63,971 bases of DNA, filler included, from Craspedostauros australis (GCA_030167865.1; 18 parts of 18 records of this genome joined end to end with filler, not necessarily neighbours in it); one strand, 5' to 3'; shown: positions 1 to 63,971, numbered from the whole stretch's first letter. Program-made: numbers and translations. The notes: generated from the sequence alone by a model not told the origin.

Positions 1-1313
1 GATAGCCTGTCCAACAGTATCTTGCCGATCCGGAATTGCAACTCCGCCAATTTTGTATCGGGTACCATGTCCAGCGCCGATTCCTGCACTTTGTCATGTA
101 TGAAGGCGCCTTCGGTGACCGTGTTGCTGGATGCGCTATCAAGCGTGAGACCTGCTCCGCTCGCATCATCTCCGTCTCCAAGTCCACTGTCGAGTTCGAA
201 AGTCCCATCGATCAGTCCTTCCTCTTCACATGTCTGCAGCATCTGCACCGTCCTAGCGTTATCGGCCGGTGGATCGCTCTGGAACAAGTCTTTGTAGAAG
301 GCGAGATCGTCATTGGACTCGCGAAAGCCCCTGATCACTTGGCAAACCGACGCAATGGAAAACGTGGATCCCAAACAAGCCGCGACGGGCAGGACGAGCT
401 TCGCGTTGGCGACCTGCCGCAGCTTGGACCTCATCAACTCGACCACGTTGGTCGTCGCAGGACAGTCGCGCTGGATGGTGTCGTTGTCCCATTTCCATTG
501 ACCCGTGGCAATGGAGCAGGAAAGGAGATCTTCGTGCACCAGCAATTTCATGAGCTGCTGCACGAAGAAGACGTTACCGTCTGTCTTCTTGTGCACGATC
601 TCTGCCAATCCCTGGGTGTCCTGTACCCGCAATTCGCTCCCCAGCAACTCGGCAAGCATAGTGTGCACGTGCTCAACTGACAAGTCGCCCACTCGGAGGT
701 GCGCGGTTCGGATGGATCGATCTTGCTTGGCCTGGTGGATGGATTGGAGCATGCGCTGGCACGGGTTGTCGTGGTCTGGGCCAACCAGGTTGGACCGGTA
801 GCAGGCTACCACCATCAGCGACGAGATCTCAGTGTCGAGCACCCATGACTCGATCATGTTCAACGATGCCTTGTCGGCCCACTGCATGTCATCCGATACC
901 CAGACCAGCGGGCAATAGTCGCAGATCACCTTGATGAACCTGCGGAAGGCAAACTTCAAACGATCCGACTGCTCTCTGTATCCGTGCTTGTTGGTTTCAT
1001 CCTTCGCAATCACATGCCGCCGATGCGGAGTGCTGGATTTAGAAGTGGCATTGGCGTTGGCGTTAGTATTTCTACCAGTGTCGACACTTGCGCTCGTATT
1101 GGTGCGGCTTGCTGTGTTGCCGTGGGACGCACCGGACAGCACATCCGCGCCAATGATATCCTCGATGTTTGGCACCAGTCCGGATAGAACCTGCAGTTCG
1201 GTGACATCCAGATTCCTCACAATCCGATCGCGTAGATCATCAAAACAGCGACGATCTGCCGCGCTGAAGGATGACTTGGTGTGGAGGGAATGTCGTTGGC
1301 TTGTTCCGTTGGT
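1..1313. repeat. Inverted copy of 2864-4176
   Basis: 1-1313 is the reverse complement of 2864-4176; the mirrored ORF translations are identical. Both copies break at the same base next to an N run. Confidence 0.95.
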
Positions 1314-2297
1314 NNNNNNNNNNNNNNNNNNNNNNNNNNNNNNNNNNNNNNNNNNNNNNNNNNNNNNNNNNNNNNNNNNNNNNNNNNNNNNNNNNNNNNN
1401 NTCCATCTGCTTCAAATCGAACTTCCCGACGACGTAGAATGCACCGTGGACGATGCATTTGCCTCGCAACGTTCTCGCGAGTGAGGACTTGCCTGTGCCA
1501 GACAGGCCGGCGATCGTTACGAAGGATCTGGTGGTAGTGCGAGTTTCGTACCGTTCCTGTGAGTGTTGCTGCGTTTGGTCGAGGCCATCAACCGCGGCAG
1601 CTGTCGCCGTTGCGGTTGCCGTCGCTGCTGCCATTGCCAACGATGATGAGGTTGCAGCTGATGTGGCCTTCACCATTTGGGAGAATTCATGGGACAGCAC
1701 GCGCTGTTCGACGTCCCTCCCAACAAGGCANANNCGGGAGAAGTTGAGCTTTTCCTGCGCCAGTTGCGTCAGCTTGGACGTTGCATGCGCTTTCGCACTG
1801 AGAGTGGCCATGACGGGTTCATTGATTTCGAGGTTGCTGGTCAATTGTATCGCAGGAACGGCCGCTTGGAGCATCCCGCTTCTGCGCGTTCCGCCGGTGG
1901 CATCAATATTAAGTGTTCCGCGCATCAGCGAAGATGCGGATGATTGCGGCAGCGGCACAATCGAACTTCTGGCTGACGAAGGTCTACCCGTGCCACTCCG
2001 TCGATGTGCGCTGTTCCTGCTGCTGCTCCTACTATTAATGCTCGCCGTGGGGATCGTGTTTCCGGCGTGATCAAACACGCTGTCTGCACTTGCGAGTGTC
2101 AAGCTGGCAACCGAGCGCGACGACATGTTCTGGAGCGGTGCCACGTTGTGGTCGGCTCCGACCGAACCGCCATCTCCTTCCATTTGCTTCTGGTCTTCGT
2201 GTAGGCCATGCTGGTGCTGCGCTTGTGCCAGCGCCTTCTGTTGTTGGCGTGCGGTCGCGGAGCTGTCGGGGATCGTCCCGGCCATCAAGGAAGACAT
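1..2297 (-). CDS. STAND/AAA_16-type P-loop ATPase with TPR-like C-terminus (COG3899-like core); N-terminal part, runs off the window start
   Basis: Manual minus-strand translation from ATG at 2297 gives MSSLMAGTIP...CLVGRDVEQRVL...FVTIAGLSGTGKSSLA (Walker A)...VGKFD. After the N gap (1314-1401) the sequence is identical to the 2864-4176 copy (Walker B-like LVWVSDDMQWAD). It is absent from the ORF track because no stop codon lies inside the window. Confidence 0.8.
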   Translation of the reverse strand, partial: MSSLMAGTIPDSSATARQQQKALAQAQHQHGLHEDQKQMEGDGGSVGADHNVAPLQNMSSRSVASLTLASADSVFDHAGNTIPTASINSRSSSRNSAHRRSGTGRPSSARSSIVPLPQSSASSLMRGTLNIDATGGTRRSGMLQAAVPAIQLTSNLEINEPVMATLSAKAHATSKLTQLAQEKLNFSXXCLVGRDVEQRVLSHEFSQMVKATSAATSSSLAMAAATATATATAAAVDGLDQTQQHSQERYETRTTTRSFVTIAGLSGTGKSSLARTLRGKCIVHGAFYVVGKFDLKQMXXXXXXXXXXXXXXXXXXXXXXXXXXXXXXTNGTSQRHSLHTKSSFSAADRRCFDDLRDRIVRNLDVTELQVLSGLVPNIEDIIGADVLSGASHGNTASRTNTSASVDTGRNTNANANATSKSSTPHRRHVIAKDETNKHGYREQSDRLKFAFRRFIKVICDYCPLVWVSDDMQWADKASLNMIESWVLDTEISSLMVVACYRSNLVGPDHDNPCQRMLQSIHQAKQDRSIRTAHLRVGDLSVEHVHTMLAELLGSELRVQDTQGLAEIVHKKTDGNVFFVQQLMKLLVHEDLLSCSIATGQWKWDNDTIQRDCPATTNVVELMRSKLRQVANAKLVLPVAACLGSTFSIASVCQVIRGFRESNDDLAFYKDLFQSDPPADNARTVQMLQTCEEEGLIDGTFELDSGLGDGDDASGAGLTLDSASSNTVTEGAFIHDKVQESALDMVPDTKLAELQFRIGKILLDRL

Positions 2298-2574
2298 CGT
2301 TGAGTTACTGACGTTCTGGAGTCTGTATTATTGCTTCTCCTCTACTCTGCAGCTGCTCCACTCTGCTCTGACCCAACCTTTGTGACGTGACGTGCATCAA
2401 GATCATTCAAGAAGGATCTGTGTCTTTCTCAACTCTTCCGCTCCACGTTCCACGCAGAGCTGTTGTCCGTGATGTAATCGCCTTGGTGACCCGTTGGATG
2501 GGCACGTGTCTTTGTGCCTGTGTTGCCAACGAACCAGCCGGAAAGAACGAAGATGAACACAAAGGCTGCTCCTG

Positions 2575-2763
2575 GGACACCCAATAATTTGTCCAGAATT
2601 TGTGTGTTGACATCTTTTCTAGTCTTGCGGGACTGAAAAAGGACAGAACCAGAGTATCGATCAAGTTTGTCATTATTTTCTTCTAAGTCGACCATTTGAG
2701 AAAAAATTCAGCAATGGCGAGCAATGGCTTAACGGACTCTATCGGACAAAGTTGAACATGAGG
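2575..2763 (+). mobile_element. Left end of a Harbinger-type MITE (same family as 14282-14797), cut by the contig end
   Basis: CTG followed by GGACACCCAATAATTTGTCCAGAAT; the next ~190 bp are near-identical to 14282-14470. Confidence 0.85.
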
Positions 2764-2863
2764 NNNNNNNNNNNNNNNNNNNNNNNNNNNNNNNNNNNNN
2801 NNNNNNNTTAATTAATTAANNNNNNNNNNNNNNNNNNNNNNNNNNNNNNNNNNNNNNNNNNNN
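2764..2863. other. Artificial contig-joining spacer (first of 17)
   Basis: 44 N + TTAATTAATTAA (stops in all six frames) + 44 N. The core recurs near 6326, 9904, 12135, 16937, 21774, 23027, 34336, 37134, 39599, 41196, 43364, 47506, 48704, 50156, 60644 and 62893. Confidence 0.97.
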
Positions 2864-5800
2864 ACCAACGGAACAAGCCAACGACATTCCCTCCACACCA
2901 AGTCATCCTTCAGCGCGGCAGATCGTCGCTGTTTTGATGATCTACGCGATCGGATTGTGAGGAATCTGGATGTCACCGAACTGCAGGTTCTATCCGGACT
3001 GGTGCCAAACATCGAGGATATCATTGGCGCGGATGTGCTGTCCGGTGCGTCCCACGGCAACACAGCAAGCCGCACCAATACGAGCGCAAGTGTCGACACT
3101 GGTAGAAATACTAACGCCAACGCCAATGCCACTTCTAAATCCAGCACTCCGCATCGGCGGCATGTGATTGCGAAGGATGAAACCAACAAGCACGGATACA
3201 GAGAGCAGTCGGATCGTTTGAAGTTTGCCTTCCGCAGGTTCATCAAGGTGATCTGCGACTATTGCCCGCTGGTCTGGGTATCGGATGACATGCAGTGGGC
3301 CGACAAGGCATCGTTGAACATGATCGAGTCATGGGTGCTCGACACTGAGATCTCGTCGCTGATGGTGGTAGCCTGCTACCGGTCCAACCTGGTTGGCCCA
3401 GACCACGACAACCCGTGCCAGCGCATGCTCCAATCCATCCACCAGGCCAAGCAAGATCGATCCATCCGAACCGCGCACCTCCGAGTGGGCGACTTGTCAG
3501 TTGAGCACGTGCACACTATGCTTGCCGAGTTGCTGGGGAGCGAATTGCGGGTACAGGACACCCAGGGATTGGCAGAGATCGTGCACAAGAAGACAGACGG
3601 TAACGTCTTCTTCGTGCAGCAGCTCATGAAATTGCTGGTGCACGAAGATCTCCTTTCCTGCTCCATTGCCACGGGTCAATGGAAATGGGACAACGACACC
3701 ATCCAGCGCGACTGTCCTGCGACGACCAACGTGGTCGAGTTGATGAGGTCCAAGCTGCGGCAGGTCGCCAACGCGAAGCTCGTCCTGCCCGTCGCGGCTT
3801 GTTTGGGATCCACGTTTTCCATTGCGTCGGTTTGCCAAGTGATCAGGGGCTTTCGCGAGTCCAATGACGATCTCGCCTTCTACAAAGACTTGTTCCAGAG
3901 CGATCCACCGGCCGATAACGCTAGGACGGTGCAGATGCTGCAGACATGTGAAGAGGAAGGACTGATCGATGGGACTTTCGAACTCGACAGTGGACTTGGA
4001 GACGGAGATGATGCGAGCGGAGCAGGTCTCACGCTTGATAGCGCATCCAGCAACACGGTCACCGAAGGCGCCTTCATACATGACAAAGTGCAGGAATCGG
4101 CGCTGGACATGGTACCCGATACAAAATTGGCGGAGTTGCAATTCCGGATCGGCAAGATACTGTTGGACAGGCTATCGTCGGCGGAGCTCGCTCGATCACT
4201 GTTCATCGTCGTCAACCTGCTCAACGCCAGGCTGGATCTAGTGCCGCCGTACTCGTATCCCAACGATCAGCATGGGGACGACAATGATGATCAGCGAAGC
4301 AAGACGCGCCTAAACACTCACAGCAGCAACGCAAATCGAAGACACCACGAACAGGACCAAGATCCTACCCGACCACTTGCTGAATTGAACCTCACGAGCA
4401 TTGAGGCATCTCAACGCTTTGTGTTGGCCGAACTGAATCATTCCGCAGGATCGCAGGCCGTCGTATGCGCGGCATTCAGCGCAGCGGCAGTGTACTTCAA
4501 GAATGCCATTGAGTTGCTTCCGAAGAGCCATTGGAAAACGCACCATGCCATGAGTTTGGACATCTTCACGGCAGCCACCGAGTGCGCCTTCATGACTTCA
4601 GAAACGAAGCTGTTTCGCAAATACGCCGACGAGGTCATCAAGCTGGATTGCCCAATGATCGACAAGATGCAAGTGTACCATGTCATGATGGATGCATCGA
4701 TGGGTAACATCGAACGTGAAAAGGCGAGCGATGCCACCGATCTTGGCCGCGAAGTGTTGGCCCATTTCGGGTACCGGTTCCCAAAGAGGAAGCTCCCCAT
4801 GACCATTGCCACGATGTTTGGTCTGCTGCGGCTCAACGCAACGGTCAACACATGGACACCCCAGACCATGGACACGCTCCCCGATGCAATAGATCCGACA
4901 GATATGGCCGTGATGAAGGCGCTCGACAAGCTATCGACGGCGGCGTACCTGACAAAACCCAGCCTACTTCCGTTGGTCCTCCTGAAGAGCGTGAAGCGGA
5001 CGTTCAACAACGGCATCACTCTGTACTCCCCAGTCGCATTCGCAATCCTTGGGATGATCCTGGGTTGGACGCTGGGACGATCACAGGAGAGTCGAGTTTG
5101 TGCCAACCACGCAATCGACATGGTGCAGAAGATGGAAGATCGGTCGTCGGAGGCCAGAGTCATCCTCGTGTGCAACGGCATAGTGCTGCACTTCACCCAG
5201 GCGTTCGAAACCTTGAGAAAACCGCTGTTGCGAGCTTACAGCATCGGAATGGCGACGGGGGATGTCGAATCGGCCCTGTGGTGCATGTTCGTCTTCATCG
5301 AAGTGTCTTGGTACACCGGCAAGTCGCTCCATACCCTCGACATGGATTGCTCCACCTACAGCAAAGTATCGGCGGACTTCGGCCAGATGCGGCAGGTGGA
5401 AAGCATCAAGCTGATTTGGCAAGCCATACTGAATCTGAGGGGATTCGCCGAGGATCTGTCCATCATGGTCGGGGACGTGTGTAACGAGGTCACAGCAATG
5501 CCTCGGTACGAGCAAAAAGGAGACGACTTTCTGAGAGCAATGCTGCTGAGGATGAAGATCATGATGGCGGCATACTTCGGAGATTTTGAGACTGCCGCTG
5601 ATCTTGCCCTGATCACGTTTGATCTGCACCATGAGGCAATCCCAGCCAGCGTAGCATTTCTTCCATTGTCCTTCTTCTGTTCCTTCGCGTGCTACGTGGC
5701 CGTGTCGATGAACCGGAGGAGCAGGCGGGTCATTCGGCAATACAAACGCATGGCGACTCGGGCTCGACGGATGATCCAGATGTGGAACAATCGGGGCAAT

Positions 5801-6157
5801 CCGAACTGCGCACACTACTTGGCCATCCTCGATGCAGAGAGATCCATCGGGAAACCTCCCACCCCGCCGGGCCGCTTCGCTGGAAGATCCAACAAACAGC
5901 ATCCAGCAGTCGCCAGCTACCAAAAGGCAATCCGGTTGACAGCGCGCCGTGGTTTCATCAACGATCGGGCATTTGCCAACGAAAGGCTTGCATACTACTT
6001 CCGCCAACACACGGACGATGAAGAGAGCGCGCGGTTTCATTTTGACGAGGCCATGCGCTTGTACAAAGAATGGGGCGCCGATGGGAAAGTGAAATCGATG
6101 GAAGGCAAGAGCAACCACCTGTGGCAGCCACCGTCTGAGATCGAAGTCACGATGTGA
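2864..6157 (+). CDS. STAND/AAA ATPase-TPR-like protein, 5'-partial (same gene as 1-2297)
   Basis: 1066-aa ORF with DDMQWAD, KTDGNVFFVQQL, AACLGSTF, FIHDKVQESA and a C-terminal AFANER...AMRLYKEWGA motif. These resemble the core of bacterial kinase/ATPase/sensor fusion proteins, but no kinase, GAF or HisKA domain is seen. Confidence 0.85.
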   Translation, partial: TNGTSQRHSLHTKSSFSAADRRCFDDLRDRIVRNLDVTELQVLSGLVPNIEDIIGADVLSGASHGNTASRTNTSASVDTGRNTNANANATSKSSTPHRRHVIAKDETNKHGYREQSDRLKFAFRRFIKVICDYCPLVWVSDDMQWADKASLNMIESWVLDTEISSLMVVACYRSNLVGPDHDNPCQRMLQSIHQAKQDRSIRTAHLRVGDLSVEHVHTMLAELLGSELRVQDTQGLAEIVHKKTDGNVFFVQQLMKLLVHEDLLSCSIATGQWKWDNDTIQRDCPATTNVVELMRSKLRQVANAKLVLPVAACLGSTFSIASVCQVIRGFRESNDDLAFYKDLFQSDPPADNARTVQMLQTCEEEGLIDGTFELDSGLGDGDDASGAGLTLDSASSNTVTEGAFIHDKVQESALDMVPDTKLAELQFRIGKILLDRLSSAELARSLFIVVNLLNARLDLVPPYSYPNDQHGDDNDDQRSKTRLNTHSSNANRRHHEQDQDPTRPLAELNLTSIEASQRFVLAELNHSAGSQAVVCAAFSAAAVYFKNAIELLPKSHWKTHHAMSLDIFTAATECAFMTSETKLFRKYADEVIKLDCPMIDKMQVYHVMMDASMGNIEREKASDATDLGREVLAHFGYRFPKRKLPMTIATMFGLLRLNATVNTWTPQTMDTLPDAIDPTDMAVMKALDKLSTAAYLTKPSLLPLVLLKSVKRTFNNGITLYSPVAFAILGMILGWTLGRSQESRVCANHAIDMVQKMEDRSSEARVILVCNGIVLHFTQAFETLRKPLLRAYSIGMATGDVESALWCMFVFIEVSWYTGKSLHTLDMDCSTYSKVSADFGQMRQVESIKLIWQAILNLRGFAEDLSIMVGDVCNEVTAMPRYEQKGDDFLRAMLLRMKIMMAAYFGDFETAADLALITFDLHHEAIPASVAFLPLSFFCSFACYVAVSMNRRSRRVIRQYKRMATRARRMIQMWNNRGNPNCAHYLAILDAERSIGKPPTPPGRFAGRSNKQHPAVASYQKAIRLTARRGFINDRAFANERLAYYFRQHTDDEESARFHFDEAMRLYKEWGADGKVKSMEGKSNHLWQPPSEIEVTM

Positions 6158-6381
6158 GGCGCGAACTGAAGACTTGATTACCTTCGTTCGACGAGCCACC
6201 AGTTCCCATGTTGCGAACAGTCATTACATCGGAGGACGCGTCATACGAGCTATTGGCAGGAATCCGATGGCTGTAGCGGCANNNNNNNNNNNNNNNNNNN
6301 NNNNNNNNNNNNNNNNNNNNNNNNNTTAATTAATTAANNNNNNNNNNNNNNNNNNNNNNNNNNNNNNNNNNNNNNNNNNNN

Positions 6382-6470
6382 CCCCTCTGTACCCCCTGTG
6401 TACCCCCTGTGTACCCCCCTGTTCTCCCTATGTTCCATCATGTCTCCTCTGTGTCCCCTCTCTGTCCCCC
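6382..6470. repeat. Short tandem repeat (CCCCCTGTGTA-like units) at a contig edge
   Basis: cccctctgta ccccctgtgta ccccctgtgta cccccctgt, then degenerate units. Confidence 0.6.
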
Positions 6471-8201
6471 GACGCACAAACTCAAACAAGCTAAATTTGG
6501 TACTGGTGCTACGTATATTTTTACACACAATGCTGCATTGGTTGTGGGACATTTCAGATATAATCGAAATAGCTAGCACATTATGTGTATGTGACACGAA
6601 ATCGTGAGTTATCCAAAAAAGAAGAACACATCTGTCCGAATTGACAGCATGCGACATGTCGTAGTTCTCGAAAGCTCGTGTTGGGCACCACGCCCGTTCG
6701 CCAAACGACACGAAAATGATACTCGTTTGCACAAGCCAACCTTACCACCAACCAATCACAAGATTGCGAATCGCCCAGGTCAAGGGCGAAGCTCTGGAAT
6801 CAGGCATGCCCGGCGCGCAACTTCAACGGCAGACAGGGACTACATTGTCAGGCACGACTCGATTCATCTCAATCACGAGCTCATGGAGTCGTGAGTGGAC
6901 AAATTACCGTGTTCCCCTGTGCTCGCGCCGGATGTTCGAATAGAAGAGTTTGTGTCACTCCAACCAAATGCAAGACACTTCCCCATTCAACAATCGGATG
7001 GGATTTATTGGGACGAGAACCCTGCGTCAGGAGTGAGTACTAGTGACCGTCCGTAACACTCCCGAAGATGATGGCGTCGTGTTAGGCGCCGTTTTCGGAC
7101 ACAGGACCATGTCGCTACGAATACGTGTGTAGCGGATGCGTGGTGGCTGATGGAGTACAAAGACTTTTGATGACAGCTGCTATTTTGCTCTTGGCTTTGT
7201 TACAGGGAGACATACTTCTCCAAGACTGTGAGCCGCTCACAAATCGGATGCTGGGGTGCTGGCGTCTCCTGTTTTCTGGGGAAGAACACATCGACGCAAG
7301 AATGCTTGCAGAGCAGCGAAGGAACAAGAAGGTATGATGTTGATGGGGGCGAAACAAGACCACGAAGTCGCCGTTTGACTCCACTCATCGCGTGCCGATT
7401 CCGCAGGCCAAGCCATCAGGGAGTATCCTGACACGATCGCAGCACATGCTCGTGGAGGATATGTGTACCATGCCTACCTGCGCGTGTTCGCAGTGAATGG
7501 TAGTGAATGGTAGTGAATGGCAGCGGAGGGGCGAGCGACAAGGGACGCGCAGGCGCCACCCGTCCGCACCTGCCGAGGCGCCGATGGACCAAGGCCACAA
7601 ACGAGAACGAAGCAGGAAAAGACATGATGAAAGTGAGGTCTTGGTCTTGGTCATGTGCGAGTCAAGTAGGAGTCAAATACTCCACTCTACACTGTTGTAT
7701 TAGTATGGTGTGGTATCATCTTGGACGGAGGGGATGTTCAGGTACTCCATCCATCGGTACTTCGACTACCTCTCCTGCACTCTCTTGTGGCTCCACCGCT
7801 GCATGCTCACTTTGTGTTCTTGGTTGAGTGTCGCGGACAGCGTCCATCTTGGTTTGGATTCGGCCGGCGGTTGTATCGGAGTAAAGGAGGTAGGTGGATT
7901 CGCGTTGGTGCCATCTCATGTCGACTCACTGCAACTCACATACCAACCCACGTACCAACCCACGTACCAACCCATGCCGAGTCGTACTCGTACGAGCCAT
8001 AGTACAGAATCACATCGGATAGTGTGTTGTTTAATGCGCAGCACCATCATCACATTCAACTCAGCGTTAGATCAGCATGTGTTGAATCGACTTCGATCAC
8101 TTCCTTATTCTCATAATTCGCAAACGCCGAGCAACAACAAACCACAAGCACACAACAACAACAACTCACCACCCAAACACAAACAAGCAAAGTAAGCAAA
8201 C

Positions 8202-8930
8202 ATGACTTTCCTCACCATGTCCCGATTCGCCCTCGCCGCTGCATTCATTCTCAACATGACAGCAACCACCACCATGGTGTCTGCCGCCAACGAACTCATC
8301 GTCACTTGCCCACCATCAAGCCTCCCCAACGAGAAGTGCACTGTGTACCGCATGGAAGCCATCCGCGGCCTCATCAAGTCGATGATCAAGACCTGCGCCG
8401 GCGAAGGTTCCGACCATCTCTTCGATGACACCATCCTCGCAGGTGGTCCACAATACATGGGAAGCAGCCATCCAGGAGATCGCCGCAACCTCGACGAAGC
8501 AGCAGACCACGCCAGTGACGTCCGCGCCGCTGTGCACAATCATCACGCATCCAACCTGCGCGGTGGTGCCGCCATCGATGAGGTTGCTCCACAGGAGCAC
8601 AGAAACCGCCGCCGTCTGCAGATCTGCGAGCCATGGGTGCCGCAGATGTGCCACACCACCGACGCGGTCATGCAGTTCACCTGCTGCGTCTATTACTCCG
8701 ATTGCAACTATTGCGTCAACTACCCAGGAACCCGCCGCAGATTGCAGGACGAGGATGAAGATAAGGAGAACGACGAAAGCGCAGCCCCAGTGGCCCACAT
8801 CGCCGACTACACCCAGAGGATGGCGGAGACCTGCACCAAGGCGTACAAGGAACTCGTGACCAGCTACCCGGACTGTCTGGGAGATGCCGAGGAGGCTGCC
8901 TGTCACGTGGTTGACTTCAAGATGGACTGA
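8202..8930 (+). CDS. Secreted Cys-rich precursor protein with RxL processing motifs
   Basis: 242 aa; hydrophobic signal peptide (FALAAAFILNMTATTTMVSA); RRNL, RRRLQ and RRRLQ motifs; 12 Cys; A/C-rich leader before the ATG. Confidence 0.8.
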   Translation: MTFLTMSRFALAAAFILNMTATTTMVSAANELIVTCPPSSLPNEKCTVYRMEAIRGLIKSMIKTCAGEGSDHLFDDTILAGGPQYMGSSHPGDRRNLDEAADHASDVRAAVHNHHASNLRGGAAIDEVAPQEHRNRRRLQICEPWVPQMCHTTDAVMQFTCCVYYSDCNYCVNYPGTRRRLQDEDEDKENDESAAPVAHIADYTQRMAETCTKAYKELVTSYPDCLGDAEEAACHVVDFKMD

Positions 8931-11463
8931 GCGCATTCCGGGTAGCATCGTCGGTCATCGGCATCCATGAAGGAAGCGTTTCTCGGTCTGTTTCCTCCAC
9001 CTTCAACAATACACAATACAGCACCAGTACATAAAACGGAATAGATACATAAAAATCCAAACAAACGTACGCACATTCACGCATACTTACACATGTGCAA
9101 GACCTGTGCCAATCATGCGCGTCCGCTATGATCGTGATCTTGTAAGACTGCTTGGTTGCGCTTGTGGTTGCGTTTGTGACCGCAACCGTGGCTGTGACTG
9201 CGGCGGTGTGTGGTCGGCAAATCGCAAGCACAAGCGCAAGTTGCAGGCATAGATGCAAGCACAGGCACAGGTGTACGTGCAAGCGCAAGGAGCCTGATGG
9301 CGAAGACCCAATGCATGATCTCCCGCACAATCAAGACCAATACGGTTCTGCTGATGTGTACATTGTCGGAAAGGTTTGAGCTGTCTGAGTTGGTTGTTTG
9401 GTGATGGCTGTCGGATGCAAAGAAAATGTGGTCGCCAGGCACTCATCGCTTGTTGGGAGAGCGTGTGTCACTTGTGAAAGTCATGACATGTTGGCCATTC
9501 GTGATGATACTTCTATCACATCACTCCCAAGTCGTTTGCGGATGCCTGTGTGATCTTGGGGGGTTGGATGTTGATGATCCGCGGAGTGGCGATGGCTGCA
9601 GAGTGGAGCCGATGCGACGAGTGATGGCGGAGTTAGTTCCGGCGATGATGTCATTGATGATGTCATTGATGAGCGACAGCTGAGCCGGTATCACAGGAAC
9701 ACCGCAAAGATTGAGATCCGCACGGAACGGGAGAAGAAAGATGGGAGCACAGAAAGACAGAAACAAGGACACACAGACACATGAACACAGAGACGCACAG
9801 AAGTCCAGGTCCCCCGTTTCTCTTTTCTCTTGTCTCTCACCTTTCTCCACTCTCGTATGNNNNNNNNNNNNNNNNNNNNNNNNNNNNNNNNNNNNNNNNN
9901 NNNTTAATTAATTAANNNNNNNNNNNNNNNNNNNNNNNNNNNNNNNNNNNNNNNNNNNNAGCAGCAACATGCGGAAGCAAGCCTGACACACACTTATCAA
10001 GAACCGATCGGAGATAAGAGGAGAAATAATTCAGAGGAGAAGAAGCAGCAACCATCGAAGAGTAGGTCATGAACGCTAGCCCTGGATGTAGTAGAGGAGA
10101 GACAATGAGCGCGTCAGAAGCAATGGAAGCTCTTCAACGAGAGGAAGATGAGGACGAATTTGATGACATGGATGCATCAACGGCAAAGTGGGCACGATCA
10201 AGCCAAGGCACCACAGGAGTAGCAAGCGAGCTCAGTAGGACACAAACAATATGATCTGTGCATAGGTCGGCAGCCGAGGCAAGGCTGAACAGCAGAACAG
10301 AATTGCTGTACTTGCACAGTCGAAATGGGCGGAAAAGAGTGAGATAGATGAACTAATAATAATGCGTGTAACCCCAGGCTTCTGCCACAGTACATGTATG
10401 TGCAATATCCTCTATAACGCTAGCACTAGACGTAGTACACACCACCAATACGACAAAGTTGCAACACAATGGAAGGAGAAGCTGCAACGTAAGGACAGTT
10501 TGTGTAGTAAGAATAACACGACAAAACATGCAGTGCGCACAGTATCACGAGGAATCGGTGAAAAGATGGATGTTGGGCGAGTCGAACTAATCCAATCTCA
10601 GAGAGGGGGTAATCTGACGAGTCATTTCGTGCTCGTAAGTGGATTGGTGAGTCCACTTACGTAACTGGATCGGTGAGTCCACTTACTGCGAAGGTGGCAA
10701 AATAAGAGCCCGATCAGTGAGTCGACCTGCACTCCGTTATTGGCGTCTATAAAATTTAACTTGAATATACCAACCAAGCACATATTCGTAATCCTTGCAG
10801 GTCTAATACAAATAATTAACCGATGGATTTTTTAGTTAGATCCTATTTTAAGTTTTATGCATATTCAAAGGTGTTGTGAAGTCGTATGGGTCGACCCTCG
10901 TGAACTTCCTAGTTGTTTCACAGAAGGTTCGATTATGTTCTCGTGCATTTACCTTATGTCATCCAGTCACGGAATAGACGCCGGGATTGTCGTTCGTTTG
11001 GTACGCGTTAAATACACGTTAGCATCTGCGACATGATCTCACATTTTGCTCGTCACAANNNNNNNNNNNNNNNNNNNNNNNNNNNNNNNNNNNNNNNNNN
11101 NNNNNNNNNNNNNNNNNNNNNNNNNNNNNNNNNNNNNNNNNNNNNNNNNNNNNNNNNNNNNNNNNNNNNNNNNNNNNNNNNNNNNNNNNNNNNNNNNNNN
11201 NNNNNNNNNNNNTCATCGCCACTCTTTCGCTCCATTTCACAACTTTCCTCGCCAATGCCATGCGCACTCGCTGTTGTGTTCCATGCTTGTGCTCGCTCTA
11301 GTAGTGTAGTAGTAGTAGTAGTAGTAGCAGTTGGTGTTGGTGTTGGTGTTGTTGTCAACAAATGGTCGACCTTGCATTGTATGCTCTCCGTCGTCACTTC
11401 GTCTCAGGCCAGTTCAACACATCCAACTAGCTAACAACTATACTCTCCAGAAACAACTACATC

Positions 11464-12090
11464 ATGCCTCTCTCCACCACCGCCAAGGCCAAGGATGCCA
11501 ACCCCTCCCCCTGTAAGAAACCGCGTTCTACTTACCCTGTATCTGCTCCTCCTGTTGACTCCAAGGGAAACTTGCTCCCTACCGCGGAGCAACTGTTGCC
11601 TGACAAGCCGTCCGCTGTGTTGAGGAAGCCAACCACCATCACGCAAGTGATCGATGTGAAGCCGATGCATGCAGCAGATGGCGGCCTCGTCCCGAACAGT
11701 ACGGATGTGCATGCTCGCGAGCTGCACGTGTTCGTACACATCCTCGATGACAACGGAGGTGTCTACGACAACTCCAACGTCAGGGTGCGCTCGGAAGGAC
11801 AAGGTGTCGGGGATGGAACAGCAGTGAGCGTTATTGTGAACGCGCCACCCCCTGCTGTGCCTGATGTTGCTCCGCCTGTCGAGCCTACCCCGCCAGCGAG
11901 GCTTCCCCGGCGCTGCAATACTGTTGTTGCTGGTGGCTATGCAGATGCCTCTGGCGATAGCGACAGCACATACAACGACAACGGCAAGAAGGAACGGGCG
12001 CGTGCAAGCAGGAACAGGAGAGGAGGTCAGTTCGGGTACGATCTGGAAGAGGCGGGAAACTGGAGGCGGCCTGCTGTGATTCGTGTGATG
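11464..12090 (+). CDS. Hypothetical Pro/Val-rich protein, 3'-partial
   Basis: ATG-initiated ORF open to the contig end; no recognisable domain. Confidence 0.35.
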
Positions 12091-12190
12091 NNNNNNNNNN
12101 NNNNNNNNNNNNNNNNNNNNNNNNNNNNNNNNNNTTAATTAATTAANNNNNNNNNNNNNNNNNNNNNNNNNNNNNNNNNNNNNNNNNNNN

Positions 12191-13257
12191 AAGCATGCGC
12201 CGTTCTGGACGACCACATCTCCGTATGAGCGATATCCCACTCCTTCGCAAGAACGTGAGCTGGTGCACGCTACTTCACCAACGAAGGTGACTCCTGTGAT
12301 GACGGGATCGGGATCGTTCTGGTTCATGGACTCGCAAGCACTCACACCAGTGCACGAAGACTCAAGGATGAGGGGGTTGGGTCCCATGTCCTTGCATGCG
12401 TTGTCGCCGGTGCATGCAGTGAGAGCCACGGTAATGAATGGCTGTGATGGAGAGGAAGGGGAGAGAGGAGCGGCCAAGGTGCATCCTGATGTTCCTTGGC
12501 AGCATGCATCGGCGATGGGTGGTGTCTGCGTCATCCCGATCGTCCTGCACGCTTCCTTGATTTGATCTGGCCGTTCTGTGATGAGGGCTGTTCCAATATC
12601 GGCCATCAGCGTGAGTTGGTCAGCGAGCTCTGCGTTCATGGCGAATCTGTTGAAGAGTTTGCGTGCCGCTCCTTCTCCCACGTTGCCTGCACATGCGAAG
12701 TAGTTTTGCAGGTCGGCGGATCTCCTGACGGCGGTCACGGCTGTGCGGCATGATTCCTTGGTGGCGTCACACATGATGAGCTTGATGCGGCTTTCATCGG
12801 GAGTGAGGACGGTGGCGCCGTCCGGTCTGCACATGACGAAGATCAACGAATCGAAGTCGAACGGAGCGGCGGATGGGTTGGAGGTCGGCGGGGAGGTCGG
12901 AGAAGATGACGCGGTGTGGGTAGGAGCGCCGGTAGGCATGTGTGTGGGCATTTGGGTCGGCATGGCCGTGGGCAAAGGAGGCGGGTTGAAGATGGCAGTC
13001 TTGGATGTCTTGGCGATGACGATCGGCGGGATGGTCGTCTTTGAAGTCTTTCCACCACCACCGCCTGGAGTGGGATTGGAATTGCCGAAGACTGCCGTCT
13101 TGAGTGCACGAGTGCCTTGCATCGTGTCATACGACTCCGTTTGATCCGTGGCCTGGAAACGCTTTCCTTCGCCCAGTTTGGCTTCGGTTGTCGCAAAGGA
13201 GGCGAAGAGGACGAAGATAGTCACCGCGATGGCTGCCTTGGAGGGAAAGCTGATCAT
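12191..13257 (-). CDS. Secreted protein: signal peptide, Pro/Thr linker, Cys-rich C-x4/5-C repeats; 3'-partial (copy 1)
   Basis: MISFPSKAAIAVTIFVLFASFATTEA; PTAMPTQMPTHMPTGAPT; ACTGDNAC, SCTGVSAC and ACTSSRSC repeats. Confidence 0.75.
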
Positions 13258-14160
13258 TGTTGGGTTGACTTCGCACTCGTGGTACGGTACGTGTGTTTTC
13301 CTTCTGATTGTCGTGTCGTGTGCTTGTACTTGGGCTGTGCTTTGTTGTGCTGCGATTGTGGAGGATGGCAGGACTGTGTAATGATGGAGACGAGATGAGA
13401 AGTATGTACTCTATTGCACAAGTGTGGCAGTGTGGTAGTGTTGTTGTTGGCGGATGATTGCGGATAGCACAGAAGTGCAGCAGCGCGATCGTGATGCAAT
13501 CCGTTCCCGTCACTCCTGATACCTTGTTGGCTTGCTCAGTTGCTTAGTTGGTTGGTTGATTGTAGCCTTGCTGAGATTATGAGAAGAGTCACACCTGCGA
13601 TCGCAGAGCTCTGGTGTTGTTTCGGAGGGTACGGGCAGCGTGCATTCTGCTTGTACTCGTTCCTGTAGTGTGTGTTGGCATTCCGCTCCGCCTATGTGAT
13701 GTGGCGAAGTGAGTTGTGTTTTCGCTTGTGCAAACTGAAAAGATGACCATAGAGGACCACAACACGTTGAGTTGTGCTACGTTGTGCTGTGTTGCAGCGC
13801 GACGTTGCGTGGTGAGGAGTAGTACGATTGTCGATCTGGTGGGAGACGTTGTGGTTACTGGTTAACATCAAAAATGACTCTCGGCGGTGTGGAACTCGTG
13901 CCTTGAGAGGAAACGCCTCGCCAACTTTCACTGACTTCGATGTCTTTTGAGCTGCTCTGATCGCTCGATTGTTGACATTCATTCCGAAGTCTCAACAAAA
14001 GTCAACGGCCAACGAAAAGACCCACTCTCCGCACTCATCGATGTCAACAGATAACGCAATTTCGCCATCCGTGGAGGTTCTCACCAAACGGATGCAAAAG
14101 CTCGTACAGTATGAGGATTGAATTTCTTTTCCCCGGTGCACACCAAGGTGCTTTCTGACT
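12191..14160. repeat. ~2-kb segment duplicated at 16993-~18970 (allelic haplotig or recent duplication)
   Basis: Both contigs start at the same base (aagcatgcgccgttc), are co-linear with SNPs and small indels, and diverge after ~14160/18975. Confidence 0.9.
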
Positions 14161-14218
14161 GCTGGTGACATATCACTGGTTGACACAGCCGACCCATACG
14201 ACTTCAGGGCACCATCCG

Positions 14219-15016
14219 GGACACCCGGCAAACAGCAACGGAAACGGAAATTCGACACCCAAAAATGATTTTGTCACCCAGGCACACCCAATAATTTGTC
14301 CAGAATGTGTGTGTTGACATCGTTTCTAGTCTTGCGGGACTATAAAAGGACAGAACCAGAGTATCGATCAAGTTTGTCATTCTTTTCTTCTAAGTCGACC
14401 ATTTGAGAAAAAATTCAGCAACGGCAAGCAATGACTTAACGGACTCCATCGGACAAAGTTGAACACGAGGACAAATCCGGCCAGTCCCTGACAAATCCGG
14501 ACAGATCCGGACATCTCCGACTACATGGAATAGTAGTTGTACACGGTTAGTGTGGTGGCTTGTCCGGATTTGTCCCGATTTGTCAGGGACTGTCCGGATT
14601 TGTCCTCATGTTCGACTATGTCCGATAGTTTATTCTCCGTTAATGGAAATTGCGCATTTCAAGGAATTTCTCGCTGAGTTGTCGTGTTTGAATAATTCAT
14701 ACACAATTCGATCATCGCGCTGATTTTCTCTTGATTTAGTCCTGCAAGACTCCAGAACATGTAATTTTCGGAATTCTGGACAAATTATTGGGTGTCCCAG
14801 GTACGAGAAAGCCACACTCGACATTCCGTCGTTGACAAGGAACGAGTCGTCTTTCGAAGAACTGCGTACGACAGCCTGTTGGTCCCAGTTCGGAGAAATA
14901 CAACGGGACACCAATGCCGCTTGCATGCTTGATCGAATCCCGTCAATACCGATGACACGAAGATCCAATATCAACGAGGTGCAGATCGCAGTTGATGCAC
15001 TTGCGATAACACTAGT
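14219..15016 (+). mobile_element. Outer Harbinger-type non-autonomous element (related to 31548-32224), interrupted by a MITE; right end not found
   Basis: Starts CCG|GGACACCCGGCAAA. 14219-14281 joined to 14801-14960 aligns with the reverse complement of 31980-32224. Confidence 0.7.
14282..14797. mobile_element. Complete 516-bp MITE, PIF/Harbinger-type
   Basis: 25-bp TIR G(C/G)ACACCCAATAATTTGTCCAGAAT with 1 mismatch; CAG on both sides (14279-81, 14798-800); internal inverted TCCGGACA-type repeats. Confidence 0.9.
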
Positions 15017-15648
15017 GCCCCAAAGAGCCAGACCAAAAATTGGCGATTTTTGGCTACGATTGGCTACAGTTGGCTACAGATTTTGGATCCATTTTTCCCG
15101 ATCTCGGACTTAAAGTTGTAGACACTCAATCGAATATCTCCTTACATCTACGTAAACTTAAGACTCAGGGCTATCCAGGAAAGCAATAACATTATCTTGT
15201 TGTTACTACTATCTCGTCGATCTTAATGTGTTTATTGATCCCCTTGGTGTGGTTTTGCTGTCGATCGACGGACAGACCGGATGTTTTTTGGATATCGTTG
15301 GCTACAGTTGGCTACAAGTAGGATTCTACAGGGGTCCGGTAGGATCTTGCCTCTTTTTTCGAGAAATTCGACCCTCCATCTTTGAATTCTCCGAACTTAG
15401 CGGTCTTTGGCTCAATCTGTACAATAGATATCATTTCAGATTCCTCTCTCCGAGGCGGTCACGATAATATGATCTATACATTGTTGTATTGCTATGGTGT
15501 GTTGGTATGCTCGCATTTAGTGCTCCCATGACAATCGGAATGCTTTTTGACCACTCGGATCCACTCTCGGAAGCATGTCTGAAAATTAATTTCCGTTATT
15601 CGCGTCATCATGACGTCATGAGGAGGACGTAGCAACACGACTGCGACC

Positions 15649-16674
15649 ATGGCAACAGCAACAGATGCAACACCAACAACAGGTGCAGCACCAGCTTTTC
15701 CCTACCCCAACCGACATCGCCCTCCTCTCTATCTACTCTCCACTGAAGATCGCACCATGAAGATCCGCCCTGGAACCCACGTATCGAGCCCCTGTGGATC
15801 TCTTGTGACCTCTGGGAACAGCAAGGGCAAGGTTCGAAGCATTCTGTATGGTGTTGTCCTCAAATCTCTCCCCAAGAATCACTGGGTTGTGCACTGGCGT
15901 TCCATCAACACAGTGTGTGAACATGCAGGCACCAAGCTGACTTTGCTTGACAAGACACGAGTCGAATTGGACAGCAGCTGTATTGAAGAGCTCATCCGTG
16001 CGCAGAGTGTTGGGAGGGGATTGTCGGAACTAAACAAGCACTACAAGACGTTGCAGTACCACAACCTCTGCCGCAACACATCCACGTTCAGCAACGCCTC
16101 TTATTCACACCACACCAACGTCTTATCCCCAGGGAACAGCGCCTCAACCAGTCATGGTGCGGACACGGACGTCCCCAACCAAAATACAGATGAGTCCGAG
16201 ACAGGAATCTTGATGAACAACAAGAATGATGCAGCAGATGACACCCATGGAACCTATGACTCCAGCACAGGCGATTTGCTCACTGGAGACGAATTCAACT
16301 ACATCATGCAACGTGAAGAAGAGTCCCCAGGATACATGCACATGGAGGAGAAGAACCAATTGATGGATACAACAGTCCTGGTTGGCAAGCAAAAGAACGC
16401 ACAGTCATGGACGGTGGTGGATGACAAATCAGTTGAACAGTGTGACGAAGAGCCTCAAGCTGAGCTTGGCGTCGCAGGTTTCGACTTCGACAAGAAATGC
16501 TCGCAAGACGACACCAATCGTGACCGCATCAACCTCCTGGGACTGGTGCAACATCTATGGCCTGGCAATTGGAAACGACAAGTTGACGCTCTCAACAGGT
16601 GTATCATGGCAGGCGCAATTGATGTTGGCGGCAGGCGGAACAATGACCCCATGTCTGTAATAGAGCTAAACTAG
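15649..16674 (+). pseudogene. Probable N-terminal part of a piggyBac-like transposase, truncated before the DDD core
   Basis: 341-aa ORF ending LGVAGFDF...INLLGLVQHLWPGNWKRQVDALN, resembling the pre-catalytic region of piggyBac-like proteins (recalled similarity). Upstream TTGGCTACAG repeats at 15050-15090 and 15298-15318. Confidence 0.45.
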
Positions 16675-16992
16675 TAACCACCTTAGCGAGAGAGACTACG
16701 AATCCTCCGACTCGTCAGCATTCCAGTAGATCGAACGGACACTTCGCCAAACCCCACGTTTGGAGACAGATCCGGAACCTTGAAGCGGATCTTCGGAATT
16801 CGTGTCAAGGAACCAATGGGGTTCCGATAACCAAGTTTCTGACACCCACCATCGCCAAAACGCCGACGCACGGAACCAAAGCCACAACAACGNNNNNNNN
16901 NNNNNNNNNNNNNNNNNNNNNNNNNNNNNNNNNNNNTTAATTAATTAANNNNNNNNNNNNNNNNNNNNNNNNNNNNNNNNNNNNNNNNNNNN

Positions 16993-18059
16993 AAGCATGC
17001 GCCGTTCTGGACGACCACATCTCCGTATGAGCGATATCCCACTCCTTCGCAAGAACGTGAGCTGGTGCACGCTACTTCACCAACGAAGGTGACTCCTGTG
17101 ATGACGGGATCGGGATCGTTCTGGTTCATGGACTCGCAAGCACTCACACCAGTGCACGAAGACTCAAGGATGAGGGGGTTGGGTCCCATGTCCTTGCATG
17201 CGTTGTCGCCGGTGCATGCAGTGAGAGCCACGGTAATGAATGGCTGTGATGGAGAGGAAGGGGAGAGAGGAGCGGCCAAGGTGCATCCTGATGTTCCTTG
17301 GCAGCATGCATCGGCGATGGGTGGTGTCTGCGTCATCCCGATCGTCCTGCACGCTTCCTTGATTTGATCTGGCCGTTCTGTGATGAGGGCTGTTCCAATA
17401 TCGGCCATCAGCGTGAGTTGGTCAGCGAGCTCTGCGTTCATGGCGAATCTGTTGAAGAGTTTGCGTGCCGCTCCTTCTCCCACGTTGCCTGCACATGCGA
17501 AGTAGTTTTGCAGGTCGGCGGATCTCCTGACGGCGGTCACGGCTGTGCGGCATGATTCCTTGGTGGCGTCACACATGATGAGCTTGATGCGGCTTTCATC
17601 GGGAGTGAGGACGGTGGCGCCGTCTGGTCTGCACATGACGAAGATCAACGAATCGAAGTCGAACGGAGCGGCGGATGGGTTGAAGGTCGGCGGGGAGGTC
17701 GGTGAAGATGACGCGGTGTGGGTAGGAGCGCTGGTAGGCATGTGTGTGGGCATTTGGGTCGGCATGGCCGTGGGCAAAGGAGGCGGGTTGAAGATGGCAG
17801 TCTTGGGTGTCTTGGCGATGACGATCGGCGGGATGGTCGTCTTTGAAGTCTTTCCACCACCACCGCCTGGAGTGGGATTAGAATTGCCGAAGACTGCCGT
17901 CTTGAGTGCACGAGTGCCTTGCATCGTGTCATACGACTCCGTTTGATCCGTGGCCTGGACACGCTTTCCTTCGCCCAGTTTGGCTTCGGTCGTCGCAAAG
18001 GAGGCGAAGAGGACGAAGATAGTCACCGCGATGGGTGCCTTGGAGGGAAAGCTGATCAT
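16993..18059 (-). CDS. Secreted Pro/Thr + Cys-rich protein, 3'-partial (copy 2)
   Basis: Differs from copy 1 at 5 amino acids, all in the N-terminal third. Confidence 0.75.
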
Positions 18060-19791
18060 TGTTGGGTTGACCTCGCACTCGTGGTACGGTACGTGTGTTT
18101 TCCTTCTGATTGTCGTGTCTTGTGCTTGTACTTGGGCTGTGCTTTGTTGTGCTGCGATTGTGGAGGATGGCAGGACTGTGTAATGATGGAGACGAGATGA
18201 GAAGTATGTACTCTATTGCGCGATTGTGGCAGTGTAGTTGTTGGCGAATGATTGCGGATAGCACAGAAGTGCAGCAGCGCGATCGTGATGCAATCCGTTC
18301 CCGTCACGCCTGATACCTTGTTGGCTTGCTCAGTTGCTTAGTTGGTTGGTTGGTTTTGTGGCCTTGCCGAGATTATGAGAAGAGTCAGACCTGCGATCGC
18401 AGAGCTCTGGTGTTGTTTCGGAGGGTACGGGCAGTGTGCATTCTGCTTGTACTCGTTCCTGTAGTGTGTGTTGGCATTCCGCTCCGCCTATTTGATGTGG
18501 CGAAGTGAGTTGTGTTTTCGCTTGTGCAAATTGAAAAGATGAGCACAGAGGACCACAACACGTTGAGTTGTGCTGCGTTGTGCTGTGTTGCAGCGCGACG
18601 TTGCGTGGTGAGGAGTAGTACGATTGCCGATCTGGTGGGAGATGTTGTGGTGACTGGTCCACATCGGGAATGACTGTCGGCGATGTGGAACTCGTGCCTT
18701 GAGAGGAAACGCCTCGCCAACTTTCACTGACTTCGGTGCCTTTTGAGCTGCTCTGATCGCTCGATTGTTGACATTCATTCCCAAGTCTCAACAAAAGTCA
18801 ATGGCCAACGAAAAGACCCACTCTCCGCACTCATCGATGTCAACAGATAACGCCATTTCGCCATCCGTGGAGGTTCTCACCAAACGGATGCAAAAGCTCG
18901 TACAGTATGGTACATAAAGTGAGGACTAAATTTCTTTTCCACCAGTGCGCACCAAGTGCTTTCTTACGGCTGGTGCGTAAGCAGGTCACTGAAGCATCGT
19001 TCGTGTTCACCATTCCGGATGAGACACACGAGAAAGTCAGAGACTGAAAGAACAAACAATTTCCAACACACGAACGACATGACATTTCCCAAACGTTATC
19101 AGTTTTCTATCATAGAGTTAATAATGACTCTCTTTGCGAAAACTCGATAAGCAATGCAGGAACTCACGACATTCTGGACAAACAACGAGCATTCTCCATC
19201 GTCTTTACACTTTCGATGGGATTGGTGGTCCGTTTTTCAGTCATCGCGGCAGATCATCACGCAGCAGCTCGAATTCCGCGATTGCGACCGCGGAATGCCT
19301 GGGATGTGGAATTGTGTTCCGGATTGTCATCTGCACAACAACTGTCGGAGTGGAGCTATTCCAAGTGAGCAAGCAATGATCAAGCGGTCGATGGCAGCAG
19401 TAATAGAACTATTCTCTTGCTCCATCTCCATGACGTCGCGCGCGACCGAGCTATGGAGCATTGGCGTTGTTCGAGAGCAAAGTACGAGGCACATGTACTC
19501 TGTGCTATTCCCTCTTCACACGCAGCCTGTCATCGCAATCAGACAAGGCAAGGTCTCCAGAAGTACTCGATTCTTACCCAATCGCGAATCTTCACAATGC
19601 TGCAGTGATGTGGACTGTTAACTTGATCAAAGCAGCTTGGAATCAATGATTTCCAAATCTGCTCACAGGGTACCGCCAGATTGCCTCCACTTGACGGATA
19701 CACTTCGTCCTCCTCGTTGTCCTCCTCCAACGGCAGCTGGGATATCTCCTCTTTGTCATGCTGCTCGTCTTTCGCATCGCAATCAATGGCA

Positions 19792-21561
19792 TCAATCCCC
19801 AAAAATGAATGAAGGAACTGCTTTGAACCATCCTGGCAGTCTTGCATTCGTGCATTTCCATTTGCAGAGGCCGGCCGCACCGATTGTGCCGTACACCGCC
19901 ACGATGACGAAGATTGCCGCCTCCAATTGCTGCGAAGTCAGCTTGCTCTTGAACAGGGTGGCATTGTCCGTACCATCCACGATCAGACCCAAGATTCCCA
20001 AACAGAACACAAGCCGGCTATTCACGACAACACCAACCCATGTCGTTGATGGAAAGACCATCAAGCATCCGTGCGTCCAGCTTTCGACTGCCCTCACAGT
20101 GAAGCTATCAAGTGTGTGCCTGCCCCACCGACTTGCCACCTCAAAGTGCCTTGCAACCGATGTCACGTCCCGAGCAAGGAGGGAGAGGCAGACGAAGTGT
20201 ACACTCCACCATAATGACGCATTGGTGACCCTCGTTAGTTGTGCCAGTTGGAAGATAGAGACGAACAACCACATGTTGCGAATGTGCGTATCTCCATCCA
20301 AGAAGTCCGAGACAGTGCTGAATCGTCCCACAGCGACGAACGCCCAGAAGCCAGTGATTGTAAGTGTGATCCCAATGACGAATGCGACCGACAAGGATGG
20401 CTCTGATTATTTGTACCAGAGACGAGCGCTGACAATGGTAATGGGAGTGTGACACACAATGCAATCCCTGGTGATCTGGAACGTTGGATGTCATTGACCC
20501 ACCTTGTCCCATCTTCATTCGTTCGACTATCCCTGTGTCCACGAGAGCCGCAATTGACTGGCGAATTAACAGGTGTATCGTTGATCATCGAGAGTTGGCT
20601 CCACTTGGTCGTTTCCTTTGTATCGACATCCATGGACACGGCTGCATATCCCTCGAGCTTGAATTGATGCGATGCATGGAAAGTGCCTTCACCATACAAA
20701 TCATTGATCAATTGCATATCCTTCATGTCCTTGAACATCATCTGTGGCATCGCTGCTGTGCACCATAATGCACCATCGATCGGCTGGAGCATCCGCGGGC
20801 GACTCGCGATCTAGCCTCTGCTTGGAAGCTCCGCAGTGCCCGCAGACAAATACAACCCCAATCGCTGGTTATCATCTCGCCCTTCCTGATTTGCCTGGAA
20901 ACATACATCATTCGCAGCGATAGGGACAATGTTGCCTGCGTCGCGATATTCGTCAAGGACACGATGTCGCTCTTCGTCGCCGAGGAACCCCATTGGGTGC
21001 ATCTTCCCTATGAGTCCTTGCCGGGATCCTCATCAAGCCACATTTTTGCACCAGGCACGTACGTCGCCATTGTCCCGTCTGGCAGCGGCACGCGGTACGG
21101 ATTTGTGCTACACCTGCTAGAGCGCTTCTCCTCCTTTGCCTTGGCGTGCCATTCCCTGACTGTGTCTAACAGGAAACTGGTGTGGTCAGTCTCCCCAACG
21201 TAGCGATCTCCCACGCCGCCGCCCATCGAGCTGGAAGAGGAATCTGACTAAGGATGTAGTGGATCGTAACCCGTGTCGGATGGTAGATGAGAGATGCCGG
21301 AGGACATCCGACGGAGAAGACAGCGAGAAAGTACATGAGAATGTGTGCCACAGCGCAGTGGATCTTGGTGTTGCATGATTCTGGCCATGCCTTCTTGGCG
21401 GAGAATGGATTGACTGCACAGCTGTTGCCATCGCTGTCGACATCACTGTCTCCGCCATCGTCATCGTCGTCGTCGCTATGATTGTTGTATCTTGTTTGAT
21501 CCCTGCCAATGCCTTTTATCGCGATGGTGATAGTACTTGCCTTGCGACTGGAACAAGGCAC
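19792..21561 (-). pseudogene. Fragmented multi-pass membrane protein gene (pseudogene or intron-split)
   Basis: Chain of coding-like minus-strand ORFs (21166-21561, 21008-21226, 20811-21002, 20235-20792, 19792-20394) with an in-frame TAG at 20811 and frame changes. The last piece has several hydrophobic segments. Confidence 0.35.
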
Positions 21562-21829
21562 GATGATGCACCAGAGCAGCAGAAAGCAAGTGGCCAGTAC
21601 CGCCCAGCCGGTCCCGCATCATTCCATATCGGCCTGTCCCGCGGACCATCCCAGAAAGGCGATGATGAAGCCATTGAAGGTGATGCTGCAGAACCAGCAG
21701 GAACAACGAATCAAGTTGCAAGGTGTGTANNNNNNNNNNNNNNNNNNNNNNNNNNNNNNNNNNNNNNNNNNNNTTAATTAATTAANNNNNNNNNNNNNNN
21801 NNNNNNNNNNNNNNNNNNNNNNNNNNNNN

Positions 21830-22982
21830 AGTCTCAGCAGGAGTCTGGGATGAGGGTTTCGCTCGTTTCCTTCCTTGGCTCGATTGGATATCTTTGCTTG
21901 TTTGCACTGCTGATGGAGTCTTGCGCTTCCCTCCTTTCCTGTCNGGTTGCTTCGCACTCCACTCAGTGTAANCCGCCTTGGTCTTCCTTGTCCATGATCT
22001 GTTGCTTCCGTGGAGCATTCGGAAACATGTGTTGCTTGCAATGATTCGTTCGTTCGCCTTCTTTCGTAGATTTGACATTGAGATGCTGGTATGCACTCCA
22101 TTTGCCTTTCCCCATCTCTTGTGATTTGCAGTGGGAGGCACGCAGGCGAAAAGGTGACACTGCATGCACATCCATTTCGTTACAACCCCACATATGACGC
22201 AGGGTTTCTTCACGTTTTCACAAAAGATGGGCTCATGGCTGCCTGTGCGGAGACGTCGTTCGAGCGCAACCATGGCGGGCGTTGGGGCAGCTGGATTCCC
22301 AGACAGCAGGTTCCGGATGCTCTTTCCGTCCCTCTCCTCGCCTTCAACAGTCGGTCTACCATCGTAGATTTGATTGTCTGTATCCGAATCTGTGTCTGCT
22401 GTCTTGTCGATGGCTCCCTGAATAAACCAGTTTCCGCGTTCGCTGTCATCAGATTCTCTTCTGTTGCTGCCAGCGGCTTGGGCGACGATGACTCCGAATG
22501 TCCTTCGCAATGTTTCCAACAAATCAGCAACACTGCTGCGATGATTCAGCATGTCACGGTAGGTCTGCAGCACCGTTGCGTTCTCCAGGTCTTTGTTTGT
22601 GTGGATATCGTCTGTGCAACAGTAGTGCATTAGCTTGTGCAGAAACAGAAGGATGACTTCCACAATCCGTACCACAGCTTGGCATTGGAAGGTTGCGAAT
22701 GGCGGCTGCACCTTGTGCTGCCTCATCATCCTGGTCATCAAATCAGAGCCGCCCTTGAATGAATTCCAACGGGCTACAAACGATGGAACCAAGGTGTGGA
22801 CCTTCGGCACCGGCATTGGTAGTTCCTGGCATGCCTTCCATATCATCAATTGGTGGAATACATCCTCTTCTGTCAATGCCGCAATGTGTCGCCCCCCAGT
22901 TGAGCCCCTGTGGGGGTTGCGTTTCGAATTCAGATACTTTCGCAGCGTCTTGCCTGACGCTGCCTCGCGGGACGCGGCAGTG
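21830..22982 (-). mobile_element. C-terminal part of a piggyBac-like transposase
   Basis: Frame open across the whole contig. RWNSFKGGSD matches the piggyBac YNxxKGGVD third-Asp motif, and there is a C-terminal Cys-rich domain CVIC-x7-CMQC-x4-C...CFRMLH. Confidence 0.7.
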
Positions 22983-23082
22983 NNNNNNNNNNNNNNNNNN
23001 NNNNNNNNNNNNNNNNNNNNNNNNNNTTAATTAATTAANNNNNNNNNNNNNNNNNNNNNNNNNNNNNNNNNNNNNNNNNNNN

Positions 23083-23243
23083 AATGGTGTCGTTTCCGAT
23101 GATACGATCAAGCAATACTTGGAGCAGGCGTTGAAGCACTACCACGCATGGGGATGCCTGTTGAAGATCAACCTCATCTGCCACTCTCGATCCCGATACG
23201 TCAAGAGTTGGCACCCAGAGAAGATACAACAGTCGCAGACACC
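23083..23243 (+). CDS. C-terminal fragment of another ATPase-TPR-family-like gene
   Basis: Manual translation NGVVSDDTIKQYLEQALKHYHAWGCLLK resembles the HFDEAMRLYKEWGADGK tail of 2864-6157. Confidence 0.4.
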
Positions 23244-23355
23244 ATATATATATATATCACACGGATTATAACTGTTAAGTCATGCGCCGGGGGCGCTTTG
23301 ATTCCGCCTCATTTATTCTACGTGTCGGCACGCAGCGGGAACGGATGCATGTGTG

Positions 23356-26300
23356 TTACGTCTGTGTATTGGGAAGCTGCCGGGGGTTGGGGCTTGGCTC
23401 GCGTAGTGGCGGTGTTCGGGCGGTGCCGCCGTGTGTGTGGGCGTGGCTTCGACGGCTATGGTTGCGCATCCAGTTTACTAGCACCTTATCGGCTGGCGGG
23501 GCAGAGTCGCCTAGGCCTTGACGCAACGCTTGGACCCACGGAACGAGCTGGCTGATCGCTTCGGTGCTCGGAGGGTGCTCCCAGAGTGGCCGCAGCACAG
23601 CTGGTATGGTGGCCGGCAGCTGTGTACGCAACGCTTGGAAGTACTGGAGCAGAATCGGAGCCATGTCATCCGAGGCGAGGTTCACTTGGGCCTCGTTTCG
23701 ATCCTGCCATTGGGCTAGCACGGCGTGCCACAGGGTGTTGGTGACACTGGTCTGCCAGTCATGGAGCAACCGAGGGCTCCGCCTGCGACGATGGGGCGCC
23801 ATGGGTGGTGCTTGTATTCCCACTGGTGGGCCCATCCTCCCCAGACCATGGCAGTCCAATCAATCTTGCTTTGCTGCAATTGTATTGCCTTGGTGGGGGA
23901 ATCGCGGATGCCAGACGGCGGAAGACCGCTGGTGGTGATGCGTTGGATGGCGGTGCACACCGGCTGGGCGACGGCCGGTGGTGTTGTGGGTGGTCGCACG
24001 ATTGACCGCACCTTTTGTAACGCCTTGGTCCAGAGGGCGCGGCTGGATGCGCCAGGGCACATAATGATGTGAGAGTTGTCCTCAGATAGCCCGCACCTAG
24101 GGCAGCGTTCGGACTTTGCCTGTTGTCTTCTCGCCATATTCTTGCCGCTGGCGCTGGTGCCTGTCATGAGTTTGAGCAGGGTGCGTCGCTTGCCGCCTTT
24201 CCATCTCCGTGAGACCGAGCGCAGAGGTGACCAGTCTACTTCAGCCGGCTGGCTGCTTCCCCATCTATCACACCATTTGGCTCGGATGTCGTTGCGTAGG
24301 AGGGCTTTGGATACTGTCCAGTAGTTGAGGTCAGAGAGCGTGCCGCGAGCTGTGCTTAGATGCCATCCTCCGGTCGGAACCACAAGCTCAGGGGTGGCCA
24401 GCCCAGGCTGGGCGAAGGCTGTGTCCCAGCGGCGGCCTGCGTGCACATCTGCGAGCACGTTCATTTTCTCCCAGTCTGACAGCTGGCGGCCGTCGTCATC
24501 AGCGTGGCCTTGAACCTCTTGCTGCCGGAACCTCACTGGAGACCTCTGTAGGCATCTGACCAGTTCAGACCACAGGTCGTGGTTGGGCTTGCCGGGCTCT
24601 GGCCATTTGAATGGATCGACCACTCGCAATGCTCTGTTGTTATTGCACGCGATTGTGGCCGCGCCTTGGACTCCTGCCCATTCGGCTACCGAGGTGATGA
24701 TCCACACTGTCATGAGTACGCCGGCAAGCTCCGATCGATTTGAGTCTGTGGCATGCGACCCGGCCGGGACTTCTGACGCTGCGACGATTTGGTGGGTGTC
24801 GTCGCTTGGGTTGTGCTGGATGACGGTGGCTGCCGTCCCCTGGTTGTTTTTGGCGGATGCGTCGCTGCATGCTGAACACGTGCCCTCGGCAATGGCTTGG
24901 ACCAGGCAGTGGATGTTGCCTCGGACTTGGACGTTGGACAGCATGTGCGATTCCGCCGGCCCTTTGCTTCGCAGCCATTCGCGCAGTGTGGCTGGAGTCG
25001 GTGGCCTGCGTATGCGTCCTCTGGATATGATGACCATGCCTGACCGCCTTGGTGCTCGGTCGACCACAGTGACGGACGCCACTCCAGGCCTGTCAGCGGC
25101 TGAGGCCTGACCTGGCAGCAAGATCGCCCCGTTCTGCTGGGTGGTGGTACGCCTTGCCGGGATGAGCAGCCATGGCCCCAACGTGTGCCGCATGTGCCAT
25201 CCTGGTCGATCTGTGGCCACGAGCGTCGCCAACACTTGGTCCCACGCCTCCCAGGCTTTCTTGGAGACACTTCCCACCGATGGCCATTTTGTGGTCCCAG
25301 CTGGCAGACGTGAGCGCTGGAGGATGCGTGACCGAACCTGATCTCCTTGGGCGTTGGCAATGTCCGACAGCCAGAGCACTCGTAGATGCATTCTGGCCAC
25401 ATTTGCCTGCGCAATTATGGAGCGATGAACCCCGGCGAGTATGGCGAGGTGCATAACGGGGGCGTCTCCTTCTCTCGGTGGTGTCTCCTGGAGGTGTCGC
25501 TCTGTCATGACGATGCCCAGTTCCGTGGCCGATCGGAACGTGTCCTGCCACCACGTGGTCGCCGTCCAGGCTCTCCACTCAGTTTCGGTCTGTTGGAGAC
25601 GGCCGGGGAGTCCTGTCCATAGCTCCAGGTGCCGCAGGGACGTGCGTAGCAGCCGGCCTGTGTCTGTGGGCCGTTCGAAGTGTCTCACTATCATTGTCAG
25701 GTGTGCGACCACTTGGTTGGTGTAGAGGTGCGGAACTCCCAGTCCCATGTCGTCACTGTGTCCGAACACATAGTCCCTCGCGATGGTCCTTGCAATCCCC
25801 ATGGATGGCAGTGCAGTGGTGAAAGCTGCGCTCATTACTGCTTCCCATTGTGTGCGAGACATGGTGGTAGCTGGGGAGGTGTATGTGAGAGCTGGCCACA
25901 GCACTGATTTCGTGGCAATCTTGACGTCCTGCTTGTGAATTCGGGATGTTCGGATTTTGTTGGCCCATTCCCTTGATTTCAGCAGAGGATATTCCGCATG
26001 CTCCGTTTGCCGTCCATCTCGCCGCGACACCATGCCCAAGTATTTGGATGCCGATCTGGGGCTGGAGATGGCCAGTTGGGTCTTGTTGCCTGTGGGGTTG
26101 CGCATGTGAATGCTCTGGGTTGGAGCGGTGAGATCGTATACCCACTTGACTCGGTTCCACTTGAACCGTATCAGCTGCCAGAAGCTCTTCGACGGCTCCA
26201 ACGCTCCTCCCATGGCCGTCAGCAGATCATCCCAACTGCTCATAGCTGTTTGAAACATCGCTGCTTGCTCGTTGGGCTGTGCCGTCAGCAGGCTGTGCAT

Positions 26301-28967
26301 GACATTGGTGTCGTCGACATAGGCTGTGCCCACTATCATGTGCTGCTCGTTGGTGATCGGGTTGTGAACCCTGAGTCCGTGGCCCTGTGACCGCATGCTA
26401 TCAATGATGGCAGAGCTGATGAGCAGCCAGCCCGTCGGCGCCAATCCTAGTCCCTGCACCAGGCCTTGCAGGTGGTTGTGGCGCTGTTTGCCTGAGTATG
26501 AGGACTCTGATGTTCCTGCCGATGTGCGGATCCTGTGTGTCATAGACTGAAGTGTGTTCAGGGTGCTTGTGATGGGAGGCTTGGGCACTCCTTGCCTTTG
26601 AAGGGCCAAGCTGAAGATGGGGTGTGCGATGCGGTCGTAGCATCCTTTCGCGTTGTTTGAGCATATTGCATAGTGCGCTCCTGTGATTTGGTGGATGTCG
26701 TCAATTAGAACTGAGTTGAGCAGGACTTCTTGTGCGGTGTGGGCCTTCCTGCTGCCATACTGTTCAGCTGCGATGGTGCCTTGGAACTCTGCGTGGGCAC
26801 AAGCTTGCTTTCCTAGGAGGCAATTGTTCATGTTGAAGTCGCCCTCCATTAGCCCAATTGTCCGGGTCTGGGTAACAGAGAGGTCGCCAGGCTTCTTGCG
26901 GAGCTGGATGTCCACGCACTGTTGCCACCTCTTGAGACTGTATCCTGTGCGATAAGGGATCTCGCGCATGACAGCATCGATGGTAGCCAGAGTCTTGTCG
27001 GTAGCATTGACCTTCCAGCACCCAAAATGGACTCCTGACGGTCCGGACGAGGTGCTCTCCTTGATCTTTGCCCATCCTTGGGAATGGTCAGGCTGGCTGA
27101 TCTGGAGTTGGCCGGCGTCCCACTCTGTTGTTCCAGAGGGTTTCTTGAGAGCTTGTAGCAGATCTCGTGTGCGGGCCTCGATTTGCGTCGGGACTATTCC
27201 GTGGAGCACCGCTGTGGCCACAGAGTGAGTGCCGTAGCGTCCGAGCGCGCGTTTGAGAGGCCTTTGGCACACCTCTGCTCGCCATGCTTGGCTGTACTTG
27301 TCCACGTTGTTGTTGCAACAGGCCCTGGCAACGTCTTCTCCGGACGTAAGCAGTCGCCCACTACCACCTGGTCCATTGTCTACCACTATCGACACTTGCG
27401 CGTCAGACCCTGCGGCCTGCAATGACCACTTGATACTTCGGTATATGGCCTTTGTCTCCTCGCGCTGAAGTATTTGAGCTCGGTATTTGGATGTGTTGCG
27501 TCCAGATCGCGTCACTTCTGCTTCGTCTTCTGCCAGGAATGTCCATCGGTGGGTGTCTGCGTTGCGTTTTTCTTGTTTGTACTCCTTCCATGCCGAGTTC
27601 TTGTGGTGCTGCATTTCGGCTGTCGTCATGCCTCTCGTGCGCGTCGTCAGCTTGGCCTTTTTTGGCCGTGTCTACTGTCCGTCCGTTGATTTGGTGACCT
27701 TTGCGGCGCTTGACGCTGAGCGTCCAGAACTTGTGCTCCCAATGGAGCCTCGCCATGATCGGTGAGAACGGTACTTGTCCTGTGCGCACTTTCCTGCACT
27801 TGCTTTCGGCGTGTAGCATCGCCGTCACCCTGTCGTTGCCAGTGACTCCAGCCTTCTCGCTTGCAGCGGTGAGATCGGGCCTGCGCCGATGTCAGCGTCA
27901 AGTTCTTGTGCCCTTTGTAGGAGCTTGAGTGTGGTGGCTTGCGCGGTGTACACTTGCTTGTACTTCCTCACCGTTGCGGGTTGGTTCATCTGGAGTCTAC
28001 GTCCTCGAAATGGCATCGTAGGCGTCTTGGTCGGCCCGAAGAGACCGGCTTCGCCCACATCCATCCATATTGTTCTGTGGTCCCAGCTGCCGTAGGCCGT
28101 GGCGCCGAGCTTTGTCGGCCTGATATCGCTCGTTGCCCATATTCTGTCGATGGGGACGTGGCTCCTATTCCGGATCATGGTTGCGTAGGGCCGGGTGATT
28201 GCTGTGGTGTGGTGCTCTCGTAGCCCTTCCGCTGACATCATGTGGGCGATCTTGGACCGTCGGATGTCCATATTCACGTCTCCTCCTATGACCACGGACT
28301 CGCCTGCTTGTTTCCGCTGCGCTATTTGGGTGCTGAGATCTTGAATGAGGAGGTCGATGGGGTCCAGCATGGACTGCCGTTGCGCCGCTCTGACCGCTTG
28401 CTGGTTGTAGACGGTGCCTGCTGTGTGTGTCGATTTGGTGGGAACGTACACTGACACTGCGCGAACTTTGATGCCTTGTCTGCCCTGGAGGAGCACGCTC
28501 GCCCATCTGCCGCACTTTTCCGGGTCGTTGTCGCGAGCAAGGACTCTCCCTGCAAGTTTGCCATGCACCACTATCGCTGTGCCTCCCCATTGCCTTGGGT
28601 TGCTGTGCTCGGTGCGGCAGTGGGCTGTGCTCGTCTTCGTCATCCTCAGATGCTGGTCTGCTCTGCGGTCCAGGGTCGCTTCTGTGGGTATTTTACTCCA
28701 GTTAAGGCCAACCTCTGTGAGCATGAGGATGTCTATTTTGTGTTATTTGACCGTCTGCCACAGGTCGTCGTTCTTTGGGTCCGTGGCGTCCGGCGGTATG
28801 CTGCCCACGTTGAGTGCGGCTATTCTGATTTGGGTGGCCGGCTTGTTGTCCGTCTTTTGCCCCAGGTGTTGTAGCTGGTCGCTCGATTCATCCGATCTCG
28901 AGCGTCCGGTGTTGTCGGGTCCGTTGCGGTTCGGGCTGAACTGTGTCTGTCTGTGGCTGCCTATCAT
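23356..28967 (-). pseudogene. LINE ORF2: AP endonuclease, reverse transcriptase, RNase H, CCHC finger
   Basis: APE motifs LNVG, LTEVGLNW, GGDVN, PIDRIW, WDHR; RT motifs AKGCYDRI, QGLVQG, AYVDD, KYLG; RNase H motifs SDAS, RSELAG, VQGHAD; CPRC-x7-H-x3-C. In-frame stop at 28743-45 and frameshifts near 27830, 27630 and 23800. Confidence 0.9.
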
Positions 28968-30079
28968 GGCGACTGGCCTCCATTCGGCGGCGGAGGATCG
29001 CCGTGGGGTTTGCCCAGTTCTTGACGGAGCGCCTGCACTTGTGCCAACAGCTGTGCCTCCCTTGTCTGAGTCTGGTTGTATTTGGTGTTGGCGCCGGCGC
29101 GCAGGATGCTTTCCGGATTGGTGGCGTTTTGGGGGTTGTGGCTTGGAGTTTTGGAGCCGTCGTCGCTCTCGTCGTCCGCAGTTGGGTTGGGCACAGCTGT
29201 GTATGCTGAGTCCATCGACTTGTTGGCGGTGCCGATCGTTGAGTTGGGGTTGAACAGGCTGCGGTTGTCCAAGGCGGCGGGTCGGTGGTTGGTGGGCATC
29301 ATCTCTGGGATGTTTGTGATGATTTCGCTGGCTGGGAATTCCTCGTCGGCGATGTCCTCGAGGTTGTGGGTATCCGGGGATGTGTAGTCGTTTGTCTCCG
29401 GGTCGTACACTATGTTGAGACTCGCTATCCACACTTCCAGGCTGAACCATTTCTCTGCCTTGGGTCCAACTTTGTGCCTGGAGATGGCCGGCAGGAGACT
29501 CATGAAGTGCTTGGCTTCCTCGAGGTACTCTGGGAATGAGTGTGCGACGATTTGGTCGTCCGTGCCTCTCGCCCTGTCTACACTGTGGACGATTCGTTTC
29601 CCTTCGTCGTTTGTTTCTCTCAGGATGAGTTTCCGGAGGGTGATGGAGTGGCTGTCGTTACCTTTGACTTTCTTGTCAAGGTGTAGCACACCGTCAGAGT
29701 CGGAGTACTCTATCACCGATAGGATGGCTTGATGTTTCGCCACCAGTCCGTCGAGGAATTCACTCTTCTTTTGGGACAGTTGCTCGTACTTCTTGTCGGG
29801 CAAAAACCGGAAGTTGGTGGCTCCCGGCCTTTCGTCTTTGGTGTTGAACAGGTTGGTCACCGCTTCCACTGCAGCATATGCCTGGGATCGTTCGACCTCC
29901 AGCTTCACTGCTCGCCACGGTTGTACCGTCCAGTGCCTTTGCCGTCCTTGTATTTCTCCCTGGTCTCGTCACTGACTTGAATGATGTTTTTGATCTTCCC
30001 TCCTACCCTGATGTTGCTGTTGGTTCTTCGGAAACTCTGGTTGATGATCTCCACTGTGCTGTCAACGTCTGTGAACCCT
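28964..30079 (-). pseudogene. LINE ORF1, 5'-truncated
   Basis: 314-aa ORF (28964-29908) directly upstream of ORF2. Coding-like sequence continues in another frame up to the LTR junction. Confidence 0.7.
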
Positions 30080-30880
30080 TGTTGGCAAGTTCCGTGATTG
30101 GTAGCCTACGATCGTGGAGGGTGGTGTTGGTTGATAGTTGTTCGTTTGCTATTTCATTTCTTGGCTACTCCGATCCTCTCTGTGTACGCCCGTTCTCTTG
30201 CCCGATGCTCTTGGCACTTCAATTGGTCTTGTAGATTCGGTCGTCCGACTATGAGTCGGTACGCGAGATGCTCTCTCGCTCCTCTCTGTATTCTCTCTCT
30301 CTCTATCTCAGCATCGCGTGCTTCGTGCTACGCGATATTACATGTTCAAAGCGTACTCCGCATTCGACACTCCGTTCGTTCAGTACTGGTTCCTACTCCA
30401 TGAGTACTTACCATTTGAAGTTCACCTTCTGTATCCATGATGCTGATCCCCTTCGGTCATCGGATCTTCGCCTCCTGCTCTGACTTGGAGACAGATGTCG
30501 ACGTGATGACACGATGACATCCTGTTGACGTCAGTAGGCGTCCTTCTGCTTTCCAGATGCCACGTTCCATTGGTGATGCAGTGGTCTGTCAGATGATATC
30601 GTCATCTGAGGTTTAGTTGGGAAGTACCTCGAGATTCTCTTGGTACCATTGATGGATGGACGGACGATGTTCTAATTCTCTCAGAAATCGTCGATTGCAA
30701 ATTTCCTCCAGAAATTCTGCTCATTTTCGTGTGTTCCGTTTCCGCTGTAATTCTGACGAATCACAGCATACTATCGACACGAATGTAGTTATACCGTCCA
30801 AGTGCGTATGAGAGAATAACGGGTGAACGATGCACATATACACGTACATCTCGGCATATACTCACATGTACATCTCGACA
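30080..30880. mobile_element. LTR family A copy (801 bp), no matching TSD
   Basis: TGTTGGCAAG...CTCGACA; highly similar to 44653-45474 and to the reverse complement of 61520-62332; flanks AACCCT and TGAATA differ. Confidence 0.85.
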
Positions 30881-31234
30881 TGAATAAGTTCCCAACCAGG
30901 GTGTTCCCGTGACAAATGGAAGATTGTGATCTGATTGAATGAACCGATCTGTGTGATGCCTACGACTCGGCGATGTCTAAGGCATCGAAACTATCAGCGG
31001 AGGACATCGTGCTTTTGTGCATGAACATGGGGTACTTGGTGGGGCATGCATGTCCATGATGAATTTGCGATGAGTGCAAGATGGATGCCTGCTAAACCAA
31101 CAGAGGGACCCATGGTGATCTCAGAAGGAGATCAGACTTTGAAGTTGAGAGCAATGAAGAGCTCACAGTTCAGAGAAGTAGATTCTAACAAACAATTAGC
31201 TTTCTACTATCACCACCACCCTGGATTTCCAACA
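30881..31234 (-). mobile_element. LTR-like family B fragment
   Basis: The reverse complement starts TGTTGGAAAT and aligns with 45601-~45930. Confidence 0.65.
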
Positions 31235-31547
31235 TAGGTTGGTTGTGCTGATCTTGAGTTGTGCTATTAGTTATTTAGAATAGTCTGCATTGTGAGTTGA
31301 TCAGTTTGAGATGTAGGATGAAGAAACGATACTCAGAGTTGTAGTTGATGAGGAAGTAGTTGATGTTGATTGTAGTTGTTATGATTTAGAAGTTGGGATT
31401 ACAATTACATCTACGTGTAGAATTGTGTGTGTTGTGGAGCGGTTGATTTTGGCAAGTTGACAGAAACGATCGCGACTTTGCCGTTTGTGAAACGACAATT
31501 TCCAATCGTTTCTCACTTTTGTTCGTGGATCGACCTTCCGTGAACAG

Positions 31548-32224
31548 GGACACCCGGCAAAATGGGTCGAATTAGTCGATATTGGAGATGACTGACCCAG
31601 CCAATCAGAGCTTTCTGTATTGGCGATGACAACTGTTTTCCCGAGAAGAAAGTTCTTGATTCAAACTAGTGTTCTCGGGAACTCTTTGCGGGTCACAGAC
31701 GCCAATTTCATTTATGGGACACATGGGCAGAAACTCCGAGAATGACCTTCGCTAAGTTTGCCTTGGTTAAATCCCGAGCAATCGTGCCAACACCAAACCC
31801 CTGATTTATTTAGACGTCATTCGAATTAAATAGACGTCATTAGATTTATTTAGACGTCATTAGAAATAAATAGTCGTCATTAGATATATTTAGACGTCAT
31901 TCGAAATAAATAGTCGTCACTAGATTTACTTAGACGTCATTCGAAATAAAAAGTCGTCATTCGACTTATTTAGATTTAGGCGCTGATTGTCATCGGTATT
32001 GACGGGACTCGGTCATTTGGGCCAGCGGCATCGATGCCTCGTTGTATTTGTCCGAAGTAGGACCAACAGGATGCCTCACTAAGTTCTTCGAAAGGAGGTT
32101 CGTTCTTCGCCAATCGCGGAATGTCAATTGCGGCTTTCTTGTGTCTGGTGACAAAATCGGTTTTGGATGTCGAATTAGTCGTACTAGTCGAGTTTCCGTC
32201 TCCGCTGCTTTTTGCCGGGTGTCC
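31548..32224. mobile_element. Complete 677-bp Harbinger-type non-autonomous element
   Basis: TIR GGACACCCGGCAAAA / TTTTGCCGGGTGTCC; CAG on both sides (31545-47, 32225-27). Confidence 0.9.
31803..31975. repeat. 20-bp tandem array (~8.5 units) with alternating variants
   Basis: GATTTATTTAGACGTCATTC alternates with GAAATAAATAGTCGTCATTA. Confidence 0.9.
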
Positions 32225-33091
32225 CAGCCACATGGTCACACATGTGCATGACAAGATGTGACAAGATGTTGCAAACCGACAGCCATTTTCACAAGACAAT
32301 GCGCGACTGTAGTTCCGCATAAATCTTCTGTTGTCATTTTGTGTTTGTCACATGGTTCTATATATGTTATCTTATGGGTGGATGGAATCCAATGCTGGAT
32401 TCCATCCGCGGTCACATGATGATTTGGATCCCATGCCGGATCCAACCATCTGCAACTCTCAGTTGGATAGTGTGGCTCTGCACTGACCATAAGAGGTCCA
32501 GTGTTGAGAAAGGATGATCTCTTCCTCTCTCATTCTCTCTCTCTCTCTGCTATCTGTGGTAGTCATTCTATGCTCGAGTACAATGGCTTGACATCTTGGT
32601 TGAGGTTGTGTTTCGAGAACACAGGTTGTCAGGCGACGGGAATCGGTGTTAGATTCCCTGCTCATGTTGAAGCAGGGAAGTTCTCCTTGCCACTGTCGTG
32701 CAGGGTTGTCAGCTAGCATAGCTGATAATGGAATCAGAGTTAGATGCGACACGATATCTCAGAGGAGCATAGTTCCCGGAGTGTATTGATCCCATTGACT
32801 CAAGTAAGGTTTGAGTCAGCAGTAATTCATGAGTGATAGTGGGAGAAGGAGGTAAAGGAGGGATTGTTCCGTATTTGTTGGTGGGAGGTTTCGCGCCAAA
32901 ATTGACGCGCCAATAACAAATTCATGGTGAGACAAGGAACACACTAAGTGGAATGTAGTCCGTTCTTTAGATGAACTTCAACTAAGATGGAATTAGGCTG
33001 TGCTTAATTGAACTTCAATTCGCTCTCTTCGGTTTTTGTTTCTGTTGTTCTCGTCCAAATGTGACAAAATCGTAAATTGCCTCGCCCTCTG

Positions 33092-34291
33092 GAACACCCA
33101 ACATTTTGTCCGATTTTCACTTTTCTAGCTCGTGATCTAATTTACCGGGACTTAATACACTGCGTTGAGACAGAAAAGTGAATCGCCTGAAATCCTGAAA
33201 ATCGTAGATAGGGTTACGCTATTTCTATTTAATTGTCGTTGGTCCAGGCAAGAGAGAGACCGGACAAAAGCGGAGAAACTTGGTCAGACCGGACAGACCG
33301 GACAGACCGGACAAACCGGACAGACCGGACAAAACTCAAGAATTTATCGAACTATTTAACGGACGGTTAATCGAATATAACGGACATTTGGATCGTGAAG
33401 AAACAGACAAAACTACTTCGCACGGAGTGACGCAAGCCAACCCAAACCACAAGAACAGATCAGTGAAACAAGACAACAAGCCAGCTTCGCACTGAAGTAT
33501 GGCATCATGCCAATGCAAATGTCCAGTTCTATTGTGTTATGTGTGTTGTTCTTATTACTGTTTTGTGGTATGACATCAAATCTCAAAGAGTTCTGCTCCA
33601 TCATCCTGATGGTATTGCACAATGACACAAATGGCTTCAAACACATGCTTCTGCTTTTCTGTGCCATGCAAAAAGTGATCTCCAGCACGCTGAAGAACTC
33701 CAGTCTCTCATTGAAGGTCTCATGATGCAACCGTGCTCTGCTCTTGAAGTTTTCAATTTCTGGCCCATCGAGCTCATTTGGTGTTCACATCATATTCTTT
33801 TTCCATACGACTCGTCCTGTGCCCACGATCAGCAATGATGACTTTTCCGCCTGTGATCTGATGCAACAATTCTTTACAACAAATAGTCAAGTCATGTTTA
33901 CCTCCTTGGTGGAGCCCGTGGATCCCAACACACTTTGAGTGGCACACAATGATTGCGATCTCGTATTTGAGAGCACCGTGGTTGAACTTCTTCGAGCCCC
34001 ATGCCAGATCTGTGTTGAGTGTTGAGTGTTTCTNCTCCCATACATGAAAATCTGTGCTGTCAACTGTGGCAATGAAAGCTGTTCCCTCTTGATCATTCAA
34101 TGAGCTTGGCCAAACAATCATGTCAGCTTTCATTGCTGCAATCATTTTGATCCAGCACCATAGATGACTCCATATTGCATACTATCAAAATATCCCATAT
34201 GCTGCATCAAGGATGTTGGCATTCTTTGGATAGGTCCATAGAAAGCATAGAACTGCAAGGAACATTCAGAAGCCTCTTCCAGTGTTGTCAT
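33092..34291 (-). mobile_element. Decayed autonomous PIF/Harbinger-type element with DDE_Tnp_4 transposase pseudogene
   Basis: Terminus CTG|GAACACCCAACATTTTGTCC; ACCGGACAG-type 9-bp repeats at ~33283-33332; translated pieces TVDSTDF, SKKFNHGALKYEIAI, IADRGH and HETFNERLEFFSVL match HARBI1-like D, D, E motifs. Confidence 0.8.
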
Positions 34292-34623
34292 NNNNNNNNN
34301 NNNNNNNNNNNNNNNNNNNNNNNNNNNNNNNNNNNTTAATTAATTAANNNNNNNNNNNNNNNNNNNNNNNNNNNNNNNNNNNNNNNNNNNNTGATTGGTA
34401 GTCTCCAATCCCTTGTAGCTTGATAATTCTCACTTGGTCTTGGTTCGTACCCAGGGGTACGCGCTTCGCGTTGGCGGACAGTCGTGAGAAAACCAAGACC
34501 AAATATTTTTGGGGGGAAATTGTCAAATTGGACTAATCCGATTACAAGGAAACTCCGAAGAGTGTCCTGCTGTCGGATGTCCAAGGCCTCATGTTGTAAC
34601 TGCCAGCGTCAAGGCGATCATCA

Positions 34624-36708
34624 TTGACAGGGTCGACATCCAAGGCAGCGCCATCCGGCAATACCTCCTCGAGACGACCAGCATCCGCGCGCAACGTGCT
34701 GGCCTCCACAGCGCACGACCGCAACAGGGATCGCGGTGGCAAGCCACAGCTGATGCGCAGATCGTCCACGGGCGGCGGCAGCAGCCAAGAACGTGATGTC
34801 CGGGGCGAACGCGGTGCAGCCACTAATGCTAACCAGAACAACGACCTGCGTGCTTCCACGCACCGCCATCGCGCTTCGCGTCGTCGCAGCAACGATTCCA
34901 ATACCAGCGGCAGCAGATCACCACCACCACCTCTTCATTCGCAGAACCCGCGTCGTTCGTCGATTGGAGGTCGTTCACAGGAGGAGGGCAAGGCACGTCG
35001 CGATGACAAGGATGATCTCGACAACAAGTCTGTTCGGTCTTCCAGCAGACGAAGACCCTCCATGAAGGATGCGGGAAGGTCCGTGCGGCAATCGAGACGC
35101 AATCTCTCCTCGCAAGACAACTCCACCCATCATCAGCGGCCACGATCCCGCTCCAGAAGCGTCCGCGCAAAAGGCAGGTCGAGGAGATCCAGCGCCAACG
35201 GTGCGACTGACCGACCATCCAACGGACGTGATGGCAAGTCCGAACGCAACGAAAGCAATAACAACAGCAACAACACGACTAACAATGTCAACGATGGCAC
35301 TGATTACGAAGTTGAGATCTCTGGGCCCAGAAATGCACAACAATCGAGCCCGACGACGGCGTCAACGACCGCGACCACGACCACCAAGGTCTTGTCGAAG
35401 AGCGCCTCAATGAGGAAGTTGTCGGCGAGCAGCACCCACACCAGAAGTTCCAAACGCGATCGTGGCTTGGGCGCAAGCCAGCACCGTCGCGGCGGATCGT
35501 CTCGACCCCCATCACGCAACAGCTCCTTTGACTCAACTTCAACGGACAACGACGATTGCGCTAGCCGCGTGAGTTCCGCGTCATCGCGCAGGACGAACAG
35601 AAACATGGGCCGCGATCAATACAGCGGTGCCGGCAGTGTCTGCAGCAACAGCAACGACTACTATGTCGCGGGCAGCAATCGCAAGGACGACGATGACGAC
35701 GACGATCGCAGCCGATATTCCCGCGCGTCCACGGCCAGCGGACGACCGCGGTCCCGAAGTCGCAGTCGCAGCCGACGAGGAACGAGGCGGAACCATCACG
35801 CCGCTTCTCGGATGGTGCTCGAAGCCAATAGCGCCCACGGAGGAAGTCCAGGTGAGCAACGTTCACAAGCAAAACCCAGCTCGCAGCGAACGATGAAACG
35901 CAGCCCGTCGAATGATTCGCTGGGCGGAGCCAGCCGTCACTCGACCAGACGGCAGAGCGACCGCTCGAAGCCCAGGGAGGGCATGGACAGGAGCATGCGA
36001 AGAAGGCGTAGCAACGGGGAATGGTCGGAGGCTGGTACGACGAATGGTGCTCCCAGCCTGAGAGTCGGAGGGAACATGCGCCGTTCTCGAAGCATGGACG
36101 AGATTGACAATAAGGCGGCGCAACAGCAACAGCAGCACGATCGCAATGAAAGAAACAACCTTCTGGGGTTGGGTGGTGCTCCGATGGGCGTCGACACCGC
36201 CAACATGTCTCGTGCGGATCGTGCGCGACTCCGCAGAAGCCAGAGACAGCAGAACGGCGGCAGCCTCGGCAGCAGTGAGCACGTCGGCAGCACCAGCCGT
36301 CGACAAATGCAACGGCACCATGGCCTCCCGCTCCGACCGGGCACGCAAACCGCTTCCAACAATGACTTGGAATCATTGTCCGTGAACGGAAGAAGGCGAG
36401 GGACGACAATGCAGAGATCTCGTTCGTCCGCTGACCAGAACGCAACCTTCTCCCTGCCTTCCGCTGGCGGTTTGGGCATGAAAAATGCGACGATGATCAA
36501 TGCGAACAACGGTCGAGCGGAACCCGTCAAGAAACGATCTGCGCTGTCATCGTCCACGTTGGAATGGCTCGCGAGGGAGGAAGGACTGGTGAGGTCCAAG
36601 CTCAACCAACGGCAATCCTCCATCCTGCAAGACGAGATGGACGCTTTGAAAGCCGATCAGAGCACATCAGCCGAAACGCTATCTTCCAATAGCTCCATCG
36701 AATCATAG
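34624..36708 (+). CDS. Arg/Ser-rich, likely disordered protein (start uncertain)
   Basis: 694-aa open frame of low complexity (RSRSRS, poly-D, poly-Q) followed by an AT-rich 3' region. Confidence 0.7.
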   Translation: MTGSTSKAAPSGNTSSRRPASARNVLASTAHDRNRDRGGKPQLMRRSSTGGGSSQERDVRGERGAATNANQNNDLRASTHRHRASRRRSNDSNTSGSRSPPPPLHSQNPRRSSIGGRSQEEGKARRDDKDDLDNKSVRSSSRRRPSMKDAGRSVRQSRRNLSSQDNSTHHQRPRSRSRSVRAKGRSRRSSANGATDRPSNGRDGKSERNESNNNSNNTTNNVNDGTDYEVEISGPRNAQQSSPTTASTTATTTTKVLSKSASMRKLSASSTHTRSSKRDRGLGASQHRRGGSSRPPSRNSSFDSTSTDNDDCASRVSSASSRRTNRNMGRDQYSGAGSVCSNSNDYYVAGSNRKDDDDDDDRSRYSRASTASGRPRSRSRSRSRRGTRRNHHAASRMVLEANSAHGGSPGEQRSQAKPSSQRTMKRSPSNDSLGGASRHSTRRQSDRSKPREGMDRSMRRRRSNGEWSEAGTTNGAPSLRVGGNMRRSRSMDEIDNKAAQQQQQHDRNERNNLLGLGGAPMGVDTANMSRADRARLRRSQRQQNGGSLGSSEHVGSTSRRQMQRHHGLPLRPGTQTASNNDLESLSVNGRRRGTTMQRSRSSADQNATFSLPSAGGLGMKNATMINANNGRAEPVKKRSALSSSTLEWLAREEGLVRSKLNQRQSSILQDEMDALKADQSTSAETLSSNSSIES

Positions 36709-37237
36709 CTTAATGCATATAATGGAGTGCATTATGATAACACAAAATGAAAGCGCGTGCGTACATATGTCATGAATTTGTGCTTTGAGGAATAGCGTTT
36801 GTGCTCGTACGACCTCCAGGTCGCAGTTGATGCACCAACGATAACACTAGTTGTGGAGTGTTTTTTGAGTTTTACTCGTGATGAGTCGTGATAAATTAGA
36901 CTAAAATAGAGCACACCCAAAACCATCCAAACAACTGCTTATGATGTTATATCTCAACAACACATCGTTTAAAATTAAAAATAAACAGTGCATCCGGACG
37001 AGTGTCTATCAGTGATTCTGAATATTGAAGTTAAATTTGTATGGACTTTATTTTTAATGTCGTTTTGGCTTGCTGTCTGTCAGGTGGTGNNNNNNNNNNN
37101 NNNNNNNNNNNNNNNNNNNNNNNNNNNNNNNNNTTAATTAATTAANNNNNNNNNNNNNNNNNNNNNNNNNNNNNNNNNNNNNNNNNNNNAACAATTATGT
37201 GTGAGCAGTCATTTGCGCAACTGTGACCCCTACCGGG

Positions 37238-37465
37238 TCATACACGAATCTGAATATTCGTCATGTTCCAACATACGCCTACTGCAATGGCAACAGCTAC
37301 ACCGACGACCAGGAACATCACCGTAACAATACCTTTCCAGCTCCATCCTGCCCGCCGAGAAAATGATTCAGGATTCTCATCATCTCTACCGAAGACCCCT
37401 GCAACTGCATCTGGAAGATAGATTGCATTCTCTGTGTTATCATCACATGCTGTCTCTTCATCCAT
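37238..37465 (-). CDS. Possible first exon of a single-pass membrane protein
   Basis: MDEETACDD...GIVTVMFLVVGVAVAIAVGVC, close to the contig edge. Confidence 0.3.
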   Translation of the reverse strand: MDEETACDDNTENAIYLPDAVAGVFGRDDENPESFSRRAGWSWKGIVTVMFLVVGVAVAIAVGVCWNMTNIQIRV

Positions 37466-38613
37466 TGTTGGGTATGAATGTGGCTGTGGCTGTGACTGCG
37501 GCTGTGTAGGTGGGTTGTGCGTCGGTCGCACCAGCGACGAAGATGTGAATGGCACCTGCGCAACTTGGGCTCTCTCTCTCTCTGTCTCTCTCGAGATCGT
37601 GAGTGGTGGTGGTCACTGGATGATGTTGTTGATGGATTGTGAGGGTGAGGAAGCAAGATGTTCCAAACGATTTCAGGCATGTCAACAAGATCAATCTTGG
37701 GCGAGGCAGAGAGAGCAACTTCGCTTCTCTGCAGCAACAATCTCTTGATCGCACTCATCAGTGAGGTCGTGGTGGCATTTGCACCAAGTTTGTCATTTGC
37801 ATCCGTGACGATGATAGTGGGCAGCTGAGGTGTCAACCATTGGTAGTGGTACCCTTTCGTACCGTTTCGTACCGTTTCGTACGCATTGGTGCTGTATCGT
37901 CCCCCATCGCACACGCTGTACTCGTACCACGCACTTTGACACTCATCCTTCTACTTCCACAGATGTTCTTTACTTTCACGCACACAGACCGAACAGCCAA
38001 AGCGGTAATACTCATCCTCGTCTTTGTTCGCATGCTAGGTCGCACGCTCGGAAGGCGATGGGTGGGGTGCGAGCTACTGACAATACATCGAGGAATGAGT
38101 CTTCAATGCAAACAGAGAAACAGAAGGCAAGGCAGACACATCCGCTCCTATGATCGCATGCTAGATCGCATGCTGGGTTGTACCCTCGGAAGGCGATGGG
38201 TCCGGTACGGGTAGCGGAAGAGGGAGGTCGGAGGGCAATGCCAACCATGCGAGTACACACTTCTCTACTGTACGCTCTCATCGTGTCCACCAGCGATCCC
38301 CAAAGGCTCCGTTTGGGCGTTGCGTCGATGACCCTTCCAACATGTGCTATGCGACCATGTCGGTGACGATGAGAAAGACTTCCGAAGAAAGTGAGATGAT
38401 ATATTTGATTTACCGAATATCCCACCCACCACAACAAACAGTCCGACCTTCAGCCGTCTCATCGACAAAGCAACCAAACGAAAGTCAACAAAATGAGTCT
38501 GCGGAAATTGGCGCCAAACAAAACAACACGTCGAAACAGACGCGCAGTCGCAAGCCAATGATTGGACCTCTCTGGACTGCTGAAAGATCGTGTGCCGATA
38601 CGACGATGCCAAC

Positions 38614-39554
38614 ATGAGGAGGCCACCAGCATCAGCATCAGCACCGTCGACCCCTTGGTCGGTCAGTCCGATCCTTCGGACGGTCCTTGCCATCGCCATC
38701 TTCCTCAGCCTTGCGCAGATCTCATCGCTCCGCTTCACATCCAACCTCTTCGATGTCCCTGATGTCATCATGTCGTTGTCCAAGGGGGATGGTAACGCAG
38801 CCACAGCCACAGCCACACGCTCCCAATGACCGGAAGCCGCTCAGTCAGGACTGTCGGGCGTGCTGAAGATGCCACCGTTCGACGCGATCCACGACTTCTC
38901 AACAGGCCACAGACCGCAGCGGTTCATGGCAGGGTACAGCAAGGAGGATCTGCTGCAGAGTCGCGGGGTGTCATTCGAAGACAACGAGGACGGGACCGTC
39001 GACATGAGAACGTTCCCTGCTGCGTCATCCACAGCGGACGACAGCACGCAACGGTTTGCTGGCATGACGCGAGAACAGCCCAGCGATGGCTATTCGGCCG
39101 CGTGGCTCGTCACCGTCGACCGCTTGCTCAGCAACGGCCGCATCAGCCTGCAGCATCTTCACGAAGCCAAGAGCATCAACCTGGAGTTTGGTCACTTCGC
39201 AATGAGCGCGAAGAGCTGGAATCTGCAAGCCGTCGACATGTTCGATTTCTTCGTGCATCATCTGTCGTACTACGAGAAGATCACGGGCAGGAGTGCGGAG
39301 TTGCTGGGCGACACGATCCAGCTGTTGGAAGGCATGCAGGATGACTACGAGCGCAACGACTTCTACAACAACGCCTCGAAGCAACGCAACGGACACACCT
39401 TGGCGATCGTAGCGTACTACGCGGCCAAGCTCAACGGCCCGGCATTGCGACGCAGCCAGCTGTTCCTCAACATCACGGTCAAGACTGTGGCGGCCGTGTT
39501 CCCAAATGTTGTCGTATTCGTGGGAGATCCATCCGACTACGCCTACGTCGCGCA
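38614..39554 (+). pseudogene. Type II membrane protein gene with one in-frame TGA; 3'-partial
   Basis: N-terminal TM segment (ILRTVLAIAIFLSLAQI). TGA at 38827-29, after which the same frame stays open to the contig end. Confidence 0.55.
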
Positions 39555-39739
39555 NNNNNNNNNNNNNNNNNNNNNNNNNNNNNNNNNNNNNNNNNNNNTT
39601 AATTAATTAANNNNNNNNNNNNNNNNNNNNNNNNNNNNNNNNNNNNNNNNNNNNCATTGGGTTGGAAGTGTGTGGACATTGATCTTATGGTGTTAGCAGT
39701 TGCATCACCTGGTGGTAGGAGGAGGTTGGTTCGAGAGGG

Positions 39740-41151
39740 TCAGTGGAGAAAAGCAAGAACAGTTGGAGTGAGCACCGCGTATCGACTTTTGAAATTCATG
39801 GCAGGAACTCCATCCAGTTCATACAAGGACGTACCAATTACAATCATTGCACCTGTCACCCCAAAGACGAAGGCATGATGAAGCAGTTGAATCATCTCTG
39901 ATTTCTTTTCGAATAATGCCCTCCATTTGTCATCTTGGAGATCCACGAACACATGGCTCTTTCCCTCTGTCCCATGCTCCCAATCAGCCTTCCGCTGGTG
40001 CCGTCTTTCGAGGTCTTCTGTGTCTGTCGTTGCCCGAGTCTTGATCTCCACAACAAAGACTTCATCGTCGCTGTCGTCCTCTGGATCACCGACGATCGCA
40101 AGGAAGTCGACGGAGGCGCGGGCGTACGGTGCATCGGTGTTTCGCACCACCCCCACTTGGTACGTTGCCTTCACTTGCCTTCCCTTGCCGCCCACTCCAA
40201 CACAGTGGAGGGCCTGCTTCATGAGGGGAGCTTCGTTGTTGTGGCCCAGCTTGGCGAGCTTTCCGGCCTTGCCCCGAACTGACTTCATGAACCACGATTG
40301 TAACATGAGAGTCGTGAGGTCGTGGTCAAGCTTGTGCATCCACTCTGAAGTGGTGATTCCTGCCTGGAAACTGGATGGATGGTCAGGCTCCTGCTCGATC
40401 TCCTTCATCACCAGGGCAACCAATCTCTCCACAACCTTCTCTCGTGGCATTTTCGTTGTGTTGGTCTTGGGGAGACGAGCTTTAAGGTCTTTCTTGAGGG
40501 AGGCGTCGCTGATGGCCAGGAATCGCCGTCGAACCTTGTCGTCATCAGCAAGGATGGTGCGGAGCATTTTGCATCGTGTGGCTTTGCTTCGCTGGGCCTT
40601 GCTGCGGTAAAAAATAGCCATGAGTTCGATGAAGTCTTTGTCTGAGAAGGTATCCTCTTCAGGGGCATCGTCGCAGAGAGAGGAGAGAAGTGTAATTTCA
40701 ACATGACGGGAATCGAAGGTGGGAGATGTGAGTTTGGAGTATAAATCAAGTGCGCGCAATCTTGCCTTTTCTGCTTGCAATGCTTGGAGGTACTTCGCCT
40801 TCNNNNNNNNNNNNNNNNNNNNNNNNNNNNNNNNNNNNNNNNNNNNNNNNNNNNNNNNNNNNNNNNNNNNNNNNNNNNNNNNNNNNNNNNNNNNNNNNNN
40901 NNNNNNNNNNNNNNNNNNNNNNNNNNNNNNNNNNNNNNNNNNNNNNAAGCGGCGGTGGACGAACCACAGATGGTCACCCTGGCCACAGGTGAGTCCATCC
41001 ACAGGCAGATCCCACACCATGTCTGCCCAACGCTGTTTCACATTCTTGGATGCGGCAGCCACAATGACGGTTGCGCCAAGGGGAGTTTGGGATATGGCAG
41101 CTCTGACTGCCGACGAGCGTGTTGGATTGACAGTGCATGTTTGGAAGAAGT
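39740..41151 (-). CDS. YqaJ/lambda-exonuclease-type PD-(D/E)xK nuclease domain protein, probably transposon-borne; partial
   Basis: Motifs GHNNE, GVVRNTDAPYARASVD, VEIKTR and QLLHHA in YqaJ order; spans an internal N gap. Confidence 0.7.
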
Positions 41152-42228
41152 NNNNNNNNNNNNNNNNNNNNNNNNNNNNNNNNNNNNNNNNNNNNTTAAT
41201 TAATTAANNNNNNNNNNNNNNNNNNNNNNNNNNNNNNNNNNNNNNNNNNNNTCTGCACCTTCATCCCATCCTAATGTCGTACGTACAGCGCAGTGCACGT
41301 ACGTACCATCGCATTCTGATGCAGTTTTTCTCCTCCACACCTGTTCCAAGTCCACTGCGAGAAACTGCGTGCAATCAATTGGGGCCAAAAACAGCCGAAA
41401 TGTTGATCCGTTCGCACGACTGTAGACACGTCTGAGTTCAGCTTCGAGTGCCTTGCTGTGAGTCCGTCTCAGAGAGGAAAAAAGGACATTTTCGCCGCTC
41501 GCCGACGTCCAACTTGAAGACAATGACGAGTCGCATCCATGTCCGATCGAAAGCTAAAAACCTAAAGCACGGGCTACTGTGGGGAATTTCTCAACTCAAG
41601 CCCTCATAACTTATAAAATATAAAGTGTAGCAATTCTAGGAAAGTCAATCCGTCACTTTCTCATATAGAGGAACATCATATTAAATTTATAGGGAAATCT
41701 GAGAGGACTTCCCGAGAAAGGTGTACTATTTTCGCTCAGGCGGGTCATAAATCCTGGGCGCATTGAATTGCCATTTGCACTCGTAGCTGCGCGCACGTGT
41801 TTGCATGTTCTCTATTCTGTATCGTAGATCGGATGCCTCGCAGTTAATTAAGTACCATGTGTACGTGCAACAATGACAAGATGACCTGATTGCCGTTCCG
41901 ATCCACGAAACTGTGTTTCATGGATTGGATCTGCCTAGAGTTCTCTATCTTGTGTAGCTCTTACCACTCCACACACGTCAGAAATGAGACAAAATGACAT
42001 GAAGGATCCACAATGGAACGACCCCAGTGTTGCGGGGCTTGGGACGTCAGGACACCACAACACACGTCACCCACGTTTGGTGCCTTCTGCCAAGAATCTC
42101 CGCGGAGAGAGGGAAAGGTGTCATCGTCTTCGGGGCAAAGTGCAGAGCAACGTACTCGTGTGGAGGTCGTAGACCAAGAGGGGCTCCGTCGACAAGAGTG
42201 CAAGGAGATCGCAGAGCGAGGGTTTGTT

Positions 42229-42793
42229 TGTTGAGCACAGTGTTTTTTTACAAGTCAGCATCATTGAGCAATCCACGACAAGTTCCACATAGGAGCGCAG
42301 AGCACATCATCTCGTTGCTCTCTCGCATTTGGCTGGGCAAACAGAGGGTCGGTTTGTGGTACACGTAATACTCGTGGAGGAGTGTAACACGTTCAGGAAA
42401 GCTGTTGGTCTTTGCTGTCGCATGCCGTGACTCGTACTCTGCTGTTCTTCTTCGCGTCTGGAGCACGCTTGGTGCCTAGCAACAGCATTCGACATCAGAC
42501 GACATCAGACGACGCCATCCACACTCGAACAAGTCTCACACTATATTATTCGTCTGAAGTAAGTCCCATCGGCTGAGCAGGACAGACGAGACGAAGTTCA
42601 CAGCTCTCTTGCGATACTCGTAGAAACGACAATATCGATCTGAGCCGACTGCGCGGAGCTCCGCTGCAACTTCTTAATTTGGTCGTCAATCTTCACCAGC
42701 GCAATGGTATCCCACCTCATGAGTGCGTATGAATACAGGTTGCAGTAACTCCCCTTCAGGAGTCGTCACCTCCGTTCACGCAATTGCGCAACA
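42229..42793. mobile_element. Candidate solo LTR (family D, 565 bp)
   Basis: TGTTGAGCA...TGCGCAACA, an 8/9 terminal inverted repeat. Flanks TGTT and TGTC match only imperfectly, and there is one copy in the window. Confidence 0.35.
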
Positions 42794-43869
42794 TGTCATG
42801 AAGCGTATTATACCAGAGCAGCAATGGCATTGGTGATCCAGTTATTTTTGTATTCGTTGGTTGGATCGCATCAGCCATCATGCGATGGGTGGCTCTCGTT
42901 GCCAACGTCTCTATCTGCATCTGCATCTGCTCGTCTCCTCTCTACTGAGAGCGAGGGAAAGAAAATGAGAAGCGTCTTGGCTCTACTCTAGTGTCTTTTG
43001 GCTTGGGTGGAGACCAATTTTTTTGGTAACCATTGGTAACAATTGGTAACTAGTCGTATGAGTCAATTTAGCCGTAGACGCTGGTACATTTTGTACGTCA
43101 GTCCCACTCGAAGCGGNCCAAAAAACACCTTTTCTGCCACAAACCTCCTCGGCAAGTTCATGCCGCTCCATTTGTTTGAGCTCTCCTTTTGTGAGCATTC
43201 GCATATGTGGCTTTTAATCACCCTCTCCAAGTTTAGCGGCGATTGGATGGGTAGTTGTCGAGATCTACTCGTTTCTCTGGGGCCACCACTCCATATTGTC
43301 ATTCACGAATGCCAATCACNNNNNNNNNNNNNNNNNNNNNNNNNNNNNNNNNNNNNNNNNNNNTTAATTAATTAANNNNNNNNNNNNNNNNNNNNNNNNN
43401 NNNNNNNNNNNNNNNNNNNAACGTAATGAAATAGCAAACAGACGACTATCAACCAACACCATCTTCCACGATCGTAAGTTACCGTGAGCGGAACTTGCCA
43501 ACATGACAGCACTTGTATGACGGCTAGAAGGACAATGGGTGAATGATGCACATACACATATATACATCTCAACAGGTGTTGACAAGTTCCATGAATGGAT
43601 ACCTTGCGGTCATGGAAGATGGTGTTGATTGTTACAATTCTGTTTGCTATTTCATTACGTGAGCACTCCGATCCTCTTGGCGTCTCTTGTTCTCTTGGCT
43701 GATGCTCTTGGCGCGTCTCTCTTGTTTGCCTGACTATGAGTTGGTATGCGAGATCCTCTCTTGCTGTTGCTCCTACTCTCTCTCTCTCAATGTTGCGTGT
43801 TCACTCCACACAATGTTCCATACTCAGTGTGTACTATGCATGCAGTCCATACTCCATTGTTTTGTGCTC

Positions 43870-44495
43870 TGTTAGAATGAAATCGAAGATGGGATTCCGC
43901 ACCAAAACGTAGAGTGATCAGATCGTTGTTGGGGTGAGGATGAGTGTTTGTATTAGAGTGTTATTCATATGAGTGGTAGAAATGCAGGTGAGCTCACAAG
44001 ATTGTATTCTTGGAACTGTGAGCATGAGAGAGACATGACATGGTCTCATGCAATTGGAAGTGAAAATAACACGGAGACAACACGACAAATGTGCGTGTTA
44101 CTGCGTGAAGTAGAGTTAGCAGAAGTCAATGAACAAAACACCGCGATACCCCATGTTGTGAATTTCATCTTCTCACGATGTTGCTAGTAGTACGATCACA
44201 CGATTTATCGTATTCACTTGAGAAGGTCGTGGTAAGATTCGCACATGTCACACCCAAGATCCAAGTCTGTCCTGATTGGGCAGAGTGGTTCATCTTGGCA
44301 AGAAATCAATTTCCGCGACATTTTGGATCTGTGATTGACGGGAAAACGATTCTTGCGACGTGAAATGTGACACAAATTTGACACAACGAATTTTCGACCA
44401 AAATTTCCGTTCGGAACGGAAAAGGTGAGAAAAGTGGAGATTTTTGATTGGTCGACAGGTGTCGCTATTGTTTGAGATTTAGCGTTGCGCTAATA
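43870..44495. mobile_element. Solo LTR family C (626 bp) inserted into an older family A LTR
   Basis: TGTTAG...CTAATA termini; 5-bp TSD TGCTC (43865-69, 44496-500); family A sequence resumes on both sides; a second copy of this end lies at 62949-63059. Confidence 0.75.
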
Positions 44496-44652
44496 TGCTC
44501 CATTGGCCCATTACTCCATGAGTAGTCGCCAGTACTCCCACACTGCTCTCCTCCTTGCATACTTACAATCTCGATGTCCTTCTGTTATCGAATCTTTGCT
44601 TTCTTGATCTGATGTTGAGACAGATGTCCACGTGGTGACACCTTGACACCTT

Positions 44653-44856
44653 TGTTGGCAAGTTCCATGATTGGAAGCCAACGATCGTGGAAGACGGTGT
44701 TGGTTGATAGTTGTTCTGTTTGCTATTTCATTACATTGGCACTCCAATCCTCTCAGTGTCTGTTCTCTTGCCCAATGCTCTTGGCACATTTATCTGTTTT
44801 GTAGATTGAGTCTCCGACTATGAGTCAGTACGTGAGATGCTCTCTCGCTGCTATCG

Positions 44857-44896
<40 letters not shown>

Positions 44897-45474
44897 ATTC
44901 CGTGTTCATGTTACATGACACGCCGTGTTCGATGTATACTCCGCATTTGATGCTCCATGAGTTCATTGCTGGTTCCTACTCCATGAGTACTTACCACTTG
45001 AACTCCTCTTTGTGTATCCATGATCTCGATGCCCTTCGGTCATCGAATCTTCACCTTCTGCTTCTGACATGGAGACAGATGTCAATGTGGTGACATGATG
45101 ACATCCTGTCAACGTCAGTAGGCGTCCTTCTGCTCTCCAGATGTCACGTTCCATTGATGATGCGATGATCTGTCAGATGATATCGTCATCTGGGGTTTAG
45201 TTGGGAGGTACATCGAGCTTCGCTCGATACCATACGTTTCCATTGATGGATGGACGGACGATGTTCCTGATTCTCTCAGAAATCGTTGATTGCAATTTCC
45301 TCCAGAAATTCTGCTCATTTTTGTGTGTTCCATTTCCGCTGTGATTCTGACAAATCACATCATACTATTGACACGAATGTAGTTTTACCGTCCAAACATG
45401 TATAAGAGAACAACGGGTGAACGATGAACATATACATGTACATCTTGACATATACACGCATGTACATCTCGAAA
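44653..45474. mobile_element. LTR family A copy
   Basis: Co-linear with 30080-30880; longer internal (CT)n tract; terminal CA altered. Confidence 0.85.
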
Positions 45475-45600
45475 AACTCAATGAAATAGCAAACGAACAA
45501 CTATCAACCAACACTGTCTTCCACGATCGCAAGGTATCCGTCAACGGAACTTGCCAACAAATGGTGTTGATGAGGTGATTGTCCATTGGTGCCTGATGGA

Positions 45601-46131
45601 TGTTGAAAATTTGGGGTGGTGATGATAGTAGAAAGCTAATCATTTGTTAGGATCTACTTCTCTGAACTGTGAGCTCTTCATTGCTCTCATCTTCCAAAGT
45701 TCGATCTCTTCCTGAGACCTCCATGGGTTCATCTGTTGGTCTAGCATGCATTCTTCTTGCATTCATCGCAAATTCATCATGGGCATGCATGCACCACCAA
45801 TCGCCCCATGTCCGTGCACTCAACACGTTGTCTTCCCTCCAATAGTTTTGTCGGCTTAGACATCTTTGAGTCACAGGCATCACTTGGCTCGTTTCATTCG
45901 ATCGGATCACGGTCTCCCATTCTTCACAGGAAAGGATTGGATGATTGCTTTTTCACCTTCTTACCATCGCTTATCTCCGATCATCTCCAATACATTTCCG
46001 GTACCTCTCCGATACATCACCAACACTTCACCAATCTTTTGCTGGTTTGTCATCGGTGATCCGTTCACAGGCCATCTCACTCTTCGTGACATCAGCATGT
46101 CTTGAATACTCTCTTTTCATTCGTTACAACA
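45601..46131 (+). mobile_element. LTR-like family B copy (right end tentative)
   Basis: Starts TGTTGAAAAT, aligns with the reverse complement of 30881-31234, and has a possible ACAACA end at 46131. Confidence 0.5.
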
Positions 46132-47561
46132 TGGGGGCCATAGTCGCATGTATCGTGATGTTGGTCACGATTCCAACATCCCTGCCCCCTGCGATATGCA
46201 TGTGTGATTTGCATTCCTGCATTGAGGTCACGAACGTCACGATCTGGTTCTCATTCGGCACGTGGCGTTCTCCGCCACAAGACGCGTGTAGCTCACATTT
46301 TCTGTCACAAAGATCCAAAGAGTGACTTGCGGTAGCATAGCATTTCTTGACATTCGACTTCCTACTCTTGGGAGGTGCGGCAATTCGATGTTTCAGAACA
46401 CCCGATTCCTGACAGATGGATGTTTCACTCGATGCATCGCTTTCTGCTTTTTACATTGGTGATGTGTGGTCTGATGAGATGGTGAAGACAGCGCAAGGGA
46501 ACATTGAAAACACCATGTATATCTGCCGTGATTGTTGCAAAGAATGATGGTGCCATTGCTGTGTTGATTGGTGACATGCACATAGCATGACAAGTCTATG
46601 ACTCAGTGCACCACGTCTCTGTAACAGTCACAAGGTTCCACATGGAATGACACCTCCATCACTTTGTGATTGCAAAGCAAATGTATGCCCATTCCTATCA
46701 GATCATCCACCCCAACTGGTGCGGTCTTTGCTTGGTGTGATGCAAGACAGGATAGAGTATCCCCCAGGTGTCAAAGATATCTCTTGAGACACATTGGCAT
46801 GACATGGCATGGCAGGGATGGATGGAAGGGTGTTTGTTGAATGCCAAGTATGGAGTGGCTGAAGATGGGGAGGGTGGCAACTGTTGTGTTGGACTTATTT
46901 GTTGCTGGGGACTGTTTATTGGCATGGCTTGGGTTCTGGGCATGATGTGCCTTTTCTTGCACTCTCGATCCCACTGCTGCATGAGCTACATACTTGCTCT
47001 GCAGATGAAGTTGAGTTGGAAAGAAGGGAGGGAAGAGGCAGCATTGATTGGCAGTCTTGCCAACAAGTTTCTTCATGTTTGTGTTGAGAGTTGAGTGTGG
47101 ATCACCTCACACAAGAAACCAACGCTCCTCCTTGTTGCCAACAACACGAGTAGACCACATATCAAAGTACTCAATTGTTGGCATTATCGTCCTTGTTTTT
47201 GAACAGTGGCTGCTGTTTGGGCAGAAAGAAACAAGAAGAGACAAGAATCATGCGTTGATTGGCACACACAAGATGCAAAAAGGGAGAGATCTGGACAGTA
47301 GAATCAATCATTTTGGTTCAGATTGGGCAAAAATGCGAAAACCCATGTTGGTACCATGAAGAAACAAATAGTTTGATGAAACGGTGTGGGAGGTGGGAAA
47401 GGAAGAAAGCGAAGCGTGACGTCACATGAGCATTACAAAGACCCTAATCCTCACGAAAGTGNNNNNNNNNNNNNNNNNNNNNNNNNNNNNNNNNNNNNNN
47501 NNNNNTTAATTAATTAANNNNNNNNNNNNNNNNNNNNNNNNNNNNNNNNNNNNNNNNNNNN

Positions 47562-48659
47562 AAGAGGACCATGTCTGTTTGTGTGCGAGTATTTATGCAC
47601 ATGTGATGTTGTTGTTATCGTCAATGTTGCTATTTAGCCTGTCTCCGTCCAGGACTATTGCAACCAACCAGCACCGGAGAGTCATCGAACACACAGGGTC
47701 TGTTCGTGGTATTTTGGCAACTGTGCAACACAAGCCAAACACACAGGCGAAATCATCACGAACCAAACATGACCAGCATCGACAGACAGAGACAGAGAGA
47801 CGAAGAACAGGAGGACCGTGTCTGTCTGTGTGCGAGTATTTATGCACATGTGATGTTGTTGTTATTGTCAATGTTGCTATTTGGCCTGTCTCTGTGCAGG
47901 ACCATTGCAACCAACCAGCACCGGAGAGTCATCGGACACACAGGGTCTGGTTATGGTATTTTTCGATCGCACAACACCAGCCAAACACACAGGCGAAATC
48001 ATCACGAACCAAACACAACCGCTGTCAACAGACAGAGACAGAGAGACAAAGAACAGGAGGACCCTGTCTGTCTGTGTGCGAGTATTTATGCACATGTGAT
48101 GTTGTTGTTATTGTCAATGTTGCTATTTAGCCTGTCTCCGTCCAGGACTATTGCAACCAACCAGCACCAGAGAGTCATCGGACACACAGGGTCTGTTCGT
48201 GGTACTTTTTCGATCGCGCAACACCAGCCAAACAAACAGGCACAATCATCACAAACCAAACATGACCAGCATCGACAGACAGAGACAGAGAGACGAAGAA
48301 CAGGAGGACCGTGTCTGTCTGTGTGCGAGTATTTATGCACATGTGATGTTGTTGTTATCGTCAATGTTGCTATTTAGCCTGTCTCTGTGCAGGACCATTG
48401 CAACCAACCAGCACCAGAGAGTCATCGAACACACAGGGTCTGGTTATGGTATTTTTCGATCGCGCAACACCAGCCAAACACACAGGCGAAATCATCACGA
48501 ACCAAACATGACCAGCATCGACAGACAGAGAGAGACAGAGACGAAGAACAAGAGGACCATGTCTGTCTGTGTGCAAGTATTTATGCACATGTGATGTTGT
48601 TGTTATTGCCAATGTTGCTATTTGGCCTGTCTCTGTGCAGGACTATTGCAACCAACCAG
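47562..48659. repeat. ~247-bp tandem satellite, ~4.4 units, filling a whole contig
   Basis: GAGGACC anchor at 47564, 47811, 48057, 48304 and 48552. Confidence 0.95.
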
Positions 48660-49401
48660 NNNNNNNNNNNNNNNNNNNNNNNNNNNNNNNNNNNNNNNNN
48701 NNNTTAATTAATTAANNNNNNNNNNNNNNNNNNNNNNNNNNNNNNNNNNNNNNNNNNNNGATGCAAGCCTCAGTGCTGGCGACAACTCCAACAGCACAAG
48801 CAGCAGCAACACAAGCAGCAAACACAAGTCTCTGGGAGAGATCAAAGGTAAGTATATGGTTGGATGCGGGCCTGGCATCGTATTGCACTTCAAACCATTC
48901 CAACTTCGTCGAACTGAGAGAACGAATCGATACCCCACCAACAGATATTCACATCCACACTGACACTACCAATGACATTCACACTGACAAGGAAGGCCCA
49001 CCACGGTGTCTCCTCGTTGTGCTTCTGCTTCTGCTTGTCCTTGTGTCAGGGTTGTTCAATTCGAGAGGATGGAATGTTGGTATGGTGTGGTATTGTGTTG
49101 TGCTGTATTGTACTGTTCTGGAGACCCATCCATTGTGGGAAGGGAGTTGATCATGCCATCCCAAATCCAACCAACTGACATCCATCTCTCACAATCTGCC
49201 TTTCTCTTGCCCTTCTTTTCAACTGTATCTGTTACTCGTTGTATGCTGTTGCTTGTTGCTGAGCTTCGTCATCTCCATCGTCTCCGTCGCGTTTTCTCCC
49301 ATGACCATTCTCACTGATTCCTCAAGACGTCCAGTGCGTATCCCACAGTTCTTTCCAACGTCACAGGAAGCCTGCAACCATCCACCCACACCATACAACA
49401 G

Positions 49402-50111
49402 ATGACACCCCCAATAGTTGGAATACCACACTACGCAAGAACATTCACAACAACAGGGGAGAACAACGAGAGCAATAGCAGCCAGCAGAAACTTCTCCCA
49501 GGGAATTCCTCTTCCGCCAATCCACAGGACGAAAAGCAACCCAGCGTACTTGCAGCAACTGTCGCCAAGCCTCTCTCCAACAGATCTGGCACAGTATCAC
49601 CTCCTCCATGGGAATTGGTATTCACAAGTGCCTGGTTCTGGGATGACAAATGGACCATGACAGAGCTTGAACAACAATTGACAGATCAAGGATTTGGTCT
49701 CACTACTGTCGAGCCAGTGGTCTACTCGCGATCCATATACACCCCGATGTTCAATGACACAGAGTACCAACAAAAAGTGCGTCAAGAAGCGGAAAGTCGG
49801 TCTGAAGGCAGAACCCCACCCACGCTTCATCATTGGCTCTGCAACGTCAATAACATCGAATTTGCTCGCCAATCATTCACAGGACTCCCACCCCTCAACG
49901 AAGGACCACCGGCGTCACTCCAAGATGCCATCATCAACAAGTTGAACAGCGCCATCCGTAACAAAACAACAGAAAAACTCCATCAAGTGAAAGTTTCCAC
50001 TGGACAGGATGATTCGTATTCTTCTCGCCAGGTCTTCTACCTCGGCAACCCTCAGTTCCGACATCAAGCCAGAGATGGAAGATCGCCACCGCAGCTGTAC
50101 ATGGAAAAGAC
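49402..50111 (+). CDS. Hypothetical protein, 3'-partial
   Basis: ATG-initiated frame open to the contig end; no recognised domain. Confidence 0.4.
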
Positions 50112-50211
50112 NNNNNNNNNNNNNNNNNNNNNNNNNNNNNNNNNNNNNNNNNNNNTTAATTAATTAANNNNNNNNNNNNNNNNNNNNNNNNNNNNNNNNN
50201 NNNNNNNNNNN

Positions 50212-50691
50212 CTAGACGCCAAGCAACTCCAGCAGGATCCCATCATCCTTTGCGATCAGTGTCCAGAGTTCCCCGTCGTCCCAAAGCACATCTCATCCAG
50301 ACCGCACCGATACACCTACACCACGGCGTCTCGCAAGAAGACCCCATCCTTCCTGTCCAAGCCAATGTGGGGTGCCCAGAGCGCCATCACGAAGATCGAC
50401 GCCACCACACCTGGCAAGTACGAGGCATGGGCGTTCGATTCGGACGAGTTCGTTGGCGAGCCGACCATGGTCCGCAAGCAGGGCGCAGATCCGGACAAGG
50501 AGGATGCGTGCTACGTGATGACCACGGTATCGAAGGTGTCGACGGGAACAACGGACATCGCCATCATGGACGTTGAGGGAGAGGGTGCGTTGGAGAGGGG
50601 CCCAATCTGCCGCCTGCGCTTGCCGGAGTTCCTGCCGAATGCTGGGTTGCACGGAGGATTTTTCGAGGGTGCTGTGTACGACTTTGACTGA
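50212..50691 (+). CDS. Carotenoid cleavage oxygenase paralog, 3' end only
   Basis: EFPVVP...FVGEP...LHGGF; co-linear with 53463-53942 but with a different 3' flank. Confidence 0.85.
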   Translation, partial: LDAKQLQQDPIILCDQCPEFPVVPKHISSRPHRYTYTTASRKKTPSFLSKPMWGAQSAITKIDATTPGKYEAWAFDSDEFVGEPTMVRKQGADPDKEDACYVMTTVSKVSTGTTDIAIMDVEGEGALERGPICRLRLPEFLPNAGLHGGFFEGAVYDFD

Positions 50692-51653
50692 GTTGCTCAC
50701 GGCCAAGACGGAACAAGACAGATGCATGGGCAAAGCAAAAGATGGATTGGAGTCGATGGCGCAATTGTTCACGCAAAGACCTGTTCCGGGCTCATTTTCT
50801 AGATGAACGAATAGATGACATTTTATCAGACATGATGGCAAGTGATTTGACTGTGTTGTTCATTCCGAAAACGCTTCAAAATGTGAGACTGGGAGTTGAT
50901 GAATAATTCATTCATATTGGATTTAATTTTTGCTGCGACACACATGTTGTCGCGAAGAAGGGTATCAAGATGACGTCGACATCAATCGTTCTTCATCCCA
51001 GAATGCTTCTCCGTCAGACGAGAACTTCCCGCAAACAAGTCGGACGGAAAGGAACCCGGCATATTTCACAGTGGCGGAGAGCTTGTCATGTTCCGTGGTG
51101 GAACATTCACGCCATTCTCCTGCGTTCTCTGCCATTGGGACACTCAGGACCAAGGCGACAGACGCACCCCAACCCAACGCCGGCAATGACTCCGCGACAC
51201 CAGCACGAACACCCACGGTATCGCACATCAGTACCTGCACTCGTGCATCAGTGAGCGCGGAAAGACGATGGGCGGCGGCTACCGTGGCTGTTTGAGGCAG
51301 TACTGCAGCATGCCCCTACCTCGTGCGTCGCTGAAGATACTTTCGCAGGGAACCGCGGTGGCCACCGCTGTTGTTGTCAAGATTGTCATCATCGCTGTCG
51401 CCAACCACCACAAATCGAGGATATCGTCACAAAGAAGATCGCCATCCGAAATCAAAGACATCGTCATCCACAGTACATATCACCAAGAACCAACACGATC
51501 GTGCACTCAACAAGTGTCACAATCTCGCAACTCTGAAGTATCCACGAGCATTGAGAAAGAAGCGCCAGCGAGATCCATACTCTTACCCGCACCCTAACCA
51601 CCCACACGAAGTGAATCATTGCTCCGCAACGGCCGAGAGAAACTTTCGCAATC

Positions 51654-53942
51654 ATGATGAAAGCGCATCGCATCATGCTGGGTGTGCCAATTCTTCACCT
51701 TGGCCTTTTCGTGGTGGCTGTCCTGGTCTCCATGGCGCCATCAGTCGCATTCATTACCCATCCGATGTCACGCCTCACCCCAAAGACCACCCATGCGACA
51801 GCAGGCAAACCCAATACCAAGCCAATGGCCGCTGCCACCGTCGAAGAACCAACAGTCGCTCTCGATGCGGATACAGGACTCGAGACTTCCGCCCACACCT
51901 CGGATCTGCCCAAAGTGACACATCACACACCGGCCATCAATGAGGTCGGATGCGACGTGGAAGCATTCCGCCATGCCTTCCCCACTTGCAAGGAGACTGT
52001 CACACCCACCCAGCTCCGTTTTGTGGCCTCTCCGAAGAACAACGAAGCCACAACGCGCGCGGGGTATTCGACCAAGTCGTGGATCCGCGAAAACGGCGCC
52101 AACGGAATCCTTGGCCGCAATGACGATGAAACGGGGACTGGTGATCGACTCTCAAGCCAGGAATCGTCAAGTTCATACCGCGTCAAAAGTGACACAACTC
52201 ATGCAAGCGACGGACGCCTATTGCCCAACCTACCGGCTGACTTTCCATCGGGCACGTGGTTTCGGAACAGCGCCGGTCGCCTTGTCGCCGAGAATGGAGA
52301 GCAAGTCATGCATCCCTTCGATGGCGACGGCATGGTCATGGCTGTGACCTTCGACAACGACGAGGCGGCTTGTCATCCACCTCCGAATCCTTTTGCGAAG
52401 AGACGCCAAAAGCAACAGCCACAACAACAACAACGTCCCAAGTCTCGCATCACTTTCCGCAATCGATACGTCCAAACCGAAAAGTATCTCGAAGACCAGC
52501 GCACAGGAGGGATCAGCGGCCGTGGGCTCTTTGGCACACGCAAGACGGGAGGTTTCCTCGCGAACGTTGGGGACATGAATATCTCCAACGTCGCCAACAC
52601 CAACTGCGTCCTCGCGCCTGAGAGCAACACCCTCTACGCTCTTTGGGAAGGAGGCAAGCCGCACGCGCTTGATCCCAAGACTCTGGACATGAAAGAGAAA
52701 GGTGAAAGCAGTATGGATGGTCTGTTGAAGGAGGAGGATGGCATTGCGGCGCACTTCCGTTACGATCCCATCAAGCATACATACGTTACATTCGGCACAT
52801 CTTTCCCGGACCTCGTATCACAAACCACGCGGGTATGTCTGTACGAGCTGGATGCCGACACGTTCAAACCATCGAATGTCATCGATCGTGATGCATTTGA
52901 CCAACAGGAACATTCGCCGATGACCACAAGCGCAAGCAGCACCCTCGAACAGCCCAAATTCTTCCTCAATCTCCCGGGCGTGGTGCTGATACATGACTTC
53001 ATCTTGACCGAGAACTACGTCGTCTTCACCTGGGTCAAGGCAGCACTCGATCCTTTCCGCACCATGAAGGCGCTGCTCGGATTCGGTGCGATCAGTGGCA
53101 CGATGGCGATCCCGGAAGATAGCGAGACGGTGTTGCTGCTCATCCCACGATCGATGATGGCTGGATCCGATCTCAGACCGATAGATTTCACCGATGACGG
53201 CAATATCTGCATCGACGCCCTTGCCGATGACAGGATTACCCGCATCGAGCTCCCGTTCTCATTCAATTTCCACTTCGGAAACGGTTACGAGACCCGGGCC
53301 AGTAATGGTGACCGTCAGCTCATTTTCGACATGATGCGGACCAGCGAAGACAAGGACTTCGATTTCGCCATCCACTCATCCAACAACAGCAACAAGCCAG
53401 TGTGGGAGACATTGCAACCAGAAGATGTCCCGGTTGGTGATATGACACGTCACATCGTCAACCTCGACATGAAGCAACTCCAGGAAGATCCCATCGTCCT
53501 TTGCGAGCAGAGCCCAGAGTTTCCCGCCGTTCCAAGGCACGTATCTTCCAGACCACATCGGTACACCTACACTCTCGCGACAAACAAGAAAACACCATCC
53601 CACCTCTCCAAGCCAATGTGGGGCGCCCATAGCGCCATCACGAAGATCGATGCCACCACACCTGGCAAGTACGAAACATGGTCGTTCGATTCAGATGAGT
53701 TCGTTGGCGAGCCGACCATGGTCCGCAAGCAGGGCGCCGATCCGGACAAGGAGGATGCGTGCTACGTGATGACCACGGTATCGAAGGTGTCGACGGGAAC
53801 AACGGACATCGCGATCATGGACGTCGAAGGAGAGGGTGCGTTGGAGAGGGGTCCAGTCTGCCGCCTGCGCTTGCCGGAGTTCTTGCCGTACTCGGCATTG
53901 CATGGAGCATTCCACGAGGGTGTTGTGTACGATTTTGATTGA
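51654..53942 (+). CDS. Carotenoid cleavage oxygenase (RPE65/CCD/ACO family), probably plastid-targeted
   Basis: HPFDGDG motif; four Fe-binding His (AAHF, IHDF, FHFGN, LHGAF); EFP and GEP motifs; signal peptide ending SVA-F followed by an S/T/K-rich stretch. Confidence 0.93.
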   Translation: MMKAHRIMLGVPILHLGLFVVAVLVSMAPSVAFITHPMSRLTPKTTHATAGKPNTKPMAAATVEEPTVALDADTGLETSAHTSDLPKVTHHTPAINEVGCDVEAFRHAFPTCKETVTPTQLRFVASPKNNEATTRAGYSTKSWIRENGANGILGRNDDETGTGDRLSSQESSSSYRVKSDTTHASDGRLLPNLPADFPSGTWFRNSAGRLVAENGEQVMHPFDGDGMVMAVTFDNDEAACHPPPNPFAKRRQKQQPQQQQRPKSRITFRNRYVQTEKYLEDQRTGGISGRGLFGTRKTGGFLANVGDMNISNVANTNCVLAPESNTLYALWEGGKPHALDPKTLDMKEKGESSMDGLLKEEDGIAAHFRYDPIKHTYVTFGTSFPDLVSQTTRVCLYELDADTFKPSNVIDRDAFDQQEHSPMTTSASSTLEQPKFFLNLPGVVLIHDFILTENYVVFTWVKAALDPFRTMKALLGFGAISGTMAIPEDSETVLLLIPRSMMAGSDLRPIDFTDDGNICIDALADDRITRIELPFSFNFHFGNGYETRASNGDRQLIFDMMRTSEDKDFDFAIHSSNNSNKPVWETLQPEDVPVGDMTRHIVNLDMKQLQEDPIVLCEQSPEFPAVPRHVSSRPHRYTYTLATNKKTPSHLSKPMWGAHSAITKIDATTPGKYETWSFDSDEFVGEPTMVRKQGADPDKEDACYVMTTVSKVSTGTTDIAIMDVEGEGALERGPVCRLRLPEFLPYSALHGAFHEGVVYDFD

Positions 53943-55781
53943 GCTGCAATGTGGTGGCCGACCATGATTGCATGGTGCTTGGATGGTAGATATAATACGT
54001 GCGAGGAATACCAAAGAGGACATTCGTGCGGGGTGGATGCTCGCGCTGGTTCAATTAGGATATTAGCGGCATGCAATGAGCCCAAGCATGAGCATGCCGA
54101 CCGAGAGAAACTTCAATGGCTGAGAGTTCATGTTCTTGACACAGTATTGCAATCCATCGACTCTTCTCTGTTCTGTTCTGTGGTTTTCTTCCCTTCTTCT
54201 GCTGCGCTCATCTCTACCAGCTACTTGATTCTATGCTCGATCTCAGCCTACGAGTGGATAGATGGGAGAACAGTGTGTCGGTTGTCGGTTTCATCGCAGA
54301 GTTCGCGTCGGTGGCACATATCTTGGACTAGTTGGAGCCGAACGAAACGTTCGCGAAAACTATCAGGTTGATCATTCACGAACACGATCGAGTGTTTGTC
54401 ATCGAACGCAATTGGAAGAGAAGAATCATCACTGAACAATCTCTCAGGATGTCAAAACGGAACAACTTCACTTATTGCAGTGATGCATTTTTCGATAGTC
54501 GATCCGTGAGGGCGATTGTAAACGATTCACGGAACGCGCCAGGCGATATTTCTATTGCAACACGTTCCCAGACGCGGTATCATCCGAGGGAGAAACGCAA
54601 TCTCATTGCATGACAACGCAGAGTCTCATCTGTTTGGGCGAGAGGTGTCGAGTTGGGATGGTGTTGTGTGTTTGTTGACTCGACAGAAGAGAAACGATGA
54701 GCAACTGTGAGTGTCGTGCTTTGATTCCAAACTTGACATCGCAGTTGGTTGCCTCTCGAGTATTGGTGTAGCGTGATGTGTACTCGTGATGGCATAGCTT
54801 TGTGATACGGCAAGAATTGCAGAAGAGCAAAGTCGGCTTACTCTGTTTGAGCGTGTTCGTAGTTGCGGTTACAACGATGGTTTTACGCTGGTTTTGCGAA
54901 GCTATTGTCGCTTCCAACAAGTTGGCGTGGCGGTGTGATGCTGTTGCGCTACACAAATTGTGACAGTGGTCGTCACGCGGATACGCCGAAAGTCGAATCC
55001 TCACGGGACCGCCAGTGTGCGCAACCGCCATAAGTCAGCCCGAGATGATGCGTCAAGATACAACAACATGTATGGCAATGGCATGTCGGGCTTTGCTCTT
55101 GTTGCCGACGCACATGCGTGTAGCAAATTGTACACTGCGTGGGACAAAAAGTGGCTTCAACGACGATACTTCGTTTTGCGAGCGGGAGAACAGCGCATCA
55201 TGCATCCTACGCCAAGCACACAGGAACAGGAGGGGCGGAGAGTATCGCTGTCAAAACCACGATCAAAGGCCCCTGTTCTGTGTGTTTCGCCCGCAATTTC
55301 GCTTTGTTTGGCGACTTGCCGTTTCGCTGTGCAGTTCGAGACACGAGTGTCGTTCAGTGGCTGATGTTCAACACTGACCTCCGCTGGTGTGCAGTATACT
55401 TGCATTTGATGAGAGACGAAAAAGAGTCTGTCTATCCTGTGATCATTTGGCAACCAAAGCACAGAGCAAGTTCGGCCCGAGGAAGACAGAGAGCGGTGCA
55501 GTGCTGTTTTGGCCGTTGCTGGCGACATACTCACGTACATCGGCGGATCACGCATTCAAACCATCGTGTTGCGCCTTGGAACAGTAACAGTAACAGAGAG
55601 AGAGAGAGAGAGAGTCGTCGCAACGACCAGCCGATTGATCCACAAACCCCTCATATTTCGATCCGCTCACAGGGAAGCCCATTCGATACAAATAACAGCC
55701 GATCCAAAGAAGCAACAAGCACCCGAGCAACTCGACACACACACAAGAGAGAGAGAGAGAGAGAGCTTCATCAACATCAAC

Positions 55782-57413
55782 ATGGCACCGTACTCCAACA
55801 TCGAGCAACCAGAGACGCAGCCTCTGGACCGCAACAACAGCTGCGATGAAGCCCATGATGGCACCGACTGGGCAGTAGCCAACAATCGCGACTCCATCAT
55901 GATGTCGCCCGTCGCCCATCATGGCAATGCTGGCAAGGTCGCGATCCATTCACCTACATCGGTCATGTTCCCGTTCGATTCCTGTCCGTTGGAAACGGAT
56001 AGCCCAACGACGTCGACAGAGGCGGACATGCGATCCCTGTGCGTGCCCTTCGACGATGGCAGCGTGGCTTCGGTCGATCTCATGGAGGACGATGGGCACT
56101 CGTATGACGTCAACTCCTTTGAAGACGAAGAAGGCGACATGTCTTACGATGAGTTCGATTCATCGCCATGGCCAGGAACGGAAGAAGAGCATGACAACAA
56201 CGACAGCAGCGACAACAACAGCGACGATGAGGAACACCTCCAACACAGCAGCGACCACGCTCCGCAATGCCGTTTCCGGTACGTCTTGCAAGATGCCAAG
56301 CCATCGTCCACCGTCCAATTCACGCCGATCGTGGAGGTTGTGGACATCCCGCATTGGTCGTCCTTCACCAAGCGAGAGATCCGTGATGCGTGGTACACCC
56401 CCAACGACTTCGACCGGATGAAACGCGATCGAAGACGAGCATTCCGTCGGCATCATGAAGGGATTGAGCCTCATCATCGCGACACCAGCTCCATCAACGC
56501 GCCTACATCCGCTCACGGCAACGGCCACCGTTTGATCCATCCGAACATGGACGTCAAGGGTGCTGAAGCACCCTCTGGCCAGCTGGACGCATCCTTGCAG
56601 ACGCCGCGGAGACCCATGCTCTGGCGCTCGCTTCAGCAGTGGTGGGGGCGGCCTCATGATGGCCAATGCCATTCCGACGATGCTACCGCCAACAGACATC
56701 GAGGCGCTTCCACCGAGTTCGATGACCTTGGCTCCCACGACGACTGCGATGACGGCCTGGACCTCGACTTGGATGCCGATGACGAGCCCCTCCAGCTCAC
56801 CGATGGCTTCGTAGCGAAGGTTGCAGATCAAGACAGCCGCAAGTCCAAGCCTTTTCATCTGGCTGCGTTCGAATCTTTCCTCTACGCCAGCCAGCAAACG
56901 TCCAACAATGAAGGTCCCATGGATGAACACAAGTCATCGGATGCCGGCCACGACAGCGACAACGCGTCTGCAGGACGATCGCGACAAGCCACAGGCTGGC
57001 TTTCACGGTTCCACGTCCACGAGTACACGGGCGAGATCGTGCTGCGCAAGCAATGGGTGCCCCACATCGTTCGCGAAGAGCAGTGGTACCAGCAGCAGCA
57101 GAGTCCACCCATCCACGATCCCTACATGATCGCCGATCTCTACGCCGAGCAATCTTCGCCGTGCGTGTGGTTTGCGCTGCAACGAGCTTGCCGATTGGCG
57201 AAGCAGCTGGAGGAAGAAGACGGCGACGAAGAGGACGGTGTCGACAGCGATGACGAGCAATCCATGATCTCCGTCGACTTTGAGAATGAAGCAGACAATC
57301 GTGCGTCTGCTGACAGCACCATCAACGGAGTCAAACGCACCGGCGAACACGTGCGCGGGTGGGGACTCATGAAGCTGATGTGGGTAAAATCCGGGGACAA
57401 GCAGCCACAGTGA
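55782..57413 (+). CDS. Acidic hypothetical protein
   Basis: Long ORF with likely start MAPYSN; blocks VQFTPIVEVVDIP...AWYTPNDFDRMK and DPYMIADLY...ALQRA separated by low-complexity sequence. Confidence 0.7.
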   Translation: MAPYSNIEQPETQPLDRNNSCDEAHDGTDWAVANNRDSIMMSPVAHHGNAGKVAIHSPTSVMFPFDSCPLETDSPTTSTEADMRSLCVPFDDGSVASVDLMEDDGHSYDVNSFEDEEGDMSYDEFDSSPWPGTEEEHDNNDSSDNNSDDEEHLQHSSDHAPQCRFRYVLQDAKPSSTVQFTPIVEVVDIPHWSSFTKREIRDAWYTPNDFDRMKRDRRRAFRRHHEGIEPHHRDTSSINAPTSAHGNGHRLIHPNMDVKGAEAPSGQLDASLQTPRRPMLWRSLQQWWGRPHDGQCHSDDATANRHRGASTEFDDLGSHDDCDDGLDLDLDADDEPLQLTDGFVAKVADQDSRKSKPFHLAAFESFLYASQQTSNNEGPMDEHKSSDAGHDSDNASAGRSRQATGWLSRFHVHEYTGEIVLRKQWVPHIVREEQWYQQQQSPPIHDPYMIADLYAEQSSPCVWFALQRACRLAKQLEEEDGDEEDGVDSDDEQSMISVDFENEADNRASADSTINGVKRTGEHVRGWGLMKLMWVKSGDKQPQ

Positions 57414-57713
57414 AGATGATTGGCGGTGCCCAGTGGAAGCAACTGGACGCGCTTTGACGCAACTCGACAATGCAAGCACAACAATTTTTCAAAACGCCAC
57501 AATAAACATCATACTAGTACAAATACACCATAAACCTGTGAACCGCACTCCACTCTGTGGGATTTAGTGTTAGTTGGGTCTGTGTTTTTCCATACGTGCG
57601 GGTGGAGATGGCAATGGTGCTGTGGCAATCCTTGCCTTCCTTTCCAAGTATATAAAACATACTCGTCTCAATAGCTGTGAGCACTGGTTTGCTTTTCGCA
57701 CCCAATCGGTACG

Positions 57714-59327
57714 TCACCTGCGTTCATCGTGATACGTCGGAATCTCGTCCTGGAACTCGGCAGCGTGGGCATCACCATCTTCATCCGTACCTGCACCCGT
57801 TTCATCCTCCTGCGTCGCCTCCAACGATAACCGCCGCTCCGAGGCAGATTGCTCTCCGCTCGTCGCCGCCAAGTTGACCAGCACGAAGCCGACCAGCACC
57901 GACACCGCACCCAGGATGCTCGTCAACTGCAGCACGTCGGCACGACTTTCGAACAGCCAATCGCTGATGAACGCCAACGGTATCGTGAGACCCAACCCCA
58001 CCGTGGCCACCGTCGCATCCGTCAGCACGACCGCGCGCGCCCACAGATAATCGCTGAGCACGTTGTCGAACAGGCCCTTCACGATGACGCACGCGAAGAT
58101 CATCCAGGAGAGCTCGCTGAGGATGCCAAGCTGATTGTCGCCGTTGGGCACGAAGAAGAGCTGGTAGATGCAGATCGGCAGCAACGTGACGAAGTTGCAC
58201 AATCCCACGAATCCCAAGAAGAGGGGCATGCGGAATTTGGATTCATCCTTGGGCAGCAGCACGCGGATCATGACGGTGTAGGAACCGTATCCGACGGCGG
58301 ACATGAGGCCCAGGACGTCGCCCCGGACGGATGCAAGAGCGTCCGGAGTTGTTGCGTCGTCGTCTTCTTCTGCGAAGAGAGCGCCGCTCGTTATGTTTTG
58401 CATCCACGCCGTGCTGTTGTCACCAATGCTGTCGCCACCACTTGCCGTCATCTCGGAGGCATCGTGCAAGCCGGTGATGATGGAACCCATCATTCCAAAT
58501 ATAACTCCAAACAACTTGATGTAGGTGTATCGTTCATCGCCCGACAGCACGGCAAATGCAAACGTGAACAGGGACCCCGTGCTGGCCAGCACAGTGGATG
58601 ATGTGATGCTGGTGAACTTCAGACTGGCGTTGTAGGCCCAGTTGGAGATGAACCAGATGGGCGCGATCTTGATGGCCGCAATGCAATGATCCCGGATTGT
58701 CCACGATAATTCATCGTCGCTGGGGCCTTCGGGAGTGGACGATTGGTACGACGAATGGTGCGAATTGACGGAGGGTGAATCCTCTATTTGCATGGATGGC
58801 GAACGGCGTTCATGATCCATGAGGTTGTCATGCGATAACGAAATTGTGGATGCTGGCCTTGACACTAGGTCGTCATGATGCAGAGGCGCACCGAGTTTTG
58901 GGACTTCATCGTCCGTATCGCCGTCTGCAATTCCTTCGCAAATGCCAACGCCTGATTGTCCCATCGCCAGTGGCTTTGTGGAGAATTCCACCATCGCACC
59001 TTGCGCTTCATTCATATCCGACCCGTTCGATCGAATCGCAACGACCTCGTACTGCTGCCGTGAACTATCGTCGCCACCTGCCGATAACCTGCGGCGTTGC
59101 AGGCAGGTCTTGGCGTATTCCATCGGCAAGAGAATGACGAAGAGCGAGGCCCCGATGTATGTCAAGAGGAAGGGAGAATCGAACGATTCATTTGTGTAGA
59201 GGAACTGCACCATGATGCTGGCGGCTGACCAAATCAGAGAGACCAGGAAGATGAAGACCAGTCCCAGGGCGTACGAAGACAGCGTCATGGTCTGCGACGG
59301 CAGCATCGGTATCGATGAATTCGTCAT
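57714..59327 (-). CDS. SLC35F5/THI74-like EamA (DMT superfamily) transporter
   Basis: ~10 hydrophobic helices; FDSPFLLTY, PIWFISNWAYNASL, GLFDNVLSDYLWARAV and VGLGLTIPLA motifs. Confidence 0.9.
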   Translation of the reverse strand: MTNSSIPMLPSQTMTLSSYALGLVFIFLVSLIWSAASIMVQFLYTNESFDSPFLLTYIGASLFVILLPMEYAKTCLQRRRLSAGGDDSSRQQYEVVAIRSNGSDMNEAQGAMVEFSTKPLAMGQSGVGICEGIADGDTDDEVPKLGAPLHHDDLVSRPASTISLSHDNLMDHERRSPSMQIEDSPSVNSHHSSYQSSTPEGPSDDELSWTIRDHCIAAIKIAPIWFISNWAYNASLKFTSITSSTVLASTGSLFTFAFAVLSGDERYTYIKLFGVIFGMMGSIITGLHDASEMTASGGDSIGDNSTAWMQNITSGALFAEEDDDATTPDALASVRGDVLGLMSAVGYGSYTVMIRVLLPKDESKFRMPLFLGFVGLCNFVTLLPICIYQLFFVPNGDNQLGILSELSWMIFACVIVKGLFDNVLSDYLWARAVVLTDATVATVGLGLTIPLAFISDWLFESRADVLQLTSILGAVSVLVGFVLVNLAATSGEQSASERRLSLEATQEDETGAGTDEDGDAHAAEFQDEIPTYHDERR

Positions 59328-60256
59328 AGTCGCTGCGACGTGTGTACTCGTTTGTATTATATTCTATAATACTATCGAATGGAGTCGATCGTGCTCTACT
59401 CGAGAGTGTGATGGGCGTCCAACGTGTGATGCAGTCCAGCCAAATGACACCTTCAACGCTGATGGCAATGATGACCGCAGCAATCACTCTGATTCGGTCG
59501 TTCCTCGGCTTCGTCTTTGGTGCTTGTTCCACAGCGGTGCTTTGGATGTGATTTGATGTGATGCAATGGAAGAGAGGAGCGTATGGTTGGTCGTAATAGA
59601 ATAGTACTATGAGCTATGGCAGAACAGGGTATGACAGAGTGTCATCAAAGGGATTGGCAGAGTGGAGAAGGTGTTTGTTTGCGTGTTTGTTCGCGATGAT
59701 TGACGAGAACGAGTTCCGTCACCTGCCGTTGCCCGTTTCGGCATCAACAAATTCGCCCTTCGACTTGTTCGATCAATCGAGGAACACAGCAGCGGGATTA
59801 GCCTGCCTAATAAGCATAGATAATCCATTGTTGTTTTGGTGGAGCATCCTCGTGTCAATCTTGCGTGCTTCTTTGGCGCCATGAAACCACAAGCCCGCAT
59901 AATCATCGTTGTCATCATCATCATGCCATGGCTGCCATCTTCATCTTCTGCATTGTCAGCTAGTCAGTGCATTTGTTGCCTCCATCAACTGGTATGTGTC
60001 GTGTTGTCTTGCGCGGAGAATTCTGAAGAGCTTCCACCATGTCTCGTGTCCTTGTCGCATGCATTCAACCATACCCAGTCTTCTCTCGATCGATCCTCCA
60101 TCACAACAGTATGTGTGCATTGATCGAGGGAGCCAACGTGTTGTGAGTATTGTATTATATGATATTATCATTCGTGTTCTTAGGTACAATGTTACGTAAA
60201 TATAGTAGTGTGTATTTCGGAGTGGGGGCGGTGCCATGATGTATGACACGTGGTGC

Positions 60257-60599
60257 TTACTTCTGCACGCCCATCTCCTCATCGGCATCAGCCTCGGAGC
60301 TCTGGTTCTCCTCGTCCTGGTTCAGCTTGTTCATGGCGGCAGTCTCCATGCGAAGGGCAGACTCGAAGACGGCGGCATCCTCCTCGTTGCTGCAGGCGTT
60401 GATCTCCTCACGCAGACTCTTGATGTTGGACAGGACGCGCTCGCGACGGACGGAGTACGACTCGTTCTGTGCGGCCAAAGCCTTCTGGAGCTCGAGGTAC
60501 TCGCGTGGGACAGCGGTGGAACCGGCCTCACCGACAAGCACGTTGGTTCCCAAGTGCATGTTGCGGTTGCTCTGGTGGTCTGGCTTCATGCCGGCGGCG
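60257..60599 (-). CDS. C-terminal fragment of a coiled-coil/acidic protein
   Basis: Coding-like codon use; frame open to the contig edge; stop at 60257. Confidence 0.5.
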
Positions 60600-61519
60600 N
60601 NNNNNNNNNNNNNNNNNNNNNNNNNNNNNNNNNNNNNNNNNNNTTAATTAATTAANNNNNNNNNNNNNNNNNNNNNNNNNNNNNNNNNNNNNNNNNNNNC
60701 TTGCCATGCACCTCGTCGTGCATATCCTTATTCTACATTCCCTGTGGTACGATTCCACAGTCTTGCGTTTCGCTCTTGATCTCTTGACACCGAACTTTAC
60801 GATTGGTGTCATGATTGGTGTCATGGATGATGCCCTTTCTGAGTTGTTCTAGTCCCTGGCTGACACGTGCCATGATCTCCAGATGGGGTGATCATCAATG
60901 TGTCGGTCATCATCTTCCTTCACCTGATTTAGGTATCGTGGCCTTTTCTTGATTCACAAAGGACAGGCTTGTTTTCTTGGTAAGACTGAGGTCATTCCCG
61001 TGTGATTCGTGTCGTGGGTGGAATGGATGATATTCAAAGGTGTGACGAATAATATCCAAAGGTGTGACAAATAATGTTGGGAGTTGCGGCAATCATGGGT
61101 ATCTTTCCGACAGAGTCGTACCCTCGATTCCTGACAGATGACGTCACAACGATACTACCACGATACCAGGAGGACACTACAATACTACAATGTCAGGATA
61201 CTGCAATACCAGCGGATACCACAGTATCCACCGTATGTGACATCACATCAAGGCCTTACCTACCAGGTCAACAGAGAATGAAATATGATTTAAATTTTCC
61301 ATCAGATTCGATCAATCATCAGATTCAACAAAACCCGAGAATGGAACAACGACGAAACAACGAGAGAGAGACAACAACGTTGACGATCAAGTCAACATCA
61401 ACAAGCAACAAGGAGAGCAATGTGCATAGAGGTGCAAGAGTATTGTACCAGTAATGAGAGCAAGGAAGAGATGGATCAAGAGAGCATCTTGATCATCGTA
61501 TTCTGCACGCTCGCTCATC

Positions 61520-62332
61520 TGTCGAGATGTACATGTGAGTATATGTCAAGATGTACGAGTATATGTGCATCGTTCACCTGTTATTCTCTCATACCCACTT
61601 GAACGATATAACTACATTCGTGTCGATAGTATGCTGTGATTCGTCAGAATTACAGCGGAAATGGAACACACGAAAAAGAACAAGATTTCTGGAGGAAATT
61701 TGCAATCGACGATTTCTGAGAGAATTGGAAATATCGTCCGTCCATCCATCAATGGTACCAAGAGAATCTTGAGGTACTTCCCAACTAAACCTCAGATGAC
61801 GATATCATCTGACAGACTACTGCATCACCAATGGAACGTGACATCTGGAGAGCAGAAGGACGCCTACTGACGTTGACAGGATGTCATCGTGTCACCACGT
61901 CAACAGCTGTCTCCAAGTCAGAGCAGGAGGCAAAGATCCGAATGACCGAAGGGCATCAGGATCATGGATACAGGAGATGAACTTCAAATGGTAAGTACTC
62001 ATGGAGTAGGAACCAGTACTGAATGAACGGAGTGTCAAATGTGGAGTACGCATCGAACACGGAGTATCGTGTAACACGAGTACACGATGCTGAGACAGAG
62101 AGAGAGAGAGAGAGAGAGAGAATACAGAGAGGAGCGAGAGAGCATCTCACGTACCGACTCATAGTCGGAGACCGAATCTACAAAACAGATTGAAGCGCCG
62201 AGAGCATCGGGCAAGAGAACGGGCGTACACTGAGAGGATCGGAGTAGCCAAGTAATGAAATAGCAAACGAACGACTATCAACCAACACCATCTTCCACGA
62301 TCGTAGGCTACCAATCACGGAACTTGCCAACA
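61520..62332. mobile_element. Intact solo LTR, family A (813 bp), 6-bp TSD
   Basis: TG...CA termini with CTCATC on both sides (61514-19, 62333-38). Confidence 0.92.
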
Positions 62333-62948
62333 CTCATCAACAATCGATAACAGTAACAGTAGCAAGTAACAGAAACACTTACAGCCAAAGAGTGTGACTA
62401 CTACTGATTCTCCGTGCGCGGAGCCTTCCAACACTCTCTCTCTCTGTCTCGCTCTCTCTCCATGTTATCAGTGCGCGATACTCTGTATTCGATACGTACT
62501 CAATCATCCTGTCTCATATTGACCTACTGCTTCATGCGGAGTTTTCAATGTCTTGGTTGAACTCCTCCTTTACATATCCCTTCATGGACCAGCCCTAAAG
62601 GATCTGTCAGAGCCATTATAAAGCCTCCGTGTTAAATTTCTACAGCTTTTCCCTACCATGTCCTACGCACAAAATCTAATTCTGTACTTGTCTCTAAACT
62701 GGATTTAGACTGTAATGGTCAGCTCATGATGAGAAGAAACAATCAAAGAGATTGCGTGCAACGGAGAATGATCCACGAGTGATGAGCCACGGAGATCATC
62801 AGAGAAGCAATGTGCTGGCAGGCATTCATGGAGCTGTATGGACACGCANNNNNNNNNNNNNNNNNNNNNNNNNNNNNNNNNNNNNNNNNNNNTTAATTAA
62901 TTAANNNNNNNNNNNNNNNNNNNNNNNNNNNNNNNNNNNNNNNNNNNN

Positions 62949-63059
62949 TCCAACTACCATACGAATAATACAGTAAACAAACACTCTCCTCACCAACAAC
63001 AACGACTTGATCACTCTACGTTCTCGGTGCGGAATCCCATCCTTGATTTCGTTCTAACA
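62949..63059 (-). mobile_element. End of an LTR family C copy
   Basis: The reverse complement aligns with 43870-43980 (TGTTAGAA-GAAATC...GATGGGATTCCGCACC). Confidence 0.8.
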
Positions 63060-63060
63060 A

Positions 63061-63971
63061 CACGTGGCGTGCAACACTTTTGTGCCAGGCCCAGCGTCAG
63101 TACACAGCTCTTACCGCAGCGAACTTGCCGGAATCTGGGCTTCATTGGAAATGCTTGCCATGATTCCGGAACTGGACGAAGCGTGCACCGTGACGCTGGC
63201 ACTCGACGGCCTTCAGGCCCTCCGTCAAGCCCAATCCGACACCATTAGCCCAGGCCAACGCGACTGGGACATCCTTGTCGAAATACGCCGGTTGAGGCAA
63301 CGCCTACGGGCAACCCTCAAATGGGAGTGGGTCAGAGGACACCAAGACGACACGGGTAAGGACCTCACAATGATGGAGAAGCTCAACGTGGAGTGTGACA
63401 AACGCGCCAAGGCGTTCTGGGAAGCGACAGTCTCTCAGCGACGAGCACGGCAGTGGTCATCAGCAACAGACCGATGGACCCTCACAGTCAGCGATCAACA
63501 CTACTCCCACGTGGGTCAAAGTGAGCTCTACAAGACACTGCAGGCGTCTGACTCTCTTCGCTACTGGACGAAGAAGTTCGAGTGGTCGAGGGATGCGACA
63601 AGACAAGTCGACTGGGAAGTTTACCAAGGCGCTCGAGCCGCCCGGAAGAACCAATCCATGTCGAAATTTGTTACAAAGTGGTCCTCCGGTTTTGTGGGCG
63701 TTGGGCGAAAGATGCAGCAGATGGGCCAACAAGAGTCCTCCACTTGCCAGTTCTGTGGCGCCGAGGAGACGACACGCCACGTCCTGCGCTGCAAGGAGCA
63801 CGAGACAGCGTGGAACCTTGCGACCGAGGAACTTGTCGATCGCATGGTGACTATTGGGTCAGCCCCAAGGCTGGTATCAGGAATGAGGGTAGGAATGGCC
63901 CGCTGGCGGCGACGCCAGAAGCCGCAGAGCACCCAAGGAGACATCGGGTGGTACCCCTTGTTGCTGGGGTT
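63061..63971 (+). mobile_element. Second LINE family fragment: RNase H + CCHC finger, runs off the window
   Basis: Manual translation SYRSELAGI...LDGLQAL...WVRGHQDD...NVECDKRAK...VDW...CQFCGAEETTRHVLRC; not in the ORF track. Confidence 0.88.

Follow-up and report, generated by a model that had tools for sequence, protein, structure and literature searches.

Two contigs of the window, that is, the whole stretch of 63,971 nucleotides from Craspedostauros australis under analysis, probably carry parts of a single gene, in one copy or in two, encoding a DDD transposase of ~1150–1350 aa with a piggyBac fold and, nested within it, a complete YqaJ/lambda-exonuclease-type nuclease. Judging from the predicted structure of a relative, the nuclease most probably follows the second catalytic Asp and precedes the third, placed at the insertion domain or immediately behind it, and has its own helical insert of ~250 aa. 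Such a protein would be an undescribed type of jumping-gene enzyme, with a second, lambda-exonuclease-type DNA-cutting domain inside a piggyBac-type catalytic core. We searched the literature for an earlier description of a piggyBac-fold transposase with an internal lambda-exonuclease-type domain and found none.

Layout of the window and of its coding contigs

The window consists of 18 short contigs placed end to end, with a spacer, N44-TTAATTAATTAA-N44, between them. Because it was built in this way, the initial annotation was right to place its three fragments, hereafter pieces (i), (ii), and (iii), on separate contigs; the spacer positions assign them to contigs 5, 11, and 7, respectively. 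The features discussed below are as follows.

12191-16892: contig 5, carrying piece (i)
15649..16674, plus: piece (i), 341 codons, mostly low-complexity, with ATG at 15649 and stop at 16674
21830-22982, minus: contig 7, carrying piece (iii), the C-terminal third of a family member (21830..22982; family profile positions 919-1211, E 2.2e-37)
22838-22861, minus: post-nuclease helix VFHQLMIW of contig 7
22742-22768, minus: third catalytic Asp motif WNSFKGGSD of contig 7
22142-22201, with C..H at 22010-22027, minus: Cys-rich domain (CRD) of contig 7
39655-41151, minus: contig 11, carrying piece (ii)
40947..41149, minus: exon fragment 5' of the N gap, whose terminal LTCGQGDHLWFVHRR is the YqaJ-type N-terminal motif (40949-40993)
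40803..40946, no strand: assembly gap of 144 N, with the same frame on both sides, provided the gap length is exact
39835..40801, minus: exon with helical insert and PD-(D/E)xK nuclease core, matching the family profile
40232-40246, minus: nuclease motif GHNNE
40103-40114, minus: nuclease motif SVDF
40034-40054, minus: nuclease motif VVEIKTR
39875-39892, minus: nuclease motif IQLLHH
39709..39834, minus: intron of 126 nt, GT..AG, phase 1, skipped exactly by one contig of public run X1
39655..39708, minus: next exon, start only (DATANTIRSMSTHFQPN), cut off by the contig end

On its minus strand, contig 7 reads through 384 codons without a stop and is open to both contig ends, and contig 11 holds a single long frame, broken by the N gap. 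The two contigs do not overlap. A sequence and family-profile search of the whole window found no extra copies of the family, and no N-terminal half with the first two catalytic Asp (D1 and D2) was found in a family-profile search of the window ORFs.

Piece (ii) had been described as a helical region followed by a nuclease, and this reading stands, the frame of contig 11 containing the motifs of a PD-(D/E)xK core. The larger exon matches the family profile at positions 596-859/867 (E ~1e-49 to 6e-51) and includes, within the helical insert, a SAP-like stretch at 40418-40528; the consensus residue was found at 10/10 nuclease columns checked. The exon fragment 5' of the gap matches the profile of the family's N-terminal half at positions 433-467 (E 1.6e-5), with consensus residues at family columns Q444, W449, and R453. 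The description of piece (iii) as WNSFKGGSD followed by a Cys-rich tail was likewise borne out. Here, 12/12 columns checked carried the consensus residue, and the contig also encodes the C-terminal half of the helical DNA-binding domain and a basic tail.

An intron accounts for the stop in the nuclease frame

The nuclease ORF had been taken to end at 39740. As a matter of fact, the TGA at 39740-39742 sits inside the 126-nt GT..AG intron, so this end is an artefact. The spliced form scored higher on the family profile (160.4 vs 156.4 bits) and regained the VGD motif of the family.

The larger exon has a 94-95% identical counterpart in an MMETSP transcript protein of Craspedostauros australis, and transcript-derived contigs indicate that the gene is probably transcribed in a close relative. 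The transcript protein P0002 diverges at 40128, still inside the exon that encodes the nuclease and before the catalytic Asp is reached, and runs into a stop 18 codons on. Some of the expressed copies, at the least, are therefore truncated or show aberrant splicing.

Nuclease and transposase motifs occur in single proteins

A phmmer search with piece (ii) against 1.84 billion representatives returned 93 proteins at E<=1e-3, the family members coming from diatoms and marine metagenomes. Piece (iii) also matched 49 of these 93 proteins by blastp at E<1e-3, and in each of them its match lay C-terminal to that of the nuclease. On a profile of 14 full-length sequences, the two pieces occupied adjacent, non-overlapping positions, with E 3.9e-48 for piece (ii) (596-859) and E 2.2e-37 for piece (iii) (919-1211). 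Residues were counted in 104 retrieved proteins, among them a few near-duplicates within clusters. A single chain held both nuclease and KGGSD region in 61/104, and D1, D2, nuclease, and third catalytic Asp (D3) in 19/104, with all six catalytic residues in 18 of the 19. The full order in these 19 proteins was D1 (DDDK), D2 (DRGY..GTxxR), nuclease, D3 (WNxxKGGSD), and Cys-rich tail. This supports membership of pieces (ii) and (iii) in a single protein family and refutes the view that the two are unrelated. Hence the proposal that all three pieces follow one another in single ORFs of one family held for (ii)-(iii) and failed for (i), which scored -0.0 bits on the family HMM. The further proposal, of a nuclease sited after the second catalytic Asp and before the third, is supported by the 19 complete chains and by the nested arrangement in the model described below.

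Both active sites are near-invariant across the family, judging from the aligned residues. The transposase triad (D220/D302/D945) was Asp in every protein covering the column (D1 24/24, D2 26/26, D3 61/61), and the flank of the D3 motif was kept as well (W937 in 60/61, N938 in 59/61). In the nuclease, whose motifs Q..W...R.....S, GH..E, D, ExK.R, and Q...H are kept in the family, we counted E704 in 95/96, D751 in 97/99, E770 in 98/98, K772 in 96/98, and Q821 in 91/91. The N-terminal motif showed R453 in 35/35 and S459 in 37/37. Contig 11 has all of D751, E770, K772, Q821, R453, and S459. In the CRD, the Cys columns were conserved in 49-50/50 and the Cys/His columns in 44-50 of 44-50; in a PDB sequence search this region gave weak PHD-like matches only (E 0.11-0.85).

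Profile searches for known families were blank. Pfam PF13843 (DDE_Tnp_1_7) and PF09588 (YqaJ) matched 0/4 window pieces at E<=1 and 0/41 relatives at E<=0.01, PF13843 matched 0/4 locus ORFs, and 0/8 proteins had a PHROG match. The window pieces found nothing among PDB sequences, and the family profile found no transposase or nuclease there at E<=10. The labels "piggyBac" and "YqaJ" can be reached only through the family profile and the predicted structure of a relative. The blank Pfam and PDB sequence searches are what one would expect if the three pieces were unrelated ORFs whose motifs look alike by chance, but this is hardly credible given that (ii) and (iii) fall side by side on one profile with the E values above and that both parts occur together in 61 single proteins. 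It had also been suggested that the YqaJ ORF might be the partner of a Harbinger-type element. The nuclease was in frame in 19/19 full-length relatives, and DDE_Tnp_4 was absent from all 41 relatives scanned with Pfam, which lends no support to a free YqaJ ORF beside such an element.

Piece (i) is an orphan ORF

The ORF of piece (i) exists as annotated, but it does not end at HLWPGNW (16552-16572), as it continues for 34 more codons. Its assignment to the family of (ii) and (iii) was not upheld. Besides the HMM score given above, hhalign aligned 18 columns with a probability of 0.14% and E 0.42, a near-length search found no homologues, and the best score in an Atlas feature search was 0.77, with low recognition. 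The sole family resemblance is NWKRQVDALNR (16567-16599), which recalls the W..LE.A.N motif just before D1.

Piece (i) might still be the genuine N-terminal exon of such a transposase, its ORF ending at an intron donor after ...DALN(R) with D1 beyond the contig end. In the sole hhalign alignment, NWKRQVDALNRCIMAGAI falls on family positions 198-215, holding W191 and N199, just before D1; both residues are invariant among the 14 full-length sequences, the DNA after the NWKRQVDALNR motif reads AACAG|GTGTAT, and introns are known within this gene family. Yet the hhalign and HMM values are those of a non-match, an unrelated window ORF (45200-45364) fits the same profile segment equally well (E 0.57), the family's 190 residues further upstream, with LFFG, RF..TF, and EY...W motifs, have no equivalent in piece (i), and piece (i) is without detectable homologues. 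We thus consider this exon unlikely.

The predicted structure of a relative has a piggyBac-type core interrupted by a nuclease

The fold evidence comes from one predicted model of one relative, P0087, a protein of 1196 aa that is ~20-25% identical to the window pieces and is not the window protein itself. The AlphaFold2 model, built from a 74-row alignment, had a pLDDT of 87.8 and a pTM of 0.79, with ~50-88 pLDDT in the CRD region. Foldseek against the PDB retrieved Tn5 (E 1.7e-4), piggyBac 6x67 (E 3.9e-4), piggyBat (E 9e-4), and lambda exonuclease (probability 0.99), while BFVD yielded an IS4 transposase and many YqaJ exonucleases at probability 1.00. Aligned by VIA, residues 68-1044 matched piggyBac 6x67_C with Z 24.5 and rmsd 4.0 over 370 aligned residues (chain 117-539, the alignment stopping at 539, before the CRD). 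The model gave Z 23.3 with piggyBat 9c0f_C, and Tn5 was the next family, with Z 17.6. Nested in this core, residues 404-914 matched 207/228 residues of lambda exonuclease 3sm4_B with Z 14.6, and Z values of 14.4 and 13.1 were obtained with 1avq and LHK-Exo, respectively. In Atlas, residues 40-440 had 29/30 matches in the PF13843 set (scores 0.90-0.91), which we take as a lead only. The fold check called for by the initial annotation thus points to a piggyBac-fold core interrupted by a nuclease in P0087.

Metagenomic relatives bear signs of mobility

No TIRs are visible in the window since both contigs are entirely coding. Among metagenomic relatives, L004 (4344 bp) has one 1238-aa ORF between perfect 12-nt TIRs, outside which 14 and 10 nt of the contig remain. 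L002 equals L001 minus 1.78 kb, an internal deletion, and carries TIRs of 213 bp with 97% identity. The element ends read AT|CCC in 5/5 readable cases and ATAT|CCC in 4/5; TTAA flanked 0/5 readable ends, the boundary between TSD and TIR being ambiguous without empty sites. Subterminal palindromes were observed at both ends in L001/L002 and L005, and the contigs of relatives were of a recurrent element size, ~4.2-4.6 kb.

These observations bear on whether the window copies, or even the whole diatom family, are domesticated or decaying transposase genes and not active transposons. The spliceosomal intron, the presence of the gene among contigs derived from a close relative's transcripts, the truncated P0002, and the lack of TIRs in the entirely coding contigs would fit such a fate. 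Against it, relatives have TIRs, a deletion derivative, and element-sized contigs, both window pieces retain all the consensus residues that were checked, catalytic and structural alike, and the contig breaks inside the gene are expected of a multi-copy sequence. Domestication or decay is therefore improbable in our estimation.

Comparison with known transposases and nucleases

The P0087 model shares with piggyBac (T. ni PB 6x67; piggyBat 9c0f) the helical dimerization/DNA-binding domain, the RNase H-like DDD core, and the beta insertion domain, and in the family a Cys-rich domain, a putative counterpart of the piggyBac CRD, follows a disordered linker at the C terminus. piggyBac termini typically start with CCC, as do those of the metagenomic relatives. 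In piggyBac, the third-Asp motif comprises Y439 N440 ... G444 G445 x D447, and the spacing [Y/W]N-x3-GG-x-D is that of W937-N-x-x-K-G-G-S-D945 in our family (PMC7351741). The palindrome of the relatives lies ~14-36 bp inside the end, and the palindromic repeat bound by the PB CRD spans bp 17-33 (PMC7351741). In contrast, ~643 residues separate D2 from D3 in the family and 101 in piggyBac, because a whole nuclease and helical module is nested there. The family also differs from piggyBac in that PF13843 is blind to it and in that its relatives are flanked by ATAT/AT, not TTAA.

The flanks raised the question of whether this same architecture belongs to a lineage of the Sola superfamily (Sola1 or Sola2), not to piggyBac proper. 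Sola elements, compared here by description, have DDD transposases that no Pfam model covers; their TIRs are short, and their 4-bp TSDs are AT-rich (AWWT). AWWT is presented as a hallmark of Sola1 in PMC3845634, and ATAT beside 4/5 termini of the relatives fits it, the duplication itself being ambiguous without empty sites. Sola2-type elements are given 12-13-bp TIRs and AWWT/ATAT TSDs in PMC3627910, and the TIR of L004 is 12 nt long. However, P0087 comes closest to piggyBac in structure, with Tn5 7 Z units behind, the [W/Y]N-x3-GG-x-D spacing is identical to piggyBac's, the Atlas neighbours carry PF13843, and the termini of the relatives start with CCC whereas the one Sola1 TIR compared starts with GG. 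Our literature search found no link between Sola2 and an exonuclease. A Sola origin is unlikely and, if true, would change the filing but not the anatomy. We also considered Kolobok, which has a C/DxxH signature shared with hAT, P, and MuDR, TTAA TSDs, and RR..YY termini; in KolobokE, the nuclease is downstream of the transposase domain, while here it is internal. The best fold match of P0087 was piggyBac, and no hAT-type chain appeared among the 50 matches listed.

With lambda exonuclease and the YqaJ viral recombination exonucleases (3sm4, 1avq, 3syy; BFVD), the family nuclease shares the fold, in the P0087 model, and the D...ExK and Q...H motifs. It differs in being a domain within another enzyme, not a free-standing toroidal enzyme, in having a ~250-aa helical insert that separates the N-terminal motif from the core, and in escaping PF09588 and PHROGs. 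A transposon bringing its own YqaJ-type nuclease has a precedent in ISL2EU (PHIS superfamily), a cut-and-paste transposon with its own YqaJ-domain protein (PMC4482050). In ISL2EU, YqaJ is encoded by a second ORF, next to a Harbinger-type DDE/THAP transposase, in contrast to the in-frame nuclease of our 19/19 full-length relatives.

A possible division of labour between the two active sites

By analogy with piggyBac, the DDD site of this piggyBac-fold enzyme would perform 3'-OH chemistry, that is, nicking, hairpin formation over a 4-nt stagger, and strand transfer, here presumably into an AT-rich palindromic 4-mer. Binding of the subterminal palindromes may fall to the Cys-rich tail. The nested nuclease appears to keep the Arg and Ser of a 5'-phosphate pocket, and we assume that R453 is the equivalent of lambda exonuclease's 5'-phosphate-binding Arg. 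It could then work in cis on the 5' strands laid bare by the DDD site. Its most likely role, we infer, would be to resect, 5'->3', either the broken flanks of the donor or the non-transferred-strand flaps, and such resection would steer repair to homologous recombination, restoring the element at the donor site. Alternatively, the nuclease might make a TnsA-like second-strand cut. In Tn7, the DDE transposase TnsB and the PD-(D/E)xK nuclease TnsA provide two nuclease sites that process the two strands of each end. TnsA and TnsB are separate proteins, and TnsA is restriction-enzyme-like, not lambda-exonuclease-like. Two nuclease types are paired in both cases, but in a single chain here.

Three ORFs on three contigs

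The window holds 63,971 bases in 18 short contigs (1.0–11.2 kb), with N44-TTAATTAATTAA-N44 spacers between them. Contig order carries no linkage information, and adjacency of features on different contigs is meaningless. The initial annotation had proposed that three ORFs were fragments of one piggyBac-like transposase with an embedded YqaJ nuclease, and all three were present:

15649-16674, plus strand: piece (i), ORF on contig 5, proposed as the N-terminal part
21830-22982, minus strand: piece (iii), contig 7, a single frame open end to end, with WNSFKGGSD and a Cys-rich tail
39655-41151, minus strand: piece (ii), contig 11, a helical stretch followed by GHNNE, SVDF, VVEIKTR and IQLLHH, a PD-(D/E)xK signature; on this contig LTCGQGDHLWFVHRR is located upstream of a 144-N gap

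The curated Pfam cut-off was reached by 5 of the 44 long ORFs of the window (RPE65 twice, EamA, Exo_endo_phos and a partial RPE65). The window pieces themselves gave no relevant Pfam match at E<=1 to support the names piggyBac or YqaJ, and no support came from a PDB sequence search. No paralogues of the pieces were found elsewhere within the window. Piece (ii) was 94–95% identical to an MMETSP transcript product named Craspedostauros australis by its source, and another relative came from Attheya. On this ground, the most probable source of the window is a raphid diatom related closely to Craspedostauros.

Pieces (ii) and (iii) belong to one family

Searching 1.84 billion representative proteins by phmmer with piece (ii) returned 93 matches at E<=1e-3. 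Piece (iii) matched 49 of these at E<1e-3 (local blastp), always C-terminal to the nuclease match; as a query for longer homologous proteins, it retrieved none at E<=0.01. Fourteen relatives of 1146–1350 aa aligned end to end and shared one consensus order.

Table. Consensus order of the family, from N- to C-terminus
1. N-terminal helical region, then DDDK
2. About 85 aa past DDDK: sDRGY...GTvkR, then a beta-rich stretch
3. LT..QG.a.WF.LR.FS.TSS, then about 250 aa of helices
4. GH..E, DSID, gvE.K.R, ER.QllHH
5. PlPP..R.iP...s.WN..KGGSD
6. Further helices, a variable linker and a C..C/C..C...C/C....H tail

The profile built from these 14 sequences matched exactly two ORFs in the window, one on contig 11 (E 3.9e-48, profile positions 596-859, with an upstream fragment at positions 442-475) and one on contig 7 (E 2.2e-37, positions 919-1211). 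Profile positions 1-440 had no match anywhere in the window. In a set of 104 proteins, which includes a few near-identical cluster members, the nuclease Asp was covered in 99, that residue together with the KGGSD Asp in 61, and the nuclease plus all three putative transposase Asp (D1, D2 and D3) in 19. Many family forms of 600–800 aa begin at scattered profile positions, one cluster starting at about 466. In the metagenome locus L005, a short GT..AG intron interrupts the QG|TADW motif at this position, and thus we regard the short forms as ORF-calling fragments of split genes with no separate architecture.

The family is invisible to Pfam: none of 41 relatives showed any Pfam family above threshold. 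Likewise, none of 8 proteins matched PHROGs, and the family profile searched against PDB sequences found no transposase or nuclease, only weak zinc-finger matches. Its proteins nonetheless exceed 1100 aa and are widespread in diatoms and plankton.

The initial annotation had named single ORFs matching the three pieces in the order (i)-(ii)-(iii) as the support to look for. The order held for (ii) followed by (iii), and piece (i) dropped out. Indeed, no method linked piece (i) to the family as its N-terminal part, all scores being non-significant: blastp against the 93 relatives of piece (ii) gave no match (best E 4.3), the N-terminal-half family profile scored -0.0 bits, a search for homologues of near its length found none, and the best Atlas score was 0.77, a low recognition. 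That piece (i) is nevertheless a real N-terminal exon of the transposase seems quite improbable. Its sole hhalign alignment coincides with the W..LE.A.N motif that immediately precedes D1, and the DNA continues with a GT; yet this alignment spans 18 columns at a non-significant probability of 0.14% (E 0.42).

A nuclease predicted to be nested in a piggyBac-like fold

We predicted a structure for P0087, a complete relative of 1196 aa, from an alignment of 74 family rows, both window pieces among them. The model had a mean pLDDT of 87.8 and a pTM of 0.79. In Foldseek searches against the PDB, its top ranks were Tn5 (E 1.7e-4), piggyBac 6x67 (3.9e-4) and piggyBat (9e-4), and lambda exonuclease was matched with probability 0.99. 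By VIA-align, piggyBac 6x67_C aligned with Z 24.5 and rmsd 4.0 over 370 residues (model 68-1044, chain 117-539), piggyBat with Z 23.3 and Tn5 with Z 17.0–17.6. Lambda exonuclease aligned with Z 14.6 over 207 of 228 residues (model 404-914) and LHK-Exo with Z 13.1 (model 446-884), followed by Cas4-like, SOX, Dna2 and MGME1 nucleases; no hAT or Kolobok-type chain was among the VIA-align matches listed. Matches in BFVD were an IS4 transposase and numerous YqaJ exonucleases. An Atlas feature search with residues 40-440, which we take as a lead only, gave clusters bearing PF13843 in 29 of 30 matches (0.90–0.91).

Since the piggyBac match (68-1044) spans the lambda exonuclease match (404-914), the model suggests an RNase H-like fold split by a nuclease nested inside it. 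The predicted secondary structure fits the piggyBac reading. The first long strand (214-224) carries D219-221, D302 comes just past strand 297-301, and the GTxxR motif is on strand 320-325; a beta-rich insertion domain (~333-416) and the nuclease (~440-915) follow, and D945 sits near the beginning of helix 943-952, past strand 926-931. For piggyBac, the cryo-EM report (PMC7351741) describes a catalytic domain (263-457) interrupted past its fifth strand by an insertion domain (372-433), a helical dimerization and DNA-binding domain made of 117-263 and 457-535, a C-terminal Cys-rich domain (CRD, 553-594) and the triad D268/D346/D447. In that report, Y439 and N440 contact the hairpin and G444-G445 link helices; the spacing of W937-N938-x-x-K-G-G-S-D945 in the family is identical to that of Y439-N440-x3-G444-G445-x-D447. 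In contrast, D2 and D3 stand about 643 residues apart in the family and 101 in piggyBac.

Collectively, co-occurrence in a single chain (61 of 104 proteins) and the nested fold match place pieces (ii) and (iii) in one family, with the nuclease between the second and third catalytic Asp. The initial annotation was right in inferring for these two pieces a piggyBac-fold transposase with a nested nuclease.

Both active sites were conserved in the 104-protein set. The transposase triad was invariant wherever covered (D1 24/24, D2 26/26, D3 61/61), and so were nuclease residues E770 (98/98) and Q821 (91/91), with E704 at 95/96, D751 at 97/99, K772 at 96/98, R774 at 94/98 and H825 at 88/91. The N-terminal nuclease motif showed W449 in 33/34, R453 in 35/35 and S459 in 37/37, and the CRD Cys and His were conserved in 44–50 of 44–50 proteins per column. 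All six catalytic residues were found in 18 of 19 full-length proteins, and the window pieces carried the consensus residue at every checked column they cover. At the level of sequence, these counts indicate that selection acts on two active sites within one chain.

An intron at the end of the nuclease ORF

We compared contig 11 over 39655-40802 with X1, a public sequencing run available as contigs (a small share, 0.12) and guessed to be RNA, no listed run being on record as RNA; stretches of contig 11 that X1 does not cover carry no information. One X1 contig skips 126 nt of contig 11 (39709-39834), bounded by GT..AG on the minus strand when the cut is placed 2 nt to the right, and containing TGA 39740-39742. 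Splicing restored the invariant VGD motif in translation and extended the profile alignment to position 867, with 160.4 vs 156.4 bits. Because the skipped piece is GT..AG-bounded and the spliced form scores better, we read it as an intron. The end given to the nuclease ORF in the initial annotation thus needs correction, the TGA being intronic. A TGG>TGA nonsense mutation at a conserved Trp, considered for this codon, was rejected on the same ground.

A second X1 contig corresponds to P0002, an MMETSP transcript protein of C. australis, and its loose end translates to the P0002 C-terminus. Both depart from the window at 40128, upstream of the nuclease catalytic Asp, and reach a stop after 18 unrelated codons. 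The minus strand there reads GTACGC (40127 downward), which is donor-like, and the continuation of P0002 is not in the window. The junction could reflect alternative splicing, aberrant splicing or a rearranged paralogue.

Within the nuclease, the helical insert also carries a SAP-like L..(16)..K..LI..L stretch (40418-40528, minus strand), which shows a weak alignment with part of MTA1 in the PDB (E 0.043). Pfam SAP appeared in 1 of 41 relatives only, below threshold (E 0.0064; P0086, residues 592-608).

Transposon features in metagenomic relatives

As contigs 11 and 7 are wholly coding, the window is silent on transposon status. A search with a 5-sequence alignment identified six metagenome loci that encode relatives; no viral contig was among 71 pattern matches. 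In locus L004 (4344 bp), a single 1238-aa ORF lies between the arms of a perfect 12-nt inverted repeat, which are 14 and 10 nt away from the respective contig ends; by our estimate, about 0.5 such 12-mer repeats are expected by chance somewhere in 4.3 kb, and finding both arms less than 30 nt from the ends is unexpected. L002 equals L001 minus 1.78 kb of coding sequence and bears 213-bp TIRs with 97% identity, a conserved outer segment marking the element end. Read inward, element ends were AT|CCC in 5/5 cases and ATAT|CCC in 4/5, the left end of L004 reading TCAT. A TTAA flank was seen at none of the five readable ends. Many family clusters lie on contigs of ~4.2–4.6 kb, a size that fits element-length assemblies broken at repeat boundaries.

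GC-rich palindromes flanked by A/T runs occur near both ends of L001/L002 and L005, starting in L002 14 bp inside the CCC terminus:

L005, 64-179: three copies, left end
L005, 6263-6286
L001, 3914-3966
L002, 54-76
L002, 2389-2411

They recall the palindromic repeat at bp 17-33 of piggyBac, bound by a CRD dimer according to PMC7351741, and are candidate CRD binding sites. In L005 (6.3 kb), the transposase gene is preceded by an additional 377-aa ORF (491-1624, minus strand) that runs in the other direction, has no Pfam family and may be a passenger or accessory gene.

Affiliation and possible mechanism

The predicted fold, the spacing of the motif, the putative CRD and the CCC at the termini all favor piggyBac; the lack of a PF13843 signal and the flanking ATAT do not. 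An affiliation with Sola instead appears unlikely. In its favor, Sola1 and Sola2 are described (PMC3845634, PMC3627910, PMC5751038) as DDD transposons that lack a Pfam model and have 4-bp TSDs of the AWWT type, and our family, compared with them by description only, is Pfam-blank, with ATAT flanks that would fit AWWT. Since Sola is known here by description only, this alternative is kept live and we call the family piggyBac-fold and not a member of the piggyBac superfamily.

A full-text literature search returned no published case of a piggyBac- or Sola-type catalytic domain with a nuclease inside it, and ISL2EU and KolobokE only as transposons with a YqaJ/lambda-type nuclease. In ISL2EU, YqaJ is described as a separate ORF (PMC4482050), unlike the family, whose nuclease is inside the transposase chain. 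In the full texts searched, we found no earlier report of a nuclease nested in a piggyBac-fold catalytic core, and a prior annotation in Repbase or in a PDF supplement may exist.

In the nested domain, the catalytic set of the lambda-exonuclease/YqaJ type is retained together with the N-terminal Arg/Ser motif, which in lambda exonuclease forms the 5'-phosphate pocket. For this reason, we favor a 5'-end-dependent exonuclease over a sequence-specific endonuclease. As the family retains its DDD core, its insertion domain and its Y/W-N hairpin-contact motif, the DDD site would be expected to perform piggyBac-like chemistry with a 4-nt stagger. By comparison with the piggyBac structure (PMC7351741), the nuclease would adjoin the channel in which flank, hairpin and target DNA are accommodated. 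It might act on the donor break by 5'-strand resection, leading to repair by homologous recombination and restoration of the element, or it might trim 5' flaps left on the non-transferred strand. The main alternative is a TnsA-like role in second-strand cleavage; the present evidence is compatible with any of the three roles.

Taking the resection option, a joint reading that is possible, though less likely than not, would be an unrecognised superfamily-level lineage of eukaryotic cut-and-paste elements, common in diatoms and marine plankton, with a lambda-exonuclease-type 5'->3' nuclease in the insertion domain of a piggyBac-fold transposase. The DDD site would break both strands and the second site would at once resect the donor flanks, forcing homologous-recombination repair from a sister copy and hence replicative behaviour, with ATAT, not TTAA, as target.

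To our knowledge, wherever the structure of a DDE/D transposase with an insertion domain has been solved, this domain serves to shape hairpin and target DNA. An entire second nuclease nested in its place would represent a novel transposase design. It bears on why several unrelated superfamilies (ISL2EU, KolobokE) recruited lambda-exonuclease/YqaJ nucleases and on what the nuclease does. The latter question is directly testable, because the family is compact (as in L004, with its 1238-aa ORF and 12-nt TIRs in 4.3 kb), its model is of high confidence and its two active sites are separable. Genome engineering makes major use of piggyBac, so a relative whose target tetranucleotide is predicted to differ and whose end processing is predicted to be built in would be of practical interest.

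Other features of the window

Contigs 5 and 6 start with ~2 kb (12191-14167 and 16993-18975) that are 96.4% identical and then diverge abruptly past ...GCTGGTG. Each copy contains a 406-aa ORF (98.5% identical, no Pfam family), and the shared stretch is either a repeat or two haplotypes. No CCC-type terminus was found at the divergence point (about 14167 / 18975), a candidate TE boundary. Positions 1-1313 of contig 1 are the exact reverse complement of the contig 2 start (2864-4176; 100% over 1313 bp), which reflects redundancy in the assembly or else a large inverted duplication.

A repeat family of ~0.8 kb (83–92% identity) occurs in both orientations on at least three contigs (30075-30880, 44648-45472, 61520-62332, also 43576-43791), and contig 14 holds a tandem array (47562-48659) with a period of ~247 bp and 91–93% identity. 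On the minus strand at 23718-28742, an ORF matching the Exo_endo_phos (APE-type) endonuclease (E 4.7e-7) is closely followed downstream by one of 1318 aa that has no Pfam family. This region looks like a LINE-type element, and no reverse-transcriptase model matched it at E<=0.001. Finally, a carotenoid-oxygenase (RPE65 family) gene lies at 51615-53939 (E 4.7e-74), and the start of the same contig (50212-50688) carries its 3' end a second time, as a partial copy with 87.6% identity over 476 nt.
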